Origin: Patescibacteria group bacterium
GTDB lineage: Bacteria; Patescibacteriota; Patescibacteriia; 2-12-FULL-60-25
Assembly (NCBI GenBank): GCA_041661725.1
Contig: JBAZTX010000003.1
Location: 218,794 to 282,793 of the forward strand
Direction of reading: 5' to 3'
Length of the DNA: 64,000 bases
Shown here: positions 1 to 64,000 of the stretch, piece by piece
Layout: each line of letters starts with the position of its first letter
How positions within the stretch are numbered: position 1 is the first letter of the stretch
Program-made: the position numbers and the translations under genes
The notes under the pieces: generated by a model
Databases searched by the model: none
The model's input: only the letters and a program-made list of their open reading frames with translations
Told to the model about the DNA's origin: nothing

Positions 1-600
1 GCGGATGAGATCGCTCAGCAAAATAATCTGGCGGAAGGTCAGGTAAAAGTCGGCATGGCATTGGTAGTCCCCGGTGGGCAACCGGCGGCGATCGAACAAA
101 CGAGAATTTTAGCAGTCGGCAACAGTAAGGAAGCTGCAGCGCGCTTGTCAGAGCCGGGAGCGTCTTCAATTTCAGTGCCTCAAACAGCAAATCCGACTAA
201 AAAACCTTCAGATGTCGTAGAGAAACCTAATGCGGTAAAAACAAAATTGTTTTGGCCGACCAGTGGTCACGTTATCACTCAGTACTATGGCTGGAAGCAT
301 ACGGGTCTTGATGTTGACGGAGATTTTACTTCGCCTTTGTATGCGGCAGAGGATGGCGTAGTAGAAGTTTCCGGTTGGAACAGCGGCGGTTACGGTTTGA
401 TGGTTTTGATAGATCATCCGAACGGCATAAAAACTCGTTACGGCCATGCTTCAAAACTTTTCGTCAAAGCCGGCGACACTGTCCATCGCGGCCAAGTCAT
501 CGCCATGATGGGATCGACGGGCCGTTCCACCGGTTCGCACTTACACTTCGAGGTTTACGTCAACGGTAAGCGCGTGAATCCGTTGTTGTATATAAGATAA
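1..600 (+). CDS. LysM / M23-family peptidoglycan metallopeptidase, 5' end cut by window edge
   Basis: Frame 1 is open from base 1 (ADEIAQQNNLAEGQVKVGMALVVPGG looks like the end of a LysM repeat). The C-terminal half has M23 signatures HTGLDVDG, GYGLMVLIDHPNGIKTRYGH and GSTGRSTGSHLHFEV. Confidence 0.85.
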   Translation, partial: ADEIAQQNNLAEGQVKVGMALVVPGGQPAAIEQTRILAVGNSKEAAARLSEPGASSISVPQTANPTKKPSDVVEKPNAVKTKLFWPTSGHVITQYYGWKHTGLDVDGDFTSPLYAAEDGVVEVSGWNSGGYGLMVLIDHPNGIKTRYGHASKLFVKAGDTVHRGQVIAMMGSTGRSTGSHLHFEVYVNGKRVNPLLYIR

Positions 601-680
601 AACTAGAAACTGGAAACTAGAAAGAGCGATTCTGTTCAACTGTTAACTCTTTCCAGTTTCTAGTTGCAAGTTTTCAGTAT
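601..680. repeat. CTAG-rich palindromic element (family PE-1), full hairpin copy
   Basis: Arms aactagaaactggaaactagaaagagcg / ctctttccagtttctagtt surround a ~20 nt loop. There is a near-identical copy at 55283-55353, a split copy at 53231-53436 and a half copy at 26924-26951. Confidence 0.8.
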
Positions 681-767
681 TCGTTCTTGACCGTCAGGCC
701 GTTTTTAGCTAAACTCCACAAACTAAGCCCATCTATTTAATCAGGGCATACTGAGCAAAGTCGAAGT

Positions 768-2150
768 ATGGAACCAATAATCAACCAATTACCAGGCTCA
801 AAAGTCGAGCTAAAATTTACGGTCACGGCCGAAGAGGCGCAACCTTATATCGATCAGGCTGTTTCGGATATCAGCGAACATAAAACCATACCCGGTTTTC
901 GTCCTGGCAAAGCGCCTTATGCGGAAGTCAAAAAAGCTGTCGGCGAGATGGCTATTTGGGAAATGGCACTTGAACGTATTGTTAAAGCTTGGTTTGTAAA
1001 AAGCGTTTTGCAGCAAAACTTGGAAACTGTCGGCTCTCCGGAAGTTGCCGTCGATCAGCTTACGCCCGGTGCGGACATGAAGTTTACATGCACGGTTGCA
1101 GTAATGCCTGCGATGCAAAAAATTGAAGTTATCGCAGAACCATTTATTGAGCTGAAAAGCAAAGATGTCACCGAAGATGAAATCAACAAAGCGGTCGAGG
1201 ATTTGCGCAAGATGCGCCATCAAGAAGTTGTAACGGATGCACCGGCAGACAAAAATAGCTTGATGATCATCGATCTTGAGATGAAGAAAGACAATGTCGT
1301 GCTGGAGGGCGGCGTTGCAAAAAGCTATCGCGTTTATTTGACTGAGGAACATTACATTCCCAACTTCGCCGATCAGTTGATTGGATTAAAGAAGGGCGAT
1401 CACAAAGAGTTTAAACTGCCGTTCCCCAAAGAACATTTTCAAAAGATTTACGCCGGCCAGGAAATTGATTTTGACGTAACGGTCAACGACGTATACGAAA
1501 TTAAACTTCCGGACGTAAACGATGAATTCGCCAAAAGTCTCGGTCTTGAAAATCTGCAAGCATTGCGCGATCTGCTCAAAAAAAACATGCAATCGGAAAA
1601 CGACAGGCATGCGATGGATAAAGCGGAAGTCGAGCTGCTCGAAACGCTGGTTAACAAATCATCTTTCACCGAAACGCCGGAGATTCTCATCAAAGAAGAA
1701 GCGCGCAGAATGGTTGACGAAATTAAACGCGACGTGGAAAGCCGCGGCGGACGCATGGAGGATTATTTGTCCAGCCTCAAAAAATCAGTCGACGAGCTGC
1801 GTTTGGATTTTATCCCGCAGGCCATCAAACGCGTGCAGACCTCGGTTTATGTCCGCAACATTGCCAAAGAAAATAAACTCGAAGTCACTGATGCGGAATT
1901 GGATAACGAGATAGACAGATTGCTGGATGTTGCAAAAGATCAAGACAAAGACGTGCGCGACCAAATCAGCTCGCCGGAGTATCGCGATTACGTCCACACT
2001 GTGATGAAAAATAGAAAAACTTTGGAGCTTTTGAAGGAAAAAGGCATCAGAGATTACAAAAAATTCATGGAACGTTTTGCGCAGGAAGATGCCGAACATG
2101 TCCATGACCACGGCGAACACGTTCACGGTCCGGATTGCCAACACGAATAA
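768..2150 (+). CDS. tig: Trigger factor
   Basis: 460 aa with N-terminal ribosome-binding motif GFRPGKAP, a central FKBP-like region and a helical C-terminal arm. It ends in an unusual His-rich tail, AEHVHDHGEHVHGPDCQHE. Confidence 0.9.
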   Translation: MEPIINQLPGSKVELKFTVTAEEAQPYIDQAVSDISEHKTIPGFRPGKAPYAEVKKAVGEMAIWEMALERIVKAWFVKSVLQQNLETVGSPEVAVDQLTPGADMKFTCTVAVMPAMQKIEVIAEPFIELKSKDVTEDEINKAVEDLRKMRHQEVVTDAPADKNSLMIIDLEMKKDNVVLEGGVAKSYRVYLTEEHYIPNFADQLIGLKKGDHKEFKLPFPKEHFQKIYAGQEIDFDVTVNDVYEIKLPDVNDEFAKSLGLENLQALRDLLKKNMQSENDRHAMDKAEVELLETLVNKSSFTETPEILIKEEARRMVDEIKRDVESRGGRMEDYLSSLKKSVDELRLDFIPQAIKRVQTSVYVRNIAKENKLEVTDAELDNEIDRLLDVAKDQDKDVRDQISSPEYRDYVHTVMKNRKTLELLKEKGIRDYKKFMERFAQEDAEHVHDHGEHVHGPDCQHE

Positions 2151-2154
2151 ACGA

Positions 2155-2187
2155 ACAAAAAACCCCGACATCACGTCGGGGTTTCGT
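2155..2187. terminator. Bidirectional hairpin terminator between convergent genes
   Basis: aaaaaaccccgac-atcac-gtcggggttt has a 7 bp GC stem flanked by an A-run and a T-run. It lies between the tig stop and the stop of the minus-strand gene. Confidence 0.8.
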
Positions 2188-2815
2188 TTAGCCTTTGAAA
2201 ATCTTTTTTGAAAAAGATTTTGGAAAGATGAAAAATCGTGTGAGTGATAAAGTAGGCTGCGAAAACGTCGATGGAATAGTGCCAGTGTCCCAAAAGAACC
2301 GCGCATGCAAACAAGATCGAAACTGTCAGGAAAAAATAACGCAGGATTTTTTCGCGCCAAAATATAAGCGTCATTAAAAAAGGCAAACCGGTGTGGCCGG
2401 AAAAAAACAAATCTCCCGTAAAGTTGAACCAATCGACGATGCGGCTTTCGTCTATCGGCGCTTGTGTTGGAAATGGTCCAATGTGCGTCAGTGAAACTGC
2501 GAACGCGCGAATGAAGATGAAAAGCGCAACTGTCTTTAAGACGAATGGAATGCGTTTTGGTTCGAGCAAACAGATGAGCGTAACCAAGATTGCAAATATC
2601 GCAAAGCCTTCCACGAAAATAAAATCCAAATTTACAACCGGCAGATTGCTAAGTAACAGATCTGTCACGGAACTGCTGGCGCGGGAACTGGCGTAAGTGC
2701 CTGAAAAAAAGTTAGCTATCAAGCTAGCAATAAAAGTCAGAAAACCGAAAATAACAGAAATCGTAAAATCCCGTTTTGACCATAGAGCCCGATGTTTAGC
2801 TAAAAATTTGGGCAT
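2171..2815 (-). CDS. PAP2_C / sphingomyelin-synthase-like integral membrane phosphotransferase
   Basis: GDLFFSGHTG and HWHYSIDVFAAYFITHTIFH match the SMS D3 (C-G-D-x3-S-G-H-T) and D4 (H-Y-T-x-D-V-x3-Y) motifs. The protein has several hydrophobic helices. The ORF-track start at 2911 is TTG, so I used the first ATG (2815). Confidence 0.7.
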   Translation of the reverse strand: MPKFLAKHRALWSKRDFTISVIFGFLTFIASLIANFFSGTYASSRASSSVTDLLLSNLPVVNLDFIFVEGFAIFAILVTLICLLEPKRIPFVLKTVALFIFIRAFAVSLTHIGPFPTQAPIDESRIVDWFNFTGDLFFSGHTGLPFLMTLIFWREKILRYFFLTVSILFACAVLLGHWHYSIDVFAAYFITHTIFHLSKIFFKKDFQRLNETPT

Positions 2816-2907
2816 ATTTATATTACGAATCTTGTCAGGAATATAATTCAATCTTGCACCAAGCGCTTTATTTAAGCAAAGTAAAAAAAGAGCCGCCGAG
2901 GAGCGGG

Positions 2908-3768
2908 TCAAATCTTCGAAGGCTCGAAGATGAGCGAAGGGTCGTCGATCACGCGGTCGACGCGTTTATGGATGCGCACGCGCGAGAGGACGGAAAATAC
3001 TCCCAAGGCCGCGGCCAAGATGTAGACGGCGGTTGGCATGTCGGAGCCTAGCATCAGATAGACCTGGAAGAGCATGCAGATGGCAAGCCCGATGGCCTGA
3101 ATGGTACTCTTGGTCTTGCCGTAGTTCGTTGCTTTGCTGCCGCGCGCTAGACGTCGGCCGATCTTATCCATCCAAAACTTGAGCGGTCCCTGTTGTTTTT
3201 GCTTTTTAGCGGACCACCACATGCGAACGCCGATGTTGATCGGATTGCGAATCAGCGTGCCGAGCACATCCCAGACCACGATCCAAATGGTCACCCAGAG
3301 ATTGATGATGCCTCGTAGCGAGAACCAGACGATCATTGGAAGATACTTGAGCTTATCCAACGCAGGATCTCCGTACTTGCCAAAGCGTTTGGCTCGCGGG
3401 CTACGATAGATTCTATGCTTTTTCCAGAGTCTGGCCACTGTTCCGTCGGTCGTGTCCATGCTTGCACCGATTGTCGAGATGTTGAGCCAGACCGTAAAGA
3501 TGAGCCAAGTGCGCGGATCATTCAATGCTGAATGATGTGCTTGCGACACCAGGTTGTACCAGCAGTAGATGTATCCGGCACCCCCGATCCAGTAGATCAG
3601 AAAACCCCAGAGCGAAATCCAGTTGGGCGAAAAACACGGGAGCTTGATGCTCAACTTGTACAGCCAGTCCCCGGGAAAGAACTTGATGGAAAGAGCGATG
3701 ATTGCGGCGACTCCGTAAGGAACGCCGATTCTGATCCAAAGCGGTGATGACTGAAACAGTGCGTCCAT
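2908..3768 (-). CDS. CDP-alcohol phosphatidyltransferase-family membrane protein with atypically spaced motif
   Basis: DTTDGTVAR-x16-GKYGDPALD fits D-x2-D-G-x2-A-R...G-x3-D-x3-D but has 16 instead of 8 spacer residues. Multi-TM protein with ATG start and gggagg SD. Confidence 0.65.
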   Translation of the reverse strand: MDALFQSSPLWIRIGVPYGVAAIIALSIKFFPGDWLYKLSIKLPCFSPNWISLWGFLIYWIGGAGYIYCWYNLVSQAHHSALNDPRTWLIFTVWLNISTIGASMDTTDGTVARLWKKHRIYRSPRAKRFGKYGDPALDKLKYLPMIVWFSLRGIINLWVTIWIVVWDVLGTLIRNPINIGVRMWWSAKKQKQQGPLKFWMDKIGRRLARGSKATNYGKTKSTIQAIGLAICMLFQVYLMLGSDMPTAVYILAAALGVFSVLSRVRIHKRVDRVIDDPSLIFEPSKI

Positions 3769-3856
3769 GGCATTCCTCCCATTGCAGAAGTGACTGTCAA
3801 AACCGGTAAGGTTTTATCATGAAATATGGGGAAAAACAAGATAGGCCACAGGTGTT

Positions 3857-3881
3857 AAAAAAACAGAGCCAGTTTGGCTCG
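3857..3881 (-). terminator. Intrinsic terminator of the GC-rich orphan gene 3904-4392
   Basis: On the minus strand: gagccaaactggctc hairpin followed by tgttttttt. Confidence 0.7.
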
Positions 3882-3903
3882 AGCTGAAAGCTTGTGTTGT
3901 CTG

Positions 3904-4392
3904 CTATGCGCAGCTACTACCGTCTTTTGGGAATATCACTTCGTCGTCAGGATCTGGTGCCGGAAAGGCTTTGTGTATGCCGGGGCCTTGCGGCGGATGG
4001 CTGGAACGCATGCGCTCTCCCAGAGTTGCGGTGAGCACGTTCGCGTTGCTGTCCGATGCAGGAATCGGAGTTGCGTCAGGCGAGCTCACTGTACGAGCTG
4101 GCTGCGGTGCGGCCTCTGTCTTGCCGTAGAGGCCTTTGGTTTGCTTGAGCCTCTCGTACTCCTCTTTTGTGATCACCGTTTTGTCTCCGCGGCGATTAAA
4201 CACTTTTTCCGGATCGACTTTAATGCCCTCGATCCATCGGCAATGTTCTGTAAAGTACTCCCCGTTTTTATCAATCGCGGCGATGAAATGGATGACGTGC
4301 TTACGGGGAGTGTGTCTATCTCCAAACGTGCCTTCTTCCAGCAGCACGACGCCATTGATGCCTCGCGCCGCGTATTTTTCAGGAGAAATCAT
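3904..4392 (-). CDS. Hypothetical protein (GC-rich orphan cassette)
   Basis: 162 aa ORF with ATG start, strong SD (aaggagg), and its own promoter and terminator. It is visibly GC-richer than its neighbours. I recognise no motif. Confidence 0.65.
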   Translation of the reverse strand: MISPEKYAARGINGVVLLEEGTFGDRHTPRKHVIHFIAAIDKNGEYFTEHCRWIEGIKVDPEKVFNRRGDKTVITKEEYERLKQTKGLYGKTEAAPQPARTVSSPDATPIPASDSNANVLTATLGERMRSSHPPQGPGIHKAFPAPDPDDEVIFPKDGSSCA

Positions 4393-4432
4393 GGCGCCTC
4401 CTTATCGGCGTGAATACGTTTTTAGCTTATTA

Positions 4433-4461
4433 AACTTAACAGATATTGCTAAAAGTGGCAA
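4433..4461 (-). promoter_or_regulatory. Sigma70-type promoter for 3904-4392
   Basis: Minus strand reads TTGCCA, 17 nt spacer, TAAGTT, about 40 nt upstream of the ATG. Confidence 0.6.
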
Positions 4462-4659
4462 GGACACTTGAGTCTATAAAGTCCTTCCATCCCCGCATTA
4501 TATATAGGCTATGGTGGACCCGCCGTAGACTTGGGCGCAGGCGGGTAAAGTCTGTAAAGCATGCCCTGAGCGAGCATGAGTTAACGCGAGTCGAACGGGT
4601 CCTTAAAGTTCGTAGTAATGAAAAAAAGAGCAGTTTCGCGACTTGCTCCGGTCGAGTGG

Positions 4660-4824
4660 TTATCTGACGGTGATGGTCTTGGCGAGGTGGCGAGGCCGAT
4701 CCGGATTGAGTCCTTTGGCGATAGCGACTTCGTAGGCAAAGCGCTGCAACAGAATGGTCCAGAGAATCGGCGCCGTAAGCCGCGGGATTTGTCGGGGATT
4801 TTTAGCAGGTAAAAGGGATCTAGG
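4660..4824 (-). pseudogene. glmS: Relic of the 3' end of glmS (glutamine-fructose-6-phosphate aminotransferase); last ~45 codons only
   Basis: Minus-strand frame gives ...TAPILWTILLQRFAYEVAIAKGLNPDRPRHLAKTITVR*. This closely parallels the conserved GlmS C-terminus (PLQLLAYHVA..KG.DVDQPRNLAKSVTVE). It has no start codon, an in-frame TGA lies at 4825-4827, and it abuts the ASCH gene stop. Confidence 0.75.
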
Positions 4825-5167
4825 TCAACAGTGTCACAACCCTAAACCCAATCACAACCACCGTCTCATTATCTGCGACCGGTCTTTTGTACATCTTTTC
4901 AAATACTTGTCTTTGCTTTTCTTTTGATTCATATTTTTCATGCTCTTTGCCATCCAGTGGAAGATCGATAAAAGTCGTCCGAGAAACATTAGCGACTTCG
5001 ATTTCGGCAAAGGGCTGATTGGTCGAGCTGTCTTTGACTAAAATAGTGTCTCCATTTTTCAGAAAACCGTATTTGTCGCCCAAACGGTAAGTCAGGGTTT
5101 TTGAGCCGTCTTTAACAAGCGGAACAAGCTCCGCCGCAAAACCAAGGATGATGTCGGTATGGTGCAT
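4820..5167 (-). CDS. ASCH (PUA-like) domain protein
   Basis: 115 aa. The N-terminal pattern FAAELVPLVKDGSKTLTYRL...GDTILVKD is typical of small ASCH beta-barrel proteins. Confidence 0.6.
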   Translation of the reverse strand: MHHTDIILGFAAELVPLVKDGSKTLTYRLGDKYGFLKNGDTILVKDSSTNQPFAEIEVANVSRTTFIDLPLDGKEHEKYESKEKQRQVFEKMYKRPVADNETVVVIGFRVVTLLT

Positions 5168-5264
5168 ATTAATAATGATTCTAGCACCATCTGAGTTACA
5201 TTTGAAAGGTTATCCCCTTGACAATCTCATCAAAATATGGAACCGGGTATATATAGGACATGAG

Positions 5265-5315
5265 AGTCCATAAAGTCAAAAGTCCATAAAGTCCATAAAG
5301 TCCTTAAAGTCCTAG
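5265..5315. repeat. Tandem ~9 nt stutter repeat (agtccataa x ~6)
   Basis: agtccataa-agtcaaa-agtccataa-agtccataa-agtccttaa-agtcctag. A related ataaagtcc word occurs at 4475-4490. Confidence 0.85.
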
Positions 5316-5418
5316 TATTGATGTAAGATTAATTTTTATGTTGGCAGAAGGCATGTAGGGTGTAAGATCGATTTGTCGATGTTACGTGCTACGTGTTATA
5401 TGTTACATGACTATATAT

Positions 5419-7236
5419 ATGTTGAATTTGTTAAAAAAGCACTTTGGATACGAAACGTTTCGTCCGTTGCAAAAAGAGATTGTCGAGCATTGCGTTGCGG
5501 GCAAAGACGCGTTGGTGTTGATGCCGACAGGTGGAGGCAAGTCTTTGTGCTACCAGTTGCCGGCTCTTAAATTCTCGGGATTGACGGTCGTCATTTCGCC
5601 TTTGATCTCGCTCATGAAAGATCAGGTCGACGCATTGCGCGCCAACGGCATTGCTGCGGCTTACATGAATAGCTCGCAAAGTCCGACAGAGAACAGGCAG
5701 GTGGAAGAGTCTGCGGCACGCGGCGAGATTAAGCTTTTGTATCTTGCGCCGGAGCGGTTGGCTATGCCGCGCACCGTCGACTTTTTGCACGGCCTGCAAA
5801 TCAGCTTGTTCGCGGTTGACGAGGCTCACTGCATTTCCGAATGGGGGCATGATTTTAGGCCGGAATATCGCAATCTTGTTTCGTTGCGTGATTTGTTTCC
5901 CGGAGTTCCCGTCCTCGCTTTGACTGCGACGGCTAACGCCCGCGTACAAGGAGATATAATCGCACAACTTAAACTGCAAGGAGGACGAGTCTTCCGTTCC
6001 AGTTTTGACAGGCCGAATTTAACTTATCGCGTGCTGCCCAAAAAACGTTCGCTGGATCGTTTGGTGCAAGAAATCCGCAAGCTTCCGAGTCAAGCGGCCA
6101 TAGTCTACTGTTTTTCGCGCAAACGTACGGAAAAGTTTGCGGCGGATTTATGCGCCAACAACATCAAAGCCGCTGCCTATCATGCGGGTTTGACTGCGGA
6201 TGAGCGTTCGCGCATTCAAGATGATTTTATTCATGATCGAGTCCCCGTCATCTGCGCAACGATCGCATTCGGCATGGGCATCGACAAACCCGATGTTCGT
6301 CTCATCGCTCACATGGATTTGCCAAAGTCAGTCGAAGGCTATTATCAAGAGACGGGTCGCGCCGGCCGCGACGGTTTGCCTAGTGAATGTCTATTGTTTT
6401 TCTCGAACGGCGACCGTTTTTTGCATAATTATTTCATCAATCGGATGCAGGATGCCGATGAAAAGGTCCGCGCTCGACGTCAACTTGATCAAATCAGCAA
6501 TTATTGCGAACAGGACAAATGTCGCCGCGCATTTTTGCTCAAATATTTTGGCGAGGAATACGTCAAAGGTAATTGCAATGGTTGTGACGTTTGTCTGCCA
6601 AAAACGGAAGTCGCAACTGTGCAGGAAGTCGAGTTTGACCGCGAACTGTTTGAGGAACTTCGCTTGCTGCGCCGATCAATCGCACAAGAAAAGTCCATAC
6701 CGCCGTATTTGGTTTTTGGCGACAGGTCTTTGCAAGACATGTCGCGCTGGTATCCTCAAAGTAAAGAAAACTTTGCAAAAATCTTTGGAGTTGCGGAAAA
6801 TAAATTGCGGGAATACGGCACAGCTTTCATCGATTCGATTCGCGAATATGCTGAAGCAAACGGCATTGGCGAGCGTGAAATTCCGGAGGCGACAAATAAA
6901 CCGGCGAGAATTTCGCGTGCTCTCACTCCAACGTATTTGACGACCGTTGAAATGTACAAAAAGATGATGTCGCTTGAACAAATCGCGCAAGCGCGTGGCT
7001 TGGTGGTCGGTAGCATAGTCAATCACCTGGAAAAAGCTTTTGAGCTGGGAGTCGATCTGGATTTTTCGCGTTTATCTTTTCCGGAGGATCGTCTAAACCG
7101 CATTGAATCGGCTTTTAAAAAATCAGGCAATGATTTTTTAAGCTCGGCGCGGGAGATTTTGGGAGAAGGATTTGAATATGATGAAATCAAAATCGCGAGA
7201 ATGATTTTGAAGGCGAGGGAACGTTCGATGAATTAA
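5419..7236 (+). CDS. recQ: ATP-dependent DNA helicase RecQ
   Basis: Motifs [30 protein letters not shown] and LTATA, a Zn-binding C-x-C...C-x2-C region ([12 protein letters not shown]...CNGCDVC) and an HRDC-like tail. The ORF track starts at GTG 5386; in-frame ATGs lie at 5407 and 5419. Confidence 0.9.
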
Positions 7237-7240
7237 TTAT

Positions 7241-8101
7241 ATGTCTAAAACTATACAAGGTAAGACGACCGAAGCGATGATATCTATTGTCCGTTTCGAA
7301 AATTCGGCGATTCGACGACATTGGGACGAAGATCAAGAGAAACAATATTTTAGCGTTGTTGATATAATTGGGGCTATCACGGGGAGCAGCATCCCCAAGC
7401 GCTATTGGACGGACCTAAAAAAGAGACTCAAGGATGAGGGATTTGAGGTGTACGATAAAATCGTACAACTGAAGTTTCTGGCTAAAGATGGCAAAAAATA
7501 TGCAACTGACTGTGCAGACGTAGAAACAATGCTTCGTATTATTCAAAGCGTTTCGTCGCCAAAAGCAGATCCGATTAAGCAATGGCTTGCTCATATCGGT
7601 TATGAACGTATTGAAGAAACGATCGACCCGGAGAAAGCCATCGATCGCGGAATGGCAACTTATCTGTTGAAAGGTTATTCTCCGGAATGGATTAACCAGC
7701 GATTGCGCTCCATTGAAGTACGAAAAGAGCTTACGCAAGAATGGAGCCAGCGAGGAATCAAAAACGGCGGTGAATTTGCACAGCTTACTGACATACTGAC
7801 GCACAGATGGTCTGGATTGCGAACAAGAGATTATAAAAAGGTCAAAGGTTTGCAGGGTCATAACCTTCGCGACCACATGACGACGCTTGAACTTGTCTTA
7901 AACATGCTCGCCGAAGCCGGCACAACGGAGATTGCGCGCGCGGATGATGCTCAAGGTTTTGACGGTAACCGCGATGCGGCAGTCAAGGGCGGTGGGATTG
8001 CCGGAGATGCGAGGAAGAAACTTGAAGAAACAACAGGAAAGCCCGTCATATCTTCTAGTAACCGTTTGCCGAAATCGTCGGATCGCAAATTTTTGAATTA
8101 G
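7241..8101 (+). CDS. Bro-N domain / DNA-damage-inducible protein D (DinD)-like protein
   Basis: RRHWDEDQEKQYFSVVDIIGAIT...TDCADVETMLRIIQSVSSPKADPIKQWLAHIGYERIEE...NLRDHMTTLELVLNML matches the Bro-N + DinD pattern. The gene starts 4 nt after recQ. Confidence 0.75.
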   Translation: MSKTIQGKTTEAMISIVRFENSAIRRHWDEDQEKQYFSVVDIIGAITGSSIPKRYWTDLKKRLKDEGFEVYDKIVQLKFLAKDGKKYATDCADVETMLRIIQSVSSPKADPIKQWLAHIGYERIEETIDPEKAIDRGMATYLLKGYSPEWINQRLRSIEVRKELTQEWSQRGIKNGGEFAQLTDILTHRWSGLRTRDYKKVKGLQGHNLRDHMTTLELVLNMLAEAGTTEIARADDAQGFDGNRDAAVKGGGIAGDARKKLEETTGKPVISSSNRLPKSSDRKFLN

Positions 8102-8167
8102 TAAAATTGATTCAATAGAAATAATAAAAGCCCGTTTGGTGCAGGTGGGCGAGGCCTGTGGAGAGAA

Positions 8168-8596
8168 TTATGTGCTGTGCTCTGCGAGATCAATGCCGAT
8201 GTCGGCCGGGCCAAATGAGTGGGGCAGCAGATCGGAGAGCTGGACGATGCCCGTCGCGAGCATGATTTCGATGTCGTATTTGTTAAGCGATGACCATTCC
8301 ATCAATTTTTGCCTGCATTTGCCGCAGGGCGGAATGATGGTTGGCGCACAACCCTCCAGTGCACCGACTGCAACAACCAAGATTGGATGTCTTTCACCGG
8401 CCGCGACCATTGCGCACAGAGCGGCTTCCTCGGCATGGGTGTCGTCATTATCTACGCCCTGCACATTGCAACCGATATAGATGTTGCCCGTCTTGGTGAG
8501 GACAGCTGCCCCAACCATGAACTTAGTGTATGGCGCGTAGGCATTGACTTGCACGTCCATCGCCCGAGAGACGAGCTCTTCAACCTGGTGCATCAT
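8168..8596 (-). CDS. cdd: Cytidine deaminase
   Basis: AYAPYTKFMVGAAVL, zinc ligands HAEEAAL and PCGKCRQ. The start is uncertain (in-frame ATGs at 8617, 8596 and 8593); the ORF-track start at 8677 adds an implausible leader. Confidence 0.85.
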   Translation of the reverse strand: MMHQVEELVSRAMDVQVNAYAPYTKFMVGAAVLTKTGNIYIGCNVQGVDNDDTHAEEAALCAMVAAGERHPILVVAVGALEGCAPTIIPPCGKCRQKLMEWSSLNKYDIEIMLATGIVQLSDLLPHSFGPADIGIDLAEHST

Positions 8597-8787
8597 TGCT
8601 GATGGCTCTCTATTCATTGATAGTCCTTTGTGAGAAGTTGCTGCGGAGGTTGTAGCAGAAAAAATAAGAAAAGTCAATAGTATTAAACCCCCGATAACTC
8701 GGGGGCTTTTGTACGTTATGGCTTGTGAAACGTCGCTTCGATGTTATTTTGCAGGTTTCGAAAGTGGGGAAGGAGAAGGTGTGATTG

Positions 8788-9603
8788 TTATTTACCCCTT
8801 ATGCGGAACAACCAGGCCGCAATGGGCAGGCTAATAATGATTATGCCCAGGCACCACGCCAAAGATATCCAGGCGGAGTTGCCGGAAGGCGTGCCGACCA
8901 GCCATGTTCGCATTGCGTTCATGACATGCGTCAACGGTTGATTCTCGGCGAATGCTCTCAAGACAGTCGGCATCGTTTGCGTTGGAACGAAGGCACTCGA
9001 GATAAAAGTCAAAGGAAAGATGACCACGAAGCCGGTCCACTGTGCCGCTTCGAGGCTTTTTACCACAAGACCCAGAATCGCGGAAAGGCTTGAAATGGCG
9101 AGGCTGAATAACAGTGCCAGTCCGATCACATACAGCCATTCGATTAACCCGGCAGTCGGTCTGAATCCAACCAGCAAGCCGACCAGGATGATTATCACTC
9201 CGGAGATGGCGTTGCGGATGAGGTCGGCCGTGATGTGGCCGATTAACAGAGTACTTGGATACATTGGCAGAGAACGCAAACGATCGACGATGCCTTGCTG
9301 CAAGTCAACAGCCAAGTTCATGGTTGTGTAGTTGGCGCCAAATGCCAAAGTTTGCACAAAGATACCCGCGAACAAATAGTTGGCATAACTTACGTCGCCC
9401 GTGTCTATTGCTCCGCCGAGTACGTAACGATTTAACAGCATAAACATTATGGGGAACATGGCGACCGACATGAGTTGATCCATGCTTCTCGTAATATGCC
9501 TAACGCTTCGTTGAGTCATGATCCAAGCATCTGAAACATACCAAAATATTTTGGGTTTGATTTGTTGCGTTTGGGCATTTGATTCAATTGCAAGAGTAGT
9601 CAT
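8788..9603 (-). CDS. ABC-2 type exporter permease
   Basis: 271 aa with six hydrophobic segments. Its start overlaps the stop of the upstream ATPase gene (ATGA), the arrangement seen in DrrAB-type exporters. Confidence 0.8.
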   Translation of the reverse strand: MTTLAIESNAQTQQIKPKIFWYVSDAWIMTQRSVRHITRSMDQLMSVAMFPIMFMLLNRYVLGGAIDTGDVSYANYLFAGIFVQTLAFGANYTTMNLAVDLQQGIVDRLRSLPMYPSTLLIGHITADLIRNAISGVIIILVGLLVGFRPTAGLIEWLYVIGLALLFSLAISSLSAILGLVVKSLEAAQWTGFVVIFPLTFISSAFVPTQTMPTVLRAFAENQPLTHVMNAMRTWLVGTPSGNSAWISLAWCLGIIIISLPIAAWLFRIRGK

Positions 9604-10586
9604 AGTGTTGATGACGCATTCGTATATTGTTCCGCTTCTGCGGAAGCCGAATGGCCGGTAAGTGTGAGGAAAACGTCATCAAGAGTTGGACGGTGCAGTG
9701 AAAGACTCTCGACATCTATCTTGGATTCCTCCAGCATGGATAAAACTTTTTTCAGGTCAGTCGTTCCGTTTTTGGTGATGACGCTTAAGCTTCTGCGCTT
9801 TGTGTCGCCTTGCATCACGTCTGCCCCGAACAGTTTGAGGGCGTTAAGGTAGCCGCCGTTGTCTTTCATGATTATTTCCAGATGATCGGGTCCGATGCTG
9901 GTTTTAAGTTCGGTCGGCGTTCCCTGTGCGATGACAATGCCTTTATCTATGACGATAATTCTGTCGGCCAGCCTGTCGGCCTCCTCCATATATTGAGTGG
10001 TAAGCAAGATGGTCACGTTTGTTGCTGCGAGTCCCTTGATTATTTCCCACATGGTGATGCGGCTGTGTGGATCCAAGCCGGTCGTTGGCTCGTCGAGAAA
10101 CAGAATGGGCGGCGAGGCGATCAAACTCATGGCCAGATCGATTCTTCTGCGCATGCCTCCGGAATAGGTTTTTACTCGACGATTGCTCTGTTCCACCAGG
10201 TCGAGTCTTTCCAAAAGTTTTTGGCTTAGGTTTTTTGTTTCTTGTTCGCCGAGCCTGTAGAGCATACCTATCATCTCTAGGTTTTCCCTGCCGGTAAGAT
10301 ATTCATCGACAGCGGCATATTGTCCGGTTAAGCCGATGTTGGATCTGACTGCGCCAGACTCATTTCTGACGTCGAAACCGTTTACAGTCGCCGTGCCCTC
10401 ATCTTGCGAAAGCAACGTGCTGAGTATTCTGACGATTGTCGTTTTTCCGGCGCCGTTCGGTCCCAGCAGCGCCAATATTTCGCCGCGTCTCACGTTAAAA
10501 TCTATTCCATCGAGGACTTTTAATTTACCGTACGATTTTTTTAGGTCTTTTACCGCGATTGCGCGGTCCGTGGATGTATTAAGCAT
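9600..10586 (-). CDS. ABC transporter ATP-binding protein (DrrA-like)
   Basis: Walker A GPNGAGKTT, signature YSGGMRRR, Walker B ILFLDEPTTGLD, H-loop region. Confidence 0.9.
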   Translation of the reverse strand: MLNTSTDRAIAVKDLKKSYGKLKVLDGIDFNVRRGEILALLGPNGAGKTTIVRILSTLLSQDEGTATVNGFDVRNESGAVRSNIGLTGQYAAVDEYLTGRENLEMIGMLYRLGEQETKNLSQKLLERLDLVEQSNRRVKTYSGGMRRRIDLAMSLIASPPILFLDEPTTGLDPHSRITMWEIIKGLAATNVTILLTTQYMEEADRLADRIIVIDKGIVIAQGTPTELKTSIGPDHLEIIMKDNGGYLNALKLFGADVMQGDTKRRSLSVITKNGTTDLKKVLSMLEESKIDVESLSLHRPTLDDVFLTLTGHSASAEAEQYTNASSTL

Positions 10587-10775
10587 ATAGGAAAACTTAA
10601 AATACGCTGTTATCCCTGTGGGCGTTTTTTATGCAATCCATCGCAGTTCAGTAACCGTGCGGCTGCCCGGGCCGCGCGTAATTTGCGATGTTTAGTTTGA
10701 AATTTAATCACGGAGCAACCTGTAATTCAAAAGTATACTGACATTTAAAAGCCGTCAAGATATTTTTTATAAACA

Positions 10776-10804
10776 AAAATCCCCCGACATGTTGGGGGAT
10801 TTTA
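10776..10804 (-). terminator. Hairpin terminator after the VOC gene
   Basis: aaaaatcccccgacatgttgggggatttt, a GC stem with flanking A and T runs. Confidence 0.75.
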
Positions 10805-10807
10805 GCG

Positions 10808-11170
10808 TCACGGTCTGTGAAACGTTGCTTCGATGTTATTGCCCTCTGGATCGAGGACAAAGCCGCCATAATATTTCGGACCATAATCCGGACGCGGGCC
10901 GGGCGGGCCGTTGTCTTTGCCTCCGGAAGCAAGGGCGGCATCGTAGAAATCTTTTACCATCTGTTCTGATGTTGCCTTAAAACCGATGTGCGCATACTTG
11001 GCTTTTTCTTCGCCTAAGTTTAACCAAAAATCCCAGGCGTCGCCTTGCTTAAAGCCGGCATAGTCCTCGCCGTCCATCGCGAGCTCGTAGCCAAGCGGCT
11101 TGAGAGCTTTAACGTAAAAATCTTTGGCCCGCTGCATATCGCGGACAAACAATGAGACGTGATCGAGCAT
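10808..11170 (-). CDS. VOC (glyoxalase/bleomycin-resistance) family protein
   Basis: 120 aa. MLDHVSLFVRDMQRAKDFY...HIGF...FVLDPEGNNIE is the typical paired beta-alpha-beta-beta-beta pattern. Confidence 0.8.
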   Translation of the reverse strand: MLDHVSLFVRDMQRAKDFYVKALKPLGYELAMDGEDYAGFKQGDAWDFWLNLGEEKAKYAHIGFKATSEQMVKDFYDAALASGGKDNGPPGPRPDYGPKYYGGFVLDPEGNNIEATFHRP

Positions 11171-11306
11171 ATATTTGGGATTATGAATTATTTTTTTATC
11201 TTATCCGTTGTGCGGCATAAGTCAAACCGCCTGTTGATTGTTTTTGCACTTGCAATCAATAACGTACGGAGTAAGGTCAAAAGATAATTCATCTAACCGC
11301 AAACAT

Positions 11307-11648
11307 ATGAAAAAGTTTGTCGTATTATACATGGCGCCCATCGCCGAGCTGGACAAAATGATGCAAAACACAGACAAAGAAAAAATGCGTGAGATGGATG
11401 CGATTTGGTTAAAATGGATCGCTGACCACAAAGACAGTTTTGTGGATCAAGGCGCGCCGCTGGGTAAAAACAAACGCGTAACAAAAGAAGGAATTAACGA
11501 CATCAGGAACGAGGTAACGGGTTATGCCGTCGTCCAAGCCGAGTCGCACGAAGATGCCTGCAAAATTTTTGAGGATAATCCTATGTTTGAGATGCCGGGG
11601 GCGTATGTTGAGGTTCTGGCGTGGGTGGAGATGCCGACGACTAAGTAG
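11307..11648 (+). CDS. Hypothetical small protein (possible dimeric alpha/beta-barrel type)
   Basis: 113 aa from the first ATG (MKKFVVLYMAP...). The ORF-track start at 11238 is a non-ATG extension. I recognise no diagnostic motif. Confidence 0.55.
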   Translation: MKKFVVLYMAPIAELDKMMQNTDKEKMREMDAIWLKWIADHKDSFVDQGAPLGKNKRVTKEGINDIRNEVTGYAVVQAESHEDACKIFEDNPMFEMPGAYVEVLAWVEMPTTK

Positions 11649-11667
11649 TCGATTTGCTTTGGCAAAA

Positions 11668-11695
11668 TAAAAACGACGGTTTGTCCGTCGTTTTT
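11668..11695 (+). terminator. Hairpin terminator
   Basis: aaaacgacggtttgtccgtcgttttt. Confidence 0.75.
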
Positions 11696-11794
11696 ACATG
11701 GGATCACATTGTCGAGGTTGTCCGCACTGTTATAGCGAGTTTACCACTGTATTCATACATCTCTGTCTGGTCCAAGTTAATTTTTTTTAGACAT

Positions 11795-12112
11795 TTATTT
11801 CCACGTTCTTTTTTTATTGATTTCTTCTTTGTATCTGAATGATCGTTCAAGATCGATATTGTGCCGATTCGCAATTGAACACAGGAATATCAAGATATCA
11901 GCCAACTCCTCATCGATTGAACCAACGATTGAGTTTGGATCGGTACGCATTTTTTCGCTCTTTCTAATAGCTTTAAACAATTCACCGACTTCTTCTCCAA
12001 GCATTAATGACTTTTCTAGCACGGTTTGAGTTGTGAAACCTCTCTCTTTTTCTAATTCAACAACATATTGTTGAATGTTTTTTAGTGTTGGATCCTCTTT
12101 TAATTCTGGCAT
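11795..12112 (-). CDS. MazG-like all-alpha nucleotide pyrophosphohydrolase
   Basis: EEVGELFKAIRK...EELADILIFLCSIANRHNIDLERSFRYKEEINKKR is the MazG/YpjD-type metal-binding helix pair. First ATG used (MPELKED...). The region is AT-rich. Confidence 0.7.
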   Translation of the reverse strand: MPELKEDPTLKNIQQYVVELEKERGFTTQTVLEKSLMLGEEVGELFKAIRKSEKMRTDPNSIVGSIDEELADILIFLCSIANRHNIDLERSFRYKEEINKKRTWK

Positions 12113-12200
12113 ACTTTTTTCGTTACAGCTTATTTTAACAGAGGTGAAATAATTTAACAATAAAAAATGATGCAGACAGAGCGATTACTGCACCTTGCTT

Positions 12201-13112
12201 CTACGCTTTGTTCATCGATATACCGACGTACTTGTTAATGTGATTGCGCTTGTAAGGGTATCTTGCCCAGATGTCAGTCATGGATTCTGTTCTGAGATCT
12301 CCGAGATAAAGGACGCATTCCGGCTGGTCAAAGACGGGCCATGCATGGACTCGCTGATCGGGGTAGACGATGATAGCGTATCCTTCAGTGTTTTTCTCCC
12401 AGAAAGTAAACTTGATTCTAGGCTTCCATCCAAGTCTCTCTTTCAACTGCTTCAGTTCAACGAACTTAGCCATGATATCCGCTGAACTTGCGAAATCGTC
12501 GCCAATTAGGCTTTTTGCACGTCCTCGCAGGATAGGGATCACCATTTTGACCTTAACGATGTTCAAGATATCGGCTATTTGGATGACGTAGCTCAGATGA
12601 GGCAATGTCTTTTGGAGAATCACTGTAGACAATGACACTTCGATGTCTGCATCTCTCAGGGCAAGTAAGCCCTGAATGATGCCATCGAAATTGCCTCGAA
12701 CTTGGTCGTTAATCAGTCGTGGACCATCTAGCCCAGCGTTGACGTAGTGAACTTTTCCCTTGAGCTTTTTACAGACATCGGGAGTCATCAATATGCTGTT
12801 GGTTGGAAGTCCCAAGACTTGAAATGCTCCGTGGTACATTTCGATGACTTCGAAAATGTCCTTTCGAACGAGTGGTTCGCCGCCAGATAAATAAATTCTC
12901 GGAGTACCTGTCAGTTTTATTTTTAACGTTTCGAGATCTTCCTGGCTAGGTTCTTGATAGATTTCAGATTCACTACAGAATTCGCATGCAAGATTACATC
13001 GTCTGGTGACTTGAACGATCACGGAGAGAGGCCCGCTGACTTTTGCATAGTCAAGGCTACTGTTGTCTGCTGAGAATTCGTGATTCGCGAAATCGAAAAA
13101 GATTTTACTCAT
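12201..13112 (-). CDS. Radical SAM enzyme, 303 aa, no SPASM/twitch Cys cluster
   Basis: VTRRCNLACEFC (C-x3-C-x2-C) and SGGEPL. Its size and single-cluster layout resemble MoaA-core or viperin-size enzymes, but the family cannot be assigned by eye. It has an SD (aaaaggag). Confidence 0.8.
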   Translation of the reverse strand: MSKIFFDFANHEFSADNSSLDYAKVSGPLSVIVQVTRRCNLACEFCSESEIYQEPSQEDLETLKIKLTGTPRIYLSGGEPLVRKDIFEVIEMYHGAFQVLGLPTNSILMTPDVCKKLKGKVHYVNAGLDGPRLINDQVRGNFDGIIQGLLALRDADIEVSLSTVILQKTLPHLSYVIQIADILNIVKVKMVIPILRGRAKSLIGDDFASSADIMAKFVELKQLKERLGWKPRIKFTFWEKNTEGYAIIVYPDQRVHAWPVFDQPECVLYLGDLRTESMTDIWARYPYKRNHINKYVGISMNKA

Positions 13113-13172
13113 GGTTCCTACTCCTTTTCTTAACTTTCTCGTTGCCTCTTTGCGTTGTTAAGGGGCAGCATT

Positions 13173-13201
13173 ATTTGATCATAAATGATCATTTTGGTCA
13201 A
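13173..13201 (-). promoter_or_regulatory. Promoter with embedded perfect palindrome (candidate operator) for the radical SAM-MazG pair
   Basis: Minus strand reads TTGACC, 17 nt spacer, TCAAAT. The spacer and -10 box contain the inverted repeat tgatcat-aa-atgatca (13176-13191). Confidence 0.55.
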
Positions 13202-13320
13202 TACTTACACCTTGAATTCGTTTATAATCTGCCATGGAGTATACGATTTGCTTTTTGTTAGCACCCACCATAAACTCTCAACCAAAACAAAATCCGACCT
13301 TTTGCGAGATCGGATTTTGG

Positions 13321-13395
13321 TGGGGTGACCAGAGGGAGTTGAACCCTCGCCAGCGGGACCACAACCCGCTGTTCTACCGTTAAACTATGGCCACC
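13321..13395 (-). tRNA. tRNA-His (anticodon GTG), CCA encoded
   Basis: Reverse complement is GGTGGCCATAGTTTAACGGTAGAACAGCGGGTTGTGGTCCCGCTGGCGAGGGTTCAACTCCCTCTGGTCACCCCA. The acceptor stem includes a G-1:C73 pair, the anticodon loop is TTGTGGT and the T-arm is GGGTTCAACTCCC. Confidence 0.9.
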
Positions 13396-13508
13396 ATGCT
13401 CAATGAACAATGAACAATTAAAAATTTACAATTTAACTGCCGGTTGCTCACAAATAAAAGTACGCGGTGATATTTATACCGTATTTTGCGGTCTTTGGCA
13501 AGATTGGG

Positions 13509-13901
13509 TTATTCTTCAATCATTTTGCGCATTTTATCCCAATAGTGCTCTTTCCATCCGGCGGCGACCATGTCGTATTTGTCCTCCGGAATTCCGGTTT
13601 GGGTGAATATCAGTTTGCAGCCGTCGTCCGTGGGAAAAATCTCAAAAGTGACGGTGGAAAAATGTCCTTCCGGCCAATCTGAACCTCGCCAGGTTTGAAC
13701 GATTCTGGCATTGTGGTGCAGTTCCTCGTTAACCGCCTGGATCATACCGTCGTATGCGCTGACGGAGCCGCCGATCTCGCGGTTTATCTCCGCTTTGGCG
13801 CCGGTAAATTGCGAATGCTTGTCCGAATCCAGCAGCATCTCATAAATGACATGTGGGCCGGCTTTAAGCCCGATTTCTTGTTGCAGGCTTTTTGTGTTCA
13901 T
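13509..13901 (-). CDS. SRPBCC / AHSA1 (activator of Hsp90 ATPase-like) domain protein
   Basis: 130 aa. ...RIVQTWRGSDWPEGHFSTVTFEIFPTDDGCKLIFTQTGIPEDKYDMVAAGWKEHYW is typical of the family. Confidence 0.75.
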   Translation of the reverse strand: MNTKSLQQEIGLKAGPHVIYEMLLDSDKHSQFTGAKAEINREIGGSVSAYDGMIQAVNEELHHNARIVQTWRGSDWPEGHFSTVTFEIFPTDDGCKLIFTQTGIPEDKYDMVAAGWKEHYWDKMRKMIEE

Positions 13902-13970
13902 AGCGAGTTGAGTTAATTATAAATTTTGACGTTGCTAACGTTTTAGAAACCAAAGATCTTTTGGAACCTT

Positions 13971-14291
13971 TTATTTGGTTTGCAGTTTTTTGGATTTTTC
14001 GGCGCGCTTTAGTGCGAGTAAAAATCCGCCCCCGCCCTTTTTTACCCATTTGGACGTTCGGGCAACGGTCGTTGAGCTTAATGACGTGGCTTTTTGTATG
14101 TCCGCATAAGACATGCCGGCGTTAAGCATTTTTACAACTTGCCAGCGTTTTGCAAAATCCTCAATTTCTTCCGGGGTTAATAAATCATGAAAAAACAACT
14201 CAGCTTCGTGAAGAGTTTTTAAACTCAGGATAATATTATACAGTTCGATTTTATTTAACGCGCGTTTATTCATAAGTGCGAGGTTATGCAC
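13971..14291 (-). CDS. TrpR-like YerC/YecD family DNA-binding protein
   Basis: LLTPEEIEDFAKRWQVVKMLNAGMSYADIQKATSLSSTTVARTSKW matches the YerC/YecD pattern. Confidence 0.8.
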   Translation of the reverse strand: MHNLALMNKRALNKIELYNIILSLKTLHEAELFFHDLLTPEEIEDFAKRWQVVKMLNAGMSYADIQKATSLSSTTVARTSKWVKKGGGGFLLALKRAEKSKKLQTK

Positions 14292-14761
14292 TTACTTTAC
14301 TACGATAAAGGAGAAAGTCAAAGTTTATAAATAGTCTGATTTACGGCGATTTGATAAGTTTTATCACCGATTATCAACAAAGATGAGATAAAATACTTTA
14401 TTTGAGTAAAGTGCACATGTGGATAAAATGATGCAAGTTTAGCTCGGTTAAGCGTCAAAAATGTCTTTTTTGACAAGATGTGCAAAGGTATGGGAAGTTT
14501 AATGAAATAGAACTTGAAAATGGATGCATCGGAAGAAAGGTGCCATTAAATTTAACCATAATTTTCGGCAGGATCGGCAGCTTAAGGAGTCGGGTACAAT
14601 TAAAGATTGCAAACACGCGAATAATTTTTTGCGATTTGCGTTATTTTGAGAAGCCACGACCTGTCTGTCTTTTTCAAACTCTTTTTAAACCTTGAGCCGG
14701 TCATTAGTCATCAGTCATTTGTCTTTAGTCTTTAGTCATTAGTTTTCCTAACCCCACTGAT

Positions 14762-17700
14762 ATGATCTTCGAAGATCCAACCCGCAGACGCTGGCGGATT
14801 GCAGTCGCGTCCTTTACGCTCATGGCCTTGCTCGGCTTGGTTTTAGTTAGCCTTTCGGCGGCTGCACTTATGACCAACCCGGAGCTTCCGGGTTTGGATG
14901 ATGGGACTAAAACTGCAAACGCAGCGTCGAGCCAACAAACGTCGATAGATGTTTTTGATGCTGTGTCGCAACCAAAGACGACGGAACAATGGAAATACAC
15001 GGGACCTGCAGTCGATGCGACCTTGATGGGTGCGGCGGTTACCGGCACCGCGCTGCTTGCATCTGTTTCAAAAAAAGGTTCTGCACTCAGCTCGGCTTTT
15101 TTATTGCAGCAAGACTCAAACAGCGTGCGTTCTTTTAAGGGGCATACTGCAAATTTAGACGTTGTATATCCGGATTGGTTTTTTCTTTCGCGTACCGATT
15201 GTTCGGTCGATGAGCGCATTAACCCGGATGTGACTTCAGTGTTGCATTCATCCGGCGTAAATATTGTGGCAAGATTGACTGACGGTGAGGGTCAGGCGAG
15301 CTATCAAAAGCAAGCGTCCGCCGTGATGAACGATCCGACTCTGCGCACCTGCGTGGCGCAAAAGCTGGCGGAAGAGACAATAAAAAATGGTGGCAAGGGT
15401 TTGTTGGTAGACATCGAGTCGCTGGATCCTGCGGATGGAAATGCGTATTTGAGTTTTTTGATTGAGTTGCAAAAATATTTGCACGCGCAGAACATGTGGT
15501 TAATTGTTGTGGTGCCTTCGGGCAGCCAGGCTTATCCGGTTGATGCGATCTCCAAAATTTCCGATGCGGTTCTTGTCGTCATGCACGGCGAACATTACGC
15601 TGCGAGCGCGCCCGGTCCGCTCGCAAGCCAAGGTTGGTTTGAAGAAACTCTAAATCATTTTTCGCAGATTGTTCCCGCAGACAAGCTCTTGGTCGGCTTG
15701 GGATCTTACGGTATGGACTGGCCGATTGCGCCTACTGGTACTGCCAGCGGCCTGACTTACGGCGAAATCATGTCCACTGCAAAAGTCTCCGGGGCGTTGC
15801 CAAAACTTGCGCCGAAAAGTTTGAATACGACTTTCGGTTATCAAGATGCAAACGGAGCAGAGCACAACGTGTGGGTGCTGGATGCGCTTGCGTTGTGGAA
15901 TCAGTGGAAGAAAGTCCAAACCGAAAAATCTCTCGGCGTCGCGGTTTGGCGATTGGGTTCCGAAGATCCAAATATTTGGAGTTTTTTGGCGAAATCAAAT
16001 CCAAGTATTGATGCGCTTAAAACTATCGGATCTATTTACAGCGTTTATTCTTCCACCGGCTCAGAGATTTTTAAGATTCAGTCCAACCCAACAAACGGCA
16101 GCATAAACATTTCGCAAAACAAAGACGGTTTGATACAAAATGCTGATTATACCAAATTGCCGTCCGGTTATATTTTATCGAGAGTAGGGAGTGCGCCTCC
16201 GGAGAAATCTTTGGTCTTGGCTTTTAGCGGCGGTCCGGATCCGGTTTGGACTCAGCGCATCATGGATACGCTCTCTTCTTTTGGAGTTCCGGCAGTGTTT
16301 TTTGTCACCGGCAGTCAAGCTGGTAAATATCCCGACGTATTGCAAAAGATTTCTGCGGCCGGTTATGTCATCGGAAATCGCAGCGACATCAGCCCGTCTG
16401 ATTTGCAGAGCGTTCCGACCGATCAGTTGAGAACGGAAGTGAATGCAACGCAGCGCATGATTGAAAATGCGACAAACCGTCACAGTCTGTTGTTTGAAAC
16501 AAACTATCCAAATACTCCGGAAGACGTCGCGCCGCTGACAACCGTTGCGGATTTGGGTTATGTGATTGTTGCGCCGAATGTCACGCCTAAAGATTGGGAG
16601 TCGACGGATGCTGATCAGCTTGTGGCTGATATTGAAAAGCGGATTACGGCACCGGAAAGTCACATAATATCTTTGCATGACGGCGGAGGCGATCGATCGG
16701 TTTTGATTTCTGCACTCAAGACGTTGATTCCCGCACTGCAGTCAAAAGGATATAAATTTATACGCATGGACGAGGCGATCGGTGTCAGTCAAAATCAACT
16801 TCTTCCGTCATATAACGGCAATGAAGCGGTTTTTGTAACCGCGACAAACATCGTGGATCGTATGCGCAATTTGTTTTGGCCGACCATCTTTTGGCTTTTC
16901 TTGATGACCACGTCTTTCTCGCTGTTTAGAATTTTGTTCATGAGCATCTTTGTTCTGCGCTCGACTAAAAAACACGGACGCAACAAAATCAGGGCACCGG
17001 GGAACAAATTCGTTTCTGTTTTGATTCCGGCTTACAACGAAGAAAAAACGATAGGCAAAACATTAGAGTCTTTGCAGGCCAGTACTCATCAACGTATGGA
17101 GATGATTGTCATTGATGACGGAAGTACGGATAGGACGGCTGAAGTGGTTGAGGAATATGCGGCCAAAGATTCTCGCATACGCTTGATTCGCAAACCCAAT
17201 GGCGGCAAGGCGACGGCACTTAATATGGGAATGCGCGAAGCGACTTATGATATTGCGGTCACGATTGACGCTGACACGATTTTGTTGCCGGAAACGGTCA
17301 ATGAATTAATTAAGCCTTTCGGCGATCCCACGGTCGACGCGGTTTGCGGCAATGTAGAAGTCGGCAACGTGCACAATGTACTCACCGGTTTTCAGGCGCT
17401 TGAATATATCACGGCACAGAATTTTGATCGGCGTTGTTTTGAGGAATTAAATGCGATCAGCGTTGTGCCGGGCGCGACAGGCGCATGGAAACGTCAAAGG
17501 GTTTTGGATATCGGCGGTTATGAAAGCGACACGCTTACGGAAGATGCGGATTTGACCATCAAAATGCTGGCCAGCGGCGGTCGAATCGTTTACGCGCCAA
17601 ACGCGCGTTCCAGAACAGAAGCGCCGGATAACCTCAGAGATCTTTCCAAACAGCGTTTTCGTTGGAGCTTTGGCACCTTCCAGTGTCTGGGCAAATATTC

Positions 17701-18088
17701 AAACTACTTTTTTAGAGGCGCAGTCGGCTGGGTGGCTCTGCCTAACATTTTTATCTTTCAAATCATCTTTCCGCTGCTTGCTCCAATCGGCGATGCCGTA
17801 TTTATCTTGTCGTTGATCAGGGGGGATTTCTCAGTTTTGTTCTGGAGTTATATATTTTTTACGATCATGGACGTCATCGGTTCGATGTTCGCGTTTCTTT
17901 TGGAGCACAAACCAAAACGCCTGATGCTCTTTGTTTTGATTCAAAGGTTCTACTATCGTCAGTTCATGTACGTCACGATCATTCGTGCTATCATCGCCAT
18001 GCTGCGCGGCCGCCGTTACGGTTGGAACAAGCTTCAACGCACCGGCACGGTCGCCGCCGCTCCGTCGTTGGCTGAAAAAGCCGGTTGA
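14762..18088 (+). CDS. Tripartite membrane protein: GH18-like domain + degenerate NodB/CE4 deacetylase-like domain + GT2 processive glycosyltransferase (PgaC/IcaA-like)
   Basis: N-terminal TM, then a GH18-like region (GLLVDIESLD). The CE4-like region (PAVFFVTG, IISLHDGGG) has FSGGPD where TFDDG is expected. The GT2 region has VSVLIPAYNEE, DADT, TEDADLT and QRFRWSFG, followed by C-terminal TM helices. Confidence 0.8.
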   Translation: MIFEDPTRRRWRIAVASFTLMALLGLVLVSLSAAALMTNPELPGLDDGTKTANAASSQQTSIDVFDAVSQPKTTEQWKYTGPAVDATLMGAAVTGTALLASVSKKGSALSSAFLLQQDSNSVRSFKGHTANLDVVYPDWFFLSRTDCSVDERINPDVTSVLHSSGVNIVARLTDGEGQASYQKQASAVMNDPTLRTCVAQKLAEETIKNGGKGLLVDIESLDPADGNAYLSFLIELQKYLHAQNMWLIVVVPSGSQAYPVDAISKISDAVLVVMHGEHYAASAPGPLASQGWFEETLNHFSQIVPADKLLVGLGSYGMDWPIAPTGTASGLTYGEIMSTAKVSGALPKLAPKSLNTTFGYQDANGAEHNVWVLDALALWNQWKKVQTEKSLGVAVWRLGSEDPNIWSFLAKSNPSIDALKTIGSIYSVYSSTGSEIFKIQSNPTNGSINISQNKDGLIQNADYTKLPSGYILSRVGSAPPEKSLVLAFSGGPDPVWTQRIMDTLSSFGVPAVFFVTGSQAGKYPDVLQKISAAGYVIGNRSDISPSDLQSVPTDQLRTEVNATQRMIENATNRHSLLFETNYPNTPEDVAPLTTVADLGYVIVAPNVTPKDWESTDADQLVADIEKRITAPESHIISLHDGGGDRSVLISALKTLIPALQSKGYKFIRMDEAIGVSQNQLLPSYNGNEAVFVTATNIVDRMRNLFWPTIFWLFLMTTSFSLFRILFMSIFVLRSTKKHGRNKIRAPGNKFVSVLIPAYNEEKTIGKTLESLQASTHQRMEMIVIDDGSTDRTAEVVEEYAAKDSRIRLIRKPNGGKATALNMGMREATYDIAVTIDADTILLPETVNELIKPFGDPTVDAVCGNVEVGNVHNVLTGFQALEYITAQNFDRRCFEELNAISVVPGATGAWKRQRVLDIGGYESDTLTEDADLTIKMLASGGRIVYAPNARSRTEAPDNLRDLSKQRFRWSFGTFQCLGKYSNYFFRGAVGWVALPNIFIFQIIFPLLAPIGDAVFILSLIRGDFSVLFWSYIFFTIMDVIGSMFAFLLEHKPKRLMLFVLIQRFYYRQFMYVTIIRAIIAMLRGRRYGWNKLQRTGTVAAAPSLAEKAG

Positions 18089-18176
18089 TGAGTTTAGAGT
18101 TAGACGCAAGATTTTGCGTCTCTACACAAACTCTTCAACCCCTGTCGTCTGTCGTCTAATACCTGTTGTCTATATT

Positions 18177-18536
18177 ATGTTTACTGCCGCGAACGTTACA
18201 GTCATGGTTAAGGATTTGGATATGGCCATCGAATTTTATCGCGACGTGCTGGGTTTGGCATTGACAAATCGTTATCAAAATCATTGGGCGGAGATCAGAG
18301 GTCCTGATTTGTTGATAGGACTTCATCCTGCGGGCGATAAAAAAATCGAGAACAGCGGCAATCTCTCAATCGGTTTTGGGACGATGACTTTTGATCAAGA
18401 TGTATTGATGCTCGAAGAAAAAGGAATAAGACTTGAAGTTAAAGATGCAGAATTGAGCCGTATGGCCTATTTTAAAGATCCCGATGGCACGCCGCTTTAT
18501 GTGCGCGAGATGAAGGTGAGTGAAAGCGAGATGTAA
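18177..18536 (+). CDS. VOC (glyoxalase) family protein
   Basis: MFTAANVTVMVKDLDMAIEFYRDVLGL...YFKDPDGTPLYV. First ATG in the frame; the upstream part of the ORF-track ORF overlaps the previous gene. Confidence 0.75.
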   Translation: MFTAANVTVMVKDLDMAIEFYRDVLGLALTNRYQNHWAEIRGPDLLIGLHPAGDKKIENSGNLSIGFGTMTFDQDVLMLEEKGIRLEVKDAELSRMAYFKDPDGTPLYVREMKVSESEM

Positions 18537-18578
18537 AAAAAGATCGACCGAGAAGGTCGAACGAGAACGGGCCGACGT

Positions 18579-19307
18579 TTAGGCGTTGATCAGAGATTCC
18601 GCCATGTCAACCAGGTTGCGGAAGTAAGGGACGCCGGGGTAGTTGGACGGGCGGTAGATTCCTTGCGCGTCAAACAGAATCGGACACGCTCCGGCCGTGT
18701 ACGCTCCCTGGACGTCCGCCACAGGATGATCTCCGACGTGGGCGACGAGCTCTGCCGGCACGTCGGCTCTTGCGAATGTCCGGCGAAAGATTTCCGGATC
18801 GGGTTTACTGACGTCTTCGGTGCCGCTGTCGGTGACGAAGGCGAAGTGTTCCCGAATACCCAAACGCTTGAGGTCGCGTTCTAAATTGCCGTTGGCATTG
18901 GAGATGACTCCGAGCGTAAACCGAGTCTTGAGCAACTCGAGTGCCGGAATCACATCAGTGCCGAGGCCCATGAACCAGTTGTGGGTCATATGGTACTCGT
19001 TCGCCAGAATCGCGAATCTGCAGAGTCCGTCATCCGATACATGTCCGAGGCAACCCTCGACGATTGCGGTGTAGTAATCGACAGCGTTCTGCGGAATCGG
19101 AATTGCTGCGTGGTTAGTCATCTTGAACGGAGGCATGATCTTGGCACGGAAGGTGCGTTCGGCTTGCATGACTTGAGCTGTAGAAACTTCTGTGTCGAAG
19201 AAGTCGTTGATTGCAGTGGCCAGCGTGTTGTATCGCGGCCACATCAAGGTATGGCCGAGATCCAGCGTGATGAGTCTGGTCGCGGGGTTAAAAGATCGAC
19301 TTTGCAT
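18579..19307 (-). CDS. HAD-superfamily hydrolase-like protein (GC-richer, own promoter)
   Basis: Motif I-like LITLDLGHTL (second Asp replaced), ISNANG, VGDHPVADVQGAYTAGA. Strong SD (aggagg). Confidence 0.6.
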   Translation of the reverse strand: MQSRSFNPATRLITLDLGHTLMWPRYNTLATAINDFFDTEVSTAQVMQAERTFRAKIMPPFKMTNHAAIPIPQNAVDYYTAIVEGCLGHVSDDGLCRFAILANEYHMTHNWFMGLGTDVIPALELLKTRFTLGVISNANGNLERDLKRLGIREHFAFVTDSGTEDVSKPDPEIFRRTFARADVPAELVAHVGDHPVADVQGAYTAGACPILFDAQGIYRPSNYPGVPYFRNLVDMAESLINA

Positions 19308-19334
19308 CGGGTGCCTCCTGATTGGTGTGCGATT

Positions 19335-19363
19335 TTATTATCATTTGCCGATAAAACGGTCAA
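19335..19363 (-). promoter_or_regulatory. Sigma70-type promoter for 18579-19307
   Basis: Minus strand reads TTGACC, 17 nt spacer, TAATAA. Confidence 0.55.
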
Positions 19364-19485
19364 GATGAAAGCAGGTCGATCGAGGTGCGCCGGATGCGGC
19401 GCTTATTGTGTTTTGATCTTTAAAAGAGTAAATTGATTACCAATAACAATTCTACACATGTCGTCTGTTGTCTCTCGTCTAAACT

Positions 19486-20421
19486 ATGACCATCAAACTT
19501 TTTAATCAACTCTCCAAATCCGACGTCAACATCGCGGGCGGCAAAGGCGCATCGCTGGGCGAGATGACGCAGGCCGGCATTCCGGTGCCGCCGGGATTTG
19601 TAATTCTAGCTCAGGTTTTTGACGAGTTTCTAGCCAAGACGGATTTGACCCAAGAAATTAAATCTCAACTCGCCAAAGTCAATTATGATGACGTGTCATC
19701 GGTTGAACGCACATCGCGAATTATCAACGACTTGATCGACGACGCAAAGTTTCCGGAAGATTTGCAGGTAGAAATAATATCGGAATTTAAAAAATTTGGC
19801 ACAGAGTTCGTCGCTGTCCGTTCGTCTGCAACCGCGGAAGATTCTTCTGTCGCAAGTTGGGCGGGCGAATTGGAAAGTTTTTTGAATACGACGGAATCGA
19901 CATTGCTTGCGAACGTCAAAAAATGTTGGGCATCTTTGTTTACGCCGCGTGCTATCGTCTACCGCAACGAAAAAGGCATGAAGGACACACATGTATCCGT
20001 CGCGGTCGTTGTGCAGAAAATGGTGCAGTCAGAAGTCGCGGGCATCTGTTTTACTGTCCATCCCGTCACCAAAGACACCAATCAGATGATTATCGAAGCC
20101 TGTTGGGGCCTGGGAGAGTTTATCGTCGGCGGAATCGTTACTCCGGATTCTTATGTCATCGACAAGCGTGACGGAAAAATGATCGACGTCAATATCGCAG
20201 AACAAGAGACGATGCTCGTGTGCGGCAAAAACAGTAATGAGACAGTCGGCGTCCCGTCCGATAAAAAAGCCGCGCAAAAACTCGACGTTGTTCAAATCGG
20301 CAAACTCGCTTCCATCTGTCTTAACATCGAAAAGCATTACGGCTTTCCCTGCGATATCGAGTGGGGAATGGAAAACGGGGAGTTTTTTATTGTGCAGAGC
20401 AGGCCGATAACAACGTTATAA
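19486..20421 (+). CDS. Stand-alone PPDK_N-type ATP-grasp (PEP/pyruvate-binding family nucleotide-binding module)
   Basis: 311 aa. VNIAGGKGASLGEM...GIPVPPGFV...FVAVRSSATAEDS...WASLFTPRAIVYR...VAVVVQKMV...DIEWGMENGEFFIVQSRPIT matches the N-terminal module of PpsA/PPDK/rifampin phosphotransferase. No swivel or TIM-barrel domain is present. Confidence 0.85.
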   Translation: MTIKLFNQLSKSDVNIAGGKGASLGEMTQAGIPVPPGFVILAQVFDEFLAKTDLTQEIKSQLAKVNYDDVSSVERTSRIINDLIDDAKFPEDLQVEIISEFKKFGTEFVAVRSSATAEDSSVASWAGELESFLNTTESTLLANVKKCWASLFTPRAIVYRNEKGMKDTHVSVAVVVQKMVQSEVAGICFTVHPVTKDTNQMIIEACWGLGEFIVGGIVTPDSYVIDKRDGKMIDVNIAEQETMLVCGKNSNETVGVPSDKKAAQKLDVVQIGKLASICLNIEKHYGFPCDIEWGMENGEFFIVQSRPITTL

Positions 20422-20427
20422 CTCACC

Positions 20428-21510
20428 ATGCCCTTGTCACAGATCAAGTCCATCGAATTTTGGGCACGCGAATATCGCTTGCCGCTTTGGTGGTTGAACG
20501 ATCCGCGGCACGTATCAATTGGCGACAATACTTTCTTTATATTTAAGAATCCAATTTTGCATTGTTACTATGTCAACGGAAGAATGCAAAAAGAACATTC
20601 GTCCGGGCATGTTTATTTTTCAAAAGCTGACAGTTTTGCGCGATACATTGAACGGTCGCAAGCGATGATTGAGAAAATGCAAAAGGCTGAAGCGGATTTT
20701 TTTTGCAAAGATCTCAAATCTTTGACTGACAAAGAATTTTACGATGTATTTGACGGCTTTAGGGTTTTGTTAAAAGATTTTACCGCCCTGTACACCAGGA
20801 CTGAGGCTGAAAAGTTAAAAAAATTCGAAGGGACTAAAGACAAAAAAATAAAAGAAGAACTTTTTAAAGTCGGCAAAATTCGTTTCGAGCTAAGAAAATC
20901 CGTAGAGTCAATTTTTCATATTCTGCTCGGCGATGTTTTAAAAGAAATTGCCAGACGTTTTAAAATTAAATCAAAAGACTGGTTTTTCTATGATTGTGCC
21001 GAGGCGCAAAGTTTGTTTAATGGCCGAAAAGTCAGTCCGCGAGTGATAATGCAAAGACAAAAGGGTTACGCCGTGTTGAACATTAACGGCAAAAGGGAAC
21101 TTTTAGTCGGCAACGACTATAAAAAAGCCTGGGCGCTTGTAAAAAAAATGACTGTCCAAGATGATAAAAAGATTTTGCGGGGCTTGGTCGCACAGCCCGG
21201 AAAAGTCAAAGGAAAAGTTGAGCTGATTTTGCACAATGTGCGCAATTTATCAAAAAAAGTAAACGCATTTAAAGTCGGGAATATTCTGGTCACGGAAATG
21301 ACGACACCTGCGACCGTCGTCGCCTGCAAAAAGGCTGCCGCCATAATCACCGACGAAGGCGGAGTATTGTGTCATGCTGCAATCATCAGCCGCGAACTTA
21401 AAAGACCATGTATCGTCGGCACCAAAATTGCAACGCAAGTTTTGCATGACGGCGACGAGGTGGAGGTTGATGCGGATAAGGGAACGGTCATTATTATCAA
21501 GCGTATCTAA
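20428..21510 (+). CDS. Helical N-terminal domain + PEP-utilizer mobile (phosphohistidine swivel) domain protein, paralog A
   Basis: 360 aa. The C-terminus GKVKGKVELI...VTEMTTPATVVACKKAAAIITDEGGVLCHAAIISRELKRPCIVGT...EVEVDADKGTVI is a PEP-utilizers swivel with the catalytic His. The ~270 aa N-terminal region is of unknown function. Confidence 0.8.
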   Translation: MPLSQIKSIEFWAREYRLPLWWLNDPRHVSIGDNTFFIFKNPILHCYYVNGRMQKEHSSGHVYFSKADSFARYIERSQAMIEKMQKAEADFFCKDLKSLTDKEFYDVFDGFRVLLKDFTALYTRTEAEKLKKFEGTKDKKIKEELFKVGKIRFELRKSVESIFHILLGDVLKEIARRFKIKSKDWFFYDCAEAQSLFNGRKVSPRVIMQRQKGYAVLNINGKRELLVGNDYKKAWALVKKMTVQDDKKILRGLVAQPGKVKGKVELILHNVRNLSKKVNAFKVGNILVTEMTTPATVVACKKAAAIITDEGGVLCHAAIISRELKRPCIVGTKIATQVLHDGDEVEVDADKGTVIIIKRI

Positions 21511-21589
21511 GCGTCCAATATTCAGAATTCGATATTCAGCGCGCGATATAGTATAGTAGCGAGCGGATATTCGATATTCGTCATATAAT

Positions 21590-22699
21590 ATGAAACCCGT
21601 AATAAATTCATATCAGCCCTCGATGACCGAGTGGTTTGCGGCCATCGGCGAGGAAGAAGAGTCAAAAGCTTTTCGCGATGAGGATAATCGCAAAGTCGAC
21701 AGGCTGGAGATGTTGTATCAAGAAATCGGTTTGCCTTATGAAAGACCGGAAGAAATGTCAGCCAGGGATTTGGCGGACATGACGCCTCGATTCAAAATTA
21801 TCTTCGATGAGCGCGGTGATGAATTGTGTGCTATTCGTCTTGTCCCAAATAAACCCGAACTTCCAAAATTGCGCCAGCGAGGCGTGTCGATCCGTCAGTG
21901 TTACGAAAATTGGTTTTTAAAACAAGATATAAATCCGGATGATTATACGGCATATATTTGTCCGCATTCAGAGACGCTTAACTGGTCGGCGACAATTATC
22001 GTCGGCGATGAAAAAATTTACGGCGAGATGATCCGCGGTTTGCATAGTCAGTTGACACACGGCGAAACGGACGGAGAACTGCTGCATTTTGAGTATGACT
22101 TTAACGATTGGAAGTGGTCCAAACAAGACGACGAAGCGCAGTCGGTTATCCAAAGAATGATTGAGCTACTGCATGTCGAAGATAGATTGAAACAGCGCGC
22201 GCTTGAAGAAAAATTTAATTGCGAATTTTCTCACGACTATCTGAAAGGTTATTTTGAATCAACCGTTTGGCCGGATAATAAAGTTTATATAATTGATTAC
22301 AATCGTCTTTTGCCAAAATACTTGCCATCCGATTGGTCTGTCCGCGAAACAGCGGAAGCGACGTCGCAAGAAATAACAGGCGTAACGGCGCATCCGGGAA
22401 AAGTCAGCGGACGAGTTAGAATCGTTACGACTGAAAATATCGAAAATATGCAAATCGAAGATGGGGAAATTTTGGTTTGCGACAATACCGACGTTAGATT
22501 TTTGCCGCTCATGAAAAAAGCCGGCGCGATCGTCACCGACCGCGGAGGAATTTTGAGCCACGCGGCCATCATCTCTCGCGAGCTCGGCAGGCCCTGTATT
22601 ATCGGCACTAAAGTTGCGTCGCAAGTTTTGCATAATGGCGAGATGGTGGAGGTTGACGCGAGCAATGGAATTGTTACGATGCTGAAACGCGCTGCGTGA
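21590..22699 (+). CDS. Unrelated N-terminal domain + PEP-utilizer mobile domain protein, paralog B
   Basis: 369 aa. Swivel: GKVSGRVRIV...AGAIVTDRGGILSHAAIISRELGRPCIIGT...MVEVDASNGIV. The N-terminal ~270 aa is dissimilar to paralogs A and C by eye. Confidence 0.8.
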   Translation: MKPVINSYQPSMTEWFAAIGEEEESKAFRDEDNRKVDRLEMLYQEIGLPYERPEEMSARDLADMTPRFKIIFDERGDELCAIRLVPNKPELPKLRQRGVSIRQCYENWFLKQDINPDDYTAYICPHSETLNWSATIIVGDEKIYGEMIRGLHSQLTHGETDGELLHFEYDFNDWKWSKQDDEAQSVIQRMIELLHVEDRLKQRALEEKFNCEFSHDYLKGYFESTVWPDNKVYIIDYNRLLPKYLPSDWSVRETAEATSQEITGVTAHPGKVSGRVRIVTTENIENMQIEDGEILVCDNTDVRFLPLMKKAGAIVTDRGGILSHAAIISRELGRPCIIGTKVASQVLHNGEMVEVDASNGIVTMLKRAA

Positions 22700-22700
22700 T

Positions 22701-23852
22701 ATGGACATGAACCCCGATGAGCTGATAGCTTATTTAAAATCGCAAAAATGGTTTTATGGCGTGCGGATTGATTCCGCATTGCTTTTTTATTCCGCCAAAC
22801 AAGAGGGAATGCGCAAGCATGTTAAAAATATGCACGGCATCGATTTTGCCGAGACGCTTCGTGTCCCTTTAGACGGCAAGCCCGTCCGTGTAATTAATAC
22901 GGAGCAGGCTAAAGCGTTCCATGGCGTCAGTCTGACGAAGATCCAGAAAGATCCGTCAATTTTGTCATTGTGCATCAAAGAGAATGATGAACTTTGGGCG
23001 CGTATTGCCGGAGAATGCGATGATCTGGATCGAGTGATAAATGTCGGGGACGATCAAACCGCGATTCAGATGTTCAAAAAAATATCATCATCTTATGCCG
23101 AGGCCAGTGCGCAATTTATAGTCATTTTTTCTTTGGGTTTAAAGCTTACGGAACTCGGCGCCACAGGGGCGACAAAGCTGATTCTTGAGCAGCATGACAG
23201 TTGGCGTAATCAAATTGCGTTTAAAGAAGAACGGATGGGCGAGCATTGGTATCGTTTTTTTGATCTCATGCGTCAAAAGTATGATTTGAAAAGTTCGGCT
23301 AAGGATTTGATGGGTTGTCTCTCGTTGCCGGAAGTTTTGGCCTGGCTCGACGACAGATCGGTCGATGTTGATAATCTTGTTGCCACGCGTCAAAAGCAAG
23401 ATTTTGTTTATCACGATTCTTGTAAAGAACGTTACGTTGTCGATGATGCCGATCTTGTTTCACGAATCGTTTCGCAACTTAGTTCACAGACACAGGATGT
23501 ATCATCGTCCGCTGAGATCAAAGGCCAGCCGGCATTCGTCGGAGACGATTTTGTGACGGGAGAAGTCTTGGTTATAAAAACTAAAAATGAACTTAATGCG
23601 AAAGCGCCTTTTATGTCCGGTAAGATAATCGTCGCAGAACAAACAACGCCGTATTACATTCAATATCTTAAAAATGTAAAAGCGATTATCACCGACGAAG
23701 GCGGAATTACTTGCCATGCCGCTATTGTCAGCCGAGAGATGTGCATCCCATGCATCATCGGTACGAAAAACGCGACTCAAATTTTGCAAGACGGTGATTT
23801 GGTGGAAGTAGACGTCGGGCGTGGAATTATTAAGGTTATAAAGTCAGTATAA
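22701..23852 (+). CDS. Helical N-terminal domain + PEP-utilizer mobile domain protein, paralog C
   Basis: 383 aa. Swivel: VTGEVLVIK...VKAIITDEGGITCHAAIVSREMCIPCIIGT...LVEVDVGRGII. The start lies 1 nt after the previous stop. Confidence 0.8.
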   Translation: MDMNPDELIAYLKSQKWFYGVRIDSALLFYSAKQEGMRKHVKNMHGIDFAETLRVPLDGKPVRVINTEQAKAFHGVSLTKIQKDPSILSLCIKENDELWARIAGECDDLDRVINVGDDQTAIQMFKKISSSYAEASAQFIVIFSLGLKLTELGATGATKLILEQHDSWRNQIAFKEERMGEHWYRFFDLMRQKYDLKSSAKDLMGCLSLPEVLAWLDDRSVDVDNLVATRQKQDFVYHDSCKERYVVDDADLVSRIVSQLSSQTQDVSSSAEIKGQPAFVGDDFVTGEVLVIKTKNELNAKAPFMSGKIIVAEQTTPYYIQYLKNVKAIITDEGGITCHAAIVSREMCIPCIIGTKNATQILQDGDLVEVDVGRGIIKVIKSV

Positions 23853-23926
23853 AAAACGAGTACAAATGATGATGCCCGCCGGAGAGTCTCCGACGGGCGT
23901 TGTATTGAAGCGAAATCGAGTGGATG

Positions 23927-24442
23927 CTAGAGACGGAACTCCGAGGTGACAATCAGGCCGGACGCTGTAGATGAGAGTATCACGCCATGACACTCTTCTA
24001 GTGGCGCGATGACAGTGCTTGTCAGGCCGTAGACCAGACACTCGATGAACGGCGAGTGCCCAACTCCGAGCAGGTGCACATTCAGGCCGAGGTGACCGAG
24101 TTCGTGTAGAAACTCTAGCGTCATGCGAGCCGCTTCCTCGCGAACCAGCTCATTTTCCGGAACAAGGTTCTGGTCATACTTGGCGAAATATGCTCGCCAA
24201 GCGCCCATGCGTTTTGTGTCGAGAGCGTCGAGTTCGTGGCACTGTCGAATGAGCGGAAAGTCGCTGGCGCCTTCAGCGAAGGCTTGCAGGGTCCCCGACG
24301 TGCGCGGCTGATGGGATATCGCAAAGTGCGTATACCCTTTGCCTCGCATCTGCTCGCGGCCGACCACGATCGCATGTGCGATGCCTTTCGGGGCGAGCTC
24401 GCCGTTGATGTGATGCGCGTGTCGACGCAGTTCGATGAGCAT
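23927..24442 (-). CDS. Histidine phosphatase (phosphoglycerate-mutase-like) superfamily protein, GC-richer
   Basis: MLIELRRHAHH (RH(G/A)-type catalytic motif) and a second catalytic His in LLGVGHSPFIE. First ATG with SD aaggagga used. Confidence 0.65.
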   Translation of the reverse strand: MLIELRRHAHHINGELAPKGIAHAIVVGREQMRGKGYTHFAISHQPRTSGTLQAFAEGASDFPLIRQCHELDALDTKRMGAWRAYFAKYDQNLVPENELVREEAARMTLEFLHELGHLGLNVHLLGVGHSPFIECLVYGLTSTVIAPLEECHGVILSSTASGLIVTSEFRL

Positions 24443-24508
24443 TGCGCTCCTCCTTGTGAAGTTTCGACGTCTTTTGCGAAGGGCTAATTCCCTGGGCATT
24501 GACTGAAG

Positions 24509-24537
24509 AACATACAGGAAAATGACTTACTAGTCAA
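24509..24537 (-). promoter_or_regulatory. Sigma70-type promoter for 23927-24442
   Basis: Minus strand reads TTGACT, 17 nt spacer, TATGTT. Confidence 0.55.
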
Positions 24538-24566
24538 GGGTCGTATTAGACACTTTGTAGCTTTGT

Positions 24567-25577
24567 ATGCAAAATGGCCTTAAGTCTATGCAGGTCGCTT
24601 CACACAAAAAAATCGTTGTCCTCGGCGGCGGAACGGGTACGTTTACCGTTCTTTCCGGACTCAAATATCATCCCGTCGACCTTTCAGCTGTCGTTTCCAT
24701 CGCCGATGACGGCGGCTCGACCGGGATTTTACGCGACGAACTCGGTGTTTTGCCGCCGGGCGACATTCGGCAGTGTCTGGTTGCTCTTGCAAACGGCGAT
24801 CAGGTTTTGCGCGATCTTTTTAATTACCGTTTTACGCAAGGCGGACTGGACGGTCACAACTTTGGAAATATATTCCTGTCTGCTCTTGAAAAAATCACCG
24901 GCGATCCGTTGGCCGCGGTGCGAGAAGCTAATCGAATTTTAAACGTCAAAGGCCGCGTTATTCCGGTTTCTTCGCGCGCCACGGATTTGTATGCAGAGTT
25001 GGATGATGCAACTGTGGTTAAGGGCGAACATGCGATAGACAAGCCGTCTTCAAATCGTGCGGCCATTCGACGCTGCTTTCTTTCTCCCGAGGTCCCCGCA
25101 AACCTCGAAGCGCTTGATGCGATTCGTGCGGCCGATATCATCGTGATGGGTCCGGGCGATTTGTATACGAGTTTGATTCCGGTTCTTCTCGTCAAAGGAA
25201 TTGCGCAAGCAATGGCGGAAAGCAAAGCCAAAAAAGTTTTGGTCATCAATTTGACTTCCAAGAACGGACAAACGCAGGGTTACAAGGCGAGTGATTTTTG
25301 TGAAGTCGTATCCAGACACATCTTGCCCGCATCGATCGACGTCGCCATTCTCAATTCTGCAAAACCATCGGATGAAGTGGCGCGGAGATACATTGAGGCA
25401 GGAGATCATGTTATTGAGGACGATTTGGATGTCGGCTCTATGCAGATTTGGCGCAGTGATTTACTGTCAGATGATATAGTGCCAAATGTTCCGGGGGATA
25501 GGCTTAAGCGCAGTCTTTTGCGCCATGATCCCGATAAATTAGCGGCTGCTATTCTTGCCGCGGCAGGAGTGGCATAA
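24567..25577 (+). CDS. YvcK / CofD-family (UPF0052, gluconeogenesis factor-like) protein
   Basis: KIVVLGGGTGTFTVLSGLK...SIADDGGSTGILRDELGVLPPGDIRQCLVAL...GPGDLYTSLIP. Confidence 0.85.
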   Translation: MQNGLKSMQVASHKKIVVLGGGTGTFTVLSGLKYHPVDLSAVVSIADDGGSTGILRDELGVLPPGDIRQCLVALANGDQVLRDLFNYRFTQGGLDGHNFGNIFLSALEKITGDPLAAVREANRILNVKGRVIPVSSRATDLYAELDDATVVKGEHAIDKPSSNRAAIRRCFLSPEVPANLEALDAIRAADIIVMGPGDLYTSLIPVLLVKGIAQAMAESKAKKVLVINLTSKNGQTQGYKASDFCEVVSRHILPASIDVAILNSAKPSDEVARRYIEAGDHVIEDDLDVGSMQIWRSDLLSDDIVPNVPGDRLKRSLLRHDPDKLAAAILAAAGVA

Positions 25578-25636
25578 TGACAATTAACAATGAATAATTA
25601 ACAATGAATAATTTCATTAAGAAACGACTAATAACT

Positions 25637-26944
25637 ATGAAATACGCCTACGCTATTGCTATAAGTCTCGCTTTGTTCGGAGCGGGATGCTTTTCGAATC
25701 GTCCCACGTCGCTCGTCCCACGTCCCACGTCGACGGAGCAGAATGCGACGACGACAGTGGATCAAAATCAGTCTGCACCCGGGACGGGAAGCTGGCTGCA
25801 ATACAGAAACTACAATTATGGTTTTGATTTCAAATATCCTGCGAATGCAGTCGAGACTTATAGAAGCGATTCGGCGACAGGGACTGTTTTTACTTTGGAT
25901 CTCGGTCCGACCGTTGCAAGCTCAACCGCGCTTTCTGTACCGGAAGATACGCTTGATGTTAAAATTATTTCTGACGAGATGAGTGCTGATCTTAAAAGCA
26001 GAATTAATATCGAAAACAATTGTTATAATGAGGACGGAGAGTCAGCGCGGGTAACGCCAGGAGTAATCTATAACGGACAACAGGTCTGCGTCGTCGAAAG
26101 CGCGGGCGCGGCTGCAGGGAATCGTTACAATCAATATTGGTATACTATTCCGCTCGGTAAAAAGAATCTGGTTTTTGCTTTCACGATTCACTCGGTCAAT
26201 TGTCAAAACTTCGATAAACCGGGTGCGTGTCTGGCGTTTGATGAAAGCCGCGATTCGCTGGTGAGCAAAATGATAATGTCTACGCTAAATACTTTTACAC
26301 CTAGTAAGAGCAAAGAGAATTTGAATTTGCGATTTGAGACAAAGTCGATTAAAGAAGAGGCTAAAGATCATTCGGTTGATGTGAAATATCCGGTCATGTT
26401 TGGCGGAGATGCTGCGGTGAGAGGTGTGATCAACGGCGCGATCAATACTTACATCAGCACAACGACGCAGACTTTTGCTAGATTGCTTAAGACGGAAGGT
26501 AAAGCGTCACCTGGACCTTTTGTGTTACAGGGCAATTATTCGATTTATAACGTCAGTTCGAATGTTGTCAGTATCGTTTTTAACGGCTACGAATACACGG
26601 GCGGTGCACATGGGATTTCGATTTTCGAGACTTTTGTTTTTGACACTACGACAGGCAACCGTTTGTCGTTTGATGACATCTTCAAATCCGACAGCGGTTA
26701 CCTAAAAATCGTTTCAGATTATGCAATCGCTGAACTTTCCAAGAAGCCGGATATGGATGTTGAGGGCTTAAAATCAGGCGCCGCACCGGATTTGAAAAAT
26801 TATCAATATTACTACTTGAATCAAGATGGCCTCGTTATCATCTTCCCGGAATATCAAGTTGCGCCGTACGCAGCGGGTCCACAGGTTGTGACCGTGCCTT
26901 ACGCCTCACTGAAAGACATAATGAAACTGGAAACTAGAAACTAG
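25637..26944 (+). CDS. Lipoprotein with DUF3298/DUF4163-type (RsiV/PdaC-like) C-terminal domains
   Basis: Lipobox LALFGAGC and YEYTGGAHGISIFETFVFDTTTGNRLSFDDIF...LVIIFPEYQVAPYAAGPQVVTVPY. The last codons and the stop lie inside a PE-1 half element. Confidence 0.75.
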   Translation: MKYAYAIAISLALFGAGCFSNRPTSLVPRPTSTEQNATTTVDQNQSAPGTGSWLQYRNYNYGFDFKYPANAVETYRSDSATGTVFTLDLGPTVASSTALSVPEDTLDVKIISDEMSADLKSRINIENNCYNEDGESARVTPGVIYNGQQVCVVESAGAAAGNRYNQYWYTIPLGKKNLVFAFTIHSVNCQNFDKPGACLAFDESRDSLVSKMIMSTLNTFTPSKSKENLNLRFETKSIKEEAKDHSVDVKYPVMFGGDAAVRGVINGAINTYISTTTQTFARLLKTEGKASPGPFVLQGNYSIYNVSSNVVSIVFNGYEYTGGAHGISIFETFVFDTTTGNRLSFDDIFKSDSGYLKIVSDYAIAELSKKPDMDVEGLKSGAAPDLKNYQYYYLNQDGLVIIFPEYQVAPYAAGPQVVTVPYASLKDIMKLETRN

Positions 26945-26955
26945 AAAGAGCAAAT

Positions 26956-27201
26956 ATGCAAAAAAGATCCTTTGTACCCAATTGGCTCGGGTTGATCAAG
27001 TATTTACGTGACCCGAAATCAGATTGGAAACCGAAGGCTACAATCGTCGTAGCAATCTTGTATTTAATCTGGCCGATAGATCTCTTGCCTGACATAGCGC
27101 CAATACTCGGTTGGCTGGATGATATCGGCATCACGTCGCTCGCCATTGCATATTTGCTGCATGCGTCAGGTCAGTACTCAAAACAAATAGAAAAAGAATA
27201 A
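26956..27201 (+). CDS. DUF1232 (YkvA-like) small membrane protein
   Basis: WPIDLLPDIAPILGWLDDIGI is the family signature. Confidence 0.75.
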   Translation: MQKRSFVPNWLGLIKYLRDPKSDWKPKATIVVAILYLIWPIDLLPDIAPILGWLDDIGITSLAIAYLLHASGQYSKQIEKE

Positions 27202-27204
27202 TTT

Positions 27205-28023
27205 ATGTTCAACTTTATATCCGCAGTCGTACTCGGTTTGGTGGAAGGCGTGACGGAATTTTTGCCGGTGTCATCAACGGGACATTTGATTTTAATCAAT
27301 CAATGGTTTTCTTTCGGCGAACCTTTTACAAAACTTTTTGATATCGTCATTCAATCCGGCGCGATTCTGGCGGTGATAGTTTTATTTTGGAAAGATGTCT
27401 GGCCACCCGCCCTCACCCCAAACCCCTCTCCCACAAGAGCAGGAGAGGGGCTTTCGAAAGAGAGTTGGTTAAGAAACTGGAAGACGGTTTTGATTGCATT
27501 CGTGCCAACTGCGATCATTGGACTGTTATTCGGCAAGATCGCAGAGCAATATCTTTTCACTCCGACGGTTGTCGCCTTGGCGTTGATTTTTTACGGGATT
27601 GTTTTTTTGATTTTGGAAAAACACGACTCGCGAAACGAAAAGTCAGTTGTGACTTTTGGCGATGCTGCAATTATCGGTCTGATCCAAGCTCTCGCACTTG
27701 TGCCTGGCACATCAAGGTCCGGTGCGACGATTATTGGTATGCTTATTTTGGGCTATACGCGCCCGGTTGCCGCTAAGTTTTCTTTCTTGCTCGCGATTCC
27801 GACTTTAATCGCTGCCGGCGGATACTCGCTTTTAAAATACGATGCTTCGATTTCGAGTTCGGAGTGGCTGTTACTGTTTATCGGTTTTATTGTATCTTTC
27901 GCCTCGGCTTTTTTGGTAGTCAAATGGTTTATGGCGTACATCAGCCGCAAAAGCTTCGTTCCTTTTGCCTGGTATCGCCTGATTTTGGGCTTAGTTGTCA
28001 TATTATTCGTCATTTGGGGTTGA
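27205..28023 (+). CDS. uppP: Undecaprenyl-diphosphate phosphatase
   Basis: VEGVTEFLPVSSTGHL and PGTSRSGATI motifs with 8 hydrophobic segments. It carries an in-frame hairpin-repeat insertion (see 27405-27457). Confidence 0.9.
   Translation: MFNFISAVVLGLVEGVTEFLPVSSTGHLILINQWFSFGEPFTKLFDIVIQSGAILAVIVLFWKDVWPPALTPNPSPTRAGEGLSKESWLRNWKTVLIAFVPTAIIGLLFGKIAEQYLFTPTVVALALIFYGIVFLILEKHDSRNEKSVVTFGDAAIIGLIQALALVPGTSRSGATIIGMLILGYTRPVAAKFSFLLAIPTLIAAGGYSLLKYDASISSSEWLLLFIGFIVSFASAFLVVKWFMAYISRKSFVPFAWYRLILGLVVILFVIWG
27405..27457. repeat. GC-rich hairpin element inserted in frame in uppP
   Basis: cccctctcc-cacaagagca-ggagagggg (27423-27450) encodes ...LTPNPSPTRAGEGLS... in a loop region. Related ccccc..ggggg hairpins occur at 43930-43985, 44826-44843 and 58907-58930. 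Confidence 0.75.
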
Positions 28024-28096
28024 CAATGTTTATAAATTAGTACAATCTAAGATATTCCTCGGAATGGTTCCGAGGTTGCACCTTGAGAGGATCATC

Positions 28097-29746
28097 ATGA
28101 AGATGAGAATTGTGGCGCTGCTCATTGCAGCCGTTGTTCTCTGTTTCGGTACGCGGGCTATGGCCCAAGCGCCGTCGCAGGGTCCGACGTCGGCATACCC
28201 GGGCGGCCGCTACACGCGGTACCCGGATCTCAATAGTGCAGTTTGCGACGACAAAATCGCCGCAAACTGTGTCATCACAGTTGACGGGACTGACTATGTC
28301 CCGGGCCTCGTGCACGGCCGCACGCGGCGCGAGACAGCGCTCGCCAACTGCAAGTTGGCGTTCACCCTCCGCCTGCCGGTTCTTGCGCGTTCTGCGCGGG
28401 CACCTCAGCAGTTGGGGGACTTGTTTACGTCAACCGGGGCGCCTCGTGCCTCCGTGTCGTTGAACGCAGCGTGTTTGAAAGCTCTGGGCCGTCGTGATTT
28501 TGATGCCCAGATGCGTGCCCGCGATGCAGCATTCGAAGCTCGTCGTCGCGCGGCAGCTGCCGCTGCAGCATCCTCAGCGACTGTCGTCGCGCGAGCGCCT
28601 GCGCCGTCCGCGGCTCCGGCGCCAACGTACGTCATGACTCCGGAAGAGGCAGCGCGTCTCAAGCAGCTCGAAGCTGCTCTGGAAGCAGAGAGCGCGAGCA
28701 CTCGTGCTCGCGCGCCCAGCAAGCCGGCCGCAAGGCCGACTGTGACCGTAGCGCGAGTTCGTCCCGCAACTGCGCCAAGCGATTGGTGCGGCCTGGGCGA
28801 CAACCTGCAGCTCGTATCCGTCAACGACACCGACGTTGCACGCATCAGGGTTCTCCCCGGTGCGCAGTTCGCGAGCGTTCAGCGCTCGTGCATCGCCAAG
28901 AAGTTCAATGTAGAGTGGGGGATGGCTTACGCCGACTCGCACAACAGCTACAAGAATTTCATCGGAGCCTGTTTCATGCCCGACCGCAAGGTCGAGCTCG
29001 ATACTGACCGCATGTCGGTCAAGTCGTGGGACAAGACCAAGCTCGACGGTCCTGTCGACGTCACATTCATGAAGGACTGCGAGGCCAAGGGCGGCGAGTT
29101 TCGATTCGCTCTCCAGGCCGGACAGATCATCACTCTCTCGGCAAAGAACTCAGAAAGCGAGAGTCAGCCGACTCCGCCGACGGTAAGCGCGCCCAACGAG
29201 GCGCCCGACGAGACTCCGCCTCTCGAGGCAGAGTCCAACCCCGCACCTTCAACGGATCCGACAGCCGTCGCCCTGGCGACGCCGCCGGTGCCAGAATCGT
29301 CTGCGGGAAGTCCCGCGCCTGTTGCATCGCTCGAGGGGGCCGTTGCCTCCTCACCGACTGCGTCAGCTTCGAATGTGTTGCCTCCCGTTAACGTCGCGGC
29401 AACGCGTCCCGCGCCTAGCGGGGACTTCCAACGGGCCGTGCAACAACATGAAGCCGCTCAGCGGCTCATGAAGTGGCCGGCATACATAGCGCTGTTGCTC
29501 GCAGCAGCGCTAATGATCGTTTGGATTGTGGTACGGAGGCGGAGGATTGAACTCCGCGACCCGTACGTCCCAATACGTATGCGGACAGAAGAGGGGGTTC
29601 CCTCAAGAATAACGATAGTACCCGCGCCTGAGCCTCCGCCTCTCGAGGCAGTGAGCATCTCGTTGGAGACCAGCGAGGAACTGAGCGCTTCTGACCCGTT
29701 CCCTTCGATACGTCCGCCGCAGAATGCGCCCGGCGGAATCAGTTGA
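28097..29746 (+). CDS. GC-rich secreted, C-terminally membrane-anchored Ala/Pro-rich protein, hypothetical
   Basis: Signal peptide [25 protein letters not shown], Cys-containing domains, low-complexity A/P/R tracts and a C-terminal TM + stop-transfer (ALLLAAALMIVWIVVRRRR). G/C-ending codons dominate. SD gagagg, with TTGACA at 28020 and TACAAT at 28041. Confidence 0.7.
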   Translation: MKMRIVALLIAAVVLCFGTRAMAQAPSQGPTSAYPGGRYTRYPDLNSAVCDDKIAANCVITVDGTDYVPGLVHGRTRRETALANCKLAFTLRLPVLARSARAPQQLGDLFTSTGAPRASVSLNAACLKALGRRDFDAQMRARDAAFEARRRAAAAAAASSATVVARAPAPSAAPAPTYVMTPEEAARLKQLEAALEAESASTRARAPSKPAARPTVTVARVRPATAPSDWCGLGDNLQLVSVNDTDVARIRVLPGAQFASVQRSCIAKKFNVEWGMAYADSHNSYKNFIGACFMPDRKVELDTDRMSVKSWDKTKLDGPVDVTFMKDCEAKGGEFRFALQAGQIITLSAKNSESESQPTPPTVSAPNEAPDETPPLEAESNPAPSTDPTAVALATPPVPESSAGSPAPVASLEGAVASSPTASASNVLPPVNVAATRPAPSGDFQRAVQQHEAAQRLMKWPAYIALLLAAALMIVWIVVRRRRIELRDPYVPIRMRTEEGVPSRITIVPAPEPPPLEAVSISLETSEELSASDPFPSIRPPQNAPGGIS

Positions 29747-29909
29747 TGACGGCCTGCCGACGCCGTCCTTAAACTCAAGTCGACCGTCCCCATTTCGGAC
29801 GCTTCAGCTCTCACTCTGCTGCCCTTAGCTTTATAGCGCAGGCAGCTCTTTTTTTTAACTAAAATTTTTTAATTGTACATTGTTCCTTGTTAATTGTATG
29901 ATTGTTCCC

Positions 29910-30497
29910 ATGTCATTGGTTGATTACCAAAAAAACACAGATGAGGAACTGGCGTCCATAGTGCCTACGGACCACAGGGCTTTTGTGCCTTTGGTGAGGC
30001 GTTATGAATCCAAACTTTTGGCTTATATCAGGCGCATCAGTGGATTCCAAAAGGAGGATGCGGAAGATATTTTGCAGGATGCTTTTGTCGATGCTTACCG
30101 CCATATTGCCGGTTTTGATCCGCATTTGAAGTTTTCCAGCTGGATTTATCGTATAGTACATAACAGGACGATCTCGGCTTACCGCAAGCACAAGTCATCT
30201 TTTAACAATGTTTCCATAGATGACGAGGATATGGGTTTTGAAAGATTGCTGGCCGCAAAAGAGGAAAGTCAGAATTTGGTAGAAAGTTCATTAAACTCAA
30301 AAGTCATAAAACAAATATTAGACAAATTACCTCCTCGCGATAAGGAGGTGTTGGTCTTGGCATATATCGAAGAAAAGTCATACGAGGAAATGAGCGACAT
30401 TTTGCAGGCTCCCATTGGCACTGTAGGCACATGGATCAGGCGCGCCAGGCAAAAGTTCGCAAAATTGGGAGATGAGTATCCCAACCTAATAAGATAA
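29910..30497 (+). CDS. ECF-type RNA polymerase sigma factor
   Basis: Region 2 (EDILQDAFVDAYRHIAGFD...FSSWIYRIVHNRTISAYRK) and region 4 (LPPRDKEVLVLAYIEEKSYEEMSDILQAPIGTVGTWIRRARQKF). Confidence 0.85.
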   Translation: MSLVDYQKNTDEELASIVPTDHRAFVPLVRRYESKLLAYIRRISGFQKEDAEDILQDAFVDAYRHIAGFDPHLKFSSWIYRIVHNRTISAYRKHKSSFNNVSIDDEDMGFERLLAAKEESQNLVESSLNSKVIKQILDKLPPRDKEVLVLAYIEEKSYEEMSDILQAPIGTVGTWIRRARQKFAKLGDEYPNLIR

Positions 30498-30500
30498 AAT

Positions 30501-31250
30501 ATGAGCATAGCCGATCAATTTGAGAAAAAAATTCAAACCGGAGAACTTGCCACGCCCATTCCGCGCTGGGTGGTTATCCTTAAGCACGCCGCGCTATGGA
30601 CGGCATTTACGTTGGTCGCAATGTTTGCCGCGGTTTCCGCAGGCGTGTTTGTTTGGTTTATTTTAGACCCCGTAAATTTGACGATTGATGCAGGCAGATC
30701 AATATCCCTTGATAGATTTTTGGATGTACTGCCTCTGCTGTGGGCTATCGTGAGTTTTGCATGCGCTCTGCTGGCCGTTTGGATCTTTACAAAATCTCCG
30801 CGCGGTTACAGATTCAGAGTTGCTGCGGTTTTAGTGATTTGTTTTTTTGCCATTGCATCTTTGGGAGTAGCGGCTGCTTCCTCCGGCATCGCCAACCGCG
30901 TAGAAGAAATGGCCTCCAGATTCGTTCCCGAATATTCGTTGATGGCCAGACCGCGAATTTTAAAAATGATGAACCCCGGCATGGGCATGATTGTCGGCCG
31001 TATAGAATCCTTTGGAACCTCCACTCTGGAATTGAGCGATCCGGAAGGTTTTTTTTGGACGTTCAGTATTAATCCGCAGGACATGCCTCAAATGATAAGG
31101 TCTATGCAGCCGGGCGCCTGCGTTCGCATTGTGGGTGACGTTAGCAGCACGAGCAGAACAGGTGAAGTTGAGATTCTTAGGCCATGCCCTCGCGGCGTGC
31201 GTTTGCATCCTCCGGTAATGCCTCCGGTAATGCCTTTATTCAATCGATAA
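30501..31250 (+). CDS. Multi-pass membrane protein, candidate anti-sigma partner
   Basis: Starts 3 nt after the sigma gene stop. It has four hydrophobic segments followed by a soluble C-terminal domain. No zf-HC2 motif is seen. Confidence 0.5.
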   Translation: MSIADQFEKKIQTGELATPIPRWVVILKHAALWTAFTLVAMFAAVSAGVFVWFILDPVNLTIDAGRSISLDRFLDVLPLLWAIVSFACALLAVWIFTKSPRGYRFRVAAVLVICFFAIASLGVAAASSGIANRVEEMASRFVPEYSLMARPRILKMMNPGMGMIVGRIESFGTSTLELSDPEGFFWTFSINPQDMPQMIRSMQPGACVRIVGDVSSTSRTGEVEILRPCPRGVRLHPPVMPPVMPLFNR

Positions 31251-31286
31251 TGTTTTTGAGTTTTGTTGTTGTGCTATGATGTTCGC

Positions 31287-31736
31287 ATGACTGGAAAGCG
31301 CACTTACGCAGCTCATGCGATCAGCATGTTGGGAAGCTGGTGGGGAATTGCCTGCTCGGTTATTTTGGTTTTTATAATTCATCCCGTACCTTTGGAAAAA
31401 GGATTGAATTTGCTACTTTGGGTTTTTGTCCCGACGATAGCATCTGAAGGATTTAAATTAATTATTCGCCGTCCGCGCCCTGCGATGAGAGGCGAGACAG
31501 TTAAAGTCAAAGCATACGGATATAGCTTTCCAAGCTCGCACACGGTTGCCGCAACGATGCTTGCCGCTTGGATTTTGCTTGTGCCGGAAATCCGTTGGTG
31601 GTCGTGGCTGTTTTTAACCTGGCCGATCGCAGTCGGCTGGTCGCGCGTATGGCTACGTGCGCACGACGCGATCGACGTTGCGGGCGGTATTGCGTTCGGA
31701 GCGATTTGGTCGCTTTTGTTCAGCTTGTTGTTCTAA
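31287..31736 (+). CDS. PAP2-family lipid phosphatase
   Basis: KLIIRRPRP, PSSH and SRVWLRAHDAIDV match K-x6-RP / PSGH / SR-x5-H-x3-D. First ATG in frame. Confidence 0.8.
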   Translation: MTGKRTYAAHAISMLGSWWGIACSVILVFIIHPVPLEKGLNLLLWVFVPTIASEGFKLIIRRPRPAMRGETVKVKAYGYSFPSSHTVAATMLAAWILLVPEIRWWSWLFLTWPIAVGWSRVWLRAHDAIDVAGGIAFGAIWSLLFSLLF

Positions 31737-31823
31737 AAAAATAACAAATAACAAATAACAAGAGCAACTAAGCGACTCTTGATATTTGTATTTAAAAAAA
31801 GAGCCTCGTCAGCAGTCGATGGG

Positions 31824-32309
31824 CTAGTGGGAGAAGCTGCTTGCGAGGCGCGAGAGAGTCGCGCGATCAAGATCTATTTCGAGGTGAGTTAGCTTGTATT
31901 CGCGGATGATATTCATCGCATTCAGCAGATCCGCTTCAGTGCCGCCGTCGAGTAATGCTTTGACGGTTTGGAGCGCATGTTTGCGAAGAAGGATGTCGAG
32001 AAATATCGGAGAGATCTCAGCGCTCACGCAGGTCACCACTGCTTTGCACTGACCGTTGCATTGCAGCATGGAATTCAGCTCAACGGCCGCCTGAACGTCT
32101 GCGTGAGCTTTGCAGCGCATCGCCAAGTCGTGTGCGTGATGAAGCAGGTGAGTCTGAAGTTCCGTGGGTTCCAGATCAAGCTCTTCGAAAGAGATATGCT
32201 TGTTAAGTATTAGCTTGTCCAAACCGTGAGCATGCTCCGTGTCGCCGTTCCTGCATTGAGCCAGAAAAGCTTTTGCAAGATGAACCAGGAATGTCTTGTC
32301 GATCGTCAT
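31824..32309 (-). CDS. Hypothetical protein (GC-richer orphan cassette)
   Basis: 161 aa, helical and His-rich. It has an SD (cggagga) and its own promoter. Confidence 0.6.
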   Translation of the reverse strand: MTIDKTFLVHLAKAFLAQCRNGDTEHAHGLDKLILNKHISFEELDLEPTELQTHLLHHAHDLAMRCKAHADVQAAVELNSMLQCNGQCKAVVTCVSAEISPIFLDILLRKHALQTVKALLDGGTEADLLNAMNIIREYKLTHLEIDLDRATLSRLASSFSH

Positions 32310-32348
32310 CGGTTATCCTCCGAGGAAAGAGCGTGGTTGATAAAAAAT

Positions 32349-32377
32349 ACCATAAGATATTTTTAACGTTTTGTCAA
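32349..32377 (-). promoter_or_regulatory. Sigma70-type promoter for 31824-32309
   Basis: Minus strand reads TTGACA, 17 nt spacer, TATGGT. Confidence 0.6.
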
Positions 32378-32425
32378 TCCTGGACTGTTCTGTTGCGGTA
32401 AACGTGCTAAGCTTTAAGTATCATT

Positions 32426-33571
32426 ATGCTGTCATCCAAACCCAGAGCGATTTTGATTGATGTTATTCCGCCTCGCATGCCGGATAAAGAAGCGAAGCGG
32501 CGCATTTATGAATTGGAAAATTTAACGCAAACATACGGCGGCATAGTCGTTGTCAAAATCATTCAAAAACGCGCGATTCCTGATTACAAAACCTTTGTCG
32601 GTTTGGGCAAGTTGGAAGATATTGTTGCGCTTGCGAAAGAAGAGAAAGTGGAGCTTATTGTCCTCAACAATATTTTAAAACCGCATCAGATTTTTAATAT
32701 CGAAAAGCGCGTGGAAAAAGAGCGCATCGCGGTTTGGGATCGCATCGATATGATACTTAAAATTTTTCAAAAGCATGCGACGACCATCGAAGCTAAATTG
32801 CAGATAAGGCTCGCAGGTATTCGTCACATGGGGCCGCGCATCTTTCGCATGGGTTTGGAGTTGGGCCAGCAGCAAGGCGGTATCGGCGTGCGCGGCGGCG
32901 GCGAGACCAACATCGAGATCATGAAACGCCATCTGGCCGAGCAGGAAAGATCGATTAAAAATCAGCTCGCGAAAATTTCCAATACGCGTGGCCAGCATCG
33001 CGCGCGTCGCGATCGTCTGGGGCTCAAAACAATTTCAATCGTTGGTTACACCAATGCGGGCAAATCATCGCTCTTAAACGCGCTGACTCGCAAAGGCGCC
33101 TACGTCGCCGATGAACTTTTCGCGACGCTGGACACTCGCGTCGCCAAACTCTGGCTGCCGCTGCAGACAACAGACGACAGACAACAGACGACAGCAGAAG
33201 CTGCGGGACGATCGGTTTTGCTGTCCGACACCATCGGCTTCATTCAAGATCTTCCGCCGGAACTCATCGACGCATTCAAATCCACGCTCGAAGAAACGAT
33301 AGAAGCGGAATTAATTCTGCATGTCATCGACGTAAGCGATCCTTTTGTCCACGAAAAAATAGAAGAAGTCGAACAGATTCTAGATCAACTCGGCGTGAGT
33401 AAGACGCCTAAAATTTACGTCTTCAATAAAACCGATTTGGTAAAAAGAATTCCCAAAACAACATTGCTTAAGCGCTACAAACAAATGACGCCGGTTTTTG
33501 TGTCGGCGTTGAAGGGTGAGGGGTTGGAAGAGTTGAAGAAGCAGATCGCCCGTGTTTTATTGACGTTTTAG
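32426..33571 (+). CDS. hflX: GTPase HflX
   Basis: HflX N-domain, G1 GYTNAGKSSLLNAL, G3 DTIGF, G4 NKTD. It has an in-frame repeat insertion between G2 and G3. Confidence 0.9.
   Translation: MLSSKPRAILIDVIPPRMPDKEAKRRIYELENLTQTYGGIVVVKIIQKRAIPDYKTFVGLGKLEDIVALAKEEKVELIVLNNILKPHQIFNIEKRVEKERIAVWDRIDMILKIFQKHATTIEAKLQIRLAGIRHMGPRIFRMGLELGQQQGGIGVRGGGETNIEIMKRHLAEQERSIKNQLAKISNTRGQHRARRDRLGLKTISIVGYTNAGKSSLLNALTRKGAYVADELFATLDTRVAKLWLPLQTTDDRQQTTAEAAGRSVLLSDTIGFIQDLPPELIDAFKSTLEETIEAELILHVIDVSDPFVHEKIEEVEQILDQLGVSKTPKIYVFNKTDLVKRIPKTTLLKRYKQMTPVFVSALKGEGLEELKKQIARVLLTF
33164..33197. repeat. cagacgaca/cagacaaca stutter repeat inserted in frame in hflX
   Basis: cagacaacagacgacagacaacagacgacagcag encodes LQTTDDRQQTTAEAA. 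It is the reverse complement of the gtcgtctgt word blocks found just upstream of the ATGs at 18177, 19486 and 61021. Confidence 0.8.
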
Positions 33572-33624
33572 CCCAGTTTTGTTATTCTTGGCTAACAATA
33601 ATAGTTTAATTTTTTAATTTTTGT

Positions 33625-35619
33625 ATGAATTCATACCTACTGTTCGCGCTGATTTCGGCGCTAGTTGCGTTGGGATGGGGAGCTTATCTTGTTAGTTGGA
33701 TTCTTAAACAGAATCATGGCGAGGGCAAGATGGTGGAGATTTCCAAAGCCATCCAAGAAGGCGCGCAAGCTTATTTAAAGCGTCAATATACCGTTATCGC
33801 CTACATCGGAGCGGCTATTTTTGTTCTGCTCTGGCTGACTCTTGGCTGGAAGATGGCGCTCGGCTTTTTGGTTGGTTCAGTTCTTTCCGGTCTTGCGGGT
33901 TATGTTGGCATGAGCGTTTCGGTTCGCGCCAATGTGCGCACAACTCAAGCCGCAAAGAAAGGTATGAAGGAGGCTTTGGACGTTGCGGTTAAAGGCGGAA
34001 CGGTTACCGGACTTTTCGTTGTCGGTCTCGCTCTTCTTGGTGTAACCGGTTTTTATTGGTTGGTCGGTGACTTGAGAGCTCTGATCGGTCTTGGTTTTGG
34101 CGGATCTTTGATCTCACTTTTTGCCCGTCTTGGCGGCGGTATCTTCACTAAAGCCGCGGACGTGGGTGCGGATCTCGTGGGTAAAGTCGAAGCGGGTATT
34201 CCGGAAGACGATCCTCGCAATCCGGCTGTGATTGCAGATAACGTCGGCGATAACGTCGGCGATTGCGCCGGTATGGCCGCAGATTTGTTCGAGACGTATG
34301 TTGTGACGGCTGTGGCTGCGATGTTGCTTGGGTCGTTGGCTTTTAAAGGCAATTCAAATGTTTTGCTTTATCCGTTGGTGATAGGCGGCGTATCCATCAT
34401 CACCTCGATTGTCGGCACATTCTTTATTCGCCTGGGTGAAAATAAAAACATCATGGGTGCGTTGTACAAAGGCTTGATTGCAGCCGGTGTTTTGGCGGCG
34501 ATTGCTTTCTGGTTTGTTGCATTCAAATTTTTCCCGGCCGGTTCCGCCGTCAGTGCTTACGCGATATTCAAATGTTCATTTATCGGTTTGCTCGTGACTG
34601 CTGGCATGGTTTGGATTACGGAATACTACACTTCGACAAAATATAAACCTGTTCAGAAAATCGCCGAAGCTTCGCAGACAGGACATGGCACGAACGTGAT
34701 TGCAGGTCTTGCCATGAGCATGAAGTCGACCGCGTTACCGGTCATCTTAATCAGCATTGCGATTTTGTGGGCTTATTCGTTGGCCGGTCTTTACGGCATC
34801 GCCGTTGCGGCTATGGCCATGCTTTCGCTCGCGGGTATCATCGTCACGATTGATGCATACGGTCCTATCACGGATAACGCCGGCGGCATCGCCGAGATGG
34901 CCGAGTTGCCGGAAGAAGTTCGTGAAGTCACCGATCCTCTTGATGCTGTCGGTAACACAACTAAGGCTGTCACCAAAGGTTACGCTATCGCATCAGCCGG
35001 ACTTGCGGCTTTGGTTCTCTTCGCCTCTTACACTCAAGAGTTTGCAGATGCTGGCAAGACGCTCGTATTTGCTTTGCAGGATCCTAAGGTCATCGTAGGT
35101 TTGTTCATCGGCGGTTTGCTGCCGTATCTTTTTGGCGCATTTGCCATGGAGGCTGTCGGCAAAACAGCCGGCGCAGTGGTGGAAGAAGTTCGTCGTCAAT
35201 TCCGCGAAATTCCAGGTATCATGGAAGGTACAGGCAAGCCTGAATATGGAAAAGCCGTCGATATTGTGACGCGCGGTGCTTTAAAGAGCATGATTGTTCC
35301 CGCTTTGTTGCCGGTTCTAGCTCCGATTGTTGTCGGCTGGTTGCTTGGCCCGGTTGCATTGGGCGGCTTGCTCGTCGGTTCAATCGTCACTGGTTTGTTC
35401 GTTGCGATTTCGATGACTTCAGGCGGCGGCGCATGGGACAATGCAAAGAAATATATTGAATCAGGACATTTTGGCGGCAAGAAATCATTTGCTCACCAAG
35501 CTGCGGTCACTGGCGATACTGTCGGCGATCCGTACAAAGATACCGCCGGCCCGGCCATCAACCCGATGATCAAGATTTTGAACATCGTTGCGCTGTTGAT
35601 TGCGGCGTGGATGATGTAA
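33625..35619 (+). CDS. hppA: Membrane-bound ion-translocating pyrophosphatase
   Basis: [38 protein letters not shown] and [18 protein letters not shown], with ~15 TM helices. Confidence 0.95.
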
Positions 35620-35637
35620 AAACGTCCCCGTTTTTAT

Positions 35638-35667
35638 CGTAGGGACAGGTCGCGACCTGTCCCTACG
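35638..35667. terminator. Perfect 13 bp palindrome between convergent hppA and glpK
   Basis: cgtagggacaggtcgcgacctgtccctacg. It overlaps the glpK stop codon. Confidence 0.7.
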
Positions 35668-37258
35668 TCGAAATTGACGCCCAACCGCGGGCGCGTTCTA
35701 TCGCGCGTTCGTATTGGGCCAGAAACGCACGGCCTCGTTCCGGGCGTTTTTGTATAAATGTTTTTTCGCATTTTGAAAATTTGGATGCCTGCTCCCAGGT
35801 CTTCCAAACGCCCGCACCAAGACCTGCAATCATGGCGGCTCCTGCGGCGGTTGATTCCAGATTGTTGGATCGGCAGATTTTGACATTACTCATGTCAGCC
35901 TGACTTTGCATCAGGGGATTGGAGCGCGCCAGTCCGCCGCTGACTTTCCAGAAAGTTGTTTTGCTGTTTGTCTGTTCATCCAACAGCGTGGACATTCTGG
36001 CGGCTTGGCAGGCAATCGCCTCGATTGCGGCGCGGCACAAGTGTGCTTTGGTTGTTCCGCGATTCAAGCCGATAATCAGGCCGCGCGCCGCCGGATCCCA
36101 ATCCGGCGCTGCCAAACCGCTGAAGGCCGGCACAATGGTTACGCCGCCGGTTGTAGTCACGGTTTCCGCAAGAGCGTCGAGTTCTTTCATGTCTTTGACC
36201 AAACTCATTTGATTTTTAAACCATTCGAGCATTGCGCCGCCCGTCAACGCACTTGTCTCAAATGCGTATTCAATCGGATATTCGGGACGATGCCAAGCGA
36301 CCGTCGTCAAAATCCCGCTGGCCGCCGGGTGTGGCAAGTCACCGATCGTTTTGAGGGCAAAAATTCCGGTCCCATACGTCACCGCGGTCATGTTCTTGCC
36401 AAGCGGGCCGTGGCTGAATAGCGCGGCTTGCTGATCTCCCAAGATTCCGGTGATGGGTATCTCGCAACCGAAAAGTTTTTTATCTGTTGTGTCGAATTGT
36501 CCTTCGGACGGCATGAGAAGAGGCATCTGTGATTCTTTGATGCCGAAGAATTTTAATAAATCTTCATCCCAAGTAAGTGTCTTCAAATTAAACAACATGG
36601 TTCTGCTCGCATTCGACGGTTCTGTAGCGTGCAGACGTCCGCCAGTCAAATTCCAAAGTATCCACGAGTCAATCGTACCAAAAATCAACCCTCTCCCTCC
36701 GTCATTGCGAGCGAAGTCAGACGTAGCGCGGACGTAAAATCCCCGTGGGGACCACGTCCCCTCTACGGGGCAATCTTCCTCTTTGTCATTCCTGCGTAGG
36801 CGGGAATCCATCCGATTATATTTATTGTTCAACCACTCAATCTTTGTGGCGCTAAAACTCGGGTCGACGACCAGCCCCGTTGCCGCGCGAATACGGCGCG
36901 CCAGATCGCGATGACTCTCGATCTCTTTGCAGCGCTCCGCCGTTCTCCTGTCTTGCCACACGATGGCTCGCGCAACCGGCTTGCCGTTTTTGGAATTCCA
37001 ACCGACCACCGTTTCTCTTTGATTTGCAATGCCTATGCAAGCGATGTTTTTGGCGTTGACTTTAGTTGCTTTTAAAACTCTTCTTGCGCAGCTTAAAGTT
37101 TTTGTCCAAATTTCAATCGGGTCTTGTTCCACATTTCCATCTTCCCCCGCAAAGATGTTAAGCGGCAAAGAAACTTGCCCGAGTTTTTTAAGTTTGTCGT
37201 CAAAGACAATCGCGCGCGTCGATGTTGTGCCAATGTCCAAAGAGAGGATGTGTTGCAT
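35663..37258 (-). CDS. glpK: Glycerol kinase with ~40-codon in-frame repeat insertion
   Basis: LSLDIGTTSTRAIVFD, GIANQRETVV, LFGTIDSWILWNLTGG and GDQQAALF are FGGY-kinase signatures. Confidence 0.9.
   Translation of the reverse strand: MQHILSLDIGTTSTRAIVFDDKLKKLGQVSLPLNIFAGEDGNVEQDPIEIWTKTLSCARRVLKATKVNAKNIACIGIANQRETVVGWNSKNGKPVARAIVWQDRRTAERCKEIESHRDLARRIRAATGLVVDPSFSATKIEWLNNKYNRMDSRLRRNDKEEDCPVEGTWSPRGFYVRATSDFARNDGGRGLIFGTIDSWILWNLTGGRLHATEPSNASRTMLFNLKTLTWDEDLLKFFGIKESQMPLLMPSEGQFDTTDKKLFGCEIPITGILGDQQAALFSHGPLGKNMTAVTYGTGIFALKTIGDLPHPAASGILTTVAWHRPEYPIEYAFETSALTGGAMLEWFKNQMSLVKDMKELDALAETVTTTGGVTIVPAFSGLAAPDWDPAARGLIIGLNRGTTKAHLCRAAIEAIACQAARMSTLLDEQTNSKTTFWKVSGGLARSNPLMQSQADMSNVKICRSNNLESTAAGAAMIAGLGAGVWKTWEQASKFSKCEKTFIQKRPERGRAFLAQYERAIERARGWASIST
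36690..36810. mobile_element. Composite palindromic (MITE/RPE-like) element inserted in frame inside glpK
   Basis: gtcattgcgagcgaagtcagacgtagcg ... ccccgtggggaccacgtcccctctacgggg ... gtcattcctgcgtaggcgggaatc encodes RLRRNDKEEDCPVEGTWSPRGFYVRATSDFARNDGG, placed between the conserved W-L and LFGTID blocks. Related words occur at 48876-48922, 50246-50362, 51036-51075 and 53283-53410. Confidence 0.75.
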
Positions 37259-37317
37259 ATGACCGGATTATATCACGATCCTGGACTTTGGAGTCGTAAC
37301 ACGCTATCCTGTCAACC

Positions 37318-37950
37318 ATGTCTGAAATTATAGAATTTTTTTCGCGCCTGCATAATTTGGAAGATTTAATACGCTGGGGAGGATACACTGTTTTGGCGGT
37401 TATTGTCTTTGCCGAGTCCGGTCTGTTGATCGGTTTTTTCTTACCCGGTGACTCTCTCCTTGTAACCGCGGGGCTTCTTGCGTCTCAGGGTTATTTGAAC
37501 ATTTGGGAGCTTTGGATATTGTTGTCCGTGATGGCGATTGCGGGTGATTCGGTCGGTTATTATTTTGGCAAAGTCACGGGACCGAAAATTTTTACGCGTG
37601 AAAAATCGATTCTTTTCAATAAAGATCATTTACTGCGCGCGCAGGCTTTTTATGAAAAACACGGCGGTAAAACAATTGTGCTTGCGCGCTTCATGCCTAT
37701 CATCCGAACTTTTGCGCCGATTATTGCAGGAGTCGGTAAAATGCCTTATCGCAAATTCGTGACATATAACGTTGTAGGCGGAATCGGTTGGGTGACATTG
37801 ACTTTGGGTCTTGGATATTTTTTGGGCAGAGTGATACCTGACGCGAGCAAATATTTGCACTGGATCATCATTGCAGTGATTTTTATTTCAATCAGCCCGG
37901 GCGTGATCGCGTGGCTGCGTGAGAGGAACAAACGTACATCACGTACATAG
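37318..37950 (+). CDS. dedA: DedA-family membrane protein
   Basis: FFLPGDSLLVTAG...YFGKVTGPKIF...ARFMPIIRTFAPIIAGVGKM. The last codons and the stop lie in the gtacat repeat. Confidence 0.85.
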   Translation: MSEIIEFFSRLHNLEDLIRWGGYTVLAVIVFAESGLLIGFFLPGDSLLVTAGLLASQGYLNIWELWILLSVMAIAGDSVGYYFGKVTGPKIFTREKSILFNKDHLLRAQAFYEKHGGKTIVLARFMPIIRTFAPIIAGVGKMPYRKFVTYNVVGGIGWVTLTLGLGYFLGRVIPDASKYLHWIIIAVIFISISPGVIAWLRERNKRTSRT

Positions 37951-38008
37951 CGTTTATAGCGTGCATAACGTTGTACGTCAGATACGCGATGTACGCTATG
38001 TACGTTTT
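37928..38008. repeat. gtacat/atgtac palindromic element (family PE-2), copy 1
   Basis: aaacgtacatcacgtacatagcgtttatagcgtgcataacg / ttgtacgtcagatacgcgatgtacgctatgtacg. The copies at 46377-46473 and 47122-47218 are clearly related. Confidence 0.8.
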
Positions 38009-38060
38009 TATGTTTTAAGCTATACTAATGTCACTTAAAGGCTATTAGCCACGTTTTAAT

Positions 38061-38630
38061 ATGGCGGAACAAAAAATTGATTTGGAACAAGAAAAAGCGC
38101 TGTTTATGCAGATAAAAAGCGACCCACAGGCCATTGGCCTGGTTTACGACCGTCATGCAGGGCAGCTGTATGGGTATTTACTCAAACGCTGCGGGCATAA
38201 AGAAACGGCCGAAGATTTGGTGGCGCAGTCGTTTATGAAGCTCCTGCAATCGGCGCCAAATTTGGAATGGCAGGGCGTGCCGATCGGCGCATGGCTTTAC
38301 CGTGTTGCATCAAACGCATTGGCCGATCATTGGCGCAGCAGCGCTGTGCGCAAACAAACTTCGCTGGATGACGAAGATGATAATTGGGATCCGCCATCGC
38401 TTGATGATCCGGCTTGGTCCGCGGAGATGTCGCTTGAAGGCGACAGGTTGCGCGCGGCCATCGATCAACTTTCACGCCGCGATCAGGAAGTTCTGACTTT
38501 AAAATTTTATGGAGAATACTCCACGGAAGAAATTGCATCGCAGTTGGGCATCTCCAATAATCACGCGGCAGTTTTGATTTATAGATCGCTGGGCCGGATG
38601 CGCAAGATTCTAACTCAAACTACAAAATAG
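38061..38630 (+). CDS. ECF-type RNA polymerase sigma factor
   Basis: Region 2 (AEDLVAQSFMKLL...GAWLYRVASNALADHWR) and region 4 (LSRRDQEVLTLKFYGEYSTEEIASQLGISNNHAAVLIYRSLGRMRK). Confidence 0.85.
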   Translation: MAEQKIDLEQEKALFMQIKSDPQAIGLVYDRHAGQLYGYLLKRCGHKETAEDLVAQSFMKLLQSAPNLEWQGVPIGAWLYRVASNALADHWRSSAVRKQTSLDDEDDNWDPPSLDDPAWSAEMSLEGDRLRAAIDQLSRRDQEVLTLKFYGEYSTEEIASQLGISNNHAAVLIYRSLGRMRKILTQTTK

Positions 38631-38631
38631 T

Positions 38632-41600
38632 ATGTCATTTAACGAAGAACAAATCGCGCAACGCATAGACGAGGCGCTCGAAGGCAATGAAAGCAAGGCG
38701 ATGCCAGAGGACAGGCCTTATTTGCGCATGGCAAAAGCTCTTAAGCAACATGCCGCATGGAAACAGGACAAAATGGATCCGAAAGTTATGGCTGCACAAA
38801 AAGAGCATCTGCTTGAGGCGGCGAAAAACCTTGAATCCCGAATCCCGAATCCCGAAATCCGAGATTCAGCGCAGCGGACATTCAGCGAAGCGGACATTCG
38901 ACATTCGACCCAAGTTCGTCGGCCCTGGTTCCTCTGGGTCGGCGGAGCGGTTGCTGTTGCGGCCGTCGTGCTGCTCGTCTTTGCTGCACAGACGGGGACT
39001 ATTCCTTTTAAACAATTATTCAAAACTCAATCGCAGAGCGGTTTGTCAAAACTTTCGTTGGTTATTCCCGCCGCCAACGCAGGTGATGCATTCAGTATGC
39101 TGGTTGAAAAACAAAATGACGGCACAGCGGAGCTTGATACTTCTTTTCAAATAAATTCTAAGGTTGATATTGATCAAGATAAGCTTAAGCAGAGTTTGCG
39201 CGTGGTTAAAGTTTCGGATCAGGGCGATGAAAGCGTGCCTTTTGATTTTAACAAAACGGGCGACAATCAATTTAACGTTAAGCCTCAAAATGAGTTGGAA
39301 ACGGGCAGTGTTTACCGCGTAGTGATTGCAACTGCAGTGCAGGGCGAAACGGGAGATTTGCGCCAGCGCGATTTTTCGTGGGCAGTGCAAACAAAGGATG
39401 TTTTTAAAATCATTCGCGCCGTACCCGGCGATGCGTCCACCGGCGTACCTCTTGATACGGCAATTGAGCTTACTCTTTCGCAGGTCGGTTGGCAGGATCC
39501 GGCGCAGTATTTTGCCGTCGAACCGCAGGTCGATGGTCGATTCGAAACGCACGGCCGCACGTTGGTCTTTTTGCCGAATAAGCCTTTGTCGCCTTTGACT
39601 CTGTATACCGTGACTTTTAAAAAAGGTTGGGGTTTAGGCGACGGCGGATCAACTTTGAACGATGATTATTCTATACGTTTTCAAACCAGCTCCGGCAAAG
39701 TCAGCTCTGCGCAAAAATACATCAATGTCACATCGTACTTGTTTGAATCTGCGCCCGGTACGGAGCCGGTTATCGGCGTTTGGTACAGCGATGTAGATAA
39801 GCCGGTTACGGTTACAGGTTATTCATTATCATTTGATGATGCCAAATCAGTCATTCAAAAAATCGAAAGCCAGCCTTCGTGGATTGATGCAACTGACATT
39901 CGAAATAAAACATTGGCAGACAAAGTCGGCGGTCAGGCGTTTACGCAACAGGCGAATTTGGAAAATGTGGGTGAATATAGCAAAGGAATAAGATTGTCGA
40001 ATTCCATTTCGGCAGGTTTTTACGCCATTCGTTTGGATCAAGAAGGTGTGCAGCCCACTTGGGTTTTGTTGCAAGTTACAAATCTGGCGGCATATTCGAT
40101 GGCCGACAAGGATCAGATTTTGGTTTGGACCGTTAACACGGAAACCGGCAAACCGGTCGAGACAACCGTATCCATGGATGGACAAGCTGTCAAAACAGAT
40201 TCGCAGGGTACAGCTCGCCTTAAAACTCCGGAATCGTGGTCAGCTAGTGATACGAATATCACGAGGAACGCACCGGCGGTCGTCTTAGAACTGGGCGAGG
40301 GTTCCATGCGATTGCTCAGCGTTTTGCGTAAAGATTGGGAATTCATGTATTTTGGTTCTTCTTACGGAGGTAACGGCGCATCTTTCGACACGTGGTCCTA
40401 TCTTTATAGCGACAGGCCGCTGTATCGCTCGCAAGATAAAATTAATGTCTTTGGTTTGCTGCAGGATAGAAATTCCAATCGCGGCACGGGAACTGCGGAG
40501 GTGAGGTTGATGAATCGCAGTTTCATTGATTACGGAACTTACGACAGCAAGGTTTATGCCAAAGCGGATCTTAACGAAGACAATGCGGGATTCTTTAGCG
40601 GTCAGATTTCGTGGAGCGGTACGCTTACGCCCGGATACTATGAATTGGTTTTGTTTAAAGACGGCCAACGCGTGACTTCGCGTTCAATCGAAATCAGAGA
40701 CACGGTGAAACCGGCTTATTACTTGCAGGTCGTGCCTGAGCGTGTGAACGTTTTTACGGGCGAACAAGCAAAAGGCCAGTTGATTGCAAAATTTTTTGAT
40801 GGTACGCCGGTTGCAAAGGCAAAGATATTATTGAATGCTTCCGGCGGATTCGATTCCACCAATCAACCGTTGACAGTCACGACGGATGATGCCGGTTATG
40901 CAAGTTATTCTTTTAACCTCGGTACGCCCAAGTGCGATTTGGGGGAACGCTATCAAAATTGCTACGCGCAAACCAATTTGAGCATAGAGGCCAGACCGGC
41001 TGTCGGTGAAGAAGGAGAGATCTACGCTTACGCAAGTTATAACGTTTGGCGCAGCCATTCTTCGCTTAATGAAGATTCGATTAAAGAAGATAACGGAAAC
41101 GCAACTTTGCGTTATAGAGTGCGCAAGGTTGATCCGAGTAAGGCCAACGGCCGCACGGACGATTCTGTTTTAACAGATGGCCAAGCCAGCGTAAGCGTAA
41201 AAGCGAAATTTATCGAGCAGCATTGGGATAAGACTCAGACGGGAACGTACTTTGATTCTCTGGAAAAGAAAGTAGTACCGCAATACAGGTATGTGCAGCG
41301 CGATGTAGAAGCCGGGAATTTTGATGCAGTGACGGATACTAACGGTTATGCGACTTTCAACTATCAGCTTAAAGACAATATTTCTTATCGCGTTGTTGTA
41401 TGGACCGATAATGGCGGCGCAACGCAGTCTGTAACGTCTTACGTATCAAAAGGTTGGTATGACCGTTCGGGCAACGATGCTCCGAGTTTGGTATCGACGG
41501 ACGCAGCTGATAATCGTAACTCATTTAATTTGGGAGATAAAGTTTCGTTAAGCTTTACTCAATCCGGACAAAAAATGAGCGGTGAAAATGAAAGTTTTAT

Positions 41601-43932
41601 GTTTGTGCACGCCGCGCGCGGAATTCGCAGCTTGCAAGTTTCATCCAACGCTACGCATGAGTTTGATTTTACCGAAGAGGATGTGCCCAACATGACGGTT
41701 TACGGAGTCGTATTTTCCAAAAACGGTTTTGCCATGTCGCAATACAGCGTTATGTTTGATTCGCAAAGCCGCGAATTAAACGTAGTTATCGAACCGGATA
41801 AAACAAGCTATGCTCCGGGTGAAAATATAAATTTCCGCGCAAAAGTAACGGACAAAAACAGCAATGTAATAAAAGATGCGCATATCGCGGTTTCGGTTGT
41901 TGATGAAGCCCTGCTTTCGATAGCCCAGCTTGGAGCTGACGAGATGCCGTTGAACACGCTTTATCAATTATTGCCGGACGGCATAGTCGCAACCGGTGCA
42001 ACTCACTTGGCTGATCAGGCTAGCGGTTTTGCGGGCGGCGGCGCGGAGATGGGCGGCGGTGAGCGCAGCAATGCAGTGCGCAAAAACTTTAAAGACCAAG
42101 CGTCTTTCATGTCGCTCTTAACCAACGGCGACGGAGTTGCGACCGGTTCGTTCACTTTGCCGGACAACATTACATCGTGGCGCTTTACCGCAGTTGCGAT
42201 GACGCAGGATTTGCGCGCCGGTGCGGCCAAATTGAATGTCAGCGCAAGCAAGCCATTGTTTGTGGAAGCTGTTATTCCGCAAAATATTCTATCTGCCGAT
42301 AAGCCGGTATTAAAATTACGCGCTTTTGGAACGGCCTTGCCAAAGACCGGCGAGGTGGCGTACACGGTTGACGCGCCGACTTTGGGAATTAACAAGCAAG
42401 AGGTCAAAGGCCAGGTAAATCAAGCTGTTTATCTTGCATTGGACAATCCGATTGTCGGTTCGCACAAGGCGACGATCGGCATATCGGTAAACGGTCAGGC
42501 TAAAGATGCGATTGAGCACACGATAAACGTGGCTGCATCCGGCGCCACGCATGATGAGCGCGTTTCCATCGAGCTTGCACCCGGAACGGAGCTCTCTGAC
42601 ATTGGTGAGGCCACGGAAGTTCAACTTGCTTTTGAATCCAAAACGCGTTCCGCCGCCAGATCTGAATTGGATGCTTTGGCAAATCCGTGGTCTGCAAGAT
42701 TGGAATCCGCCGTTGCCGGCCGCGTATCAAGAGAGTTGTTGCGCGATTATTATCAATCCAACGAATTGGATCCGAATGATATAAGTTTGACGAGTTATCA
42801 ACTGCTAAGCGGAGGTTTGGGGGTCTTGCCTTATTCGTCCGAAGACGTGACCTTGAGTTCCAAAGTCGCCGCAGTCGCACCGCAGGGAGTCGACCAAGCT
42901 GCGCTTGCCAATTATTTTTGGAGCGTGACGGATAATGCAAAAGCTTCGCGTGAAGAATCGATTCAAGCTTTGGCCGGTTTGGCTGCACTTGGTCAGCCGG
43001 TGATTTCCCGCTTGCATCAGGTTGCGGAACTTACGGATCTTTCGTGGCGCGAAACGCTGGCCTTGGCTCGCGGTTTGGATGAGATCGGTGAACGCGAAGC
43101 AGCGCGAACACTGTTGGACGGATTAATTTCAAAGTCAGAAGAACATGATGGTTCGATGACATTAAACGTCAGCAAATCCCAAGGCGAAACAATTGAAGCG
43201 ACTGCGGAAGCGGCGGCTTTAGCTGCGTCCATGGCGCATCCTTCGGCGGATAAGTTGATGGCTTACGTGGAATCAAACTGGAACAACGAAGCTTTAACGG
43301 ATTTGGATCGCGTCATGTATTTGCAAAAAGTCGTGCCGACAATGGTTTCGGGTAATGTTAAAATAAGTTACGCTATCGGTCAGGATCAAAAAACAATCGA
43401 GCTGAGCGACAATGAACCGGTGCATTATGAGACATTGACTGCAGATGAGGTTAGAGCTTTCCGTGCAGTCAGCGTGGACGGCCCGGCGTCCGTGTCTTAC
43501 GTCAAACGCGTAAACGGAAATCTCAGCGCATCATCCGATTTACTGAAAGTTGGTCGTGATTATAAAATAGATGGCGCGGCGGCGCAGACGTTCCACGAAG
43601 GGGATTTGGTTACGGTAAGTTTGAACGCGACATGGGATCAAAAGGCTCAAGATGGTTGTTATGTGCTGCGTGATCGTCTGCCGGCGGGATTCATGCCCGT
43701 GGTCAATATCAATTACGATCGTTACGGCAACATGCCTTTGTACTTTCCATTCAACGTGCAAAACAACGAAGTGTCCTTTGTTGTTTGCGAACATGATAAG
43801 CCCGCAGCAATCAATTATTTGGCGCGCGTCGTTTCCCTAGGCACTTACAATGCGGCAGGTGCTTTGTTGCAATCCATGCAAACTCCGTCGCTCGCGACGG
43901 TTTCCACGCCGGCGGTTGTAGAGGTGAAATAG
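38632..43932 (+). CDS. Membrane-anchored alpha-2-macroglobulin-family giant protein with a cytoplasmic N-terminal (anti-sigma-like) segment; no thioester motif
   Basis: 1766 aa, starting 1 nt after the sigma gene stop. About 95 aa are cytoplasmic, followed by one TM (WFLWVGGAVAVAAVVLLVFAA), Ig-like repeats and the A2M signature FTLPDNITSWRFTAVAMT...ASKPLFVEAVIP. The expected CxEQ position reads PWSARLES. Confidence 0.8.
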   Translation: MSFNEEQIAQRIDEALEGNESKAMPEDRPYLRMAKALKQHAAWKQDKMDPKVMAAQKEHLLEAAKNLESRIPNPEIRDSAQRTFSEADIRHSTQVRRPWFLWVGGAVAVAAVVLLVFAAQTGTIPFKQLFKTQSQSGLSKLSLVIPAANAGDAFSMLVEKQNDGTAELDTSFQINSKVDIDQDKLKQSLRVVKVSDQGDESVPFDFNKTGDNQFNVKPQNELETGSVYRVVIATAVQGETGDLRQRDFSWAVQTKDVFKIIRAVPGDASTGVPLDTAIELTLSQVGWQDPAQYFAVEPQVDGRFETHGRTLVFLPNKPLSPLTLYTVTFKKGWGLGDGGSTLNDDYSIRFQTSSGKVSSAQKYINVTSYLFESAPGTEPVIGVWYSDVDKPVTVTGYSLSFDDAKSVIQKIESQPSWIDATDIRNKTLADKVGGQAFTQQANLENVGEYSKGIRLSNSISAGFYAIRLDQEGVQPTWVLLQVTNLAAYSMADKDQILVWTVNTETGKPVETTVSMDGQAVKTDSQGTARLKTPESWSASDTNITRNAPAVVLELGEGSMRLLSVLRKDWEFMYFGSSYGGNGASFDTWSYLYSDRPLYRSQDKINVFGLLQDRNSNRGTGTAEVRLMNRSFIDYGTYDSKVYAKADLNEDNAGFFSGQISWSGTLTPGYYELVLFKDGQRVTSRSIEIRDTVKPAYYLQVVPERVNVFTGEQAKGQLIAKFFDGTPVAKAKILLNASGGFDSTNQPLTVTTDDAGYASYSFNLGTPKCDLGERYQNCYAQTNLSIEARPAVGEEGEIYAYASYNVWRSHSSLNEDSIKEDNGNATLRYRVRKVDPSKANGRTDDSVLTDGQASVSVKAKFIEQHWDKTQTGTYFDSLEKKVVPQYRYVQRDVEAGNFDAVTDTNGYATFNYQLKDNISYRVVVWTDNGGATQSVTSYVSKGWYDRSGNDAPSLVSTDAADNRNSFNLGDKVSLSFTQSGQKMSGENESFMFVHAARGIRSLQVSSNATHEFDFTEEDVPNMTVYGVVFSKNGFAMSQYSVMFDSQSRELNVVIEPDKTSYAPGENINFRAKVTDKNSNVIKDAHIAVSVVDEALLSIAQLGADEMPLNTLYQLLPDGIVATGATHLADQASGFAGGGAEMGGGERSNAVRKNFKDQASFMSLLTNGDGVATGSFTLPDNITSWRFTAVAMTQDLRAGAAKLNVSASKPLFVEAVIPQNILSADKPVLKLRAFGTALPKTGEVAYTVDAPTLGINKQEVKGQVNQAVYLALDNPIVGSHKATIGISVNGQAKDAIEHTINVAASGATHDERVSIELAPGTELSDIGEATEVQLAFESKTRSAARSELDALANPWSARLESAVAGRVSRELLRDYYQSNELDPNDISLTSYQLLSGGLGVLPYSSEDVTLSSKVAAVAPQGVDQAALANYFWSVTDNAKASREESIQALAGLAALGQPVISRLHQVAELTDLSWRETLALARGLDEIGEREAARTLLDGLISKSEEHDGSMTLNVSKSQGETIEATAEAAALAASMAHPSADKLMAYVESNWNNEALTDLDRVMYLQKVVPTMVSGNVKISYAIGQDQKTIELSDNEPVHYETLTADEVRAFRAVSVDGPASVSYVKRVNGNLSASSDLLKVGRDYKIDGAAAQTFHEGDLVTVSLNATWDQKAQDGCYVLRDRLPAGFMPVVNINYDRYGNMPLYFPFNVQNNEVSFVVCEHDKPAAINYLARVVSLGTYNAAGALLQSMQTPSLATVSTPAVVEVK
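38831..38910. repeat. cgaatcccgaa / gcggacattc stutter block in frame in the cytoplasmic segment of the A2M-like gene
   Basis: ttgaatcccgaatcccgaatcccgaaatccgagattcagcgcagcggacattcagcgaagcggacattcgacattcgacc encodes LESRIPNPEIRDSAQRTFSEADIRHST. Confidence 0.8.
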
Positions 43933-43998
43933 CATAACTCACCCCGTCCCTCTCTTTGCTAAAGAGAGGGGCTGGGGGTTAGTTAGGCTCAACAACCT

Positions 43999-44940
43999 AT
44001 GAACAAGAAAAACTTGTTTGGTGTTTTTATAGCATTGACTCTCGCCTGTGTTTTTTCCGGTTGCGGTAAAAGTCAAAATCATGTCGAACCCGTCAAGAGT
44101 ATCAAGCAAGAAGTGACATCAACTGCGTTGACGATGGAGCGTCCGACTTCTTCCATTCCGATAAGCACGGTGTTTATTGATCCTCAAGCTTTTAACGCCA
44201 CTAACGCATTAAAACCATTTGCGTTAAAGGGATCGCCGATTGCCGGCGTCGTCAATCATCATGTTCTGGCTGCGGACATCTTGGCGCAATTTTTTAAAAC
44301 CATAAAAACCACGCGTCCGGATTTTGAAACTTTTATTATTATCTCGCCTGATCACTTTAGCCGCGGCAGAGGAGTGTCGACTCATGGATTGACGTATGTG
44401 ACGCCGGCTGGCGATGCGGTTGTACGTAAACGCTGGGTTTTTGAATTGGGAAAGATCGGGGTTTGGGACGGAACGGATAAGCGTGCATTTGAAAATGAAC
44501 ATGGCGTTGGCGCTCTTGTGCCTTTTATTGAACGCGAATACCCGCAAGCTAAGATTTTGCCTCTTTTTTTGCGTGCCGACGTAAAACTTGATCAAGCCAA
44601 ACAGATAGGTGAGGCGCTTGCTAAACTTTCTGACGAAAAGACGTTTGTCGTCGTATCATCAGATATGAGCCACGGCTTAAAAGAGTTCGACGCAGCTCAA
44701 CGCGATGTCGAGACTCTGCAATGGTTGCGTAACGGCAATTGGGATCGTCTGACTTCCGCGACCGACAAAAATACCGACAGTGCTGTCGGTTTTGCTGTCC
44801 TGCACGCTTACTTGCAAAAAAAACTCCCCCTTGGCAAAGGGGGGCAGGGGGGATTTCTTTTGCTCTCTCACAAACAGAGCACTGACTACGTCGCTGATCC
44901 GACCAACGTCACGACTTACATCTCGGGAGTTTGGGAGTGA
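43999..44940 (+). CDS. MEMO1-family (AmmeMemoRadiSam system protein B-like) lipoprotein
   Basis: Lipobox LACVFSGCG plus AGVVNHHVLAADI, IIISPDHF, ENEHGVGALVPFI and VVSSDMSH. An in-frame hairpin (cccccttggcaaaggggg, 44826-44843) encodes KKLPLGKGGQGG. Confidence 0.75.
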   Translation: MNKKNLFGVFIALTLACVFSGCGKSQNHVEPVKSIKQEVTSTALTMERPTSSIPISTVFIDPQAFNATNALKPFALKGSPIAGVVNHHVLAADILAQFFKTIKTTRPDFETFIIISPDHFSRGRGVSTHGLTYVTPAGDAVVRKRWVFELGKIGVWDGTDKRAFENEHGVGALVPFIEREYPQAKILPLFLRADVKLDQAKQIGEALAKLSDEKTFVVVSSDMSHGLKEFDAAQRDVETLQWLRNGNWDRLTSATDKNTDSAVGFAVLHAYLQKKLPLGKGGQGGFLLLSHKQSTDYVADPTNVTTYISGVWE

Positions 44941-45372
44941 TTAAGCCTCCAGCCTGCGCAAGACATCCAGCATGGGAGCTTTTGCAATATTTACTTCCAA
45001 AACTTTTGTCACAATTGTTTTAATATTACTCGGCAATCCGTCTTGCAACCGGCGGCACATTTCCGCAGGCATAATCAGGTTGATGGATTGAATGTCGTTT
45101 GATTTTTGAAGTTCTACTATTTTATCGACAATCTGTTTTGTATATCGAACGCGTCTCGCTCCTTCGTCCACGTCTGTCGATGGATTTGCCGTGCGTCCTC
45201 CGCCGATCGTTACAGAACCTTCCGTATCCGGTTGGTGCAATTCCGGCGCTTCTATCGTCGCGACTTCCGTAAGATCTTTGTCGTGTGCAAGATGAATGAC
45301 AGCATGTTCAAAATCACCGACTACGATTAACGTCGGATGTTCGTAGTGTTGAAGCTCTTGTGGGATCTGCAT
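44941..45372 (-). CDS. Host-attachment-protein / baeRF (eRF1-like) family protein
   Basis: 143 aa. The C-terminal pattern INLIMPAEMCRRLQDGLPSNIKTIVTKVLEVNIAKAPMLDVL resembles the L.APP..LG.LR..L......KDL....P pattern of that family. Its start overlaps the gpsA 3' end by 59 nt. Confidence 0.5.
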   Translation of the reverse strand: MQIPQELQHYEHPTLIVVGDFEHAVIHLAHDKDLTEVATIEAPELHQPDTEGSVTIGGGRTANPSTDVDEGARRVRYTKQIVDKIVELQKSNDIQSINLIMPAEMCRRLQDGLPSNIKTIVTKVLEVNIAKAPMLDVLRRLEA

Positions 45373-46363
45373 ATTGCAAGTTGGTTAAATAATTAACAAA
45401 CGGTTTGCTGAAATCCTTTTTGTTACGTATGCATTTTTGAATAACCGTGAGCAAAGGAGTTTTGACGTTTAATTTTTTTGCGAGTTTCAATCCCGTATCA
45501 GTGGCTGCAATACCTTCGACCGTTCTAATACCAAGTTTGTGCGGTTCGCTGCGGCGCGCATGCATCAGTTTTTCGCCGTACAAGCGATTGCGTCCGTGCG
45601 AAGAAAATCCCGTCACCAGCAAATCGCCTAGTCCCGCAAGCGACGTCGCTGTATTTGTGTCAGCTCCGGCTTTGGAAAGCAGCTCGGACATCTCGCGGAT
45701 TGCGATTGTAACGATTATTGATTTTGTATTGGTCGGATATTTTAGTCCGTCGCAAAAACCCATGGCAATGGCATAAGCGTTTTTAAGCGCTCCGGCCAAA
45801 CTGACGCCCAATAAATCATCTGAAAGTTCTGTTTTAACGTTTCTGCCTTTGATTATTTCGGAAACTGTTTGACGCGCTTTTGCATTTTGACCTGCAATGA
45901 CAAAAGCCATCGTCGCGTCTTTGACTATTTCGTTGGCAATAGCCGGTCCGCCCAGCATACAAACGCGTTCGCTAAGTTGTCTTGACAGCACTTTTTGCAA
46001 ATATACGGCCATCGGATCAAGCGTATTTTCATTCAGCCCCTTTGAAATGGTTACAACTAAAGTATCCCTTTTAAGATATGGTTTGGCAAGCAGCATCACC
46101 ACGTCAACGGCATTTGACGGAACGGCTACGATTACGAGTTTTGCATCTTTAAGACTTGCTTCGATATCGCCGGTCGCACTGACATTCTCTGGCAACTTAA
46201 CGCCTTTCAAATATTTATTGTTGCGATGCTTTTTATTGATGCGCTTTTCGACTTTCTTCTCGATGCAATAAAGACTGACGTGATGCCCGAGATTCCCAAG
46301 ATGCCATGCGAGCGCCGTTGCCATATTTCCTGCGCCCAATATTGAAATGTGCTGTTTTGTCAT
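45314..46363 (-). CDS. gpsA: NAD(P)H-dependent glycerol-3-phosphate dehydrogenase
   Basis: ISILGAGNMATALAWHL Rossmann motif, KGLNENT, GGPAIANEI, LKNAYAIAMGFCDGL. Confidence 0.9.
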   Translation of the reverse strand: MTKQHISILGAGNMATALAWHLGNLGHHVSLYCIEKKVEKRINKKHRNNKYLKGVKLPENVSATGDIEASLKDAKLVIVAVPSNAVDVVMLLAKPYLKRDTLVVTISKGLNENTLDPMAVYLQKVLSRQLSERVCMLGGPAIANEIVKDATMAFVIAGQNAKARQTVSEIIKGRNVKTELSDDLLGVSLAGALKNAYAIAMGFCDGLKYPTNTKSIIVTIAIREMSELLSKAGADTNTATSLAGLGDLLVTGFSSHGRNRLYGEKLMHARRSEPHKLGIRTVEGIAATDTGLKLAKKLNVKTPLLTVIQKCIRNKKDFSKPFVNYLTNLQYADPTRASTLRTSDVNRSR

Positions 46364-46376
46364 AAGGACATTTTAA

Positions 46377-46473
46377 CAAAAAACGTACATCGCGTACATA
46401 GCGTGCATAGCGTACATCGCGTTTTTTTTCGCCATGTACGTCAGGTACGCGATGTACGTTATGTACGCTTCGC
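46377..46473. repeat. PE-2 palindromic element, copy 2 (left flank of GC-rich cassette)
   Basis: aaaaaacgtacatcgcgtacatagcgtgcatagcgtacatcgcg-ttttttttcgcc-atgtacgtcaggtacgcgatgtacgttatgtacg. Confidence 0.8.
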
Positions 46474-46475
46474 GT

Positions 46476-46518
46476 AGAAACACATCGAGCCCGATCAGGA
46501 GTAAACCTGTCGGGCTCG
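46476..46518 (-). terminator. Intrinsic terminator of 46542-47021
   Basis: Minus strand: cgagcccga-loop-tcgggctcg followed by atgtgtttct. Confidence 0.65.
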
Positions 46519-46541
46519 GAAAGTGGCGCGCGTTCTGCGGA

Positions 46542-47021
46542 TCAGAACGCCTGCGCCCTGAGGATGATGTTGTTGGAGACGGCCAAGATCTTGACTGACT
46601 CGAGAGAGATCTCGTTGCCATGAAGATCGACTGCGAAGAAGTTGCAATCTTCTGCTCCGATCTTCTCCATGAACTCGAGATCGTGGCACACGGTCATGCA
46701 GATGCATGCCTGTTTTGCGCCGATCGTCGGCCTGAATCCGACGTAGTACCCGGCACGTGCATGTTCTGCACCGACCCTGCAGAAGACCCCCATCTTGCGG
46801 GTGTACTTCGACTTTGCATTCGTCACCAGACCGTCTGTCGGCGTGGCGCAGGCATCTCCCTTGACCAGCGTGCCGTTGATCGGCCCGCTGAAATTCATCC
46901 AACCGTAGAAGATACGCAGGGCGAGCCATGACCACACGATCTCGCCGACGTTCTTGCGATTGAAGTGGTAGGCCTCGGATCGCGCGCTCAGGAAGGCGAT
47001 GATTGCCATCAGAGTCTTCAT
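46542..47021 (-). CDS. GC-rich, Cys-rich secreted hypothetical protein
   Basis: 159 aa from ATG 47021 (MKTLMAIIAFLSARSEA signal-like), SD aaggaga, 8 Cys. The ORF-track N-terminal extension (to 47243) reads through the promoter and a repeat. Confidence 0.65.
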   Translation of the reverse strand: MKTLMAIIAFLSARSEAYHFNRKNVGEIVWSWLALRIFYGWMNFSGPINGTLVKGDACATPTDGLVTNAKSKYTRKMGVFCRVGAEHARAGYYVGFRPTIGAKQACICMTVCHDLEFMEKIGAEDCNFFAVDLHGNEISLESVKILAVSNNIILRAQAF

Positions 47022-47088
47022 TATCTGTCTCCTTGTAAAGAACGGCAAAGCCGCCTCTTTGTTGACGTAAAAAACGACTATGAGGCTA

Positions 47089-47117
47089 AGTATAGCATAA
47101 AAATGGGGTTTTGTCAA
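47089..47117 (-). promoter_or_regulatory. Near-consensus sigma70 promoter for 46542-47021
   Basis: Minus strand reads TTGACA, 17 nt spacer, TATACT. Confidence 0.7.
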
Positions 47118-47121
47118 CCCC

Positions 47122-47218
47122 CGCCACGCGTACTTAACGTACATAACGTTCATAACGTACCTGACGTCGTCGGACGCTATGCACGCGATGTACGTGATGT
47201 ACGTTAGGTACGTTATGG
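47122..47218. repeat. PE-2 palindromic element, copy 3 (right flank of GC-rich cassette, inverted relative to copy 2)
   Basis: cgcgtacttaacgtacataacgttcataacgtacctgacgt...acgctatgcacgcgatgtacgtgatgtacgttaggtacg. It aligns best with the reverse complement of 46377-46473 (shared gcgtac.taacgtacat, gtacctgacgt, acgctatgcacgc). Confidence 0.75.
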
Positions 47219-47220
47219 TC

Positions 47221-48330
47221 CTATTGTTTGATGAGCGGTACAACTATTCTGTATCTTTGCGGACCTAGATTTGTAGATCTGACGGCCTCGGCCACAACTG
47301 CTGGTACAAGATATGAGTAATCGTAAGTTTGAGTTTTGGAAAGTCTGACAAAGGCAAAAGAAATATCTGTGATTTGTTTATAGCCAGGCAGGTCACCTGC
47401 AAGTCCGCCGCGTTCCAATAGGCTTTGCAGGGTCGCGGTATCAATGGCAGCGTAATCAGATCTTTGCGGTTCGTCGGGGAAAGTCATCCAGCCCGAAACC
47501 ATTTCGCCGGTTTGTGAATTAACCAAAATTTGTCCGCCCAGTTCCGGCTGCCCGTCTTTATCCACGATATTCCAGCCGTCGAGAAAGCGTTCAAAAGAAA
47601 CGGGCAAGATGCTTGGGTAGCTTGCAACGCATCCTGTCGTCGGTACTTCTGGCAAAGCGGGCGGAGCTTTGTCAAACATTTGGTCGGAAGTTTGCAGCGC
47701 GACGATTTGATTGCGAACGTCTGTCGGCGCGCAGCCTTGCAGTCTGTCGAGCTTGTCGAGCCAGACGCTCCATGCCGGGGCGATTTGAATATTTTTTAAC
47801 AACTGTTCGTTGATGCCGCGTAGTTTTAAAAATACGTCGACTTTATCTATCAGTTGCTCGTTGCCCATCCATGAATTGACGATGGGATTTTTGGGTTTTG
47901 TCGTGTCATTCGTAAAAGTCAGTTTATGATCAAGCGAATAATATTTCCAAACAGCGCTTTCTTTGTTGGTCCACGTAAGTGCGTAGCCAAGATTGCGAGT
48001 GTCATCGCCGACAAGACCGGCTGGCAAGCCGATGGCCTGGGTCAAGTTTTGAAATTCAGTCAGATTCAAATCGCCGGCGGGTAAACGCACAACAGTCACA
48101 GTCGGCTGTATTGTCGGCAGATCTGTATCGATGTTTATCACGTCGGTGCTTTTGCCTGTCGGAAAATTAATTTTTGGCAAGATTCCAAAACCGCCGTTTT
48201 GCGAAGGAGCGCCTCCGATTTCCGCAGGGCCGAGCGTTTCCGCAATCTGCGGGACTGTAATCGGTTGATTGCAGCCGGCAGCCATCAAGGGCACGACAAT
48301 CAGCAGAAGGAACGAATGTTTTGGTCTCAT
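47221..48330 (-). CDS. Hypothetical lipoprotein
   Basis: MRPKHSFLLLIVVPLMAAGC lipobox, 369 aa. I recognise no catalytic motif. Confidence 0.7.
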   Translation of the reverse strand: MRPKHSFLLLIVVPLMAAGCNQPITVPQIAETLGPAEIGGAPSQNGGFGILPKINFPTGKSTDVINIDTDLPTIQPTVTVVRLPAGDLNLTEFQNLTQAIGLPAGLVGDDTRNLGYALTWTNKESAVWKYYSLDHKLTFTNDTTKPKNPIVNSWMGNEQLIDKVDVFLKLRGINEQLLKNIQIAPAWSVWLDKLDRLQGCAPTDVRNQIVALQTSDQMFDKAPPALPEVPTTGCVASYPSILPVSFERFLDGWNIVDKDGQPELGGQILVNSQTGEMVSGWMTFPDEPQRSDYAAIDTATLQSLLERGGLAGDLPGYKQITDISFAFVRLSKTQTYDYSYLVPAVVAEAVRSTNLGPQRYRIVVPLIKQ

Positions 48331-48454
48331 ACGCCGTATATAATACCTCTTTTTATGACTTCTTGACACCCGTACCGGTTTGCTATATATTCCTAGCCAG
48401 CCACTAGGCTTTTGTCCGGTGCTACATGCTCCATGTTATGTGTTACATGACCAT

Positions 48455-48862
48455 ATGAACAGTTTATTTCGCGTTTCCGCGCGCAATCATGCGGGATTGA
48501 TCCTTATGACGATGATTGCCGAAGCCAAAAGCTCCGGTGATTTTGTGAGCTTAAAAGATGTTGCCGGGCGCATGAGTCTTTCACAAGGCTTTTTGGAAGA
48601 GATCGCCATGGCGCTGAAAAAGTCCGGTTTGATCAAGGGCCGCAAAGGACCGGGCGGCGGATACAGATTGGCCAAGCCTGCATCAAAAATTACGGCTGAA
48701 CAGATTTTAACTGCACTCGAAGGTCCGATTGCGCTTGTTGAATGCAACGGCGGAAAGTGTCCCGTCGCTTCGCATTGCTCTTCCAAGTCGCTTTGGAACT
48801 TTTTGCAAAAAGACGTTTTAGCTTCATTAAAAAAGACGACACTCGCTAAGTTGGTAAATTAA
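48455..48862 (+). CDS. Rrf2-family transcriptional regulator (IscR-like)
   Basis: wHTH SLKDVAGRMSLSQGFLEEIAMALKKSGLIKGRKGPGGGYRL and Cys ligands VECNGGKCPVASHC. First ATG used; the upstream extension is made of gttacatg-type repeat words. Confidence 0.85.
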   Translation: MNSLFRVSARNHAGLILMTMIAEAKSSGDFVSLKDVAGRMSLSQGFLEEIAMALKKSGLIKGRKGPGGGYRLAKPASKITAEQILTALEGPIALVECNGGKCPVASHCSSKSLWNFLQKDVLASLKKTTLAKLVN

Positions 48863-48863
48863 T

Positions 48864-50231
48864 ATGTCTGAATCCCCATTGTCATTTCGACCGAAGCGTA
48901 AAAGCGAAGTGGAGAAATCTCATCGCTCAAAACCTTCAACAGCTCATCGAGTTGGTCATGGTTTGAGATCGGTTTATTTGGATAACGCCGCAGCCTCGCC
49001 GCTTGATGCAAAAGTTTTAAAAGCGATGTTGCCTTATTTTAGTTCCATTGCTGCTAACCCGTCATCTTTACATTCCGCGGGACAAGCTGCTAACAAAGCC
49101 GTGACACAGGCGCGAAAGTCAATTGCTGAAATCATAAATGGCCATGCCGATGAGATCATTTTTACTTCGGGGGGAACCGAGTCGGATAATTTGGCGATTA
49201 ACGGTGTCATTGCGGAATGTCGTACAACGTACAACGTACAACGTACCAACGTCGAAAGCGGGTTGCCGCATGTCGTCACGACCGCGATCGAGCACCATGC
49301 GATATTGGAGTTGCTGACGCGTTTACAAAAGAAGGGCGAGATTGATTTGACTATCGTCAAACCGCAAAAGAATGGCGTCGTGAAAGTCGACGACGTGATG
49401 TCGGCCATAAATGACAGAACCGTCTTGGTCAGTGTTATGTATGCCAACAACGAGATCGGCACGATCCAACCAATCGGCGATATCGGACGGGCGATACTCA
49501 AATATCGAAGCTCGAAGCTCGAATCTCGAAACATCGAACGTGGTACGTCGTACGATGTACGTGGCACGTTTCCTTTGTTTCATTCCGACGCCTGTCAGGC
49601 CGCGGGTTATCTTGATTTGAATGTTGAAAAATTGCATGTTGATTTGCTGACTTTAAACGGCGGAAAAATTTACGGACCAAAAGGCATCGGATTTTTGTTT
49701 GTCCGCCGCGGAGTAAAACTTGCACCGACTGTTATCGGCGGAGGTCAGGAAAGAGGTTTAAGATCCGGCACGGAAAACGTGCCGGGAATCGTCGGCATGG
49801 CAAAAGCATTGGAGCTGGCGCAAAAAGATCGCGATAAAGAATCAAAACGTCTTGCGCAGCTTCGCGACAGATTGATAAAAGGACTTTTACGCATTCCAAA
49901 GTCGCGCTTAAACGGCGATCCTGTCGAGCGTTTGCCTAATAACGTTAACATCTCGTTTATGGACATCGAGGGCGAGGCAGCGATGTTGTACTTGGATGCA
50001 AAAGGCATCTCGTGTTCAACCGGTTCGGCCTGTGCATCAACTTCGCTCGATCCATCGCATGTCATTCTCGCACTCGGCATGTCGTACGAAGCTGCACACG
50101 GTTCACTTCGTTTTTCTCTCGGTCACGACACGACAAAGTCGGACGTTGACTACGTAATAAAAGTAATGCCCGGCATTGTCGAGATGCTGCGCAAGATTAG
50201 TCCGGTAACATTGGACATGTCGCATTTCTAA
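48864..50231 (+). CDS. iscS: Cysteine desulfurase (NifS/IscS class) with three repeat-derived in-frame segments
   Basis: VYLDNAA, FTSGGTESDNLAI, HSDACQAAG and active-site loop STGSACAS. The true start is uncertain because the first ~30 codons derive from a gtcatttcgaccgaagcg repeat. Confidence 0.9.
   Translation: MSESPLSFRPKRKSEVEKSHRSKPSTAHRVGHGLRSVYLDNAAASPLDAKVLKAMLPYFSSIAANPSSLHSAGQAANKAVTQARKSIAEIINGHADEIIFTSGGTESDNLAINGVIAECRTTYNVQRTNVESGLPHVVTTAIEHHAILELLTRLQKKGEIDLTIVKPQKNGVVKVDDVMSAINDRTVLVSVMYANNEIGTIQPIGDIGRAILKYRSSKLESRNIERGTSYDVRGTFPLFHSDACQAAGYLDLNVEKLHVDLLTLNGGKIYGPKGIGFLFVRRGVKLAPTVIGGGQERGLRSGTENVPGIVGMAKALELAQKDRDKESKRLAQLRDRLIKGLLRIPKSRLNGDPVERLPNNVNISFMDIEGEAAMLYLDAKGISCSTGSACASTSLDPSHVILALGMSYEAAHGSLRFSLGHDTTKSDVDYVIKVMPGIVEMLRKISPVTLDMSHF
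49221..49255. repeat. cgtacaa stutter block in frame in iscS
   Basis: cgtacaacgtacaacgtacaacgtaccaacgtcg encodes RTTYNVQRTNV, placed between the conserved NLAI and HV.T..IEH blocks. Confidence 0.8.
49503..49568. repeat. cgaagctcgaa + gtacg stutter block in frame in iscS
   Basis: atatcgaagctcgaagctcgaatctcgaaacatcgaacgtggtacgtcgtacgatgtacgtggcacg encodes YRSSKLESRNIERGTSYDVRGT, just before FHSDACQ. Confidence 0.8.
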
Positions 50232-50245
50232 CTTAATGACTTGTC

Positions 50246-50362
50246 TGTCATTCCGAGCGAAGTGCCCAAACTCATGGCACGTAGTCGAGGAATCCCTTGT
50301 TAAACAGTTGGATTGTTATGTAAGGGATCCCTCCACTTCGCTACGCTACGGTCGGGATGACA
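50246..50362. mobile_element. MITE-like imperfect palindrome (gtcattccgagcgaag family)
   Basis: tgtcattccgagcgaagtg...gaggaatccctt / aagggatccctccacttcgctacgctacggtcgggatgaca, intergenic between iscS and nifU. Confidence 0.7.
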
Positions 50363-50372
50363 AATAGAACTT

Positions 50373-51029
50373 ATGACCAAACCTACCACAAACTCACCAG
50401 ACATAACTCCGCGCAAAAACTCGGACGGCGGTTTTTATTCGGATGTCGTTAAAGATCATTTTTTTCATCCCAAGAATTTCATGGAAGATGAATCCGCTTA
50501 TAAGGCCGACGGACAAGGCGTTGTCGGATCTCCGGCCTGTGGCGATGTTATGCGCGTTTGGATTAAAGTCGATCCAAAAACGGAACGCGTTACTGATTGC
50601 CGTTGGAAAACTTTTGGATGCGCTTCTGCGATCGCCGCGACTTCCATGATGTCGACGATGGTTATTGAAAACAACGGCATGACTCTCGATCAGGCGCGTC
50701 AAATCCGTCCGCAAGATATTATGGAGCGCCTCGGCGGTTTGCCTGCACGCAAAATCCATTGTTCCGTTTTGGGAGACAAAGCTCTGCGCTCCGCGATCAA
50801 CGATTATTATCGTAAGTCGGGACAAATCGACAAGATCGAAATCGAGCAGGGCCGCGTCATCGACAAGGTTTTGAAAATCACAGATCACGACATCGAGGAA
50901 GCCGTGCTCGAAGGCGCAGATACATTGGACAAGATCCAATCCAAAACAAAAGTCGGCACCGGCGATCCTTCCTGCATTCCGGAAGTCGAGCAGCTGATGA
51001 AGTTTTATAAGGAGAAGTATTTCGGATAA
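50373..51029 (+). CDS. nifU: Fe-S cluster scaffold, IscU/NifU N-domain + BFD-like middle domain
   Basis: GSPACGDVMRVWIKV, WKTFGCASAIAATS, HCSVLGDKAL and the C-terminal ITDHDIEEAVLEGADTLDKIQSKTKVGTG. Confidence 0.85.
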   Translation: MTKPTTNSPDITPRKNSDGGFYSDVVKDHFFHPKNFMEDESAYKADGQGVVGSPACGDVMRVWIKVDPKTERVTDCRWKTFGCASAIAATSMMSTMVIENNGMTLDQARQIRPQDIMERLGGLPARKIHCSVLGDKALRSAINDYYRKSGQIDKIEIEQGRVIDKVLKITDHDIEEAVLEGADTLDKIQSKTKVGTGDPSCIPEVEQLMKFYKEKYFG

Positions 51030-51082
51030 ATTTAATTGTCATTGCGAGGGAAGTCGGAGCGACGTGGCAATCTTCAAATGGA

Positions 51083-51107
51083 AACAGCTGCCGAGAGCAG
51101 CTGTTTT
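51083..51107. terminator. Hairpin terminator
   Basis: aacagctgc-cgaga-gcagctgtt followed by ttgttt. Confidence 0.65.
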
Positions 51108-51113
51108 GTTTAT

Positions 51114-51193
51114 AACAAAATAGCTCCGAACCAACTATTGCTAATTGACTCGGAGCTATTCCTATCTATTGAGACCCGATAGGAAGGGTGAGA
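51114..51193. repeat. 80 nt perfect direct repeat, copy 1 (two-hairpin element)
   Basis: aacaaaatagctccgaaccaactattgctaattgactcggagctattcctatctattgagacccgataggaagggtgaga is identical to 51808-51887 (offset 694 nt). It contains an 11 bp stem (aatagctccga/tcggagctatt) and an 8 bp stem (ttcctatc/gataggaa). Weaker similarity extends ~15 nt on both sides. Confidence 0.9.
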
Positions 51194-51223
51194 GAGTTGG
51201 AGGCGGACTACGAGTGAGGCGCT

Positions 51224-51721
51224 TCAGCCTAAGGAGACCTCGATCAAGTCGGACTGCCATCTTTTGTCGTCGCCTTCCGGGCTTGCAAGCTCCTTCCAAA
51301 GCTCCTTGACCTCGGCGAGGAGCGCATCGACTCCGGCCTCATCGGCCTTGCGCCACGGCGACCTTTGCTTCCTGTCTGTACAGTACTGCAGGTTGTCGTG
51401 ACCCTCGATTCGGACCTCGAACCAGAGGCGCACTGCCCAGCGTTCGTCCATGTGGAACACCTTGCTTGACGTGTCCACGACCTTCCAGCAGCGACCGGGG
51501 CCGACCTTCTCGATCTGGATTGCAAACTGCGTGGAGTCCACGTGCTCGCTGAATCCGGTGAGGCAGATCCTAACCTCGGAGTTGGGGAGATCGTTCTCGA
51601 GCCTCGCGACAAGCTTCGCTATCGCTGCGTACGATTCCGGCCGTGTACGGCCTGGGCTGAAGGTTGCGAAGATCTGTTTCAGGGCGTCCAGTCCTACTTC
51701 GATGAGCGGTCTCTCTTCCAT
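51224..51721 (-). CDS. Hypothetical protein (GC-rich cassette flanked by the 80 nt repeats)
   Basis: 165 aa from the second ATG, which follows SD gaaggagg. I recognise no motif. Confidence 0.65.
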   Translation of the reverse strand: MEERPLIEVGLDALKQIFATFSPGRTRPESYAAIAKLVARLENDLPNSEVRICLTGFSEHVDSTQFAIQIEKVGPGRCWKVVDTSSKVFHMDERWAVRLWFEVRIEGHDNLQYCTDRKQRSPWRKADEAGVDALLAEVKELWKELASPEGDDKRWQSDLIEVSLG

Positions 51722-51749
51722 TGCTACCTCCTTCATCGTTGGTACGGGT

Positions 51750-51778
51750 TATTTAGCACCTTCAGTACTGACGGTCAA
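51750..51778 (-). promoter_or_regulatory. Sigma70-type promoter for 51224-51721
   Basis: Minus strand reads TTGACC, 17 nt spacer, TAAATA. Confidence 0.55.
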
Positions 51779-51807
51779 GCCAAAAAAACGACAGCTGTTA
51801 TATAAAA

Positions 51808-51887
51808 AACAAAATAGCTCCGAACCAACTATTGCTAATTGACTCGGAGCTATTCCTATCTATTGAGACCCGATAGGAAGGGTGAGA
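51808..51887. repeat. 80 nt perfect direct repeat, copy 2
   Basis: Identical to 51114-51193. It lies ~45 nt downstream of the stop of 51937-52185. Confidence 0.9.
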
Positions 51888-51936
51888 AAGGTGGGTGGCT
51901 AGTCGTCCTCGTAGTCGTAGTACTCCTCGGTTTGCC

Positions 51937-52185
51937 CTAGCGGTTACGTGCGTGAGTTCTCGCCCGCTCGAAGTTGAAGTCGTCGAACAATTGGAAGACA
52001 ACGATGAGCATCCAGAAGCAAATGCTCAGAGTTGCCATTCCGACAGTCTCGAGCTTCAGAGTCTCCACGTCGCTGATTCCTCGCGCGGTGATCATGAGGA
52101 TCCAGCTCATCGCGAACAATGGTACTGTGATGATGGTTGCGAAGAGCGCCGCGTCTTTTACGCACGATAGCAAGATCTTGAACAT
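51937..52185 (-). CDS. Small two-TM membrane protein, hypothetical (GC-rich)
   Basis: 82 aa, ATG start, SD gggaga, two hydrophobic helices. Confidence 0.55.
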   Translation of the reverse strand: MFKILLSCVKDAALFATIITVPLFAMSWILMITARGISDVETLKLETVGMATLSICFWMLIVVFQLFDDFNFERARTHARNR

Positions 52186-52209
52186 GAGATTCTCCCTCGC
52201 GTTTTATGT

Positions 52210-52467
52210 TCAAAGCCAGCGGTTGTCGAGGTTGTGATGGAAGTCGCATTCCTCGGCATAGCGCTGGCGGAGTCGCCTGGGTGAGAAAATGAATTCGCCG
52301 ACCAAGGCCGCACGGCAGTCTTCGGGTGTGATAGGCCACAACCTGCGCAACATACGCAGATCCTCGCGCACTGTCTCCATTACACGGGGTGCTGCAGCCC
52401 AGAGCCCGACGATGTAGTAGAAACCAATGATGTTCAGGATCGTGCGAATCGCTCTTGTCATAGCCAT
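52210..52467 (-). CDS. Small membrane-anchored hypothetical protein (GC-rich)
   Basis: 85 aa from MAMTRAIRTILNIIGFYYIVGLWAA, SD aaggag. Confidence 0.55.
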   Translation of the reverse strand: MAMTRAIRTILNIIGFYYIVGLWAAAPRVMETVREDLRMLRRLWPITPEDCRAALVGEFIFSPRRLRQRYAEECDFHHNLDNRWL

Positions 52468-52578
52468 CTCCTTGTGGTGGAAGTTGCGAAACCGGTTACT
52501 GCCCCCGAATGAGACAAGCAAATTATCTCCTTTGGGGGAAGTTGCTCGCCGACTGGGTGCCGGCGAGCGAGGGTGGGA

Positions 52579-52965
52579 CTAATGATTGCAGAGTTTTGAG
52601 GTGAACCCGGCCAGCGTGCGTGTGATCGCGCCGAGCTTGAGGAGGCGAGCAAACTGTCCGTTGAATCGCGAAAGATGCACCCACTCGTCCTCTGTCCAGC
52701 GGTGCCAACTCCATGGAAATACCTGGAACCAGACACGTTCGAACGAGGACTTCTGATCATCGGGGAATCCGATGGGCCAGCCGTCGGCACCGAAGAACTC
52801 TGTCCGAGGGATCTCGCATTCCGTGACGCTCGCGCTGGGAGAATTCTCGGCGGTGAAATCCACTTTGAACACCGCTCCCGACGGCCAGGAATCAACATTC
52901 TCCGCTTCATCACGGAACGTGGGGCGCGGATCGTCTTCAGTGCCGAGAAAGTTGCTGCGGTTCAT
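52579..52965 (-). CDS. Hypothetical Trp-rich soluble protein (GC-rich)
   Basis: 128 aa from the first ATG. The ORF-track start at 52998 is TTG, so the start is uncertain. Confidence 0.5.
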   Translation of the reverse strand: MNRSNFLGTEDDPRPTFRDEAENVDSWPSGAVFKVDFTAENSPSASVTECEIPRTEFFGADGWPIGFPDDQKSSFERVWFQVFPWSWHRWTEDEWVHLSRFNGQFARLLKLGAITRTLAGFTSKLCNH

Positions 52966-53160
52966 GATCTCTCTGTCGTCTTGAGGGAACAGCGACAAAT
53001 ATCCGTCGCGCTTTAGCCGTTGATGCGGCTCCTCAAGACAGGTACTGTTTTATCAGTTCAATGTGCACCTCTTTGATTCCGGGGGTTGGATGATTTCCGG
53101 AATGCGTGACAATGATTTGGGTACAAATCAACATTACGCATTTCATAAATCTGATGCAAT

Positions 53161-53189
53161 AATTTAGCATAAATTAGCCATTTTGTCAA
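53161..53189 (-). promoter_or_regulatory. Sigma70-type promoter for the 52965-51937 gene string
   Basis: Minus strand reads TTGACA, 17 nt spacer, TAAATT. It would give a ~190 nt leader. Confidence 0.55.
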
Positions 53190-53230
53190 GGATAAGAAGT
53201 TCTGTTTTTGGTGTTTTTGGCTAACTAATG

Positions 53231-53436
53231 ACTAGAAACTGACAACTGTAAACTGGAAAGAGCGAATTAAGTTGTTAAGCACTGAGATTTCTCTCCCGCC
53301 TCCAACTGATACATGTCTGCGGGATCCCGAAGGAAGCGGGACACTTCGCTTTTACGCTACGGTCGAAATGACAGGAGGGGAGGAACTTTCCGGTAGAAAT
53401 GACGGAGGGTACTCTTTCCAGTTTACAGTTTCTAGT
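53231..53436. mobile_element. PE-1 element whose arms are separated by ~150 nt of other repeat-family sequence (nested insertion)
   Basis: Left arm actagaaactgacaactgtaaactggaaagagcg (53231-53264) and right arm ctctttccagtttacagtttctagt (53412-53436). The interior carries gggatcccgaaggaagcggg...cgctacggtcgaaatgaca, related to 50246-50362. Confidence 0.7.
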
Positions 53437-53451
53437 TTATCCTGTTGCAGT

Positions 53452-53673
53452 ATGAAAAAGATTACTAAAATAGTCGTTGATCGTGAGCTCTGCATTGGCG
53501 CAGCCCCGTGCGTAGTCGTGGCGCCGAAAGTTTTTCAGTTGGATAATGAAAATAAAGCAATCGTCGTAGATGCGCACGGAGCGGACGATGATACGATTTT
53601 GCTGGCAGCTCAATCTTGTCCGGTGCAGGCAATCAGTTTGTTTGACGAAGAGGGGAATCAGATTTATCCGTAA
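53452..53673 (+). CDS. Small ferredoxin (single-cluster type)
   Basis: 73 aa. VVDRELCIGAAPCVVVAPKVF...AAQSCPVQAI is typical of Fer4_13/15-type ferredoxins. First ATG after the repeat. Confidence 0.75.
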   Translation: MKKITKIVVDRELCIGAAPCVVVAPKVFQLDNENKAIVVDAHGADDDTILLAAQSCPVQAISLFDEEGNQIYP

Positions 53674-53777
53674 AATCCCACCCACAGGATCTCTCCGAAC
53701 GAAAGTAAATAAAAAAGAGCCCCACTTAGCCGAGGCTTCGTGGGGCAAGTAAGCTAGAGCGGAGCGTCCGCTCTTTT

Positions 53778-55136
53778 TTATTTCTTGCGCGCTGGAGGCG
53801 GATCGACGAAGTCTTGAATAGCTTGGTCGTTCACGCTGTCGCGCAATCCGCTGAAAATGTCGTCATTACTTCCTTCGGCGACATGCTCAGCGTGGGTGAG
53901 CGGACGAACATTTCGGATTTCGTCCGGAATGCCGATCGAAGATGTTTGGGTCCCATCGAAGGCAGGATCTCTTTCGACGCCCGTAGGAACATTGATCCCT
54001 CGCGGCCGTGAAGAAGTCTCGGGTCGTGAACCGAATTCCGCTGTGCGCCGAGGGTCGAAATGTGATTGAGCTACTGGAAGCGGCGGCGGTGTTATTCGTC
54101 TCGCCGGAGCCGGCCTAGGTGCGCGCGCCGGCGGCGGGATGACGACCGGTGCGGAAGGTTCTTCTGGCTCGAGTCCGATCGACATAGTCTCTCTTGGTTC
54201 TGCCAGGCTTACGCTCGCCGGCGATTCGTCATCCGCAATAACTTCGAGTTCGCCGGTAGAAACGTCATCCCAGTCGATTGAGTCGTCTGCTTGTGCTGCT
54301 GACGGCTCGACGGAATCCAGGAATCGGAGAGACAGTGCCTCGATATCGTCTTCATCAGCCGGCGGCGGTTCCTCACCTAAGAGCAAGTGCAGTGCCGCGT
54401 CGCGGATGAACATCTTGGGATTGTCGCGACTGATCATGTCCAGTCCGCGCTGAATACGATTCGCGTGCAGCTCGAGCTCGCTCTGGCGTTGTCGAGCTTC
54501 TTCAATGACGCGCTGCGCCGCTTCCGCTGCCTGCGTCGCTTTTTCGGCAAGGGTCTTGTAGCGCTCCAAGGCGTTGTCACGCAGCGCCTTCCAGTCAGCA
54601 TGCTCTTCGTCCATCCTGATAGTCCGACGGCGCATAGAATCAACGAGCTGCTTGAACTTGCCGTTCTCTTGGATCTGCAATTCGAGCTCTTCCTGGATAC
54701 TCTCGAGAAGTGCGAGATCGCCGCGGTTGGCAGCTGGATTTTTAGGCAGGCAGCCGGTAGCTACGATGCCTTGCAGAACCAAAGACTGCTGCGAGACGGA
54801 CAGGACGACTTCCTTGAGCATGAGCATACTCGCCAGGATGTCGGGTACGGGAATCGCCTCGATTACCGCGCGTTCACTGACGACGCGATAGCGGATTCGG
54901 TATCCCATGTTTTGCGTCGATGCTGGGTGAAAACGGAAGTAGTCACCCTCTTCCAGGCGGTCGACGGTTTTGAACTGGTTTGCTGACTCCAACTCAATAT
55001 CCACGGAGCCCGCCTTCACCTTAAAGACGCAACCCGGATATTTGTCGACGTCGATCAGCTTGTCCCTGGCGCGGACAAGAGTTGATCTCGAAGCAGACTG
55101 TGAAGATACGAAACGGTTGAGCTTGTCGCTTGCCAT
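53778..55136 (-). CDS. GC-rich hypothetical protein: N-terminal beta-barrel-like domain, coiled coil, long Pro-rich acidic tail
   Basis: 452 aa from ATG 55136 (SD gaggag). The ORF-track TTG start at 55274 lies inside the -35 box. GDYFRF within the N-domain is faintly cNMP-binding/cupin-like. Confidence 0.65.
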   Translation of the reverse strand: MASDKLNRFVSSQSASRSTLVRARDKLIDVDKYPGCVFKVKAGSVDIELESANQFKTVDRLEEGDYFRFHPASTQNMGYRIRYRVVSERAVIEAIPVPDILASMLMLKEVVLSVSQQSLVLQGIVATGCLPKNPAANRGDLALLESIQEELELQIQENGKFKQLVDSMRRRTIRMDEEHADWKALRDNALERYKTLAEKATQAAEAAQRVIEEARQRQSELELHANRIQRGLDMISRDNPKMFIRDAALHLLLGEEPPPADEDDIEALSLRFLDSVEPSAAQADDSIDWDDVSTGELEVIADDESPASVSLAEPRETMSIGLEPEEPSAPVVIPPPARAPRPAPARRITPPPLPVAQSHFDPRRTAEFGSRPETSSRPRGINVPTGVERDPAFDGTQTSSIGIPDEIRNVRPLTHAEHVAEGSNDDIFSGLRDSVNDQAIQDFVDPPPARKK

Positions 55137-55246
55137 TAGACTCTCCTCGTAGATCCCCGCAGCATTATGCGCAGGGGAAAGAACGATTGTTTTTGTTTTA
55201 AATCTTTCATCCGGCGCTACTCGCAAAGAGCTTAGCCGAACGTGTG

Positions 55247-55274
55247 ATTGTACATTTTTTTGGGACTTTGTCAA
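55247..55274 (-). promoter_or_regulatory. Near-consensus sigma70 promoter for 53778-55136
   Basis: Minus strand reads TTGACA, 16 nt spacer, TACAAT, giving a ~110 nt leader. Confidence 0.7.
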
Positions 55275-55282
55275 CCCTATTT

Positions 55283-55353
55283 AACTAGAAACTGGAAAGA
55301 GCGATTCGGTTTAACACATAACTCTTTCCAGTTTCTAGTTTCCAGTTTTCAGT
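55283..55353. repeat. PE-1 palindromic element, full copy
   Basis: aactagaaactggaaagagcgattcggtttaacacataactctttccagtttctagtttccagttttcag. Its right arm encodes the last codons (ILKTGN) and the TAG stop of the methyltransferase gene. Confidence 0.85.
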
Positions 55354-56534
55354 ATCCTTACGTTCCTACGCAGATGCTGTCCGGTTCTTTCGTAATACAT
55401 GTCCATTTGCCTTAGATTGGCGGGCAAATCCTCCAAAGCGAATCCCAGTGACGCAAAGTCGATGTCCGAATCCGTTGCAATGATTTGCGAGCCGACTTTG
55501 TAAGACGGAAAAATGGCAACAATGCGTCCATCTTTTTTCATCAATGGTTTAAGCGCTGCCAGAGCATCTTTCCAAAGTTGAGTGATTTGAGATGCGTTTT
55601 TTTGAATCTCGCTCAACGATTCGCGGCCTCTCAAGGCAGGTCCGAGCCAGCCTTCCGTAACAACCGCATCAATCGATTTCGGCGAAAGATAGTGCCCGAC
55701 TTCTTTTACATCAGAAGTAAAAACTTTAAAACGAGTTTCATCGTCTTGCGATAAAATATTTTTATTCAAAAGCCATTCTAAGTTTCCGGAAGTGTCATCC
55801 GTTTGTCGTTCGTCGATGTCGCTGCCGATTATTTTTGTTTCGCTTGTCGCCAAAGCGGCTTCCATTAAAATAGTGCCTGATCCGCAAAACGGATCCAACA
55901 AAGTTCCGCCGTCCGGCGTTTGTGCAAGATTGACCATCATGCGCGCAAGTTTTGGCGGCAACATTCCGTTGATATCATCGCGGCATGGGCGGCCGTAATC
56001 GCGCAAACTCCACGCGTCAGCATCTTGTACCTGCGTTGTGCGTCCCAAAAAAGTTTTGCCTTTGTCGAGCATCAAACAAAAATCTGCGTTTGGTTGTTCG
56101 GTCAGATGGCATTTGGCCACCGCGGCAGGGGAGAGCGGCTGCCCGCCTTCGCCGCTGACCCAACGGATCTTCCATCCCAATTCTTTTAATGCACGTTTAA
56201 TGTGCAATGGATATTTTTCAAAAATCTTTTTTTCTTTTCCATTTCCTCCAAAGGACGTCCAACCGAATTCAAGACCTGTCATCTCTTGTTTGCCGGAGGC
56301 GAGCTGTGCAATATCTGCAGCTTTCAAATCCGTGCCTTTTGACTCCAAAATCACGTCGCCGAGCTTAATGACTCCGCCAAGTTGGCTCATTAGAACATCA
56401 GCCTGCCAGTCGTTCATCTCCACGATGCAGGTGTTTGGAGTTTGGGAGACTATTTTCGCCTTTGGTTTAAAAGCCAAAAATTCCGCTAAAGATAGCCGTG
56501 GATGGTTGCCGAAGACAAGAAAGTGGAGAGCCAT
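55335..56534 (-). CDS. THUMP-like + class I SAM-dependent RNA (guanine-N2-type, Trm11/RlmL-like) methyltransferase
   Basis: N-terminal FLVFGNHPRLSLAEF, SAM motif I LLDPFCGSGTILMEAAL, motif IV-like DAVVTEGWLGP. Start taken at MALHF; the upstream extension consists of cgtccc repeat words. Confidence 0.65.
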   Translation of the reverse strand: MALHFLVFGNHPRLSLAEFLAFKPKAKIVSQTPNTCIVEMNDWQADVLMSQLGGVIKLGDVILESKGTDLKAADIAQLASGKQEMTGLEFGWTSFGGNGKEKKIFEKYPLHIKRALKELGWKIRWVSGEGGQPLSPAAVAKCHLTEQPNADFCLMLDKGKTFLGRTTQVQDADAWSLRDYGRPCRDDINGMLPPKLARMMVNLAQTPDGGTLLDPFCGSGTILMEAALATSETKIIGSDIDERQTDDTSGNLEWLLNKNILSQDDETRFKVFTSDVKEVGHYLSPKSIDAVVTEGWLGPALRGRESLSEIQKNASQITQLWKDALAALKPLMKKDGRIVAIFPSYKVGSQIIATDSDIDFASLGFALEDLPANLRQMDMYYERTGQHLRRNVRILKTGN

Positions 56535-56712
56535 AATAAACGCCAATATGATACAGCGTCCCGCGTCCCGCGTCCATCGTCCCACGTTAGCGGTCAAACC
56601 TTGACTTTTTGAGTTATTTATGGTGGTCTATGCGTATCTCGTATATTCTATACGAAGGTCTTCGACAACCTAAAAGACGGCTATGGCGGCCGTCAAACCA
56701 GGGAGAAAGACA

Positions 56713-58716
56713 ATGTCTCACCACGTACTGTCCGTACTGTATTCGATCGTTGGACGGAGGGGAGCGTTGTCGCTGGTAACCCTCCTCGTCACTCTTCTCG
56801 TCGCGCTGACTGCGCAGACCGCGCGTGCCGACGACAACCCGTACGCTTCTGAAGCCTGCGTGACGACGATCAACCCCGACAAGGTGATTGGCGACAAGCA
56901 CTTCAGCGTCATCACCATCAACAAAAGATTGGCGCACGAGAGTCCTAAGACGTGCAGTCTTCGGACCGCGCATCAGATACACCCGATCGTCGTCGACGGC
57001 AAGCAGCTTGATGTCGAGTCCTGGTTGCGCAGCGTGTACGCCGCCAATCAGAGCGAGCATCCGACGGTTTTGTGCCGTTGCGTGTCGCGCTCCGGAAAGG
57101 TGTCGCAGTGCTCAACCGGAACAGATTCGTTCTGCTCCGATGGCACAGTAGCCAACATCATGGGCGTACCATCCAACGGGTGGAAGGCTTATATTCTCAT
57201 TCCGAGCACGTTAATGCTTACTCAAGAGCAGAGGAACATCGCTGCCGCCAAGGCCGCATGTGCCGAGGCAAGCGGTGCGAGCGCCATTAATGCGTGTCGC
57301 GAAGCAGGCCTTCTTCTGCAGACTCCCGGTCCCGCGGTCCCTTATGTCAGCGATGCAGAGATCTTCAAGAAGGAGATGGAAGCTTCGAAGGCCAAGGTCG
57401 CGGAGATGACGACCAGGCTCGCGCAGATGGATGAACAACTGGTCGAAACCCAGAAGGCGCTTGCCGCTGCGCGCTCTGATGCGAACTCATGGTTGTTGGG
57501 AGTCGTAATAGAGGCGATTGCGTACGCCGTTCTTAACTTGGTTCTCGCCTGGTACATCTGGACCAAGCGAAAGCTCGCAAAAGAGCTCAAGAAAGAACGC
57601 GCGGCAAACGAGGAACTCAACCGTGCAAACCTGGAGTTGCATGCAGGGCTGGCTAAGGCCGGCGACTTCTTGAAACAACAAGGCCTCGAACATCGCAAGG
57701 CCATGTCGCGGCTTGAGAACGAAGCGCGTGATGAAATCAGGCGCCTCAAGGATGAAAACAAAAAGCTCGATCAAGAGCTGAACAAGACCAAGAATGTCTT
57801 GCGCAACGTCAATATCGACAAGGCGACGAAAGAGGTTGAGGAAATCCGACAGGAAATTGCTAGACTCAACCTGCTCCGCACCGGCGACGTCGAGGTCTTG
57901 AGTCAGCGCTTGAGTCAGATTCCCGGCGAAGCCGCCGCTCTAACTCAGCCGTCCGACAGACGTGCTGACAAGATGAATAAGGTCATTGAATTCTACAGCG
58001 GTGAGCTTGGTGATCTCATCCAGGGCTGTGCGCCGGACGGTTACAGTCTCGTGCCGCCGGCTATGGACGACATGGATCAGGCGAAGCGTTTGGTTGCCAA
58101 GATCGCGCGCCTTGTCGCCGACAAGGAAATTGAACTCGAGGCGCTGCGCCAAGCGGCTCCTCTCGCAGTTCGGCCTTTGAACGACAACGCCGCTAGTGCG
58201 GCTGACTCTGCATCTTCCGCGGGCGCGGCTGATTCAGCCCCCGCAGGAAGTCCTAAGGACATCGACGACGCGACCATGATTCGCGCCGTGGACAAAGTTG
58301 TTGACCTCTTGTCCCACTGGTTCGAAGCTCTGCGCCGCGTTGCAGAACTTGAAACGCGCATCAAGACGTCGCAAGACGTTGTTCGCGCTCTCAAAGATCC
58401 GTTCAATATACCGGCAGTGCAGTCGGGGCTCGATGCGCATCGCATCGAGTTGGGAGACGCTCGCAAAGAGGAGAATGAGCTAAGTAATAAGCTCAACTCG
58501 CTGGGAGCGAATCGACTCACGCTCCGCGCGGCGGAAGTCTCCAAGGATGACTACGTTGATCTTGTGAAGGTAAAGTCGATCATTCTCCAAGAACTGATTG
58601 ACGTCTTGAACCATGCGGCTCCGGCCGCAAGAGTTGGCGCTGCGCCTACTGCGTATGCGCATACTATTCCGCCGCCAAACGGCACAGACGATCCAAATGG
58701 TGGACACTCCACCTGA
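56713..58716 (+). CDS. GC-rich membrane protein: Cys-rich extracytoplasmic domain, one TM, long cytoplasmic coiled coil
   Basis: Signal/anchor LVTLLVTLLVALTAQTARA, 12+ Cys in the first 230 aa, TM WLLGVVIEAIAYAVLNLVLAWYIW, then heptad-rich K/E/L sequence. SD gggaga. Confidence 0.7.
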   Translation: MSHHVLSVLYSIVGRRGALSLVTLLVTLLVALTAQTARADDNPYASEACVTTINPDKVIGDKHFSVITINKRLAHESPKTCSLRTAHQIHPIVVDGKQLDVESWLRSVYAANQSEHPTVLCRCVSRSGKVSQCSTGTDSFCSDGTVANIMGVPSNGWKAYILIPSTLMLTQEQRNIAAAKAACAEASGASAINACREAGLLLQTPGPAVPYVSDAEIFKKEMEASKAKVAEMTTRLAQMDEQLVETQKALAAARSDANSWLLGVVIEAIAYAVLNLVLAWYIWTKRKLAKELKKERAANEELNRANLELHAGLAKAGDFLKQQGLEHRKAMSRLENEARDEIRRLKDENKKLDQELNKTKNVLRNVNIDKATKEVEEIRQEIARLNLLRTGDVEVLSQRLSQIPGEAAALTQPSDRRADKMNKVIEFYSGELGDLIQGCAPDGYSLVPPAMDDMDQAKRLVAKIARLVADKEIELEALRQAAPLAVRPLNDNAASAADSASSAGAADSAPAGSPKDIDDATMIRAVDKVVDLLSHWFEALRRVAELETRIKTSQDVVRALKDPFNIPAVQSGLDAHRIELGDARKEENELSNKLNSLGANRLTLRAAEVSKDDYVDLVKVKSIILQELIDVLNHAAPAARVGAAPTAYAHTIPPPNGTDDPNGGHST

Positions 58717-58745
58717 CCCCCACACTTCTCGGGGTCTCTTTTTTT
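58715..58745 (+). terminator. Intrinsic terminator
   Basis: gacccc-cacacttctc-ggggtc followed by tcttttttt. Confidence 0.75.
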
Positions 58746-58814
58746 ATCCCTCCTTGCTGGGATGGTCGGAACCCCCTCGCCCTCATGCCGGACTACCACC
58801 TCCCCCTTCGGGTA

Positions 58815-58979
58815 CTCCTCCTTCGCAAGGAGGAGAGTCGGAAAACCTCAGTCTCGTCGGACTCGCCAGCTCCTTTATCAAGGAGCAGTTTTGAGTAACT
58901 TAGTAACTACCCCCTAGGCAAAGGGGGTAGGGGGGTTTTCGGAAACTCACAAACTACTCTCCTCCTGGTGTAGGAGGAG
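58815..58979. repeat. String of four short GC hairpins
   Basis: ctcctcc-ttcgcaa-ggaggag (58815-58835), gctcc-tttatcaa-ggagc (58869-58886), ctaccccc-taggcaaa-gggggtag (58907-58930), ctcctcc-tggtgta-ggaggag (58959-58979). Confidence 0.8.
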
Positions 58980-59139
58980 TGGCGAACGCGTAGAGAGCCG
59001 AGGTGGTAGACGGCTGGTCTTGACTGAAAGCAGGTAATATATTAAGTTATAGGCCATTAATACCTAACCTTTGCCGGCCAAAATCCCGAATTTTTAGCCA
59101 AAAACGGGGTTTCCGCAAATAGCGGACGTGCAAAAAACT

Positions 59140-59685
59140 ATGCGACTTTACGAGTTGCTTTACATCATCCCGGCTACCCTGGCTGAAGAAGAAGTCAGCC
59201 AAGCCGAGAATGAGATCCAGGCGCTTATCCAGCGCTACAACGGCGTGCCAAAAGAAACGCGCCGCTTGGGCAAGTTCAAGTTTACATATTTAATTAAAAA
59301 GGTCAGACATGGCCATTACGTGCTTTCTTATTTTGAGGCAGAACCGGTAGAGGTCGCCAAAATCAACGAGGCGCTGCGCATTCATGAAAAAGTTTTGCGC
59401 CATCTGATTTTGCGCGCCGAAGAAGCGGGCGGAAGCGAGTTTAATCTGGTACAATTCCAAGAGGTGGTTGTGGAAGGCGGCGCCAAAGATGACCGCACAA
59501 GACGCCGCAAGATGGAGGCTGAAAAATCCAAGGCAGCAGAAGATGTCAAAGTCGCCGCGGAGTTAGACGCCAAGCCTGAAGAAAAAACGGAAGACGAGGA
59601 AGGCTCTGTAAAAGAAGAGGCTGAAAAAATCAGCCCCGAAGAGCTCGACCGCAAAATCGACGCTGCGCTCACTGAAAATACGTAA
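59140..59685 (+). CDS. rpsF: 30S ribosomal protein S6 with long K/E-rich C-terminal extension
   Basis: MRLYELLYIIP...HGHYVLSYFEAEP...LRHLILR, followed by ~85 aa of charged tail. The ORF-track start is GTG at 59128. Confidence 0.9.
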   Translation: MRLYELLYIIPATLAEEEVSQAENEIQALIQRYNGVPKETRRLGKFKFTYLIKKVRHGHYVLSYFEAEPVEVAKINEALRIHEKVLRHLILRAEEAGGSEFNLVQFQEVVVEGGAKDDRTRRRKMEAEKSKAAEDVKVAAELDAKPEEKTEDEEGSVKEEAEKISPEELDRKIDAALTENT

Positions 59686-59731
59686 TTTATTCATTGTTAA
59701 TTGTTATTTGTAAATTGTTAATTGAATAAGT

Positions 59732-60181
59732 ATGTCCATGAGCTTGAATCGCGCCACGATCATCGGCAATCTGACCAGGGATCCGGAAATGCGCACAACC
59801 ACCAGCGGCCAGAGCGTTGTAAACTTTTCAGTCGCAACATCGTCGCAGTGGACTGATGCTGCCGGTCAGCGCCAAGAGCGCACCGAGTATCATCCCATTG
59901 TCGCTTGGGGCAAGTTGGCGGAAATCTGCCATCAGTACCTTGGCAAGGGCCGCAAGGTCTATATCGAAGGACGCTTGCAAACCCGCGAGTGGGAAACTCC
60001 GGACGCGCAAAAGCGCCAGCGCACCGAAATCGTTGCCGACAACATGATCATGTTGGATAAAGCCGGCCAAGGCGGGGCAGTTGCACCGACCACGGTTAGA
60101 ACGCCTGATGACAGTCCGGTACCGCAGGTCGAACCTGGCGTGGGCGATCAAGAAATCAGGATAGAAGATATTCCATTTTAA
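59732..60181 (+). CDS. ssb: Single-stranded DNA-binding protein
   Basis: LNRATIIGNLTRDPEMRTT..G..V.NFSVAT OB fold, with the C-terminal acidic tip EDIPF. Confidence 0.95.
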   Translation: MSMSLNRATIIGNLTRDPEMRTTTSGQSVVNFSVATSSQWTDAAGQRQERTEYHPIVAWGKLAEICHQYLGKGRKVYIEGRLQTREWETPDAQKRQRTEIVADNMIMLDKAGQGGAVAPTTVRTPDDSPVPQVEPGVGDQEIRIEDIPF

Positions 60182-60186
60182 ACTCT

Positions 60187-60402
60187 ATGAATAAAAAAAC
60201 TCCGCATAATTGTTATTTCTGCCACTCGAACATCGAAGAGATCAACTATAAAGACACTAACTTGCTGCGCCGCTATCTTTCCTCTTTCGGCAAGATAGTA
60301 GCCCGCAAGCGCTCCGGCGCCTGCAGCTGGCACCAGCGTAAGTTGGCCGGCGCTATCAAACGCGCACGCTTTATGGCCATCCTTCCATTCGTAGTCAGAT
60401 AA
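60187..60402 (+). CDS. rpsR: 30S ribosomal protein S18
   Basis: CYFC...INYKDTNLLRRYLSSFGKIVARKRSGACSWHQRKLAGAIKRARFMAILPF. Confidence 0.95.
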   Translation: MNKKTPHNCYFCHSNIEEINYKDTNLLRRYLSSFGKIVARKRSGACSWHQRKLAGAIKRARFMAILPFVVR

Positions 60403-60405
60403 GTT

Positions 60406-60434
60406 AAAAACCCCGACTTGACGTCGGGGTTTTG
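60406..60434 (+). terminator. Intrinsic terminator of the rpsF-ssb-rpsR operon
   Basis: aaaaaccccgac-ttga-cgtcggggtttt. Confidence 0.85.
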
Positions 60435-60469
60435 ATTAGCGTGTTCATTTGTGATTTACTATCAATCAT

Positions 60470-60967
60470 ATGACAGATCAATCTTTAGAGCATCATCGTC
60501 CTTCAGCGGACGAATATTTCCTCGAAATAGCCAAGACCGTCGGCTCGCGCGGCACTTGCGACCGCGGACGCATCGGCGTCGTTCTTGTCAAAGATAAAAG
60601 AATCTTGGCAACCGGTTATGTCGGTTCGCCGATCGGCACGCCGCATTGCGACGAGGTCGGACACCAAATGCACAAAGTCACGCATGAGGACGGAACCGTG
60701 ACTCAACACTGCGTGCGTACTTCCCACGCCGAGATAAATGCAATCTGCAATGCGGCCCGTTACGGCGTTGCCATCGACGGCGCAACTTTGTATGGTAAGT
60801 TTGAGCCGTGTTATACTTGTGCCAAAGCGATGATAAACGCCGGCATCAAGCGCGCTGTTTACGAGCGTTGCTATCACGCGGCAAGCGAATCCAGAGAACT
60901 GTTCAAACAAGCCGGCGTGGAGCTTGTCGTGTTGTCCGACGAAGTCGAGCAGTACGCGAATCAATAA
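60470..60967 (+). CDS. comEB: dCMP deaminase (ComEB-type)
   Basis: DEYFLEIAKTVGSRGTC.R..IGVVLV, HAEINAI, PCYTCAKAMINAGIKRAVY. Confidence 0.9.
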   Translation: MTDQSLEHHRPSADEYFLEIAKTVGSRGTCDRGRIGVVLVKDKRILATGYVGSPIGTPHCDEVGHQMHKVTHEDGTVTQHCVRTSHAEINAICNAARYGVAIDGATLYGKFEPCYTCAKAMINAGIKRAVYERCYHAASESRELFKQAGVELVVLSDEVEQYANQ

Positions 60968-61020
60968 ATGACATTTAATAACCAATAAACAATTCTGGCT
61001 ATCGTCTATCGTCTAATAAT

Positions 61021-61947
61021 ATGAACAATCCCGAACAAATACAGTCCGCCGCGCAAGAGAGTGAAGACTCCGGAGTGCGGGAGAAAAATGAAAGATTGAC
61101 GCTGCGTGTCAAACCGGATGAGGCGCTTGAGCCATACGAAGAAAACATTAAGCCTCAATTGGAGAGATATGTCGCAAATGCGGGGGAGTTTTTGAATCAA
61201 CTGCATGTTTTGCGCGATCTCGAAAAAAGTAATTTTTCCAAAGATAAAGAATCAATAAAAAATGCAAAAGAAAACTTACTTTCTTTGTTCAATGCAAAGT
61301 TGTTTGTAGATTTTTACGGTCGCGACAGCGGTGAGGCGCTTGAGAGTTTGTCCGGTCTGCTGGATCTGCCGGAAGATGTAAAAGAAGAATTGCAAAATAG
61401 GGTTTTAGCACGTTCTTCAAAAGATGTTGCAACTTTGCGGCAAAAGCAAGAGGAGATAACACAGACGGAGATTGATGTTAATCCTCCAATTGCATCAGCG
61501 TTTGAAGATGCACCTGTGGCAATCCCTGTGGCGGAAGTTTCTACATCCCGTCAAATCCCCAAAGAAAAACCTGCAGCTGAGACGGAAAGCGAAAATGAAT
61601 TAATGATGAAATTGACGCTTGCCAAAAGAGTTTTGCGCGATATGGAGAAAGAGCTCAGGAAGAACTATGCAGACGCTGAAGGTGATGAGAGAAAAACTAT
61701 AAAATTAAAATTGGATGAAAACGGCAAGCTGCAAGATCGTTTGGCAAATGAGTTAGATGACGTTTTAAGTCAAATGCCATCGCTGCATCAAGGAGAAAGA
61801 GATTTGTTTCCTGATCAAGGCAGCGAGCATATGGTTGTTGTAAGGCAGTCTCTTGCTAAGGTTCTGACTGATATTAATAAATTCATTGAGAAGCAGACGA
61901 ACGGCGTCATTCATCAGCCTTCTGATTGGCTCGAGCTAAATAGATAA
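61021..61947 (+). CDS. Acidic, helical/disordered hypothetical protein
   Basis: 308 aa, E/K/D/L-rich, ending ...HQPSDWLELNR. It is convergent with a small CxxC protein gene 21 nt away. Confidence 0.65.
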   Translation: MNNPEQIQSAAQESEDSGVREKNERLTLRVKPDEALEPYEENIKPQLERYVANAGEFLNQLHVLRDLEKSNFSKDKESIKNAKENLLSLFNAKLFVDFYGRDSGEALESLSGLLDLPEDVKEELQNRVLARSSKDVATLRQKQEEITQTEIDVNPPIASAFEDAPVAIPVAEVSTSRQIPKEKPAAETESENELMMKLTLAKRVLRDMEKELRKNYADAEGDERKTIKLKLDENGKLQDRLANELDDVLSQMPSLHQGERDLFPDQGSEHMVVVRQSLAKVLTDINKFIEKQTNGVIHQPSDWLELNR

Positions 61948-61967
61948 AAAAAGAGGACCCAGATGGG

Positions 61968-62330
61968 TCAAGATGCGCAGAGCTCGATCATAGCTCTGCG
62001 TATTTCGTTTAGCTTGTTAGTCGCCTGCCTTGAGACGCCGAGTTGTTCCGCTTTTGGCAGAGCGGCGGCAATGCAGCGCGGGAAATTTTCGAAGTGTTCC
62101 CAGTCCGGCATATCGTCGGCAAATGCTTCATTGAGCTGCGGTGTTCCCCGCAGAATGTCAAGAAAGGCATTGATCAACACTACGAAATCCCATTGCTTGA
62201 AGGTGCTTTCGCGAGCAACCTTCCTACACATCTCGTGGGTCGGGTTGCCGTTGCCGTCAATCACGATCTCTTCGGCCGTTGATCCGGGTTGATTACAATG
62301 GATGCAGACGAGATTGGAGTTCACGTCCAT
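61968..62330 (-). CDS. Small GC-rich CxxC...HxxC (zinc-ribbon-like) protein, paralog 1
   Basis: 120 aa. N-terminus is VCIHCNQP-x17-THEMC. SD gaggtg. The 5' region is homologous to that of 63451-63879. Confidence 0.65.
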   Translation of the reverse strand: MDVNSNLVCIHCNQPGSTAEEIVIDGNGNPTHEMCRKVARESTFKQWDFVVLINAFLDILRGTPQLNEAFADDMPDWEHFENFPRCIAAALPKAEQLGVSRQATNKLNEIRRAMIELCAS

Positions 62331-62442
62331 GATGCACCTCGTTTTGAGCGGTTTGGAGCATGACCGAGTAGTCCTCGGCCGAATGGAGCACCTTGGCAGA
62401 TATATTGAATCATGTCAAGGCTAAAAGGTAAAAAAACCGGCT

Positions 62443-62471
62443 TTGACAAAAGGGTAAAAAAATGCTATACT
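62443..62471 (+). promoter_or_regulatory. Near-consensus sigma70 promoter upstream of 62601-63404
   Basis: TTGACA, 17 nt spacer, TATACT. The ~125 nt leader ends in the hairpin cccaagc-gatta-gcttggg + tttaaaatt (62558-62585), 16 nt before the ATG. Confidence 0.65.
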
Positions 62472-62600
62472 GTATTAAGTAAATCAAAATAAAAGCTAAG
62501 TTATGCAGAGTTCGCGTATTGATTCAAGATTTTATACATCATAAAAAGTTAAAAACGCCCAAGCGATTAGCTTGGGTTTAAAATTAACAAAAACAAAAAT

Positions 62601-63404
62601 ATGTATTCACCCGAAATGAAGTTATCGCCCGAGAACATACCGCAGCTTCCGGACAAGGACGTTGAGTCTGTAAGGACATCGCCTTCTGAAATGGCGCCGA
62701 CTATTAAGATGCTTAAGCCGGAAGATGTGCACGGCCCGTTGGAAGCGATGCCGGAGACTTTGGTGAAAACAGTCAGGCCGGAGGCCGTTGGGATGGAAGA
62801 GTATGTTGAGCCGGACGAGTCTATTACTTTAAAAACAGATGCTACTGTCGCTCGCGAAAAACAATCGCTCGCCGAAAAAGCGCCGACAGTCAGAACTGAG
62901 GAATCTGTTGCGCTTAAAGCTTCGGAAGTCCAAACATTTAAAACAGGCGAGACGGTCGCAAGAGAAGATGCTTTGGCAAAAGCGAGAGCCGATTTTCATG
63001 AAAGCGGGATTGCGGCATCCAAAGAAACGATTAGAAATTTCGATCAGATGCACATGGAGTATGATGCAATCCACGATCGCGTAACAAAGTGGCTGGATAA
63101 GCTGGACGAGATGCTTGCACAACCAAGTCCTTTGTCCGAACTTGCCGGTCTTAAAGATCAGGCGATGAAAGCAAAAGCACAGATCGAGGGCCAGCTTGAT
63201 TTGGAACAGTACGGTATTGCAAAATCAGAATCGGGTGCTGCCCCGTTTAAGGTTGAAGTTCCCACCGACTGGCCGCAGCTTGAGGCTCGTTTAAATGAAA
63301 TAGCGGAAACGATGAAAGCCGGACATACTTTGAGGGAGCAGCCATTGCCCACCATCAAAGAACAGCCGACAGCCAACGCTCAAGGTCCTGAAGCAACGGC
63401 GTAA
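62601..63404 (+). CDS. Acidic, disordered/helical hypothetical protein
   Basis: 267 aa with repeated (K/R)(T/P)E-type segments. It contains ...VPTDWPQLEARLNE, reminiscent of the PSDWLELN end of 61021-61947. Confidence 0.65.
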   Translation: MYSPEMKLSPENIPQLPDKDVESVRTSPSEMAPTIKMLKPEDVHGPLEAMPETLVKTVRPEAVGMEEYVEPDESITLKTDATVAREKQSLAEKAPTVRTEESVALKASEVQTFKTGETVAREDALAKARADFHESGIAASKETIRNFDQMHMEYDAIHDRVTKWLDKLDEMLAQPSPLSELAGLKDQAMKAKAQIEGQLDLEQYGIAKSESGAAPFKVEVPTDWPQLEARLNEIAETMKAGHTLREQPLPTIKEQPTANAQGPEATA

Positions 63405-63450
63405 AATTATTAAAAAAAGAGCCCTCACTTCCAGAGTCGAAGTGGGGGTT

Positions 63451-63879
63451 TTAGTTTGCGCCGGTAGAAGCCAGATGTCGTATCCGGTCCCGCAGACCGT
63501 CGACCGTCTCGACCAGACGGGATTTGTTGTTGGTTGTGAAAGACGAGCTCTCAACCAACTTCGACGCCTGATCCAGACACTTGATGTAGTCGATGATGGT
63601 AGCCTCTCCGGGCACCCAGTATTCCCTGAAAAGCTCCATGAGCTCGTCAAGGGGTTTCGGTAATTCGCGGCAGAGCGCGGTGTATGCCTTGAGCCAGAGG
63701 CCATGGGCTGTGGACGCGATCGCGAGCTGATGCACATCTTTTTTCAAGCAGCGGCGATGCATATTCGCCTCGCTCTCGTATTTATACTCCGGGCCGTGCA
63801 GAATCGGTTGTTCGCAGAGCTTGCAGACCGGTTGTGTCGAGGATGAATCCAGGGGCTGTCTGATGGTTTTGGTGCTCAT
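63451..63879 (-). CDS. Small GC-rich CxxC...HxxC (zinc-ribbon-like) protein, paralog 2
   Basis: 142 aa. N-terminus is VCKLCEQP-x15-MHRRC. SD gaggtg. TTGACA lies at 63959-63964 (minus strand). Confidence 0.65.
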   Translation of the reverse strand: MSTKTIRQPLDSSSTQPVCKLCEQPILHGPEYKYESEANMHRRCLKKDVHQLAIASTAHGLWLKAYTALCRELPKPLDELMELFREYWVPGEATIIDYIKCLDQASKLVESSSFTTNNKSRLVETVDGLRDRIRHLASTGAN

Positions 63880-64000
63880 GACTCACCTCGTTTTTGGTTG
63901 GGAGCGCGGCTCCGCGTGAACGGAACCGAATGGGATAGCTTGGCAAAAATCCGGGTTTTTGTCAAGATGTCTGTATATGAATTTGGACAAAGTTATTATA

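Follow-up and report, generated by a model that had tools for sequence, protein, structure and literature searches.

Introduction

Bacterial lineages that are poor in Shine-Dalgarno (SD) sequences and retain the anti-SD have been described (PMC6847099, PMC7797042), and the anti-SD motif is absent from part of the Parcubacteria (PMC9297842). A U immediately upstream of the start codon, U(-1), can pair with A37 of the initiator tRNA (PMC10018350). We analysed a 64-kb stretch of DNA (the window) from a small, uncultured member of the Patescibacteria (CPR) akin to MAGs of the Uhrbacteria and Magasanikbacteria types. Two classes of start signal are found in its genes, and the reading that we favour, with a probability of roughly 55%, is that the SD-led class is accessory, inherited within the genus and exchanged among Patescibacteria across the wider clade.

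Composition and codon usage

The open reading frames to which an earlier note had drawn attention all exist; they form 12 units with 14 genes (the set), which we compared with the 49 other (core) genes of the window, taking the gene calls from public annotations made independently on identical contigs. The set is richer in GC than the core (0.563 versus 0.474; 12 versus 49 genes, Mann-Whitney p=4e-7), with single set genes ranging from 0.52 to 0.63; the direction of the proposed difference is thus significant, but the real contrast is about 56% against 47% and the estimate of 60% against mid-40s was overstated. GC1 (0.60 versus 0.53), GC2 (0.43 versus 0.385) and GC3 (0.668 versus 0.513, p=1.5e-6) differ in the same comparison of 12 with 49 genes. 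The shift is concentrated in two-fold codons, where GC3 is 0.65 in the set and 0.37 in the core (p=2e-7), as against 0.63 and 0.56 in four-fold codons, and the predicted excess of G/C-ending codons is plain in the fractions of TTC (0.78 versus 0.28), TAC (0.79 versus 0.42), AAG (0.68 versus 0.28) and CTC (0.39 versus 0.12). Four-fold codon preferences of the set lie near those of the core, a likeness to be expected as much under residence and selection as under exchange.

The borders of the classes are imperfect. A radical-SAM gene is AT-leaning yet has an SD, cdd, S18 and a tadA-like deaminase gene lack one though fairly rich in GC3, and several Pfam-less genes (hyp249, hyp267, hyp308 and hyp369) behave like the core.

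Translation start signals

An SD precedes all 14 set genes and 4 of the 49 core genes (Fisher p=8e-11, two extra operon genes counted), a count for which the set starts are those of the earlier reader, which also yield proper N-termini and which in five genes were chosen partly with the guidance of the preceding SD. The claim that the core genes mostly do without an SD therefore stands (45 of 49). Examples in the set are AAGGAGG, AGGAGG, GAAGGAGGT and GAGGTG; orphan560 has only the weak GAGAGGA. A T occupies position -1 in 41 of the 49 core genes and in one of the 14 set genes (p=2e-7). Core genes (768-63404) have an AU-rich region from -20 to -1 (GC 0.32) and a start-region minimum free energy of -6.6 kcal/mol, versus -10.2 kcal/mol in the more structured starts of the set, where leaders measure 27-110 nt and the SD lies 5-8 nt upstream. 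Some core genes look leaderless: an extended -10 element (TGNTANNNT) ends 6-12 nt before the ATG of four candidates, ASCH (4820-5167), HflX (32426-33571), FGGY (35663-37258) and GpsA (45314-46363).

The same partition is seen in relatives. In L108, L110, L115 and L116, with GC contents of 48-67%, an SD is present in 16 of 23 Pfam-less genes versus 2 of 39 Pfam-positive genes, and T(-1) recurs in core orthologues of L010, L013, L092, L114 and L116. The SD is retained by orthologues whose proteins are as little as 48% identical (orphan171 in L115, orphan170 in L110). As part of the Parcubacteria lacks the anti-SD, we infer functional SD pairing in the organism of the window solely from this conservation of motif and spacing.

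Promoters and terminators

The arrangement TTGACN-17-TANNNT occurs at 11 sites, where 1.5 are expected; six lead core units (tig, the ABC transporter, H+-PPase, Rrf2-NifS-NifU, S6-SSB-S18 and hyp267) and four lead set units. The consensus, including the extended -10 TGCTA, is common to set and core operons, with several set promoters matching it at 10-11 of 12 positions, and a hairpin with a T-run lies 3' of every set unit and of core units too. The TTGAC promoters and terminators to which the earlier note had pointed are real, then, but they are not peculiar to the set, and of its two proposed markers the SD is unequally distributed while the two classes cannot be told apart by promoter type.

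Transcription units and their products

Most set units lie on the strand opposite to that of their neighbours; those described here are on the minus strand unless marked (+). The orphan162 unit (3866-4461), found in three other assemblies, has the promoter TTGCCA-17-TAAGTT (4433-4461), the SD AAGGAGG, a CDS (3904-4392; GC 0.54) for a 162-aa protein with no domain, and a terminator (3866-3880) of GAGCCAAACTGGCTC plus a T-run. The CDP-alcohol phosphatidyltransferase gene (2884-3768), absent from the earlier list, belongs to the SD class on every criterion, with the SD GGGAGGA, C at -1, a GC3 of 0.70 and the terminator tail CTCTTTTTT. A Pfam domain is present in one set gene alone, that of the HAD-IA hydrolase unit (18544-19363; promoter TTGACC-17-TAATAA, SD AGGAGG, CDS 18579-19307, terminator 18544-18560); the other set genes have no match in Pfam, NCBIfam, PHROGs or PADLOC, in keeping with their description as motif-less orphans with a HAD-like exception. 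A second exception, a histidine phosphatase, had been proposed for orphan171 (unit 23853-24537; promoter TTGACT-17-TATGTT, 24509-24537; SD AAGGAGGAG; CDS 23927-24442; hairpin terminator). This is marginal, His_Phos_1 being matched by two of four family members with a best E of 0.007, and the product is possibly a divergent histidine-phosphatase-like protein.

The orphan560 gene (28097-29854, (+)) has a terminator tail at 29846-29854, and no separate consensus promoter was found for it; the predicted surface protein is partly Ala/Pro-rich, carries a signal peptide and is anchored in the membrane through its C-terminus. The orphan161 unit (31795-32377) comprises the promoter TTGACA-17-TATGGT (32349-32377), the SD GGAGGA, the CDS 31824-32309 and a terminator tail (31795-31803). 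Inverted arrays of the 9-mer CGTACATNG (46375-46476 and 47120-47224) bracket the orphan155 unit (46375-47224; promoter TTGACA-17-TATACT, 47089-47117; SD AAGGAGA; CDS 46542-47021), whose small protein has six Cys and a hydrophobic N-terminus. In the orphan170 unit (51115-51778; promoter TTGACC-17-TAAATA, 51750-51778; SD GAAGGAGGT; CDS 51224-51721) the 3' element with its terminator (51115-51200) recurs in almost the same sequence at 51810-51894, a repeat of roughly 90 nt that flanks orphan170. The "string" at 51937-52965 resolves into a three-gene operon (51811-53189; promoter TTGACA-17-TAAATT, 53161-53189; terminator 51811-51856) with genes at 52579-52965 (128 aa), 52210-52461 (83 aa, SD AAGGAGA) and 51937-52185 (82 aa, two TM segments, SD GAGGGAGA). 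The orphan482 unit (53711-55274; promoter TTGACA-16-TACAAT, 55247-55274; SD GAGGAG; CDS 53778-55136; terminator 53718-53737) encodes a coiled-coil protein with a Pro-rich tail. For orphan677 (56713-58744, (+); SD GGGAGA; terminator CCCC...GGGG plus TCTCTTTTT) the predicted features are an N-terminal TM/signal segment, a Cys-rich ectodomain, a TM segment and a long cytoplasmic coiled coil. The products of the orphan120 unit (61947-62445; TTGACA box near 62413; SD GAGGTG; CDS 61968-62330; terminator GACCCATCTGGGTC plus CTCTTTTTTT) and the orphan142 unit (63413-63965; TTGACAAA box, 63958-63965; SD GAGGTGA; CDS 63451-63879; terminator 63413-63450) each carry CxxC...HxxC at the N-terminus and have no detectable similarity to one another. 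Further set products are predicted to be small TM or secreted proteins, and the suggestion of envelope-type products is borne out for these, orphan560 and orphan677.

Conservation and turnover in relatives

Related genomes have seven of the units at the corresponding place, where SD and GC-rich codons are also preserved, and two close relatives between them carry five of the set units. In L116, where core proteins are 88-98% identical, HAD, orphan171, orphan560 and orphan161 have identical positions and strands; its HAD orthologue is 90% identical with the same site and SD, and the other nearest HAD relatives are 46-49% identical, the named ones being Patescibacteria. Positional orthologues of orphan560 lie between BacA and an ECF sigma gene in L116, L092 and L093, and orphan171 adjoins PPDK_N/PEP-utilizer genes in three genomes. 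The sole homologue found for orphan155 is 87% identical and occupies the same site in the sister species L114; in more distant relatives the slot holds a gene of 526-530 aa. A diverged positional orthologue of orphan482 lies between Fd and MTase in L010 (E=6e-13), and L011, L013 and L014 also have genes in that slot. A large (+)-strand gene follows MTase in L012-L015, as in the orphan677 slot; the similarity of orphan677 is weak both to that gene in L012 (E=4e-4) and to an 898-aa L010 gene between NifU and Fd (E=0.002), and NifU and Fd are adjacent and uninterrupted in L012, L014 and L015. Members of the orphan170 family, 58-73% identical, occur in other contexts on metagenome contigs of 61.5% and 67% GC, one of them annotated as Patescibacteria.

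Nucleotide identity to L116 is about 60% over the whole orphan171 unit, which has sharp edges, and 80-100% in the flanks; alleles of orphan171 are pairwise 57%, 51% and 50% identical, those of PPDK_N 92% and 78%. The L116 orthologue of orphan161 is 56% identical, and unit nucleotide identity is about 0.6, against 85-100% in the flanks, with a sharp edge at 32400. Among the five set genes compared with sister genomes, HAD, orphan560 and orphan155 have not outpaced the divergence of neighbouring genes, and exchange is therefore evident for two units and in the slot comparisons only. These comparisons support the view that, at clade depth, such units come and go and replace one another in the slots between operons.

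Discussion

The first of the two classes comprises conserved, mostly annotatable genes without an SD, with an AU-rich, weakly structured upstream region and a U directly 5' of the start codon; start choice would be independent of the SD and aided by U(-1) pairing with A37 of the initiator tRNA. Some of these genes, whose -10 box ends 6-12 nt ahead of the AUG, may have leaderless mRNAs. The second class has 12 transcription units with about 14 genes restricted to the lineage, and the CDP-alcohol phosphatidyltransferase gene joins them; its members have a canonical SD, no U(-1) and GC-richer codons, and each unit would have its own sigma-70 promoter of native type and intrinsic terminator. Sitting in variable slots between conserved operons, these units would be inherited in place within the genus, while across the wider clade slots may be filled, emptied and swapped through exchange among Patescibacteria. 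Orthologues of the second class keep the SD and a GC content of about 52-66% in hosts of 47-67% GC, and the contrast would be visible in the window because the accessory class retains a composition of its own against the AT-leaning core of the host.

We infer tentatively that inter-lineage exchange, rather than selection on the class, holds this composition constant. Selection without gene flow, on native SD-led genes with a requirement for stable mRNAs or for high or burst-like expression, would favour C/G-ending codons, strong SDs, near-consensus promoters and strong terminators. It accords with the retained SDs, the promoters closest to consensus, a composition stationary between hosts, and a shift greatest at two-fold and weak codons (TTC, TAC, AAC, GAC, ATC, CTC, AAG), the classical selected-codon pattern, with GC-rich four-fold boxes unchanged. 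We nonetheless consider it unlikely: S6, S18, SSB, trigger factor and H+-PPase show no such bias (their two-fold GC3 is 0.35-0.55), the raised GC1/GC2 and the G-ending K/E/Q codons suggest general GC pressure and not tRNA matching, and the non-syntenic family members, the empty slots and the 60% identity that extends over non-coding parts of a unit go unexplained.

Exchange among Patescibacteria differs from recent, repeated acquisition from donors beyond the lineage (the host, other phyla or phages) that use SDs, are richer in GC and would have left un-ameliorated signatures. Two expression styles are indeed interleaved at single-gene resolution and do not form one island, as the earlier note proposed, and its inference of repeated acquisition survives as slot turnover deeper in the clade. 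A recent foreign origin might be read into the distinct GC3 and SD, the single-gene units with their own promoters and terminators, the repeats around the orphan155 and orphan170 units, slots that are empty in distant relatives, and an SD-led gene with a Phage_30_3 domain in L115. Conservation of position in L116, L114, L092 and L093 contradicts it, as does the core-like divergence of HAD, orphan560 and orphan155. GC3 of the orphan560 orthologue is unchanged at about 0.68 across deep divergence in hosts of 46.6-59% GC, which rules out the GC-rich codons as a decaying donor signature. Nor do self-contained cassettes with foreign signals fit a promoter consensus and four-fold codon preferences shared with the core. 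Sought outside the lineage, the orphans proved to have detectable homologues that, where they bear an organism name, are all Patescibacterial, and PHROG, PADLOC, IMG/VR, phage-record and plasmid-record searches returned no phage, plasmid or defence relatives of set genes. Recency is thus largely refuted and this explanation has little probability; the set genes are not recent foreign imports.

We see only a slim chance that the units are recombination hot spots at which GC-biased gene conversion lifts GC3. Compared with L116, the window is a mosaic of divergence in which tracts of 99-100% identity lie beside tracts of 60%, and synonymous divergence is raised near orphan161 and orphan171 (CofD 39%, HflX 30%, PAP2 37%; baseline 10-20%). 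But conversion should always raise GC, and in the GC-rich hosts L093, L108 and L110 the same families do not exceed the GC of their neighbours; the effect of +0.28 at two-fold sites far exceeds the few-percent effect that such conversion has in bacteria, and the partition of SD and U(-1) is left unexplained. It is very improbable that GC is raised merely by the amino acids of low-complexity surface proteins rich in Ala, Pro, Arg and Gly. The set is richer in A, R and P and poorer in K, and orphan560 has 17% Ala, 10% Pro, 8% Arg and a GC2 of 0.56, but the largest shift is at GC3, the small globular orphans (155, 170, 142 and 83) have GC3 of 0.70-0.78 with ordinary GC1/GC2, and synonymous-codon tables refute amino-acid composition as a sufficient cause. 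Chimeric assembly or binning with a GC-richer organism is refuted, its probability practically nil, since every set-gene junction recurs at 99.8-100% identity in ENA, JGI and two Logan assemblies, whose contigs come from four samples independent of one another, and junctions are also seen in two sister genomes; the assemblies differ in structure at one point, to the left of RecQ, where a breakpoint near 5279 lies apart from any set unit.

Two sets of translation start signals

The genes of the window fall into two classes that differ at the start codon. An SD motif is present at every one of the 14 lineage-restricted genes of the accessory set (12 transcription units), with starts giving sensible N-termini, and at only four of the 49 other, mostly annotatable genes that form the core (Fisher p=8e-11), which agrees with the SD contrast described in the earlier note. 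The CDP-alcohol phosphatidyltransferase gene (2908-3768), omitted there, falls into the SD class on all criteria. A second discriminator had been missed: T occupies position -1 at 41 of 49 core genes (84%; examples are at positions 767, 5418, 33624 and 48454) and at one of 14 set genes (7%; p=2e-7). It stands out from its surroundings, A being present at 33-47% at positions -8 to -2 of core genes. The region from -20 to -1 has a GC content of 32% in the core and 52% in the set, and folding between -30 and +30 is weaker in the core (-6.6 versus -10.2 kcal/mol). The two 'expression styles' that the earlier note recognised are real and are, at bottom, two translation-initiation styles tied to gene class.

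Both signals recur in relatives. T(-1) is also seen in the core orthologues of five related loci (L010, L013, L092, L114 and L116). In four Patescibacterial loci with public gene calls and GC contents of 48-67% (L108, L110, L115 and L116), an SD motif precedes 16 of 23 Pfam-less and two of 39 Pfam-positive genes (p=1e-7), so that 37 of the latter lack one, as do 45 of the 49 core genes of the window. In GC-rich hosts the GC contrast is gone and the SD contrast persists, and SD motifs are kept in orthologues down to 48% protein identity, which is an argument for functional SD pairing in these organisms. The 16S rRNA of a distant relative (L094) has the canonical GGATCACCTCCTT; part of the Parcubacteria is without the anti-SD motif (PMC9297842).

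In E. coli, a U at -1 pairs with A37 of the initiator tRNA and enhances initiation, a measurable boost that subtly modulates SD-led starts (PMC10018350). The window resembles this quadruplet start-codon pairing in having U directly 5' of the start codon, and departs from E. coli in that U(-1) is nearly fixed in SD-less genes and found in just one of the 14 SD-led genes. This distribution suggests that U(-1) may substitute for the SD. 'U-AUG' is thus a candidate start context, with putative pairing to A37 of the initiator tRNA.

An extended -10 element, TGNTANNNT, ends 6-12 nt before the ATG of four core genes (ASCH, HflX, FGGY and GpsA), for which we estimate a chance expectation of well under one, and TANNNT lies at the same distance in front of 13 of the 35 first genes; none of the 14 set genes has either element within that range. 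Such -10 boxes point to some core mRNAs being leaderless. T(-1) is not merely a preference in the choice of transcription start, because operon-internal core genes are included; these, and core genes with long leaders, also lack an SD and also have U(-1).

Leaderless and SD-led genes are mixed in other genomes, Actinobacteria and Deinococcus being examples. The window is like these in having more than one initiation mode per genome and in having core genes whose -10 box lies 6-12 nt ahead of the ATG, and unlike them in that its leaderless candidates cover only part of the SD-less class and its partition separates conserved from accessory genes, with a codon-usage split. GeneMarkS-2 treats such genomes with atypical-gene and leaderless models (PMC6028130). 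Flavobacterium johnsoniae has an SD-poor genome, an anti-SD that is conserved but sequestered by bS21, bS18 and bS6, an A-rich Kozak-like start context and a few SD-led genes, rpsU among them (PMC6847099, PMC7797042, PMC9976891). The window shares with this species and the Bacteroidia the lack of an SD at most genes, an A/U-rich and weakly structured upstream region, and a minority of genes that keeps a strong SD. It differs in its dominant context signal, U(-1) (84%), where the Bacteroidia have A at -3, -6, -12 and -13 (PMC6847099). The SD-led minority, small in Bacteroidia, is large in the window at about 20% of genes, and consists of lineage-specific accessory genes rather than an autoregulated ribosomal protein gene.

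Composition and codon usage of the accessory class

The set is clearly richer in GC than the other 49 genes (0.563 for 12 set genes versus 0.474, p=4e-7; GC3 0.668 versus 0.513, p=1.5e-6), although the difference, about 56% against about 47%, is weaker than had been estimated by eye. It lies mainly in the two-fold codons, at which GC3 is 0.65 in the set and 0.37 in the core, with near-complete separation of the classes; set and core fractions are 0.78 and 0.28 for TTC, 0.79 and 0.42 for TAC, 0.68 and 0.28 for AAG, 0.66 and 0.38 for GAC, and 0.39 and 0.12 for CTC. Four-fold GC3 differs little (0.63 versus 0.56), and set and host have the same four-fold preferences (CCG ~0.5, GGC ~0.45, CGC ~0.39, GCG ~0.34).

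Composition in the accessory class is autonomous, at about 52-66% GC in hosts of 47-67% GC. The positional orthologues of orphan560 (the set gene at 28097-29746), which lie between BacA and an ECF sigma gene in L092 and L093, have 62% GC in a host of 46.6% and 65% in a host of 59%, respectively. Across genomes the codon usage of orphan560 is constant (GC3 two-fold 0.64-0.73, four-fold 0.59-0.69) while that of its neighbours swings widely (two-fold 0.19-0.63, four-fold 0.47-0.82). Exchange among lineages is the explanation of this autonomy that we prefer. Selection specific to the class, acting on codons and mRNA, is a serious rival: it is in keeping with a shift that is concentrated at weak two-fold codons and with the sharing of the host's four-fold preferences by the set. 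High-expression bias can be rejected, since ribosomal proteins S6 and S18, SSB, trigger factor (tig) and H+-PPase follow the core pattern and are without the bias of the set. A strand effect was also rejected: the set is enriched on the minus strand (12 of 14 genes versus 16 of 49 in the core; p=6e-4) and minus-strand core genes are not GC3-rich. As causes, GC-biased conversion, the amino-acid composition of the proteins and chimerism are either minor or ruled out, the last because every junction of interest is 99.8-100% identical between the window and independent assemblies, which disposes of the chimeric-junction artefact that the earlier note had considered.

Residence and turnover of accessory genes

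The sister locus L116 (GCA_028688515.1; core proteins 88-98% identical) is collinear with the window between positions 14 and 35 kb and carries the HAD gene (90% identical), orphan171 (57-61%), orphan560 (92%) and orphan161 (56%) in the same places and on the same strands, with SD motifs and GC-rich codons. In the other sister, L114, orphan155 occupies the same site with 87% identity, a GC3 of 0.74 versus 0.78, and synonymous divergence like that of its neighbours. Further afield, L010 holds a diverged orthologue of orphan482 at the corresponding position (E=6e-13), and a large gene follows the MTase in L012-L015 in a position like that of orphan677 in the window. Absence of set units was seen only in more distant relatives.

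At greater depth, slots have turned over. In L012, L014 and L015, NifU and Fd lie side by side; in the window they are 2.4 kb apart, and the gap holds orphan170 and a three-gene operon of small proteins (51937-52965(-); promoter 53189-53161, terminator 51856-51811). A near-identical 90-nt 3' element is common to orphan170 and the operon. Members of the orphan170 family, 58-73% identical, are found among small SD-led genes between glycosyltransferase genes on contigs of 61.5% and 67% GC, and one is annotated as Patescibacteria. The slot between GpsA and hyp369 holds a gene of 526-530 aa in L010, L011 and L013, and in the window holds orphan155, with inverted 9-mer arrays on either side. Between the window and L116, identity is no more than about 60% across the entire orphan161 and orphan171 units, promoter and terminator included; the edges of the units are sharp, and the flanks beyond them are 80-100% identical. 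Among three genomes the orphan171 alleles are 57%, 51% and 50% identical, while PPDK_N is 92% and 78% identical. Sharp-edged divergence and allele identities of this kind would be expected from replacement by anciently diverged alleles rather than from uniform fast evolution.

The accessory class is one of variable slots, long resident within the genus, with turnover within the Patescibacteria at depth. Repeated acquisition, as the earlier note had it, is partly supported: slots turn over at clade depth, but the units that reside at the same sites in L116 and L114 are not recent arrivals. Homologues that carry an organism name are all Patescibacterial, and no donor homologue was found in mobile elements or other phyla. 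A phage, plasmid or defence origin found no match: no viral, plasmid or defence relative of the set genes was detected in PHROGs, PADLOC, IMG/VR, phage records or plasmid records.

Prophage 'morons', acquired islets and ORFans are single genes with their own promoter and terminator and a composition unlike that of their flanks; they lie between conserved genes, are lineage-restricted and in some cases evolve fast. The set units share this architecture, deviant composition and codon usage, position and restriction, and some of them evolve fast as well. Bacterial ORFans are usually AT-richer than their host; the set genes are GC-richer. The set units further differ in having neither prophage context nor viral homologue, in the native type of their promoters, in their stable inheritance among sister species and in a composition that is stationary rather than ameliorating.

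Products of the accessory genes

Only the HAD gene (18579-19307) has a domain match among the set genes (PF00702, E=1.7e-12; PF13419, E=3.7e-12), in agreement with its HAD-like label in the earlier note. TIGR01549 scores above its cut-off there, and no equivalog model reaches its own. A histidine phosphatase had been proposed at 23927-24442 (orphan171). The window protein has no Pfam match; two of the four family members match His_Phos_1 marginally (best E=0.007), the one lead to the function of any orphan, and N-terminal 'RRHAHH' and 'GVGHSP' motifs are visible. Sequence searches of the PDB gave nothing usable and no match backing His_Phos_1 for orphan171. AlphaFold2 models were of low confidence (pLDDT 45 for the orphan170 family, 46-47 for the orphan171 family). 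In three genomes orphan171 is adjacent and antiparallel to PPDK_N/PEP-utilizer genes (window 23927-24442; L115 10001-10600; L116 10001-10522), and its product may be a phosphohistidine phosphatase acting on swivel domains. Paralogy of the two CxxC proteins orphan120 and orphan142 was rejected, no similarity being detectable.

As a separate observation, three PEP-utilizer (phosphohistidine swivel domain) paralogues stand in tandem at 20428-23852, behind a PPDK_N gene of its own, and have a 176-nt 3' segment repeated among them. In L116 (10587-13936) the first two have changed places; paired accordingly, they show 89-91% identity. Over about 700 nt the third matches L116 at 99-100%, suggestive of a recent recombination event. 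Elsewhere, a 1.24-Mb relative (L115) has at 15533-16033 an SD-led (GGAGGTGA), GC-richer gene with a Phage_30_3 domain; no other viral-type domain was seen among SD-led genes.

A possible division of the proteome

These observations lead us to a reading of the clade's proteome to which we would give odds of about one in five. A U-AUG mode, independent of the SD, relying on quadruplet pairing with the initiator tRNA and partly leaderless, would serve the conserved core, and the canonical SD mode would be reserved for a compositionally autonomous accessory pool that passes from lineage to lineage. The availability of the 16S anti-SD tail could then act as a common switch or tuner for translation of all accessory genes, much as ribosomes lacking bS21 act on rpsU in Flavobacteria.

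If the split is genome-wide, it would be a natural case in which initiation mode is assigned by gene class, conserved core versus flexible accessory, and would bear on the evolution of SD-independent initiation in CPR bacteria, whose ribosomes are reduced and in some cases without an anti-SD motif (PMC9297842). Among natural examples of start sites determined by U(-1), it may also be the strongest. For Patescibacteria MAGs, the combination of an SD, a base other than U at -1 and C/G-ending two-fold codons would offer a practical rule for gene calling and for recognising flexible genes. A GC-rich, 'foreign-looking' signature can be stable in long-resident genes, which calls for caution in composition-based detection of HGT.

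Gene map, promoters and repeats

The gene table combines the public gene calls and Pfam marks of matching contigs (61 genes) with two genes added at 51937-52965, and the analysis covers one 64-kb window and about 15 related loci. The window (48.6% GC) was recovered through exact-protein look-ups in contigs from at least four independently assembled samples (ENA ERZ27249449, JGI 3300014208 and two Logan runs). By NifS, the closest species-level genomes are Uhrbacteria-, Magasanikbacteria- and Patescibacteria-type MAGs, the best match being 70% identical. An Rfam search of the window found one tRNA-His and nothing else. At about 5168-5419, with a breakpoint near 5279, the ENA assembly fuses RecQ with BipA and a peptidase S8 gene, and ASCH/orphan162/tig with an AT-rich block (~39% GC) containing pseudouridine synthase genes; the JGI/NCBI assembly matches the window here. 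The difference is either a population structural variant or a repeat-mediated misjoin.

A generic sigma-70 scan gave overall counts near shuffle expectation; only the stricter TTGACN-17-TANNNT was enriched, with 11 sites in the window versus 1.5 expected. Six core units (tig, ABC transporter, H+-PPase, Rrf2-NifS-NifU, S6-SSB-S18 and hyp267) and four set units are led by such sites, and both groups of promoters have the extended -10 'TGCTA' and, in many cases, 'TTGACAAA'. Intrinsic terminators follow all set units and also core units. The promoters and terminators attributed to the set are present, single set genes having their own, but they do not discriminate between the classes; that set units possess them is largely a consequence of their being single genes opposite in strand to their neighbours (12 of 14 set genes are on the minus strand).

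The terminator tail CTCTTTTTT occurs 11 times versus 1.6 expected in the window (positions include 2884, 4622, 29846, 31795, 53711, 53771, 58736, 61947 and 63413); six copies end set units, with further copies after the CDP-OH transferase, Fd and ASCH genes. Palindromic arrays of the 9-bp repeat CGTACATNG (46375-46476, 47120-47224 and 37927-38009) directly precede the promoters of GpsA, orphan155 and the ECF-sigma/A2M operon; a shared regulator may use them as operators, or they may represent a small repeated element. Long hairpins built of GAAACTA/GAAACTG heptamers are found at gene ends (597-680, 26916-26958, 53231-53262 with 53412-53438, and 55283-55355); copies are up to 88% identical, and that at 53231-53438 is split by a 150-nt insert. 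The first 80 nt of the annotated NifS gene have an inverted copy upstream of Fd (48880-48945 versus 53260-53373; 32 nt at 97%, extending at 74%). Because the NifS of relatives aligns only from residue 34-37 on, the true start is probably about 100 nt downstream and 48880-48945 an intergenic repeat. Tandem GTCGTCT/ATCGTCT heptamers ending TCGTCTAA(T/A) (18142-18171, 19455-19485, 60995-61020 and 33165-33194) stand directly 5' of the starts of Glyoxalase2, PPDK_N and hyp308, with an inverted copy within HflX. A 40-nt motif with TGTTACATGAC, 83% identical at 5377-5416 and 48417-48456, immediately precedes RecQ and the Rrf2-NifS-NifU operon and is a possible operator of the Rrf2 type. Near the 5' end of the gene for a 1766-aa alpha-2-macroglobulin, on the antisense strand, a tandem repeat of the heptamer GGGATTC (38832-38868) was detected as a long hairpin.

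Follow-up and report, generated by a model that had tools for sequence, protein, structure and literature searches.

Heptamer and nonamer arrays at the edges of genes in a Patescibacteria genome: probable selfish or near-neutral repeat elements

Why should short words of DNA stutter directly at the starts and ends of genes? The question is raised by a 64,000-nt stretch (the window) of a 1.37 Mb Patescibacteria genome (G000), in which the first-pass annotation had noticed eight families of repeated words. All eight are where it had placed them, by TRF and direct reading, and each block is indeed a tandem run of slightly varied copies of one word; as a group they sit tight against SD-less starts and gene ends. 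TRF recovers 14 of the listed blocks, and two others that it missed are readable by eye (the block at 48418-48452 scores under its threshold). The gene names given at the time (recQ, rrf2, DUF3298, sigma factor, ssb, GH18-CE4-GT2) agree with Pfam. The blocks, most of which are solo arrays, are given here together with their state in G002, a congener of about 90% identity.

5265-5312, minus strand: solo nonamer array (TRF: AGTCCATAA x5.6) in the divergent spacer before recQ, reading GGACTTTAT toward the minus-strand gene 4820-5167; RNA fold unstructured, MFE 0; 2.6 copies in G002, a difference of whole units (9+7+9)
5379-5409, plus strand: solo heptamer array ATGTTAC/GTGCTAC x4.4 (TRF), running into the recQ ATG (5407); neighbouring RecQ domains match Pfam; same in G002
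13401-13435, plus strand: solo AACAATT/AATT superfamily array (TRF), adjoining a minus-strand tRNA (13324-13394); one substitution against G002
14700-14743, plus strand: solo GTCATTA x6.3 array (TRF), 18 nt upstream of the GH18-CE4-GT2 ATG (14762); RNA fold unstructured; 21 nt (3 units) shorter in G002
18142-18172, plus strand: GTCGTCT-type array (TRF, 18142-18157) upstream of a glyoxalase-family gene whose true ATG is probably at 18177; 21-nt indel (3 units) against G002
19459-19480, plus strand: GTCGTCT GTTGTCT CTCGTCT, read directly, ending 5 nt before an ATG at 19486
21518-21580, plus strand: GATATTC and ATATTCAG arrays (TRF) in a 79-nt spacer, ending 9 nt before an ATG at 21590; the spacer does not align with G002
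25582-25613, plus strand: AATTAACAATGAAT x2.3 (TRF), spanning the stop at 25577 and the DUF3298 gene ATG at 25604; 14 nt (2 units) less in G002
25700-25731, plus strand: stop-free CGTCCCA x4.6 (TRF) inside the DUF3298/PdaC gene, encoding ..RPTSLVPRPTST..; kept in G002 with substitutions
29869-29906, plus strand: T-rich TTAATTG/TTGTTCC array (TRF), running into the start of an ECF-type sigma factor gene (Pfam); same in G002
31739-31790, no strand, convergent spacer: hairpin element (AAATAAC)3-AAGAG-loop-CTCTTG-(ATATTTG..) (TRF, 31739-31761); RNA fold -13.2 kcal/mol, z -6.5; an ACAACTA-family hairpin instead in G002
38833-38909, plus strand: GAATCCC x3.4, a 16-mer x2.2 and GACATTC x2.4 (TRF), in frame within a 1766-aa gene
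48418-48452, plus strand: GCTACAT GCTCCAT GTTATGT GTTACAT, read directly, just ahead of the rrf2 ATG at 48455 (Rrf2 Pfam match downstream); word family of the recQ array at 5379-5409
56556-56587, plus strand: GCGTCCC/CGTCCCA x4.6 (TRF) in the divergent spacer 56478-56682; same in G002
59682-59724, plus strand: T-rich ATTGTTA x4.6 array (TRF), ending 7 nt before the ssb ATG (59732; Pfam); weak fold, z -1.4; same in G002
60999-61015, plus strand: CTATCGT x2.4 (TRF), ending 5 nt before an ATG at 61021; a CGTACATAA-type nonamer array instead in G002

These blocks are members of one genome-wide population of short tandem-repeat elements. Run over the whole genome, TRF returned 514, 150, 30 and 177 rows for periods 7, 14, 21 and 9, far over the chance level of about 36, 6, 0 and 39 given by three 5th-order Markov simulations, while periods 8 and 10 stayed close to expectation. 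The population consists of about 540 heptamer and 180 nonamer arrays with a median length of 4 units; it makes up 6.7% of the intergenic DNA, where arrays are enriched about 10-fold, and occupies 280 of 954 spacers (29%). The preference for period 7 extends across unrelated words, and stop-free words persist in frame within housekeeping proteins (HflX-like, IscS-like and GlpK genes). The proximity to gene edges also holds genome-wide: by our own crude gene calls, an array edge falls 5-15 nt before a start codon in 80 cases against about 30 expected, and at a stop or 0-5 nt after it in 62 against about 16, the expectation being random placement in the same spacers.

Are the arrays then dedicated cis-acting initiation signals, that is, promoter or leader/standby sites of SD-less or leaderless genes? 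The first-pass annotation had suggested such a role, and it matches the proposal made by MacGregor for TAACTGA repeats (PMC4679880). Besides the enrichment upstream of starts, several features of the start sites agree with it. SD-like 4-mers precede only 17% of starts, the 3' end of the 16S being a normal CCUCC; TATAAT-like hexamers rise from a background of about 4 to peaks of 32 and 26 at -14 and -12 relative to the ATG, and many genes of this genome look leaderless. Of 51 AATT-type arrays, 28 stop 7-9 nt short of the ATG, and the arms of this family contain the -10-like hexamers CATAAT and TTAATT. Solo arrays are unstructured as RNA and, upstream of starts, T-rich on the sense strand by 59 to 11, and the TAACTGA repeats of Beggiatoaceae show the same geometry. 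Near starts there is a real constraint on array spacing and orientation; the T bias and the 7-9 nt spacing could mean a real cis function, which would speak against selfish elements.

As a general explanation, however, initiation is not supported. Arrays are equally frequent in divergent, tandem and convergent spacers (30% of each), and since convergent spacers hold no start, their occupation by arrays and hairpins speaks against a general role of this kind. Other arrays lie in frame inside genes, GC-rich and AT-rich words are found at the same positions, and of 137 genes preceded by an array only 14 have a strict -10 box where a leaderless gene would have it. Complementarity to the 16S tail, proposed as a check, is confined to one word, CTAGAAAG, which faces gene ends and not starts. 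Nor are there conserved word-specific gene sets, because the G002 orthologues carry a different word, another copy number (fewer units) or no array. Dedicated initiation signals are thus an unlikely identity for the arrays.

Another aspect of the population is its architecture. An inverted partner is present for 252 of 714 arrays, against about 10 in the control, and about 35% of arrays are arms of hairpin elements of 65-110 nt, the rest being solo arrays or half elements. Among the two-arm elements (n=99), the A-arm comes first (A-rich 5', T-rich 3') in 82 of 92, and the hairpins fold as RNA with z of -3.5 to -7.5. The same words are found again and again, at dozens of loci whose flanks are unique; within some families, the inner junction GAAAGAG..loop..CTCTTTC is also common to such loci. 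Outside the first list, the window holds the following elements.

600-678, no strand: complete AAACTRG hairpin (A-arm, GAG..26 nt..CTC loop, T-arm), which begins on the upstream gene's stop codon; RNA fold -25 kcal/mol, z -3.6; between its flanks G002 carries an ACAACTA-family hairpin
18098-18125: REP-like hairpin, a repeat class other than the GTCGTCT arrays
26923-26947, plus strand: AAACTRG half element, A-arm plus the family inner junction GAAAGAGC without T-arm, providing the TAG stop of gene 25604-26944
33164-33194, plus strand: CAGACAA/CAGACGA x4.4 (TRF), in frame in an HflX-like GTPase gene; a different, longer insert in G002
46384-46468, no strand: nonamer hairpin (CGTACATNG)4-T8-(inverse)4; RNA fold -47.2 kcal/mol, z -6.0; conserved in G002; its word family also flanks the PF05635 gene at C2:296005-296448 of G000
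47129-47217, no strand: another nonamer hairpin of that family; RNA fold -45.1 kcal/mol, z -4.5
49221-49252, plus strand: CGTACAA x4.4 (TRF), in frame in a cysteine-desulfurase-like gene; another element type in G002
49505-49569, plus strand: TCGAAGC x3.7 and ACGTGGT x4.6 (TRF), in frame in the same gene; the 21-nt TCGAAGC part is missing from G002
55283-55357, no strand: AAACTRG hairpin in spacer 55227-55334; RNA fold -28.7 kcal/mol, z -7.5; a GAGTAAC-family hairpin instead in G002

Perhaps the paired arrays are functional as RNA: their hairpins could be bidirectional intrinsic terminators or RNase III sites, and solo arrays would then be decayed halves of them. RNase III processing sites occur in the stems of rRNA IVS, and in tandem spacers the hairpins begin a median of 5 nt past the stop codon; their polarity is that of bidirectional terminators, their folds are strong, and half elements keep the inner junction. 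Yet the rate of hairpins is equal in divergent (6%) and convergent (4%) spacers, some lie inside coding genes, and one heptamer hairpin sits between 23S and 5S, ahead of the latter, where a terminator would do harm. Mirrored units, moreover, are complementary no further than the family consensus, so that functional hairpins are a very unlikely answer. The two arms of one element are only slightly more complementary than arms taken from different elements of a family (0.68 vs 0.63; 0.79 vs 0.70), an observation that also counts against copying as selfish units.

The comparison of G000 with G002, made over 23 blocks, finds 10 conserved; another 5 differ by indels of whole units (25=9+7+9, 21, 21, 14 and 21 nt), and 8 are swapped for another family between conserved flanks. 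The slots themselves are kept between congeners, 21 of 27 being common to these two, and their contents often belong to another word family; even the same protein site holds different in-frame inserts. Word families bloom lineage-specifically: G000 has 94 matches to the AAACTRG pattern, two congeners have 29 and 28, and 15 of 22 have none.

Could the arrays be a pure mutational by-product, slippage favouring 7-nt units (Mrazek 2007) that grow in situ without being copied between loci? The whole-unit nature of all G002 indels, the period-7 preference across unrelated words and the heptamer excess reported in many bacteria would all fit. What makes this improbable is the sharing of identical words and inner junctions by dozens of loci whose flanks are unique, the lineage-specific blooms, the replacement of whole elements in conserved slots, and a heptamer density that tracks PF05635 copy number and is near chance level in PF05635-free relatives. 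As for contingency (phase-variation) loci, with slippage switching the adjacent genes, the suggested copy differences do exist between species, as whole units directly upstream of starts (5265, 14700, 18142, 25582), but the idea is hardly credible for arrays that are short and often identical across about 10% sequence divergence, whose neighbours are housekeeping genes (recQ, ssb, sigma factor) and whose in-gene changes are multiples of 21 nt that never shift the frame.

There is a statistical association between the arrays and PF05635, a small multi-copy gene of the "23S rRNA IVS protein" or Avd-like four-helix-bundle family. Its 5 copies in G000 each have an array at most 30 nt upstream, and the genes typically occupy the loop position between inverted arrays; in the congener G024, AAACTRG..GAAAGAG/CTCTTTC arms enclose one. 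Congeners carry 0-15 copies, some with stops. A flanking inverted-repeat score of at least 19 is reached by 19 of 33 PF05635 copies, compared with 2.6% of the G000 genes as a whole and 3 of 38 ORFs neighbouring the copies. In a survey of the class, with samples of 20-40 kb per genome, the 7 genomes with 6-13 copies have a heptamer density of 3.5 per 10 kb and the 8 genomes without any have one of 0.72 (one-sided MWU p=0.002, uncorrected for phylogeny and GC content), and the control periods 8/10/11 give 2.3 and 1.7. The tie extends to Xanthomonas, where GGGAATC repeat #15 of PMC4692102 overlaps the start of XCC0516, the PF05635 protein of PDB 2GSC. Because PF05635 genes sit in the loop between inverted arrays, the gene-less hairpins look like IVS-type elements lacking cargo. 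Some observations point the other way: the loops of gene-less AAACTRG elements are unlike deletion remnants of the G024 PF05635 cassette, and the congener G005 (84% complete) has arrays, PF05635 not being found in it. PF05635 is not known to have a transposase-like activity; a search for a reverse transcriptase found none, and no target-site duplication was seen at the elements.

The first-pass annotation knew of no description of such a system, and here the literature corrects it. The closest relatives are the long simple-sequence repeats (LSSR/STRR) of heterocystous cyanobacteria (Mazel 1990 and Mrazek 2007, as summarised in PMC4679880 and PMC4692102), which likewise are short 7-nt tandem arrays. 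A genome has several word families of them; they are strongly intergenic, occur sporadically among phyla and have no assigned function. The arrays are the Patescibacterial form of these heptanucleotide repeats, and differ in the small genome of the host, the dozens of words plus nonamers, the third of arrays paired as fixed-polarity hairpins, the occasional in-frame gene inserts and the PF05635 association. The GGGAATC heptamers of Xanthomonas form 70-75 inverted pairs per genome and vary in length between close species in kept slots, 83% of them shared (Rehm et al. 2015, PMC4692102). Intergenic placement, inverted pairs, variable length in kept slots and an array at a PF05635 gene start are all shared with them; however, theirs is a single G-rich, quadruplex-prone word, whereas here the many words are mostly not G-rich and are often swapped between congeners. 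In marine Beggiatoaceae, TAACTGA is one word in 2-6 copies and one orientation, with inverted pairs at 1/170 and downstream genes of no functional pattern (MacGregor 2015, PMC4679880). Those heptamers also end a few nt upstream of starts without SD. The present arrays differ in their many words and hairpins and in being just as common at gene ends and in convergent spacers.

Other systems resemble the elements in part. Rickettsia palindromic elements, which are non-tandem palindromes of 100-150 bp in few families, are similarly tolerated in frame in housekeeping proteins, but the inserts here are tandem 7/9-nt units and differ at the same protein site in two congeners. REP/REPIN-RAYT systems share the dispersed extragenic hairpins and the small gene typically between inverted repeat copies; yet the heptamer-flanked gene here is PF05635, without known nuclease or transposase fold, and the two RAYT-like genes of the genome have GC-rich REP hairpins of their own as flanks in place of heptamer arrays. 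Finally, a 23S rRNA IVS with a PF05635 (S23p/IVP) ORF also carries it in the loop of a long stem of inverted flanks, and IVP ORFs occur in CPR rRNA insertions (PMC11270868); the present cassettes, in contrast, lie between protein genes and outside 23S, have stems made of tandem heptamers, and in most copies carry no gene.

We favour, at a probability of about 0.6, the reading of the arrays as short tandem-repeat elements, selfish or near-neutral and linked to PF05635, which would be copied between loci and altered in size by slipped-strand mispairing. Close to starts, selection would filter how they are oriented and spaced, and some arms may have been recruited as -10-like boxes. In a compact genome, such elements would persist wherever they are harmless, that is, between one gene's stop codon and the -10 box or ATG of the gene that follows, a zone that would reach so far because many genes look leaderless; persistence in this zone would give the pattern of words placed directly at gene starts and ends.

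The genome of the Patescibacteria bacterium studied here, G000, comprises 1.37 Mb in 13 contigs at 48% GC and is rated 99.96% complete; for the ssb gene of the window (C3:218794-282793), the relatives found belong to Patescibacteria/CPR only. The first-pass annotation had described blocks of stuttering words in the window, and nearly all of those it listed were recovered there by TRF, mostly with a period of 7, 14 or 9, while two that TRF missed (48418-48452 and 19459-19480) are evident on direct reading. Across the whole genome, TRF reported 514, 150, 30 and 177 rows at periods 7, 14, 21 and 9; the chance level, taken from three Markov simulations (5th order) run on the same contigs, is about 36, 6, 0 and 39, respectively, and periods 8 and 10 lie near the Markov expectation. 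The stuttering is therefore real and specific to 7-nt units, with some 9-nt ones, at about 14-fold over chance. These arrays are short (median 4.1 copies, 29 nt) and varied, with 125 canonical heptamers and 19-50 loci for each of the top families. In Rfam, the sole match in the window is one tRNA.

Many arrays of the common words are arms of a bigger element, made of an array, a loop of 12-30 nt and the reverse-complement array. An inverted partner lies within 120 nt of 252 of the 714 arrays, as opposed to about 10 in the control, and both arms were detected by TRF in 99 elements, which are 65-110 nt long; the A-rich arm comes first in 82 of 92. Strong RNA folds (z -3.5 to -7.5) occur at 600-678, 31739-31790, 46384-46468, 47129-47217 and 55283-55357. 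The solo arrays at 5265-5312 and 14700-14743 have a wholly unstructured RNA fold, and solo arrays form the majority of the blocks first listed. The same words serve as solo arrays and as arms: 84 of the 157 arrays are paired in the AATTNNN superfamily, 54 of 70 in the AAACTRG family and 25 of 63 in the ACGTNNN family. In AAACTRG the inner junction is conserved as GAAAGAG, a loop of 19-21 nt (consensus CGAYTCAGYNNACTKGYAAA, in either orientation) and CTCTTTC, and some solo copies retain it, for example that at 26923-26947, which also holds the stop codon of the gene at 25604-26944. The outer flanks of the elements are unique at each locus. For mirrored units, complementarity inside one element barely exceeds that seen across elements of one family, and exact arm-to-arm pairing was therefore rejected as a sign of selected structure.

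Where do the arrays lie? Genes were called with a home-made, dicodon-scored ORF picker, which gave 1296 genes covering 87% of G000. After merging, 259 of 538 heptamer arrays are wholly intergenic, 84 cross a gene boundary and 195 fall within called genes; 59% of array bases are found in the non-coding 12.6% of the genome, and 6.7% of the intergenic DNA is covered. At least one array is present in 280 of 954 spacers (29%), and the share is equal for divergent (48/158), tandem (190/657) and convergent (42/139) spacers. The early claim that the blocks sit at gene starts and ends is borne out: 80 array edges lie 5-15 nt from a start, and 62 at a stop or within 5 nt of one, compared with about 30 and 16 on random placement, the former in the same spacers.

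A comparison with G002, a congener collinear with the window at about 83-94% identity, reveals how these sites evolve. Of 23 blocks compared, 10 are identical or nearly so (including those at 5379, 29869, 46384, 56556 and 59682) and 5 differ by whole units (25 nt, that is 9+7+9, at 5265, 21 nt at each of 14700, 18142 and 49505, and 14 nt at 25582). At the remaining 8 slots, as we call the sites that hold an array, G002 has another word family or another sequence, with flanks conserved up to the element boundary.

Examples of slots with swapped content (window positions; G000 compared with G002)
600-678: AAACTRG in G000, ACAACTA in G002
31739: content differs in G002
37983: content differs in G002
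55325: AAACTRG in G000, GAGTAAC in G002
60999: CTATCGT in G000, CGTACATAA-type array in G002

A syntenic array exists in G002 for 21 of 27 window slots; the slots are kept while their contents turn over. The differences in unit number seen here are between species and all involve whole units. On a wider scale, the AAACTRG pattern has 94 matches in G000; two congeners have 29 and 28, four have 1-3, and 15 of the 22 lack it. The congeners sampled mostly carry 2-11 heptamer arrays in every 10 kb, as compared with about 0.3 by chance, and their top words differ; scattered other Patescibacteria have words of their own, including hairpin pairs on either side of ssb. As to the suggestion that blocks could mark landing sites for GC-rich cassettes, the one GC-rich unit bracketed by two nonamer hairpins (46377-47218) is conserved in G002 and is thus not a recent insertion. 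Between these two hairpins lies a gene without a Pfam match (46542-47021, minus strand); their family encloses a PF05635 gene elsewhere.

Turnover extends into proteins. In an HflX-like GTPase (33164-33194), an IscS-like, cysteine-desulfurase-like protein (49221-49252, 49505-49569) and GlpK, neither genome has a reading frame that is interrupted by the inserts, and protein alignments of G000 and G002 place different inserts at the same protein site. As with RPE-like insertions, the repeat is placed in frame in conserved protein genes and leaves the ORF unbroken; in-gene length changes are of 21 nt. Stop-free words, such as CGTCCCA, are found in genes, and words with stops on both strands, such as AAACTAG and AATTAAG, only in spacers. 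The surface sites at 33164-33194 and 49221-49252 look like hot spots of insertion or conversion within proteins. A third type of repeat, '..gtcattcc/tgcgag..ggaatcc..', translated as ..DSRLRRNDK.. or ..VIPAKAGIQ.., was also seen in frame in GlpK of G000 (36690-36810), in the IscS-like gene of G002 (counterpart of 49221) and beside many arrays across G000.

To the following reading of the array population we assign a probability of roughly 0.6. The arrays would be fast-evolving, selfish or near-neutral heptamer elements, existing as hairpins, half hairpins and solo arrays, that change size by slippage and move among slots by copying or conversion. They would be tolerated exactly up to the stop codon and up to the core promoter/ATG of compact, largely leaderless genes, and would be tied in evolution to cassettes encoding PF05635 proteins.

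A much less likely alternative is a role in initiation, as the first-pass annotation had suggested for leader-poor genes. An SD-like 4-mer precedes only 17% of the starts in G000, although its 16S tail is canonical; counts of TATAAT-like hexamers rise sharply from a background of about 4 to 32 at -14 and 26 at -12 relative to the ATG, and 54% of starts have T at position -1. These features, exemplified by ssb (59732) and the start at 61021, suggest from sequence that leaderless mRNAs are widespread. An array lies within 30 nt upstream of 137-154 genes. In 28 of 51 cases, an AATT-type arm stops 7-9 nt short of the ATG, and the last unit of such arms (CATAATT/CTTAATT) looks like a -10 box; in other families an explicit TATAAT often comes next, followed by 7-8 nt and the ATG. 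On the sense strand, arrays that lie up to 30 nt before a start are rich in T, both when paired (44:4), as a result of hairpin polarity, and when solo (59:11), and solo arrays after stops have no such bias (32:25). Start-side spacing and T bias therefore show constraint near starts, and some arms may be parts of promoters. The geometry is that of the TAACTGA type, with one orientation and edges peaking 5-15 nt from SD-less starts; TAACTGA itself is absent among the frequent words of G000. Of the proposed role, then, the placement at starts and some constraint there stand, and a word-specific initiation system does not: arrays are equally frequent in convergent spacers, copies occur inside genes, and words are swapped at orthologous genes. 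Complementarity to 16S rRNA was raised at the same time; the canonical tail is matched only by CTAGAAAG of the AAACTAG family, and this arm faces gene ends (16:1) rather than starts, so that it was rejected as a surrogate of the SD sequence.

A role in intrinsic termination was considered too. The stems are stable, the 3' arms are U-rich and the hairpins lie near stops, but the hairpin rate in divergent spacers is the same. Moreover, a heptamer hairpin, (TGGAATT)n-loop-(AAATTCT)n, lies in the 23S-5S spacer upstream of the 5S gene (contig C3, 306202-306273); it is thus transcribed as part of the rRNA operon, which argues against obligatory termination.

Mobilization by known enzymes was also considered. 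With regard to MITEs, inverted arms are present and the outer ends are ragged; where the conserved flanks end in the alignments of G000 with G002, there is no visible target-site duplication. The search for transposase-related families covered Y1 (PF01797) and RT (PF00078) only. A first Pfam search for RAYT gave a match below the cut-off in G000. Two paralogous HUH/Y1 RAYT-like ORFs (C3:132284-132817 and C3:179412-180020) match NF047646, the REP-associated tyrosine transposase, with E values of 1e-16 and 1e-19, below the curated cut-off. Each is flanked by GC-rich palindromes (gttagacgcaagattttgcgtctctac; tagagacgccctcggagggcgtctcta) of a sequence class other than the heptamer arrays, and one copy of the first REP lies just past the stop of the GH18-CE4-GT2 gene (18098-18125). 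In REP/REPIN-RAYT systems, the RAYT gene is flanked by the dispersed repeat itself, whereas the heptamer arrays do not flank the RAYT-like ORFs, so that RAYT is rejected as their mobilizer. A reverse-transcriptase/DGR origin of the PF05635 genes and telomerase-like stuttering are dismissed, as G000 has no RVT_1.

The selfish-element reading also involves PF05635, the 23S-rRNA-IVS/Avd-like family of four-helix bundles, for which we know of no catalytic activity. Each of the five PF05635/TIGR02436 genes of G000 is preceded by an array no more than 30 nt away, which is true of 12% of genes overall, and four lie between inverted arrays or inverted repeats; one is enclosed by CGTACATNR nonamers, the family of the hairpins at 46384-46468 and 47129-47217. 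Among 22 congeners the copy number per genome ranges from 0 to 15, and several copies have internal stops. When the 130 nt upstream were locally aligned with the reverse complement of the 130 nt downstream, 19 of 33 PF05635 copies of the genus scored at least 19, having inverted flanks that could form a long stem, compared with 33 of 1286 G000 genes (2.6%) and 3 of 38 other ORFs of the same loci (8%). In the congener G024, the arms ..AAACTAGAAAGAG and CTCTTTCCAGTTTC.. on either side of a PF05635 gene belong to AAACTRG, the family that is gene-less in G000. The gene-less loops do not look like deletion remnants of the PF05635 cassette, as no similarity was apparent by eye. A small conserved gene (MYQNINEPIEVVV.., with a weak DUF6504 match; C2:295749-295994 in G000, and loci L143 and L144) immediately follows the PF05635 cassette in three congeners or more.

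In a class-wide sample, PF05635 occurs in 57 of 81 genomes, with up to 13 copies per ~1 Mb and often with internal stops; of 14 familiar genomes taken as controls, Bacteroides thetaiotaomicron alone carries it. In small samples of 20-40 kb per genome at fixed coordinates, heptamer arrays number 3.5 per 10 kb in seven genomes with 6-13 copies and 0.72, near chance, in eight with none (one-sided Mann-Whitney p=0.002, for mutually related genomes and uncorrected for kinship and GC). The control periods 8/10/11 do not differ in these samples (2.3 vs 1.7). There are two exceptions: one AT-rich genome free of PF05635 has 3.25 arrays per 10 kb, and the congener G005 (84% complete) has arrays and no PF05635 match. 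Like PF05635-bearing IVSs, the cassettes of the genus often have the ORF between inverted stem sequences, but they differ in location: neither an array nor a PF05635 gene, and no IVS, was found within the 23S gene of G000, and a gene-less hairpin lies in the 23S-5S spacer. The only solved homologue, XCC0516 of Xanthomonas campestris (PDB 2GSC), has GGGAATC repeat #15 on its start codon (Rehm et al., supplementary table, PMC4692102).

Tentatively, and with the odds against it, we consider that PF05635 proteins and heptamer hairpins may form one element system, in which the protein would act in trans to bind, protect or propagate the stems made by the repeats, with the gene-less hairpins and the solo arrays as its non-autonomous copies. 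If true, a single system would cover the hairpins of CPR, the heptamer repeats of Xanthomonas and cyanobacteria, and rRNA intervening sequences, and PF05635 would have its first function outside DGRs.

Comparable repeats have been described elsewhere. An excess of heptamers among long SSRs, with slippage as the hypothesis (Mrazek 2007), and the cyanobacterial STRR repeats are recounted in passages of PMC4679880 and PMC4692102. The Xanthomonas GGGAATC repeats form 70-75 inverted pairs per genome, in conserved slots with a length that varies between species (PMC4692102), and the TAACTGA repeats of Beggiatoaceae end a few nt before SD-less starts (PMC4679880). The TAACTGA system has a single word, whereas G000 has many; the start geometry is common to both. 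With STRR/LSSR repeats, the arrays of G000 share head-to-tail 7-nt units far above other periods, a mainly intergenic location and several word families. Our literature search found no report of such repeats in Patescibacteria/CPR, nor any linking a PF05635/IVS protein to heptamer repeats. The arrays are a known kind of repeat in a new form, and the PF05635 connection is the part that could matter.

Known for 35 years as an oddity of a few bacterial lineages, heptamer microsatellites have gone unexplained. Here, in an ultra-small genome, they occupy almost one third of the spacers; from one sister species to the next they alter the sequence beside starts and stops, and in housekeeping proteins they create additional loops. 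This makes them relevant to annotation (the calling of starts and stops, and spurious ORFs), to binning and assembly, and to an understanding of how SD-poor, apparently leaderless CPR genes are expressed. The association with multi-copy PF05635 genes offers a concrete, testable handle on the origin of these repeats.

Follow-up and report, generated by a model that had tools for sequence, protein, structure and literature searches.

The Insertion Beside tRNA-His

The window analyzed here is a 64,000-nucleotide stretch of the genome of a Patescibacteria group bacterium (contig JBAZTX010000003.1). Beside its tRNA-His gene lies an islet that encodes a radical SAM (rSAM) enzyme and a small MazG-type protein on the same strand. 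The features of the locus are listed below in window coordinates.

11668-11696, no strand: ancestral bidirectional terminator hairpin, the left border of the insert, identical in the same-genus genome G002
11697-13320, no strand: inserted islet, bounded by the ancestral bidirectional terminator and the tRNA-His CCA end; empty site in G002
11795-12112, minus strand: MazG-type all-alpha NTP pyrophosphohydrolase, 105 aa
12132-12194, minus strand: rSAM-MazG spacer, with a 7-bp hairpin and U-run (12160-12194) followed by a TTGTTA-17-TAAAAT site (12132-12160)
12201-13112, minus strand: rSAM enzyme, 303 aa, one CxxxCxxC cluster, Pfam PF04055
13173-13201, minus strand: promoter-like site TTGACC, 17-nt spacer, TCAAAT, with a TGn extended -10, read from the sequence (prediction only)
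13176-13191, no strand: perfect 7-2-7 palindrome TGATCATAAATGATCA, of the form TGATCAT-NN-ATGATCA, overlapping the spacer and -10 of the promoter-like site
13288-13319, minus strand: strong hairpin with U-run, part of the insert (-19.6 kcal/mol, z = -3.8)
13321-13394, minus strand: tRNA-His(GTG), CCA encoded (ARAGORN; Rfam 63.9 bits; sequence read)

In G002 every flanking gene is kept in unchanged order, and the flanking proteins are 83-96% identical to those of the window. Only 2 nt separate the 3' (CCA) end of tRNA-His from the terminator hairpin in that genome, an empty site, and window positions 11697-13320 can therefore be defined as a clean insertion of 1,624 bp. The same insert with the same junctions is present in a second contig from the same population (L138), and no orthologue of the rSAM gene was found in 40 relatives. 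This comparison of the tRNA-His locus shows that the islet and its two genes were acquired horizontally, as the original prediction had proposed from its base composition and its position next to a tRNA gene. Acquisition rests on the empty site in G002 and not on composition. The description of the islet as AT-rich holds for the whole segment, with 41.2% G+C versus 47.8% for the genome (4th percentile among equal-sized windows), but not for the rSAM gene, which is ordinary (45%, GC3 0.50); the low value is due to the MazG gene (35%) and the non-coding ends.

The tRNA gene is a landmark of the insertion and lies outside it, as the insert begins just past the CCA end and leaves the tRNA interior untouched. 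The hairpin at 13288-13319 arrived with the insert and is predicted to act now as the terminator of tRNA-His. An integrase-mediated, tRNA-linked island with an att repeat was ruled out, since the 1.6-kb insert contains no integrase gene, the tRNA is uninterrupted, and the best repeat of tRNA-His at the far border scores 9, equal to the 95th percentile of shuffled sequences (9) and thus not above chance. Also set aside was a direct repeat with 15 of 17 positions matching (11644-11660 and 13238-13254), which with a score of 13 only marginally exceeds the 95th percentile of shuffled sequences (12), whose maximum is 17, and would leave the state of G002 unexplained.

The Radical SAM Enzyme

The rSAM protein carries the motifs CNLACEFC and SGGEPL, and PF04055 is its sole match in a Pfam search. 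Only C39, C43 and C46 are conserved among its cysteines in the family alignment (A1), in agreement with the earlier description of a single-cluster enzyme without a SPASM domain and of the size of viperins and the MoaA core; the modelled fold agrees likewise. The C-terminal part of the family has conserved motifs of its own (EGY..YP.G..AWPV and LG.L...IW..YPYK.NH..KY), and the invariant basic residues R72, R83, R139, K189 and K294 in the same alignment would suit an anionic substrate.

Profile searches against viperin/pVip, MoaA and QueE gave no family that takes in the protein and no sign of a housekeeping role. All NCBIfam matches fall far under their cut-offs, the best being AhbD (77.9 bits versus 500), and TIGR02666 (MoaA) reaches 45.7 bits where 284 are required. 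Two PADLOC pVip models match at 45.8 and 32.6 bits, restricted to residues 31-136 and 33-168, respectively; viperins in the PDB match at 31-37 bits in the N-terminal half only, and the C-terminal half has no sequence similarity to viperins. Further profile matches are to SkfB (60 bits), PqqE (47 bits) and MoaA (42 bits). With curated models so far below their cut-offs, membership in the viperin, MoaA or QueE families was rejected, and MoaA identity is opposed in addition by the lack of a second C-terminal [4Fe-4S] cluster. A housekeeping cofactor maturase (MoaA, AhbD/NirJ, PqqE, QueE) was rejected on the low model scores together with the absence of the gene from the 40 relatives. The enzyme is best placed, on its sequence, as a member of a distinct, uncurated family of proteins of about 300 aa.

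The AF2 model of the protein (pLDDT 94) predicts a viperin/SkfB-like fold. Foldseek aligned it over its full length with mouse, fungal and Nematostella viperins (TMq about 0.70, TMt 0.73-0.75), and the match to SkfB is as good (TMq 0.71, E = 7e-16); a fold search of BFVD returned generic rSAM matches only. The fold is equally near a peptide maturase, SkfB, and viperin, which counts against the explanation that we favor below. The MoaA/NifB/PqqE/SkfB group supplies the best profile and fold matches and has Q-V-T-R-R-C-N-x-x-C-x-F-C and SGGEPLLR in common with the window enzyme. Unlike SkfB, PqqE and MoaA, however, the latter has no SPASM/twitch domain, second cluster, precursor peptide or RRE, and its partners are nucleotide enzymes. 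A RiPP/SPASM maturase of the SkfB, PqqE or AhbD/NirJ-like kind was rejected on these domain absences, on the lack of C-terminal cysteines and on the lack of a peptide context.

The MazG-Type Pyrophosphohydrolase

The start of the MazG gene, at ATG 12112 (MPELKEDPTLK...), was fixed by means of homologues. Homologues of the protein are 68-79% identical, some of them encoded by stand-alone genes. The protein matches PF03819 at 32.7 bits, over the gathering cut-off of 22, its metal ligands EExxE...EExxD are intact, and GEEVGEL and DEELADIL are conserved in an alignment to 2q73. Score and ligands together assign it to the MazG family, as anticipated for this small protein encoded beside the rSAM gene on the same strand. 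Its nearest solved structures are an integron cassette protein (iMazG, 2q73/2q5z, 48 bits) and dCTP pyrophosphatase 1 (DCTPP1, 27 bits), to which the window protein is likened in sequence: all are small all-alpha proteins with conserved EExxE...EExxD, and iMazG shares carriage on a mobile cassette, whereas a partnership with an rSAM enzyme is described for neither. The subfamily is not specific to the rSAM system, because Bacteroidales and other groups also have it, at about 70% identity, as an ordinary gene that stands by itself.

Transcription Signals

The promoter and palindrome that had been described upstream of the rSAM gene are both present, with TTGACC at 13196-13201 and TCAAAT at 13173-13178. 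The promoter is a consensus match only, absent from a stricter consensus scan, and promoter-like sites in this sequence are no commoner than in shuffles. The palindrome occurs once in the 1.37-Mb genome (about 0.04-0.08 perfect palindromes of such type are expected per 100 nt) and has no conserved counterpart upstream of rSAM in other genomes. Unique in its genome and unconserved at other loci, it was rejected as a shared operator; the earlier operator proposal found no regulon behind it, and the palindrome is a possible candidate for an operator. Apart from the tRNA, Rfam found no known RNA in the leader, riboswitches included. Because the spacer between rSAM and MazG contains a hairpin with a U-run (fold not significant, z = -0.7) and a promoter-like site, MazG may be transcribed partly by itself, and the two genes perhaps do not form one transcript; the gap between them is 88 nt.

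A Mobile Operon and Its Reduced Forms

The rSAM proteins form a tight family, rare and patchy in its distribution, with members in Patescibacteria, Actinomycetota, Bdellovibrionota, Clostridia and one archaeon. Downstream of the rSAM gene, at 67 scoreable loci, are found an orphan DEDD-exonuclease-like protein called c2 (63/67), a Tmk-like kinase (56/67) and an NTP pyrophosphohydrolase of the NUDIX or MazG type (56/67). The c2 protein folds like DnaQ, RNase T and TREX, and its D-x-E and D residues are invariant; the kinase is of the P-loop type and matches AAA_28 and dTMP kinase models, and the NUDIX protein matches NUDIX at 62-64 bits. MazG and NUDIX substitute for one another across loci, and two MazG-rSAM fusion proteins, mutually 71% identical, join the two activities in one chain. 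This frequency, exchange and fusion establish the pairing of an rSAM enzyme with an NTP pyrophosphohydrolase, first noticed in the window, as conserved and functional. An AP_endonuc_2-rSAM fusion also occurs, and a more distant relative has a PfkB-kinase fusion. Full-text searching of the literature gave no description of the operon or of the rSAM family.

The window rSAM protein is 56-66% identical to members within full operons (clade support 100/99). No c2 or kinase gene lies between rSAM and MazG, a c2 profile had no match in the whole source genome (99.96% complete), and the usual c2 and kinase genes are missing both at the locus and genome-wide. The rSAM+MazG-only form is also found at L021, L023 and L024, nested among c2-bearing clades, and has arisen at least three times. 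Since c2, present at 63 of the 67 loci, and the kinase gene, present at 56, are both lacking, the reduced window form might be a decaying remnant.

The operon rides a temperate Streptomyces phage lineage as well as other mobile DNA. Genes gp39-43 of Streptomyces phage Gilgamesh constitute the full operon, which occupies an accessory region flanked by terminase and portal, away from any replication genes in a phage that has no annotated polymerase, and Gilgamesh-like prophages in Streptomyces genomes carry it too. Only 4 of 151 Streptomyces species have the rSAM family, a single one of 50,697 phage records carries the operon, and most carriers are cell chromosomes. Neighbors at other rSAM loci include resolvase, TraG, ParE/Phd and Panacea genes; PLSDB plasmids gave no match. 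No defence-island enrichment can be claimed for the immediate neighbors of 80 loci, because these are spread over 116 different Pfam families with scattered PADLOC models.

What the Cassette May Do

The reading that we favor, with moderate confidence, is that the window cassette represents, in minimal form, a mobile operon composed of rSAM, one or more c2 genes, a Tmk-like kinase and NUDIX/MazG, and that it serves to make or process a modified (deoxy)nucleotide, probably for use in conflict involving phages or mobile elements. All of the partner proteins act on nucleotides or nucleic acids, and a modified-nucleotide pathway, already suggested from the window, is therefore the best reading. The rSAM enzyme would act on a free (deoxy)nucleotide by way of a 5'-deoxyadenosyl radical and MazG would catalyze the neighboring step, from (d)NTP to (d)NMP and PPi, either supplying the monophosphate substrate or trimming the triphosphate product. 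In either order the cassette would yield, on balance, a modified nucleoside monophosphate. Where the full operon is present, its kinase would re-phosphorylate this product, and the exonuclease-like c2 would handle 3' ends or supply NMPs; the likely role would lie in conflict among mobile elements, phages and hosts. A pyrimidine deoxynucleotide is our guess at the substrate, because MazG resembles dCTP-type enzymes and the kinase resembles Tmk. The MazG-rSAM fusions fit two consecutive steps of a pathway better than a maker and its antidote. Self-protection by MazG is just one possibility among several. Counting against our explanation, the MazG subfamily also stands alone and the 80 loci have no clear defence enrichment.

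Like viperins and pVips, the enzyme is about 300 aa long with a single rSAM cluster and no auxiliary one, is associated with a kinase and has a mobile, patchy distribution; its modelled fold aligns with viperins over the full length (TM 0.70-0.75), a match that SkfB equals. pVips often adjoin nucleotide kinases, and vertebrate viperin goes with CMPK2. In a viperin-like defence the rSAM enzyme would convert an NTP to an analogue that terminates chains and poisons the polymerases of phages, MazG or NUDIX would destroy the excess, and c2 would clear host 3' ends. Carriage by a temperate phage in its terminase-portal accessory stretch would fit such a role, and the possible separate promoter of MazG would suit an immunity gene. 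However, the pVip profile (45.8 bits) covers residues 31-136 only, a generic N-terminal core, and the C-terminal half differs from viperins in its motifs and shares no sequence similarity with them. The reaction that marks viperins and pVips, in which CTP, UTP or GTP becomes the 3'-deoxy-3',4'-didehydro analogue (ddhNTP), would be hypothetical for the present enzyme. Its obligatory DEDD-like and NUDIX/MazG partners are not part of pVip systems, covalent MazG-rSAM fusions make a maker joined to its destroyer less natural, and the immediate neighbors show no clear enrichment in defence genes. We consider a viperin-like defence unlikely, if worth keeping in mind.

A second analogy is with the pre-replicative modification of DNA bases or sugars, a logic known from T4, SPO1 and S-2L. 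T4 employs the dCTPase gp56, the dCMP hydroxymethylase gp42 and the dNMP kinase gp1, and S-2L employs MazZ/PurZ. Here the pyrophosphohydrolase would yield a dNMP, the rSAM enzyme would modify it, the kinase would re-phosphorylate it, and the modified dNTP would enter element or host DNA. The set of an NTP pyrophosphohydrolase (MazG-type in S-2L), a modifying enzyme and a dedicated dNMP-type, Tmk-like kinase mirrors these phage pathways; the presence of the operon in a phage and the resemblance of MazG to dCTP-type enzymes also speak for the analogy. We nevertheless consider this explanation improbable: the modifying enzyme is an rSAM protein, the carriers are mostly cell chromosomes with only the one phage record in 50,697, the Gilgamesh operon lies away from any replication genes in a phage lacking an annotated polymerase, neither a dedicated polymerase nor exclusion of canonical dNTPs is evident, and the window form has no kinase.

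Pool sanitation or repair, in which the rSAM enzyme would reverse or process a damaged nucleotide while MutT-like NUDIX, MazG, a 3'-5' exonuclease and a salvage kinase cleared the products, can draw on the classic house-cleaning or salvage type of every partner, on the housekeeping-looking, stand-alone occurrence of the MazG subfamily and on the AP_endonuc_2 fusion, but is very improbable for a family that is rare, patchy, mobile, not core and absent from near relatives of the same lifestyle, and we know of no rSAM enzyme that repairs free nucleotides.

Returning to the modified-nucleotide pathway, we put forward tentatively, and short of calling it probable, a more specific proposal. The rSAM family may transform a free (deoxy)nucleotide by a radical reaction not known before and thereby yield a new natural analogue. 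Mobile elements, one lineage of Streptomyces phages and certain ultra-small bacteria would use it in phage-host or element-host conflict, with rSAM and an NTP pyrophosphohydrolase as the minimal working unit.

Implications

If correct, the favored reading would add, alongside the viperins, a second and independent rSAM lineage that remodels free nucleotides, one with its own fixed set of helpers and spread by phages and small islands through at least six phyla. Its product might prove to be a natural nucleotide analogue not described before, interesting as an antiviral or for probing polymerases, or alternatively a new DNA modification. The two-gene form of the window, together with the clean empty site in a sister genome, provides the smallest natural test object, and for the full operon there is phage Gilgamesh, which can be cultured on Streptomyces lividans and is amenable to genetics. 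The cassette is widespread yet unstudied, and the window carries a stripped-down form of it in a tiny uncultured bacterium.

An insertion at tRNA-His

The assembly, from a Patescibacteria-type organism, comprises 1.37 Mb in 13 contigs and is 99.96% complete. The 1,624 bp at window positions 11697-13320 are an insertion. In G002, a genome of the same genus, the gene order is that of the window (polysaccharide synthase, TrpR-like, AHSA1-like, tRNA-His, a 136 aa ORF, glyoxalase, ABC transporter), the flank proteins are 83-96% identical to their window counterparts, and a hairpin, taaaaacgacgg...ccgtcgttttta, starts 2 nt past the tRNA-His CCA end. In the window the same hairpin ends at 11696, with tRNA-His 1,624 bp away. 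This empty but otherwise syntenic site upholds the original prediction of horizontal acquisition at tRNA-His, as does the lack of an orthologue of the islet's radical SAM gene (rSAM) in 40 relatives, where the best match (27% identity) was to other radical SAM genes. The predicted pair of co-directional genes beside the tRNA was also confirmed.

Features of the islet and its border
12201-13112, minus strand: rSAM gene, 303 aa, with CNLACEFC and SGGEPL
Start ATG 12112 (MPELKEDPTLK...), minus strand: MazG-type gene, 105 aa, start set by homologues
13173-13178 and 13196-13201: promoter-like site 5' of the rSAM gene, TCAAAT and TTGACC respectively, with a 17 nt spacer ending TGn
13176-13191: perfect palindrome TGATCAT-NN-ATGATCA
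13288-13319: strong hairpin terminator for tRNA-His (z = -3.8), brought by the insert
13321-13394: tRNA-His(GTG)

No integrase is encoded in the insert, and the tRNA end is not significantly repeated there. A 15/17 direct repeat, AGTAGTCGATTTGCTTT / AGTATACGATTTGCTTT, lies just outside the left border (11644-11660) and inside the tRNA-proximal end (13238-13254); its significance against shuffled sequence is marginal and no role for it is evident. The identical insert (7 differences in 1,760 nt) is also carried by another metagenome contig from this population. On that contig (L138:6943-7305) the adjacent glyoxalase gene, intact in the window at 120 aa, is called as fragments of 45 and 50 aa, which may reflect an assembly error or a gene broken in that strain. 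The islet had been described as AT-rich, and this holds for the insert overall (41.2% G+C vs 47.8% for the genome, 4th percentile). The low value stems from the non-coding ends of the insert and from the MazG gene (35%); rSAM has an ordinary composition.

The rSAM gene is preceded by a good AAGGAG ribosome-binding site. The longest MazG-type ORF begins at TTG, yet homologues place the true start at ATG 12112. A single transcript for both genes is not certain, because the intervening 88 nt include both a promoter-like site and a small hairpin plus U-run. The palindrome had been taken for an operator, but this role is only a guess: it occurs once in the genome, such perfect palindromes are expected by chance at about 0.04-0.08 per 100 nt, and comparison of upstream regions found it not conserved 5' of related rSAM genes. 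The window promoter region (13173-13201) and that of the rSAM gene in a Buchananbacteria locus (L023), about 150-190 nt 5' of the gene there, share TTGAC[CA]AAAA.G.T.ATTTATGAT(C)AAAT despite just 43% identity between the proteins. At the equivalent place L023 bears a different palindrome, the 6-1-6 ATTTAT-G-ATAAAT. The likeness could be a conserved control element or chance in AT-rich DNA.

A separate radical SAM family

The rSAM protein matches only the superfamily domain in Pfam, and all 61 of its matches to curated NCBIfam families fall far under their cut-offs, including AhbD (78 bits vs 500) and MoaA (46 bits vs 284). The PADLOC pVip models hit the generic N-terminal core alone (45.8 bits). 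The confident AF2 model (pLDDT 94) resembles viperins over its full length (TM 0.70-0.75) and SkfB about equally (TM 0.71). In the family-profile ranking SkfB, PqqE, Tes and MoaA score above viperins. Only three Cys are common to 32 family members, which rules out a SPASM, twitch or MoaA-type second cluster. The C-terminal half of these members has many invariant residues, among them W238, G244, P251, W258, P259, G271, W282, K294 and Y295, and several basic residues are invariant in the family. The sub-threshold profile matches, the three Cys and the tie between SkfB and viperin folds together establish a separate family in the MoaA/PqqE/SkfB/viperin part of the superfamily. The single-cluster architecture and the viperin- or MoaA-core-like size suggested from the sequence stand, without membership of the viperin or MoaA families.

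Partners of the rSAM gene

Seed-built HMMs were run against the ORFs called in 80 loci; counts are for the 67 of these in which the DNA extends far enough downstream. Directly after rSAM come one or two copies of c2, an orphan protein of 250-290 aa (63 of 67 loci). A P-loop kinase of about 200 aa, matching AAA_28, phage thymidylate kinase PHROGs and, weakly, dTMP kinase models, occurs in 56 loci, and an NTP pyrophosphohydrolase likewise in 56. No sequence match to c2 was found in Pfam, NCBIfam or PDB; its model (pLDDT 93) has the DnaQ / RNase T / TREX / B-family-exonuclease fold, with D-x-E and a later D invariant.

The pyrophosphohydrolase is a NUDIX protein in Actinomycetota, Chloroflexota (Dictyobacter) and Clostridia, and a MazG in Patescibacteria, Cyanobacteriota, Bdellovibrionota and one actinobacterial clade (three loci). 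In one Bdellovibrionales MAG (L022:2489-3061) the MazG slot holds a 190 aa tandem double-MazG protein. That two unrelated folds fill one slot points to their shared activity, (d)NTP -> (d)NMP + PPi, as an integral pathway step. The pairing of rSAM with such an enzyme, noticed in the window, is conserved and extends to covalent fusion. A natural 416 aa protein with MazG N-terminal and rSAM C-terminal (L025:5662-6912, MAG contig JAJYBC010000004.1), its gene followed by the exonuclease-like gene, is 71% identical to a second such fusion (P0242, 414 aa); being covalently joined speaks in favour of MazG and rSAM catalysing consecutive steps of a single pathway. In P0343 a true family member is fused to AP_endonuc_2, a xylose-isomerase-like TIM barrel; in P0396 the fusion partner is a PfkB sugar/nucleoside kinase and the rSAM part is more distantly related.

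The window's nearest relatives (63-66% identical) are arranged rSAM-c2-kinase or rSAM-c2-MazG. MazG directly after rSAM recurs in Uhrbacteria (L021), Buchananbacteria (L023) and Bdellovibrionales (L024) MAGs. In the tree the two-gene forms group into two clades with good support, nested among members that have c2, so c2 was lost at least three times. No c2 was found anywhere in the window's 99.96% complete genome. The two-gene form may be a product of decay; given the repeated loss and a genome without c2, rSAM plus pyrophosphohydrolase is probably a viable minimal unit. The window MazG is one of a subfamily of 105 aa proteins that are very conserved (68-79% identity), and it looks like a recruited house-cleaning enzyme, since members of the subfamily are also found as stand-alone genes amid ordinary chromosomal surroundings. 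Among solved structures, an integron-cassette MazG and dCTP pyrophosphatase 1 are closest to the window protein.

Distribution and mobility

The family is small, with 114 representatives in a set of 1.84 billion (E <= 1e-30), and rare where present, as in Streptomyces, where 4 of 151 species have it. Homologues with 40-66% identity come chiefly from Actinomycetota, and also from Patescibacteria, Cyanobacteriota/Sericytochromatia, Bdellovibrionota, Chloroflexota, Clostridia and a Thermoplasmatota MAG. A very long-branched sub-lineage (L039, Bacilli MAG; L042, Nealsonbacteria MAG) shares a hairpin, ATGGACACCTTCTTGTCCAT, just upstream. Two other genes encoding about 330-360 aa each, at least one of them rSAM-like, precede its rSAM gene, on contigs that end before the partner positions.

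Elsewhere the cassette neighbours genes for, among others, a resolvase, TraG/TrwB, ParE/Phd, RadC, a DNA methylase, an antitoxin with a Panacea domain, and nucleoside salvage. Across the 80 loci the genes that flank it most closely vary widely, with no clear excess of known defence genes. The full five-gene operon is present in Streptomyces phage Gilgamesh (MN234216.1, 24383-28101), a 129 kb genome with two tyrosine integrases and ParA/ParB.

The Gilgamesh operon
gp39: rSAM, 39% identical, E = 2e-69
gp40, gp41: two c2 copies
gp42: annotated thymidylate kinase
gp43: annotated MutT-like

It lies in an accessory stretch of about 27 kb, between terminase gp1 and portal gp46, that also holds the two integrases and an FtsK-like translocase. 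The same arrangement is seen in Gilgamesh-like prophages, which occupy several Streptomyces chromosomal loci and account for the four long IMG/VR matches that could be judged. Neither rSAM nor c2 was found in any other record among 50,697 phage genomes, nor rSAM in any PLSDB plasmid. About 75 kb from the operon, gp114 (a DpdA-like queuine tRNA-ribosyltransferase) and gp116 (PAPS-reductase-like) hint at a separate 7-deazaguanine DNA modification.

A proposed nucleotide pathway

A literature search found no description of the rSAM-c2-kinase-pyrophosphohydrolase operon. Every type of conserved partner works on nucleotides or on the ends of nucleic acids, and the favoured interpretation is that rSAM would transform a free (deoxy)nucleotide and that MazG or NUDIX would carry out an adjacent pyrophosphate-releasing step, before or after it. 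The modified-nucleotide pathway of the original prediction is thereby supported, with its toxic or antiviral analogue now one of three possible uses: the product may be such an analogue, it may be a nucleotide destined for DNA, or the pathway may serve pool sanitation. The rarity, mobility and phage carriage of the cassette favour a role in conflict.
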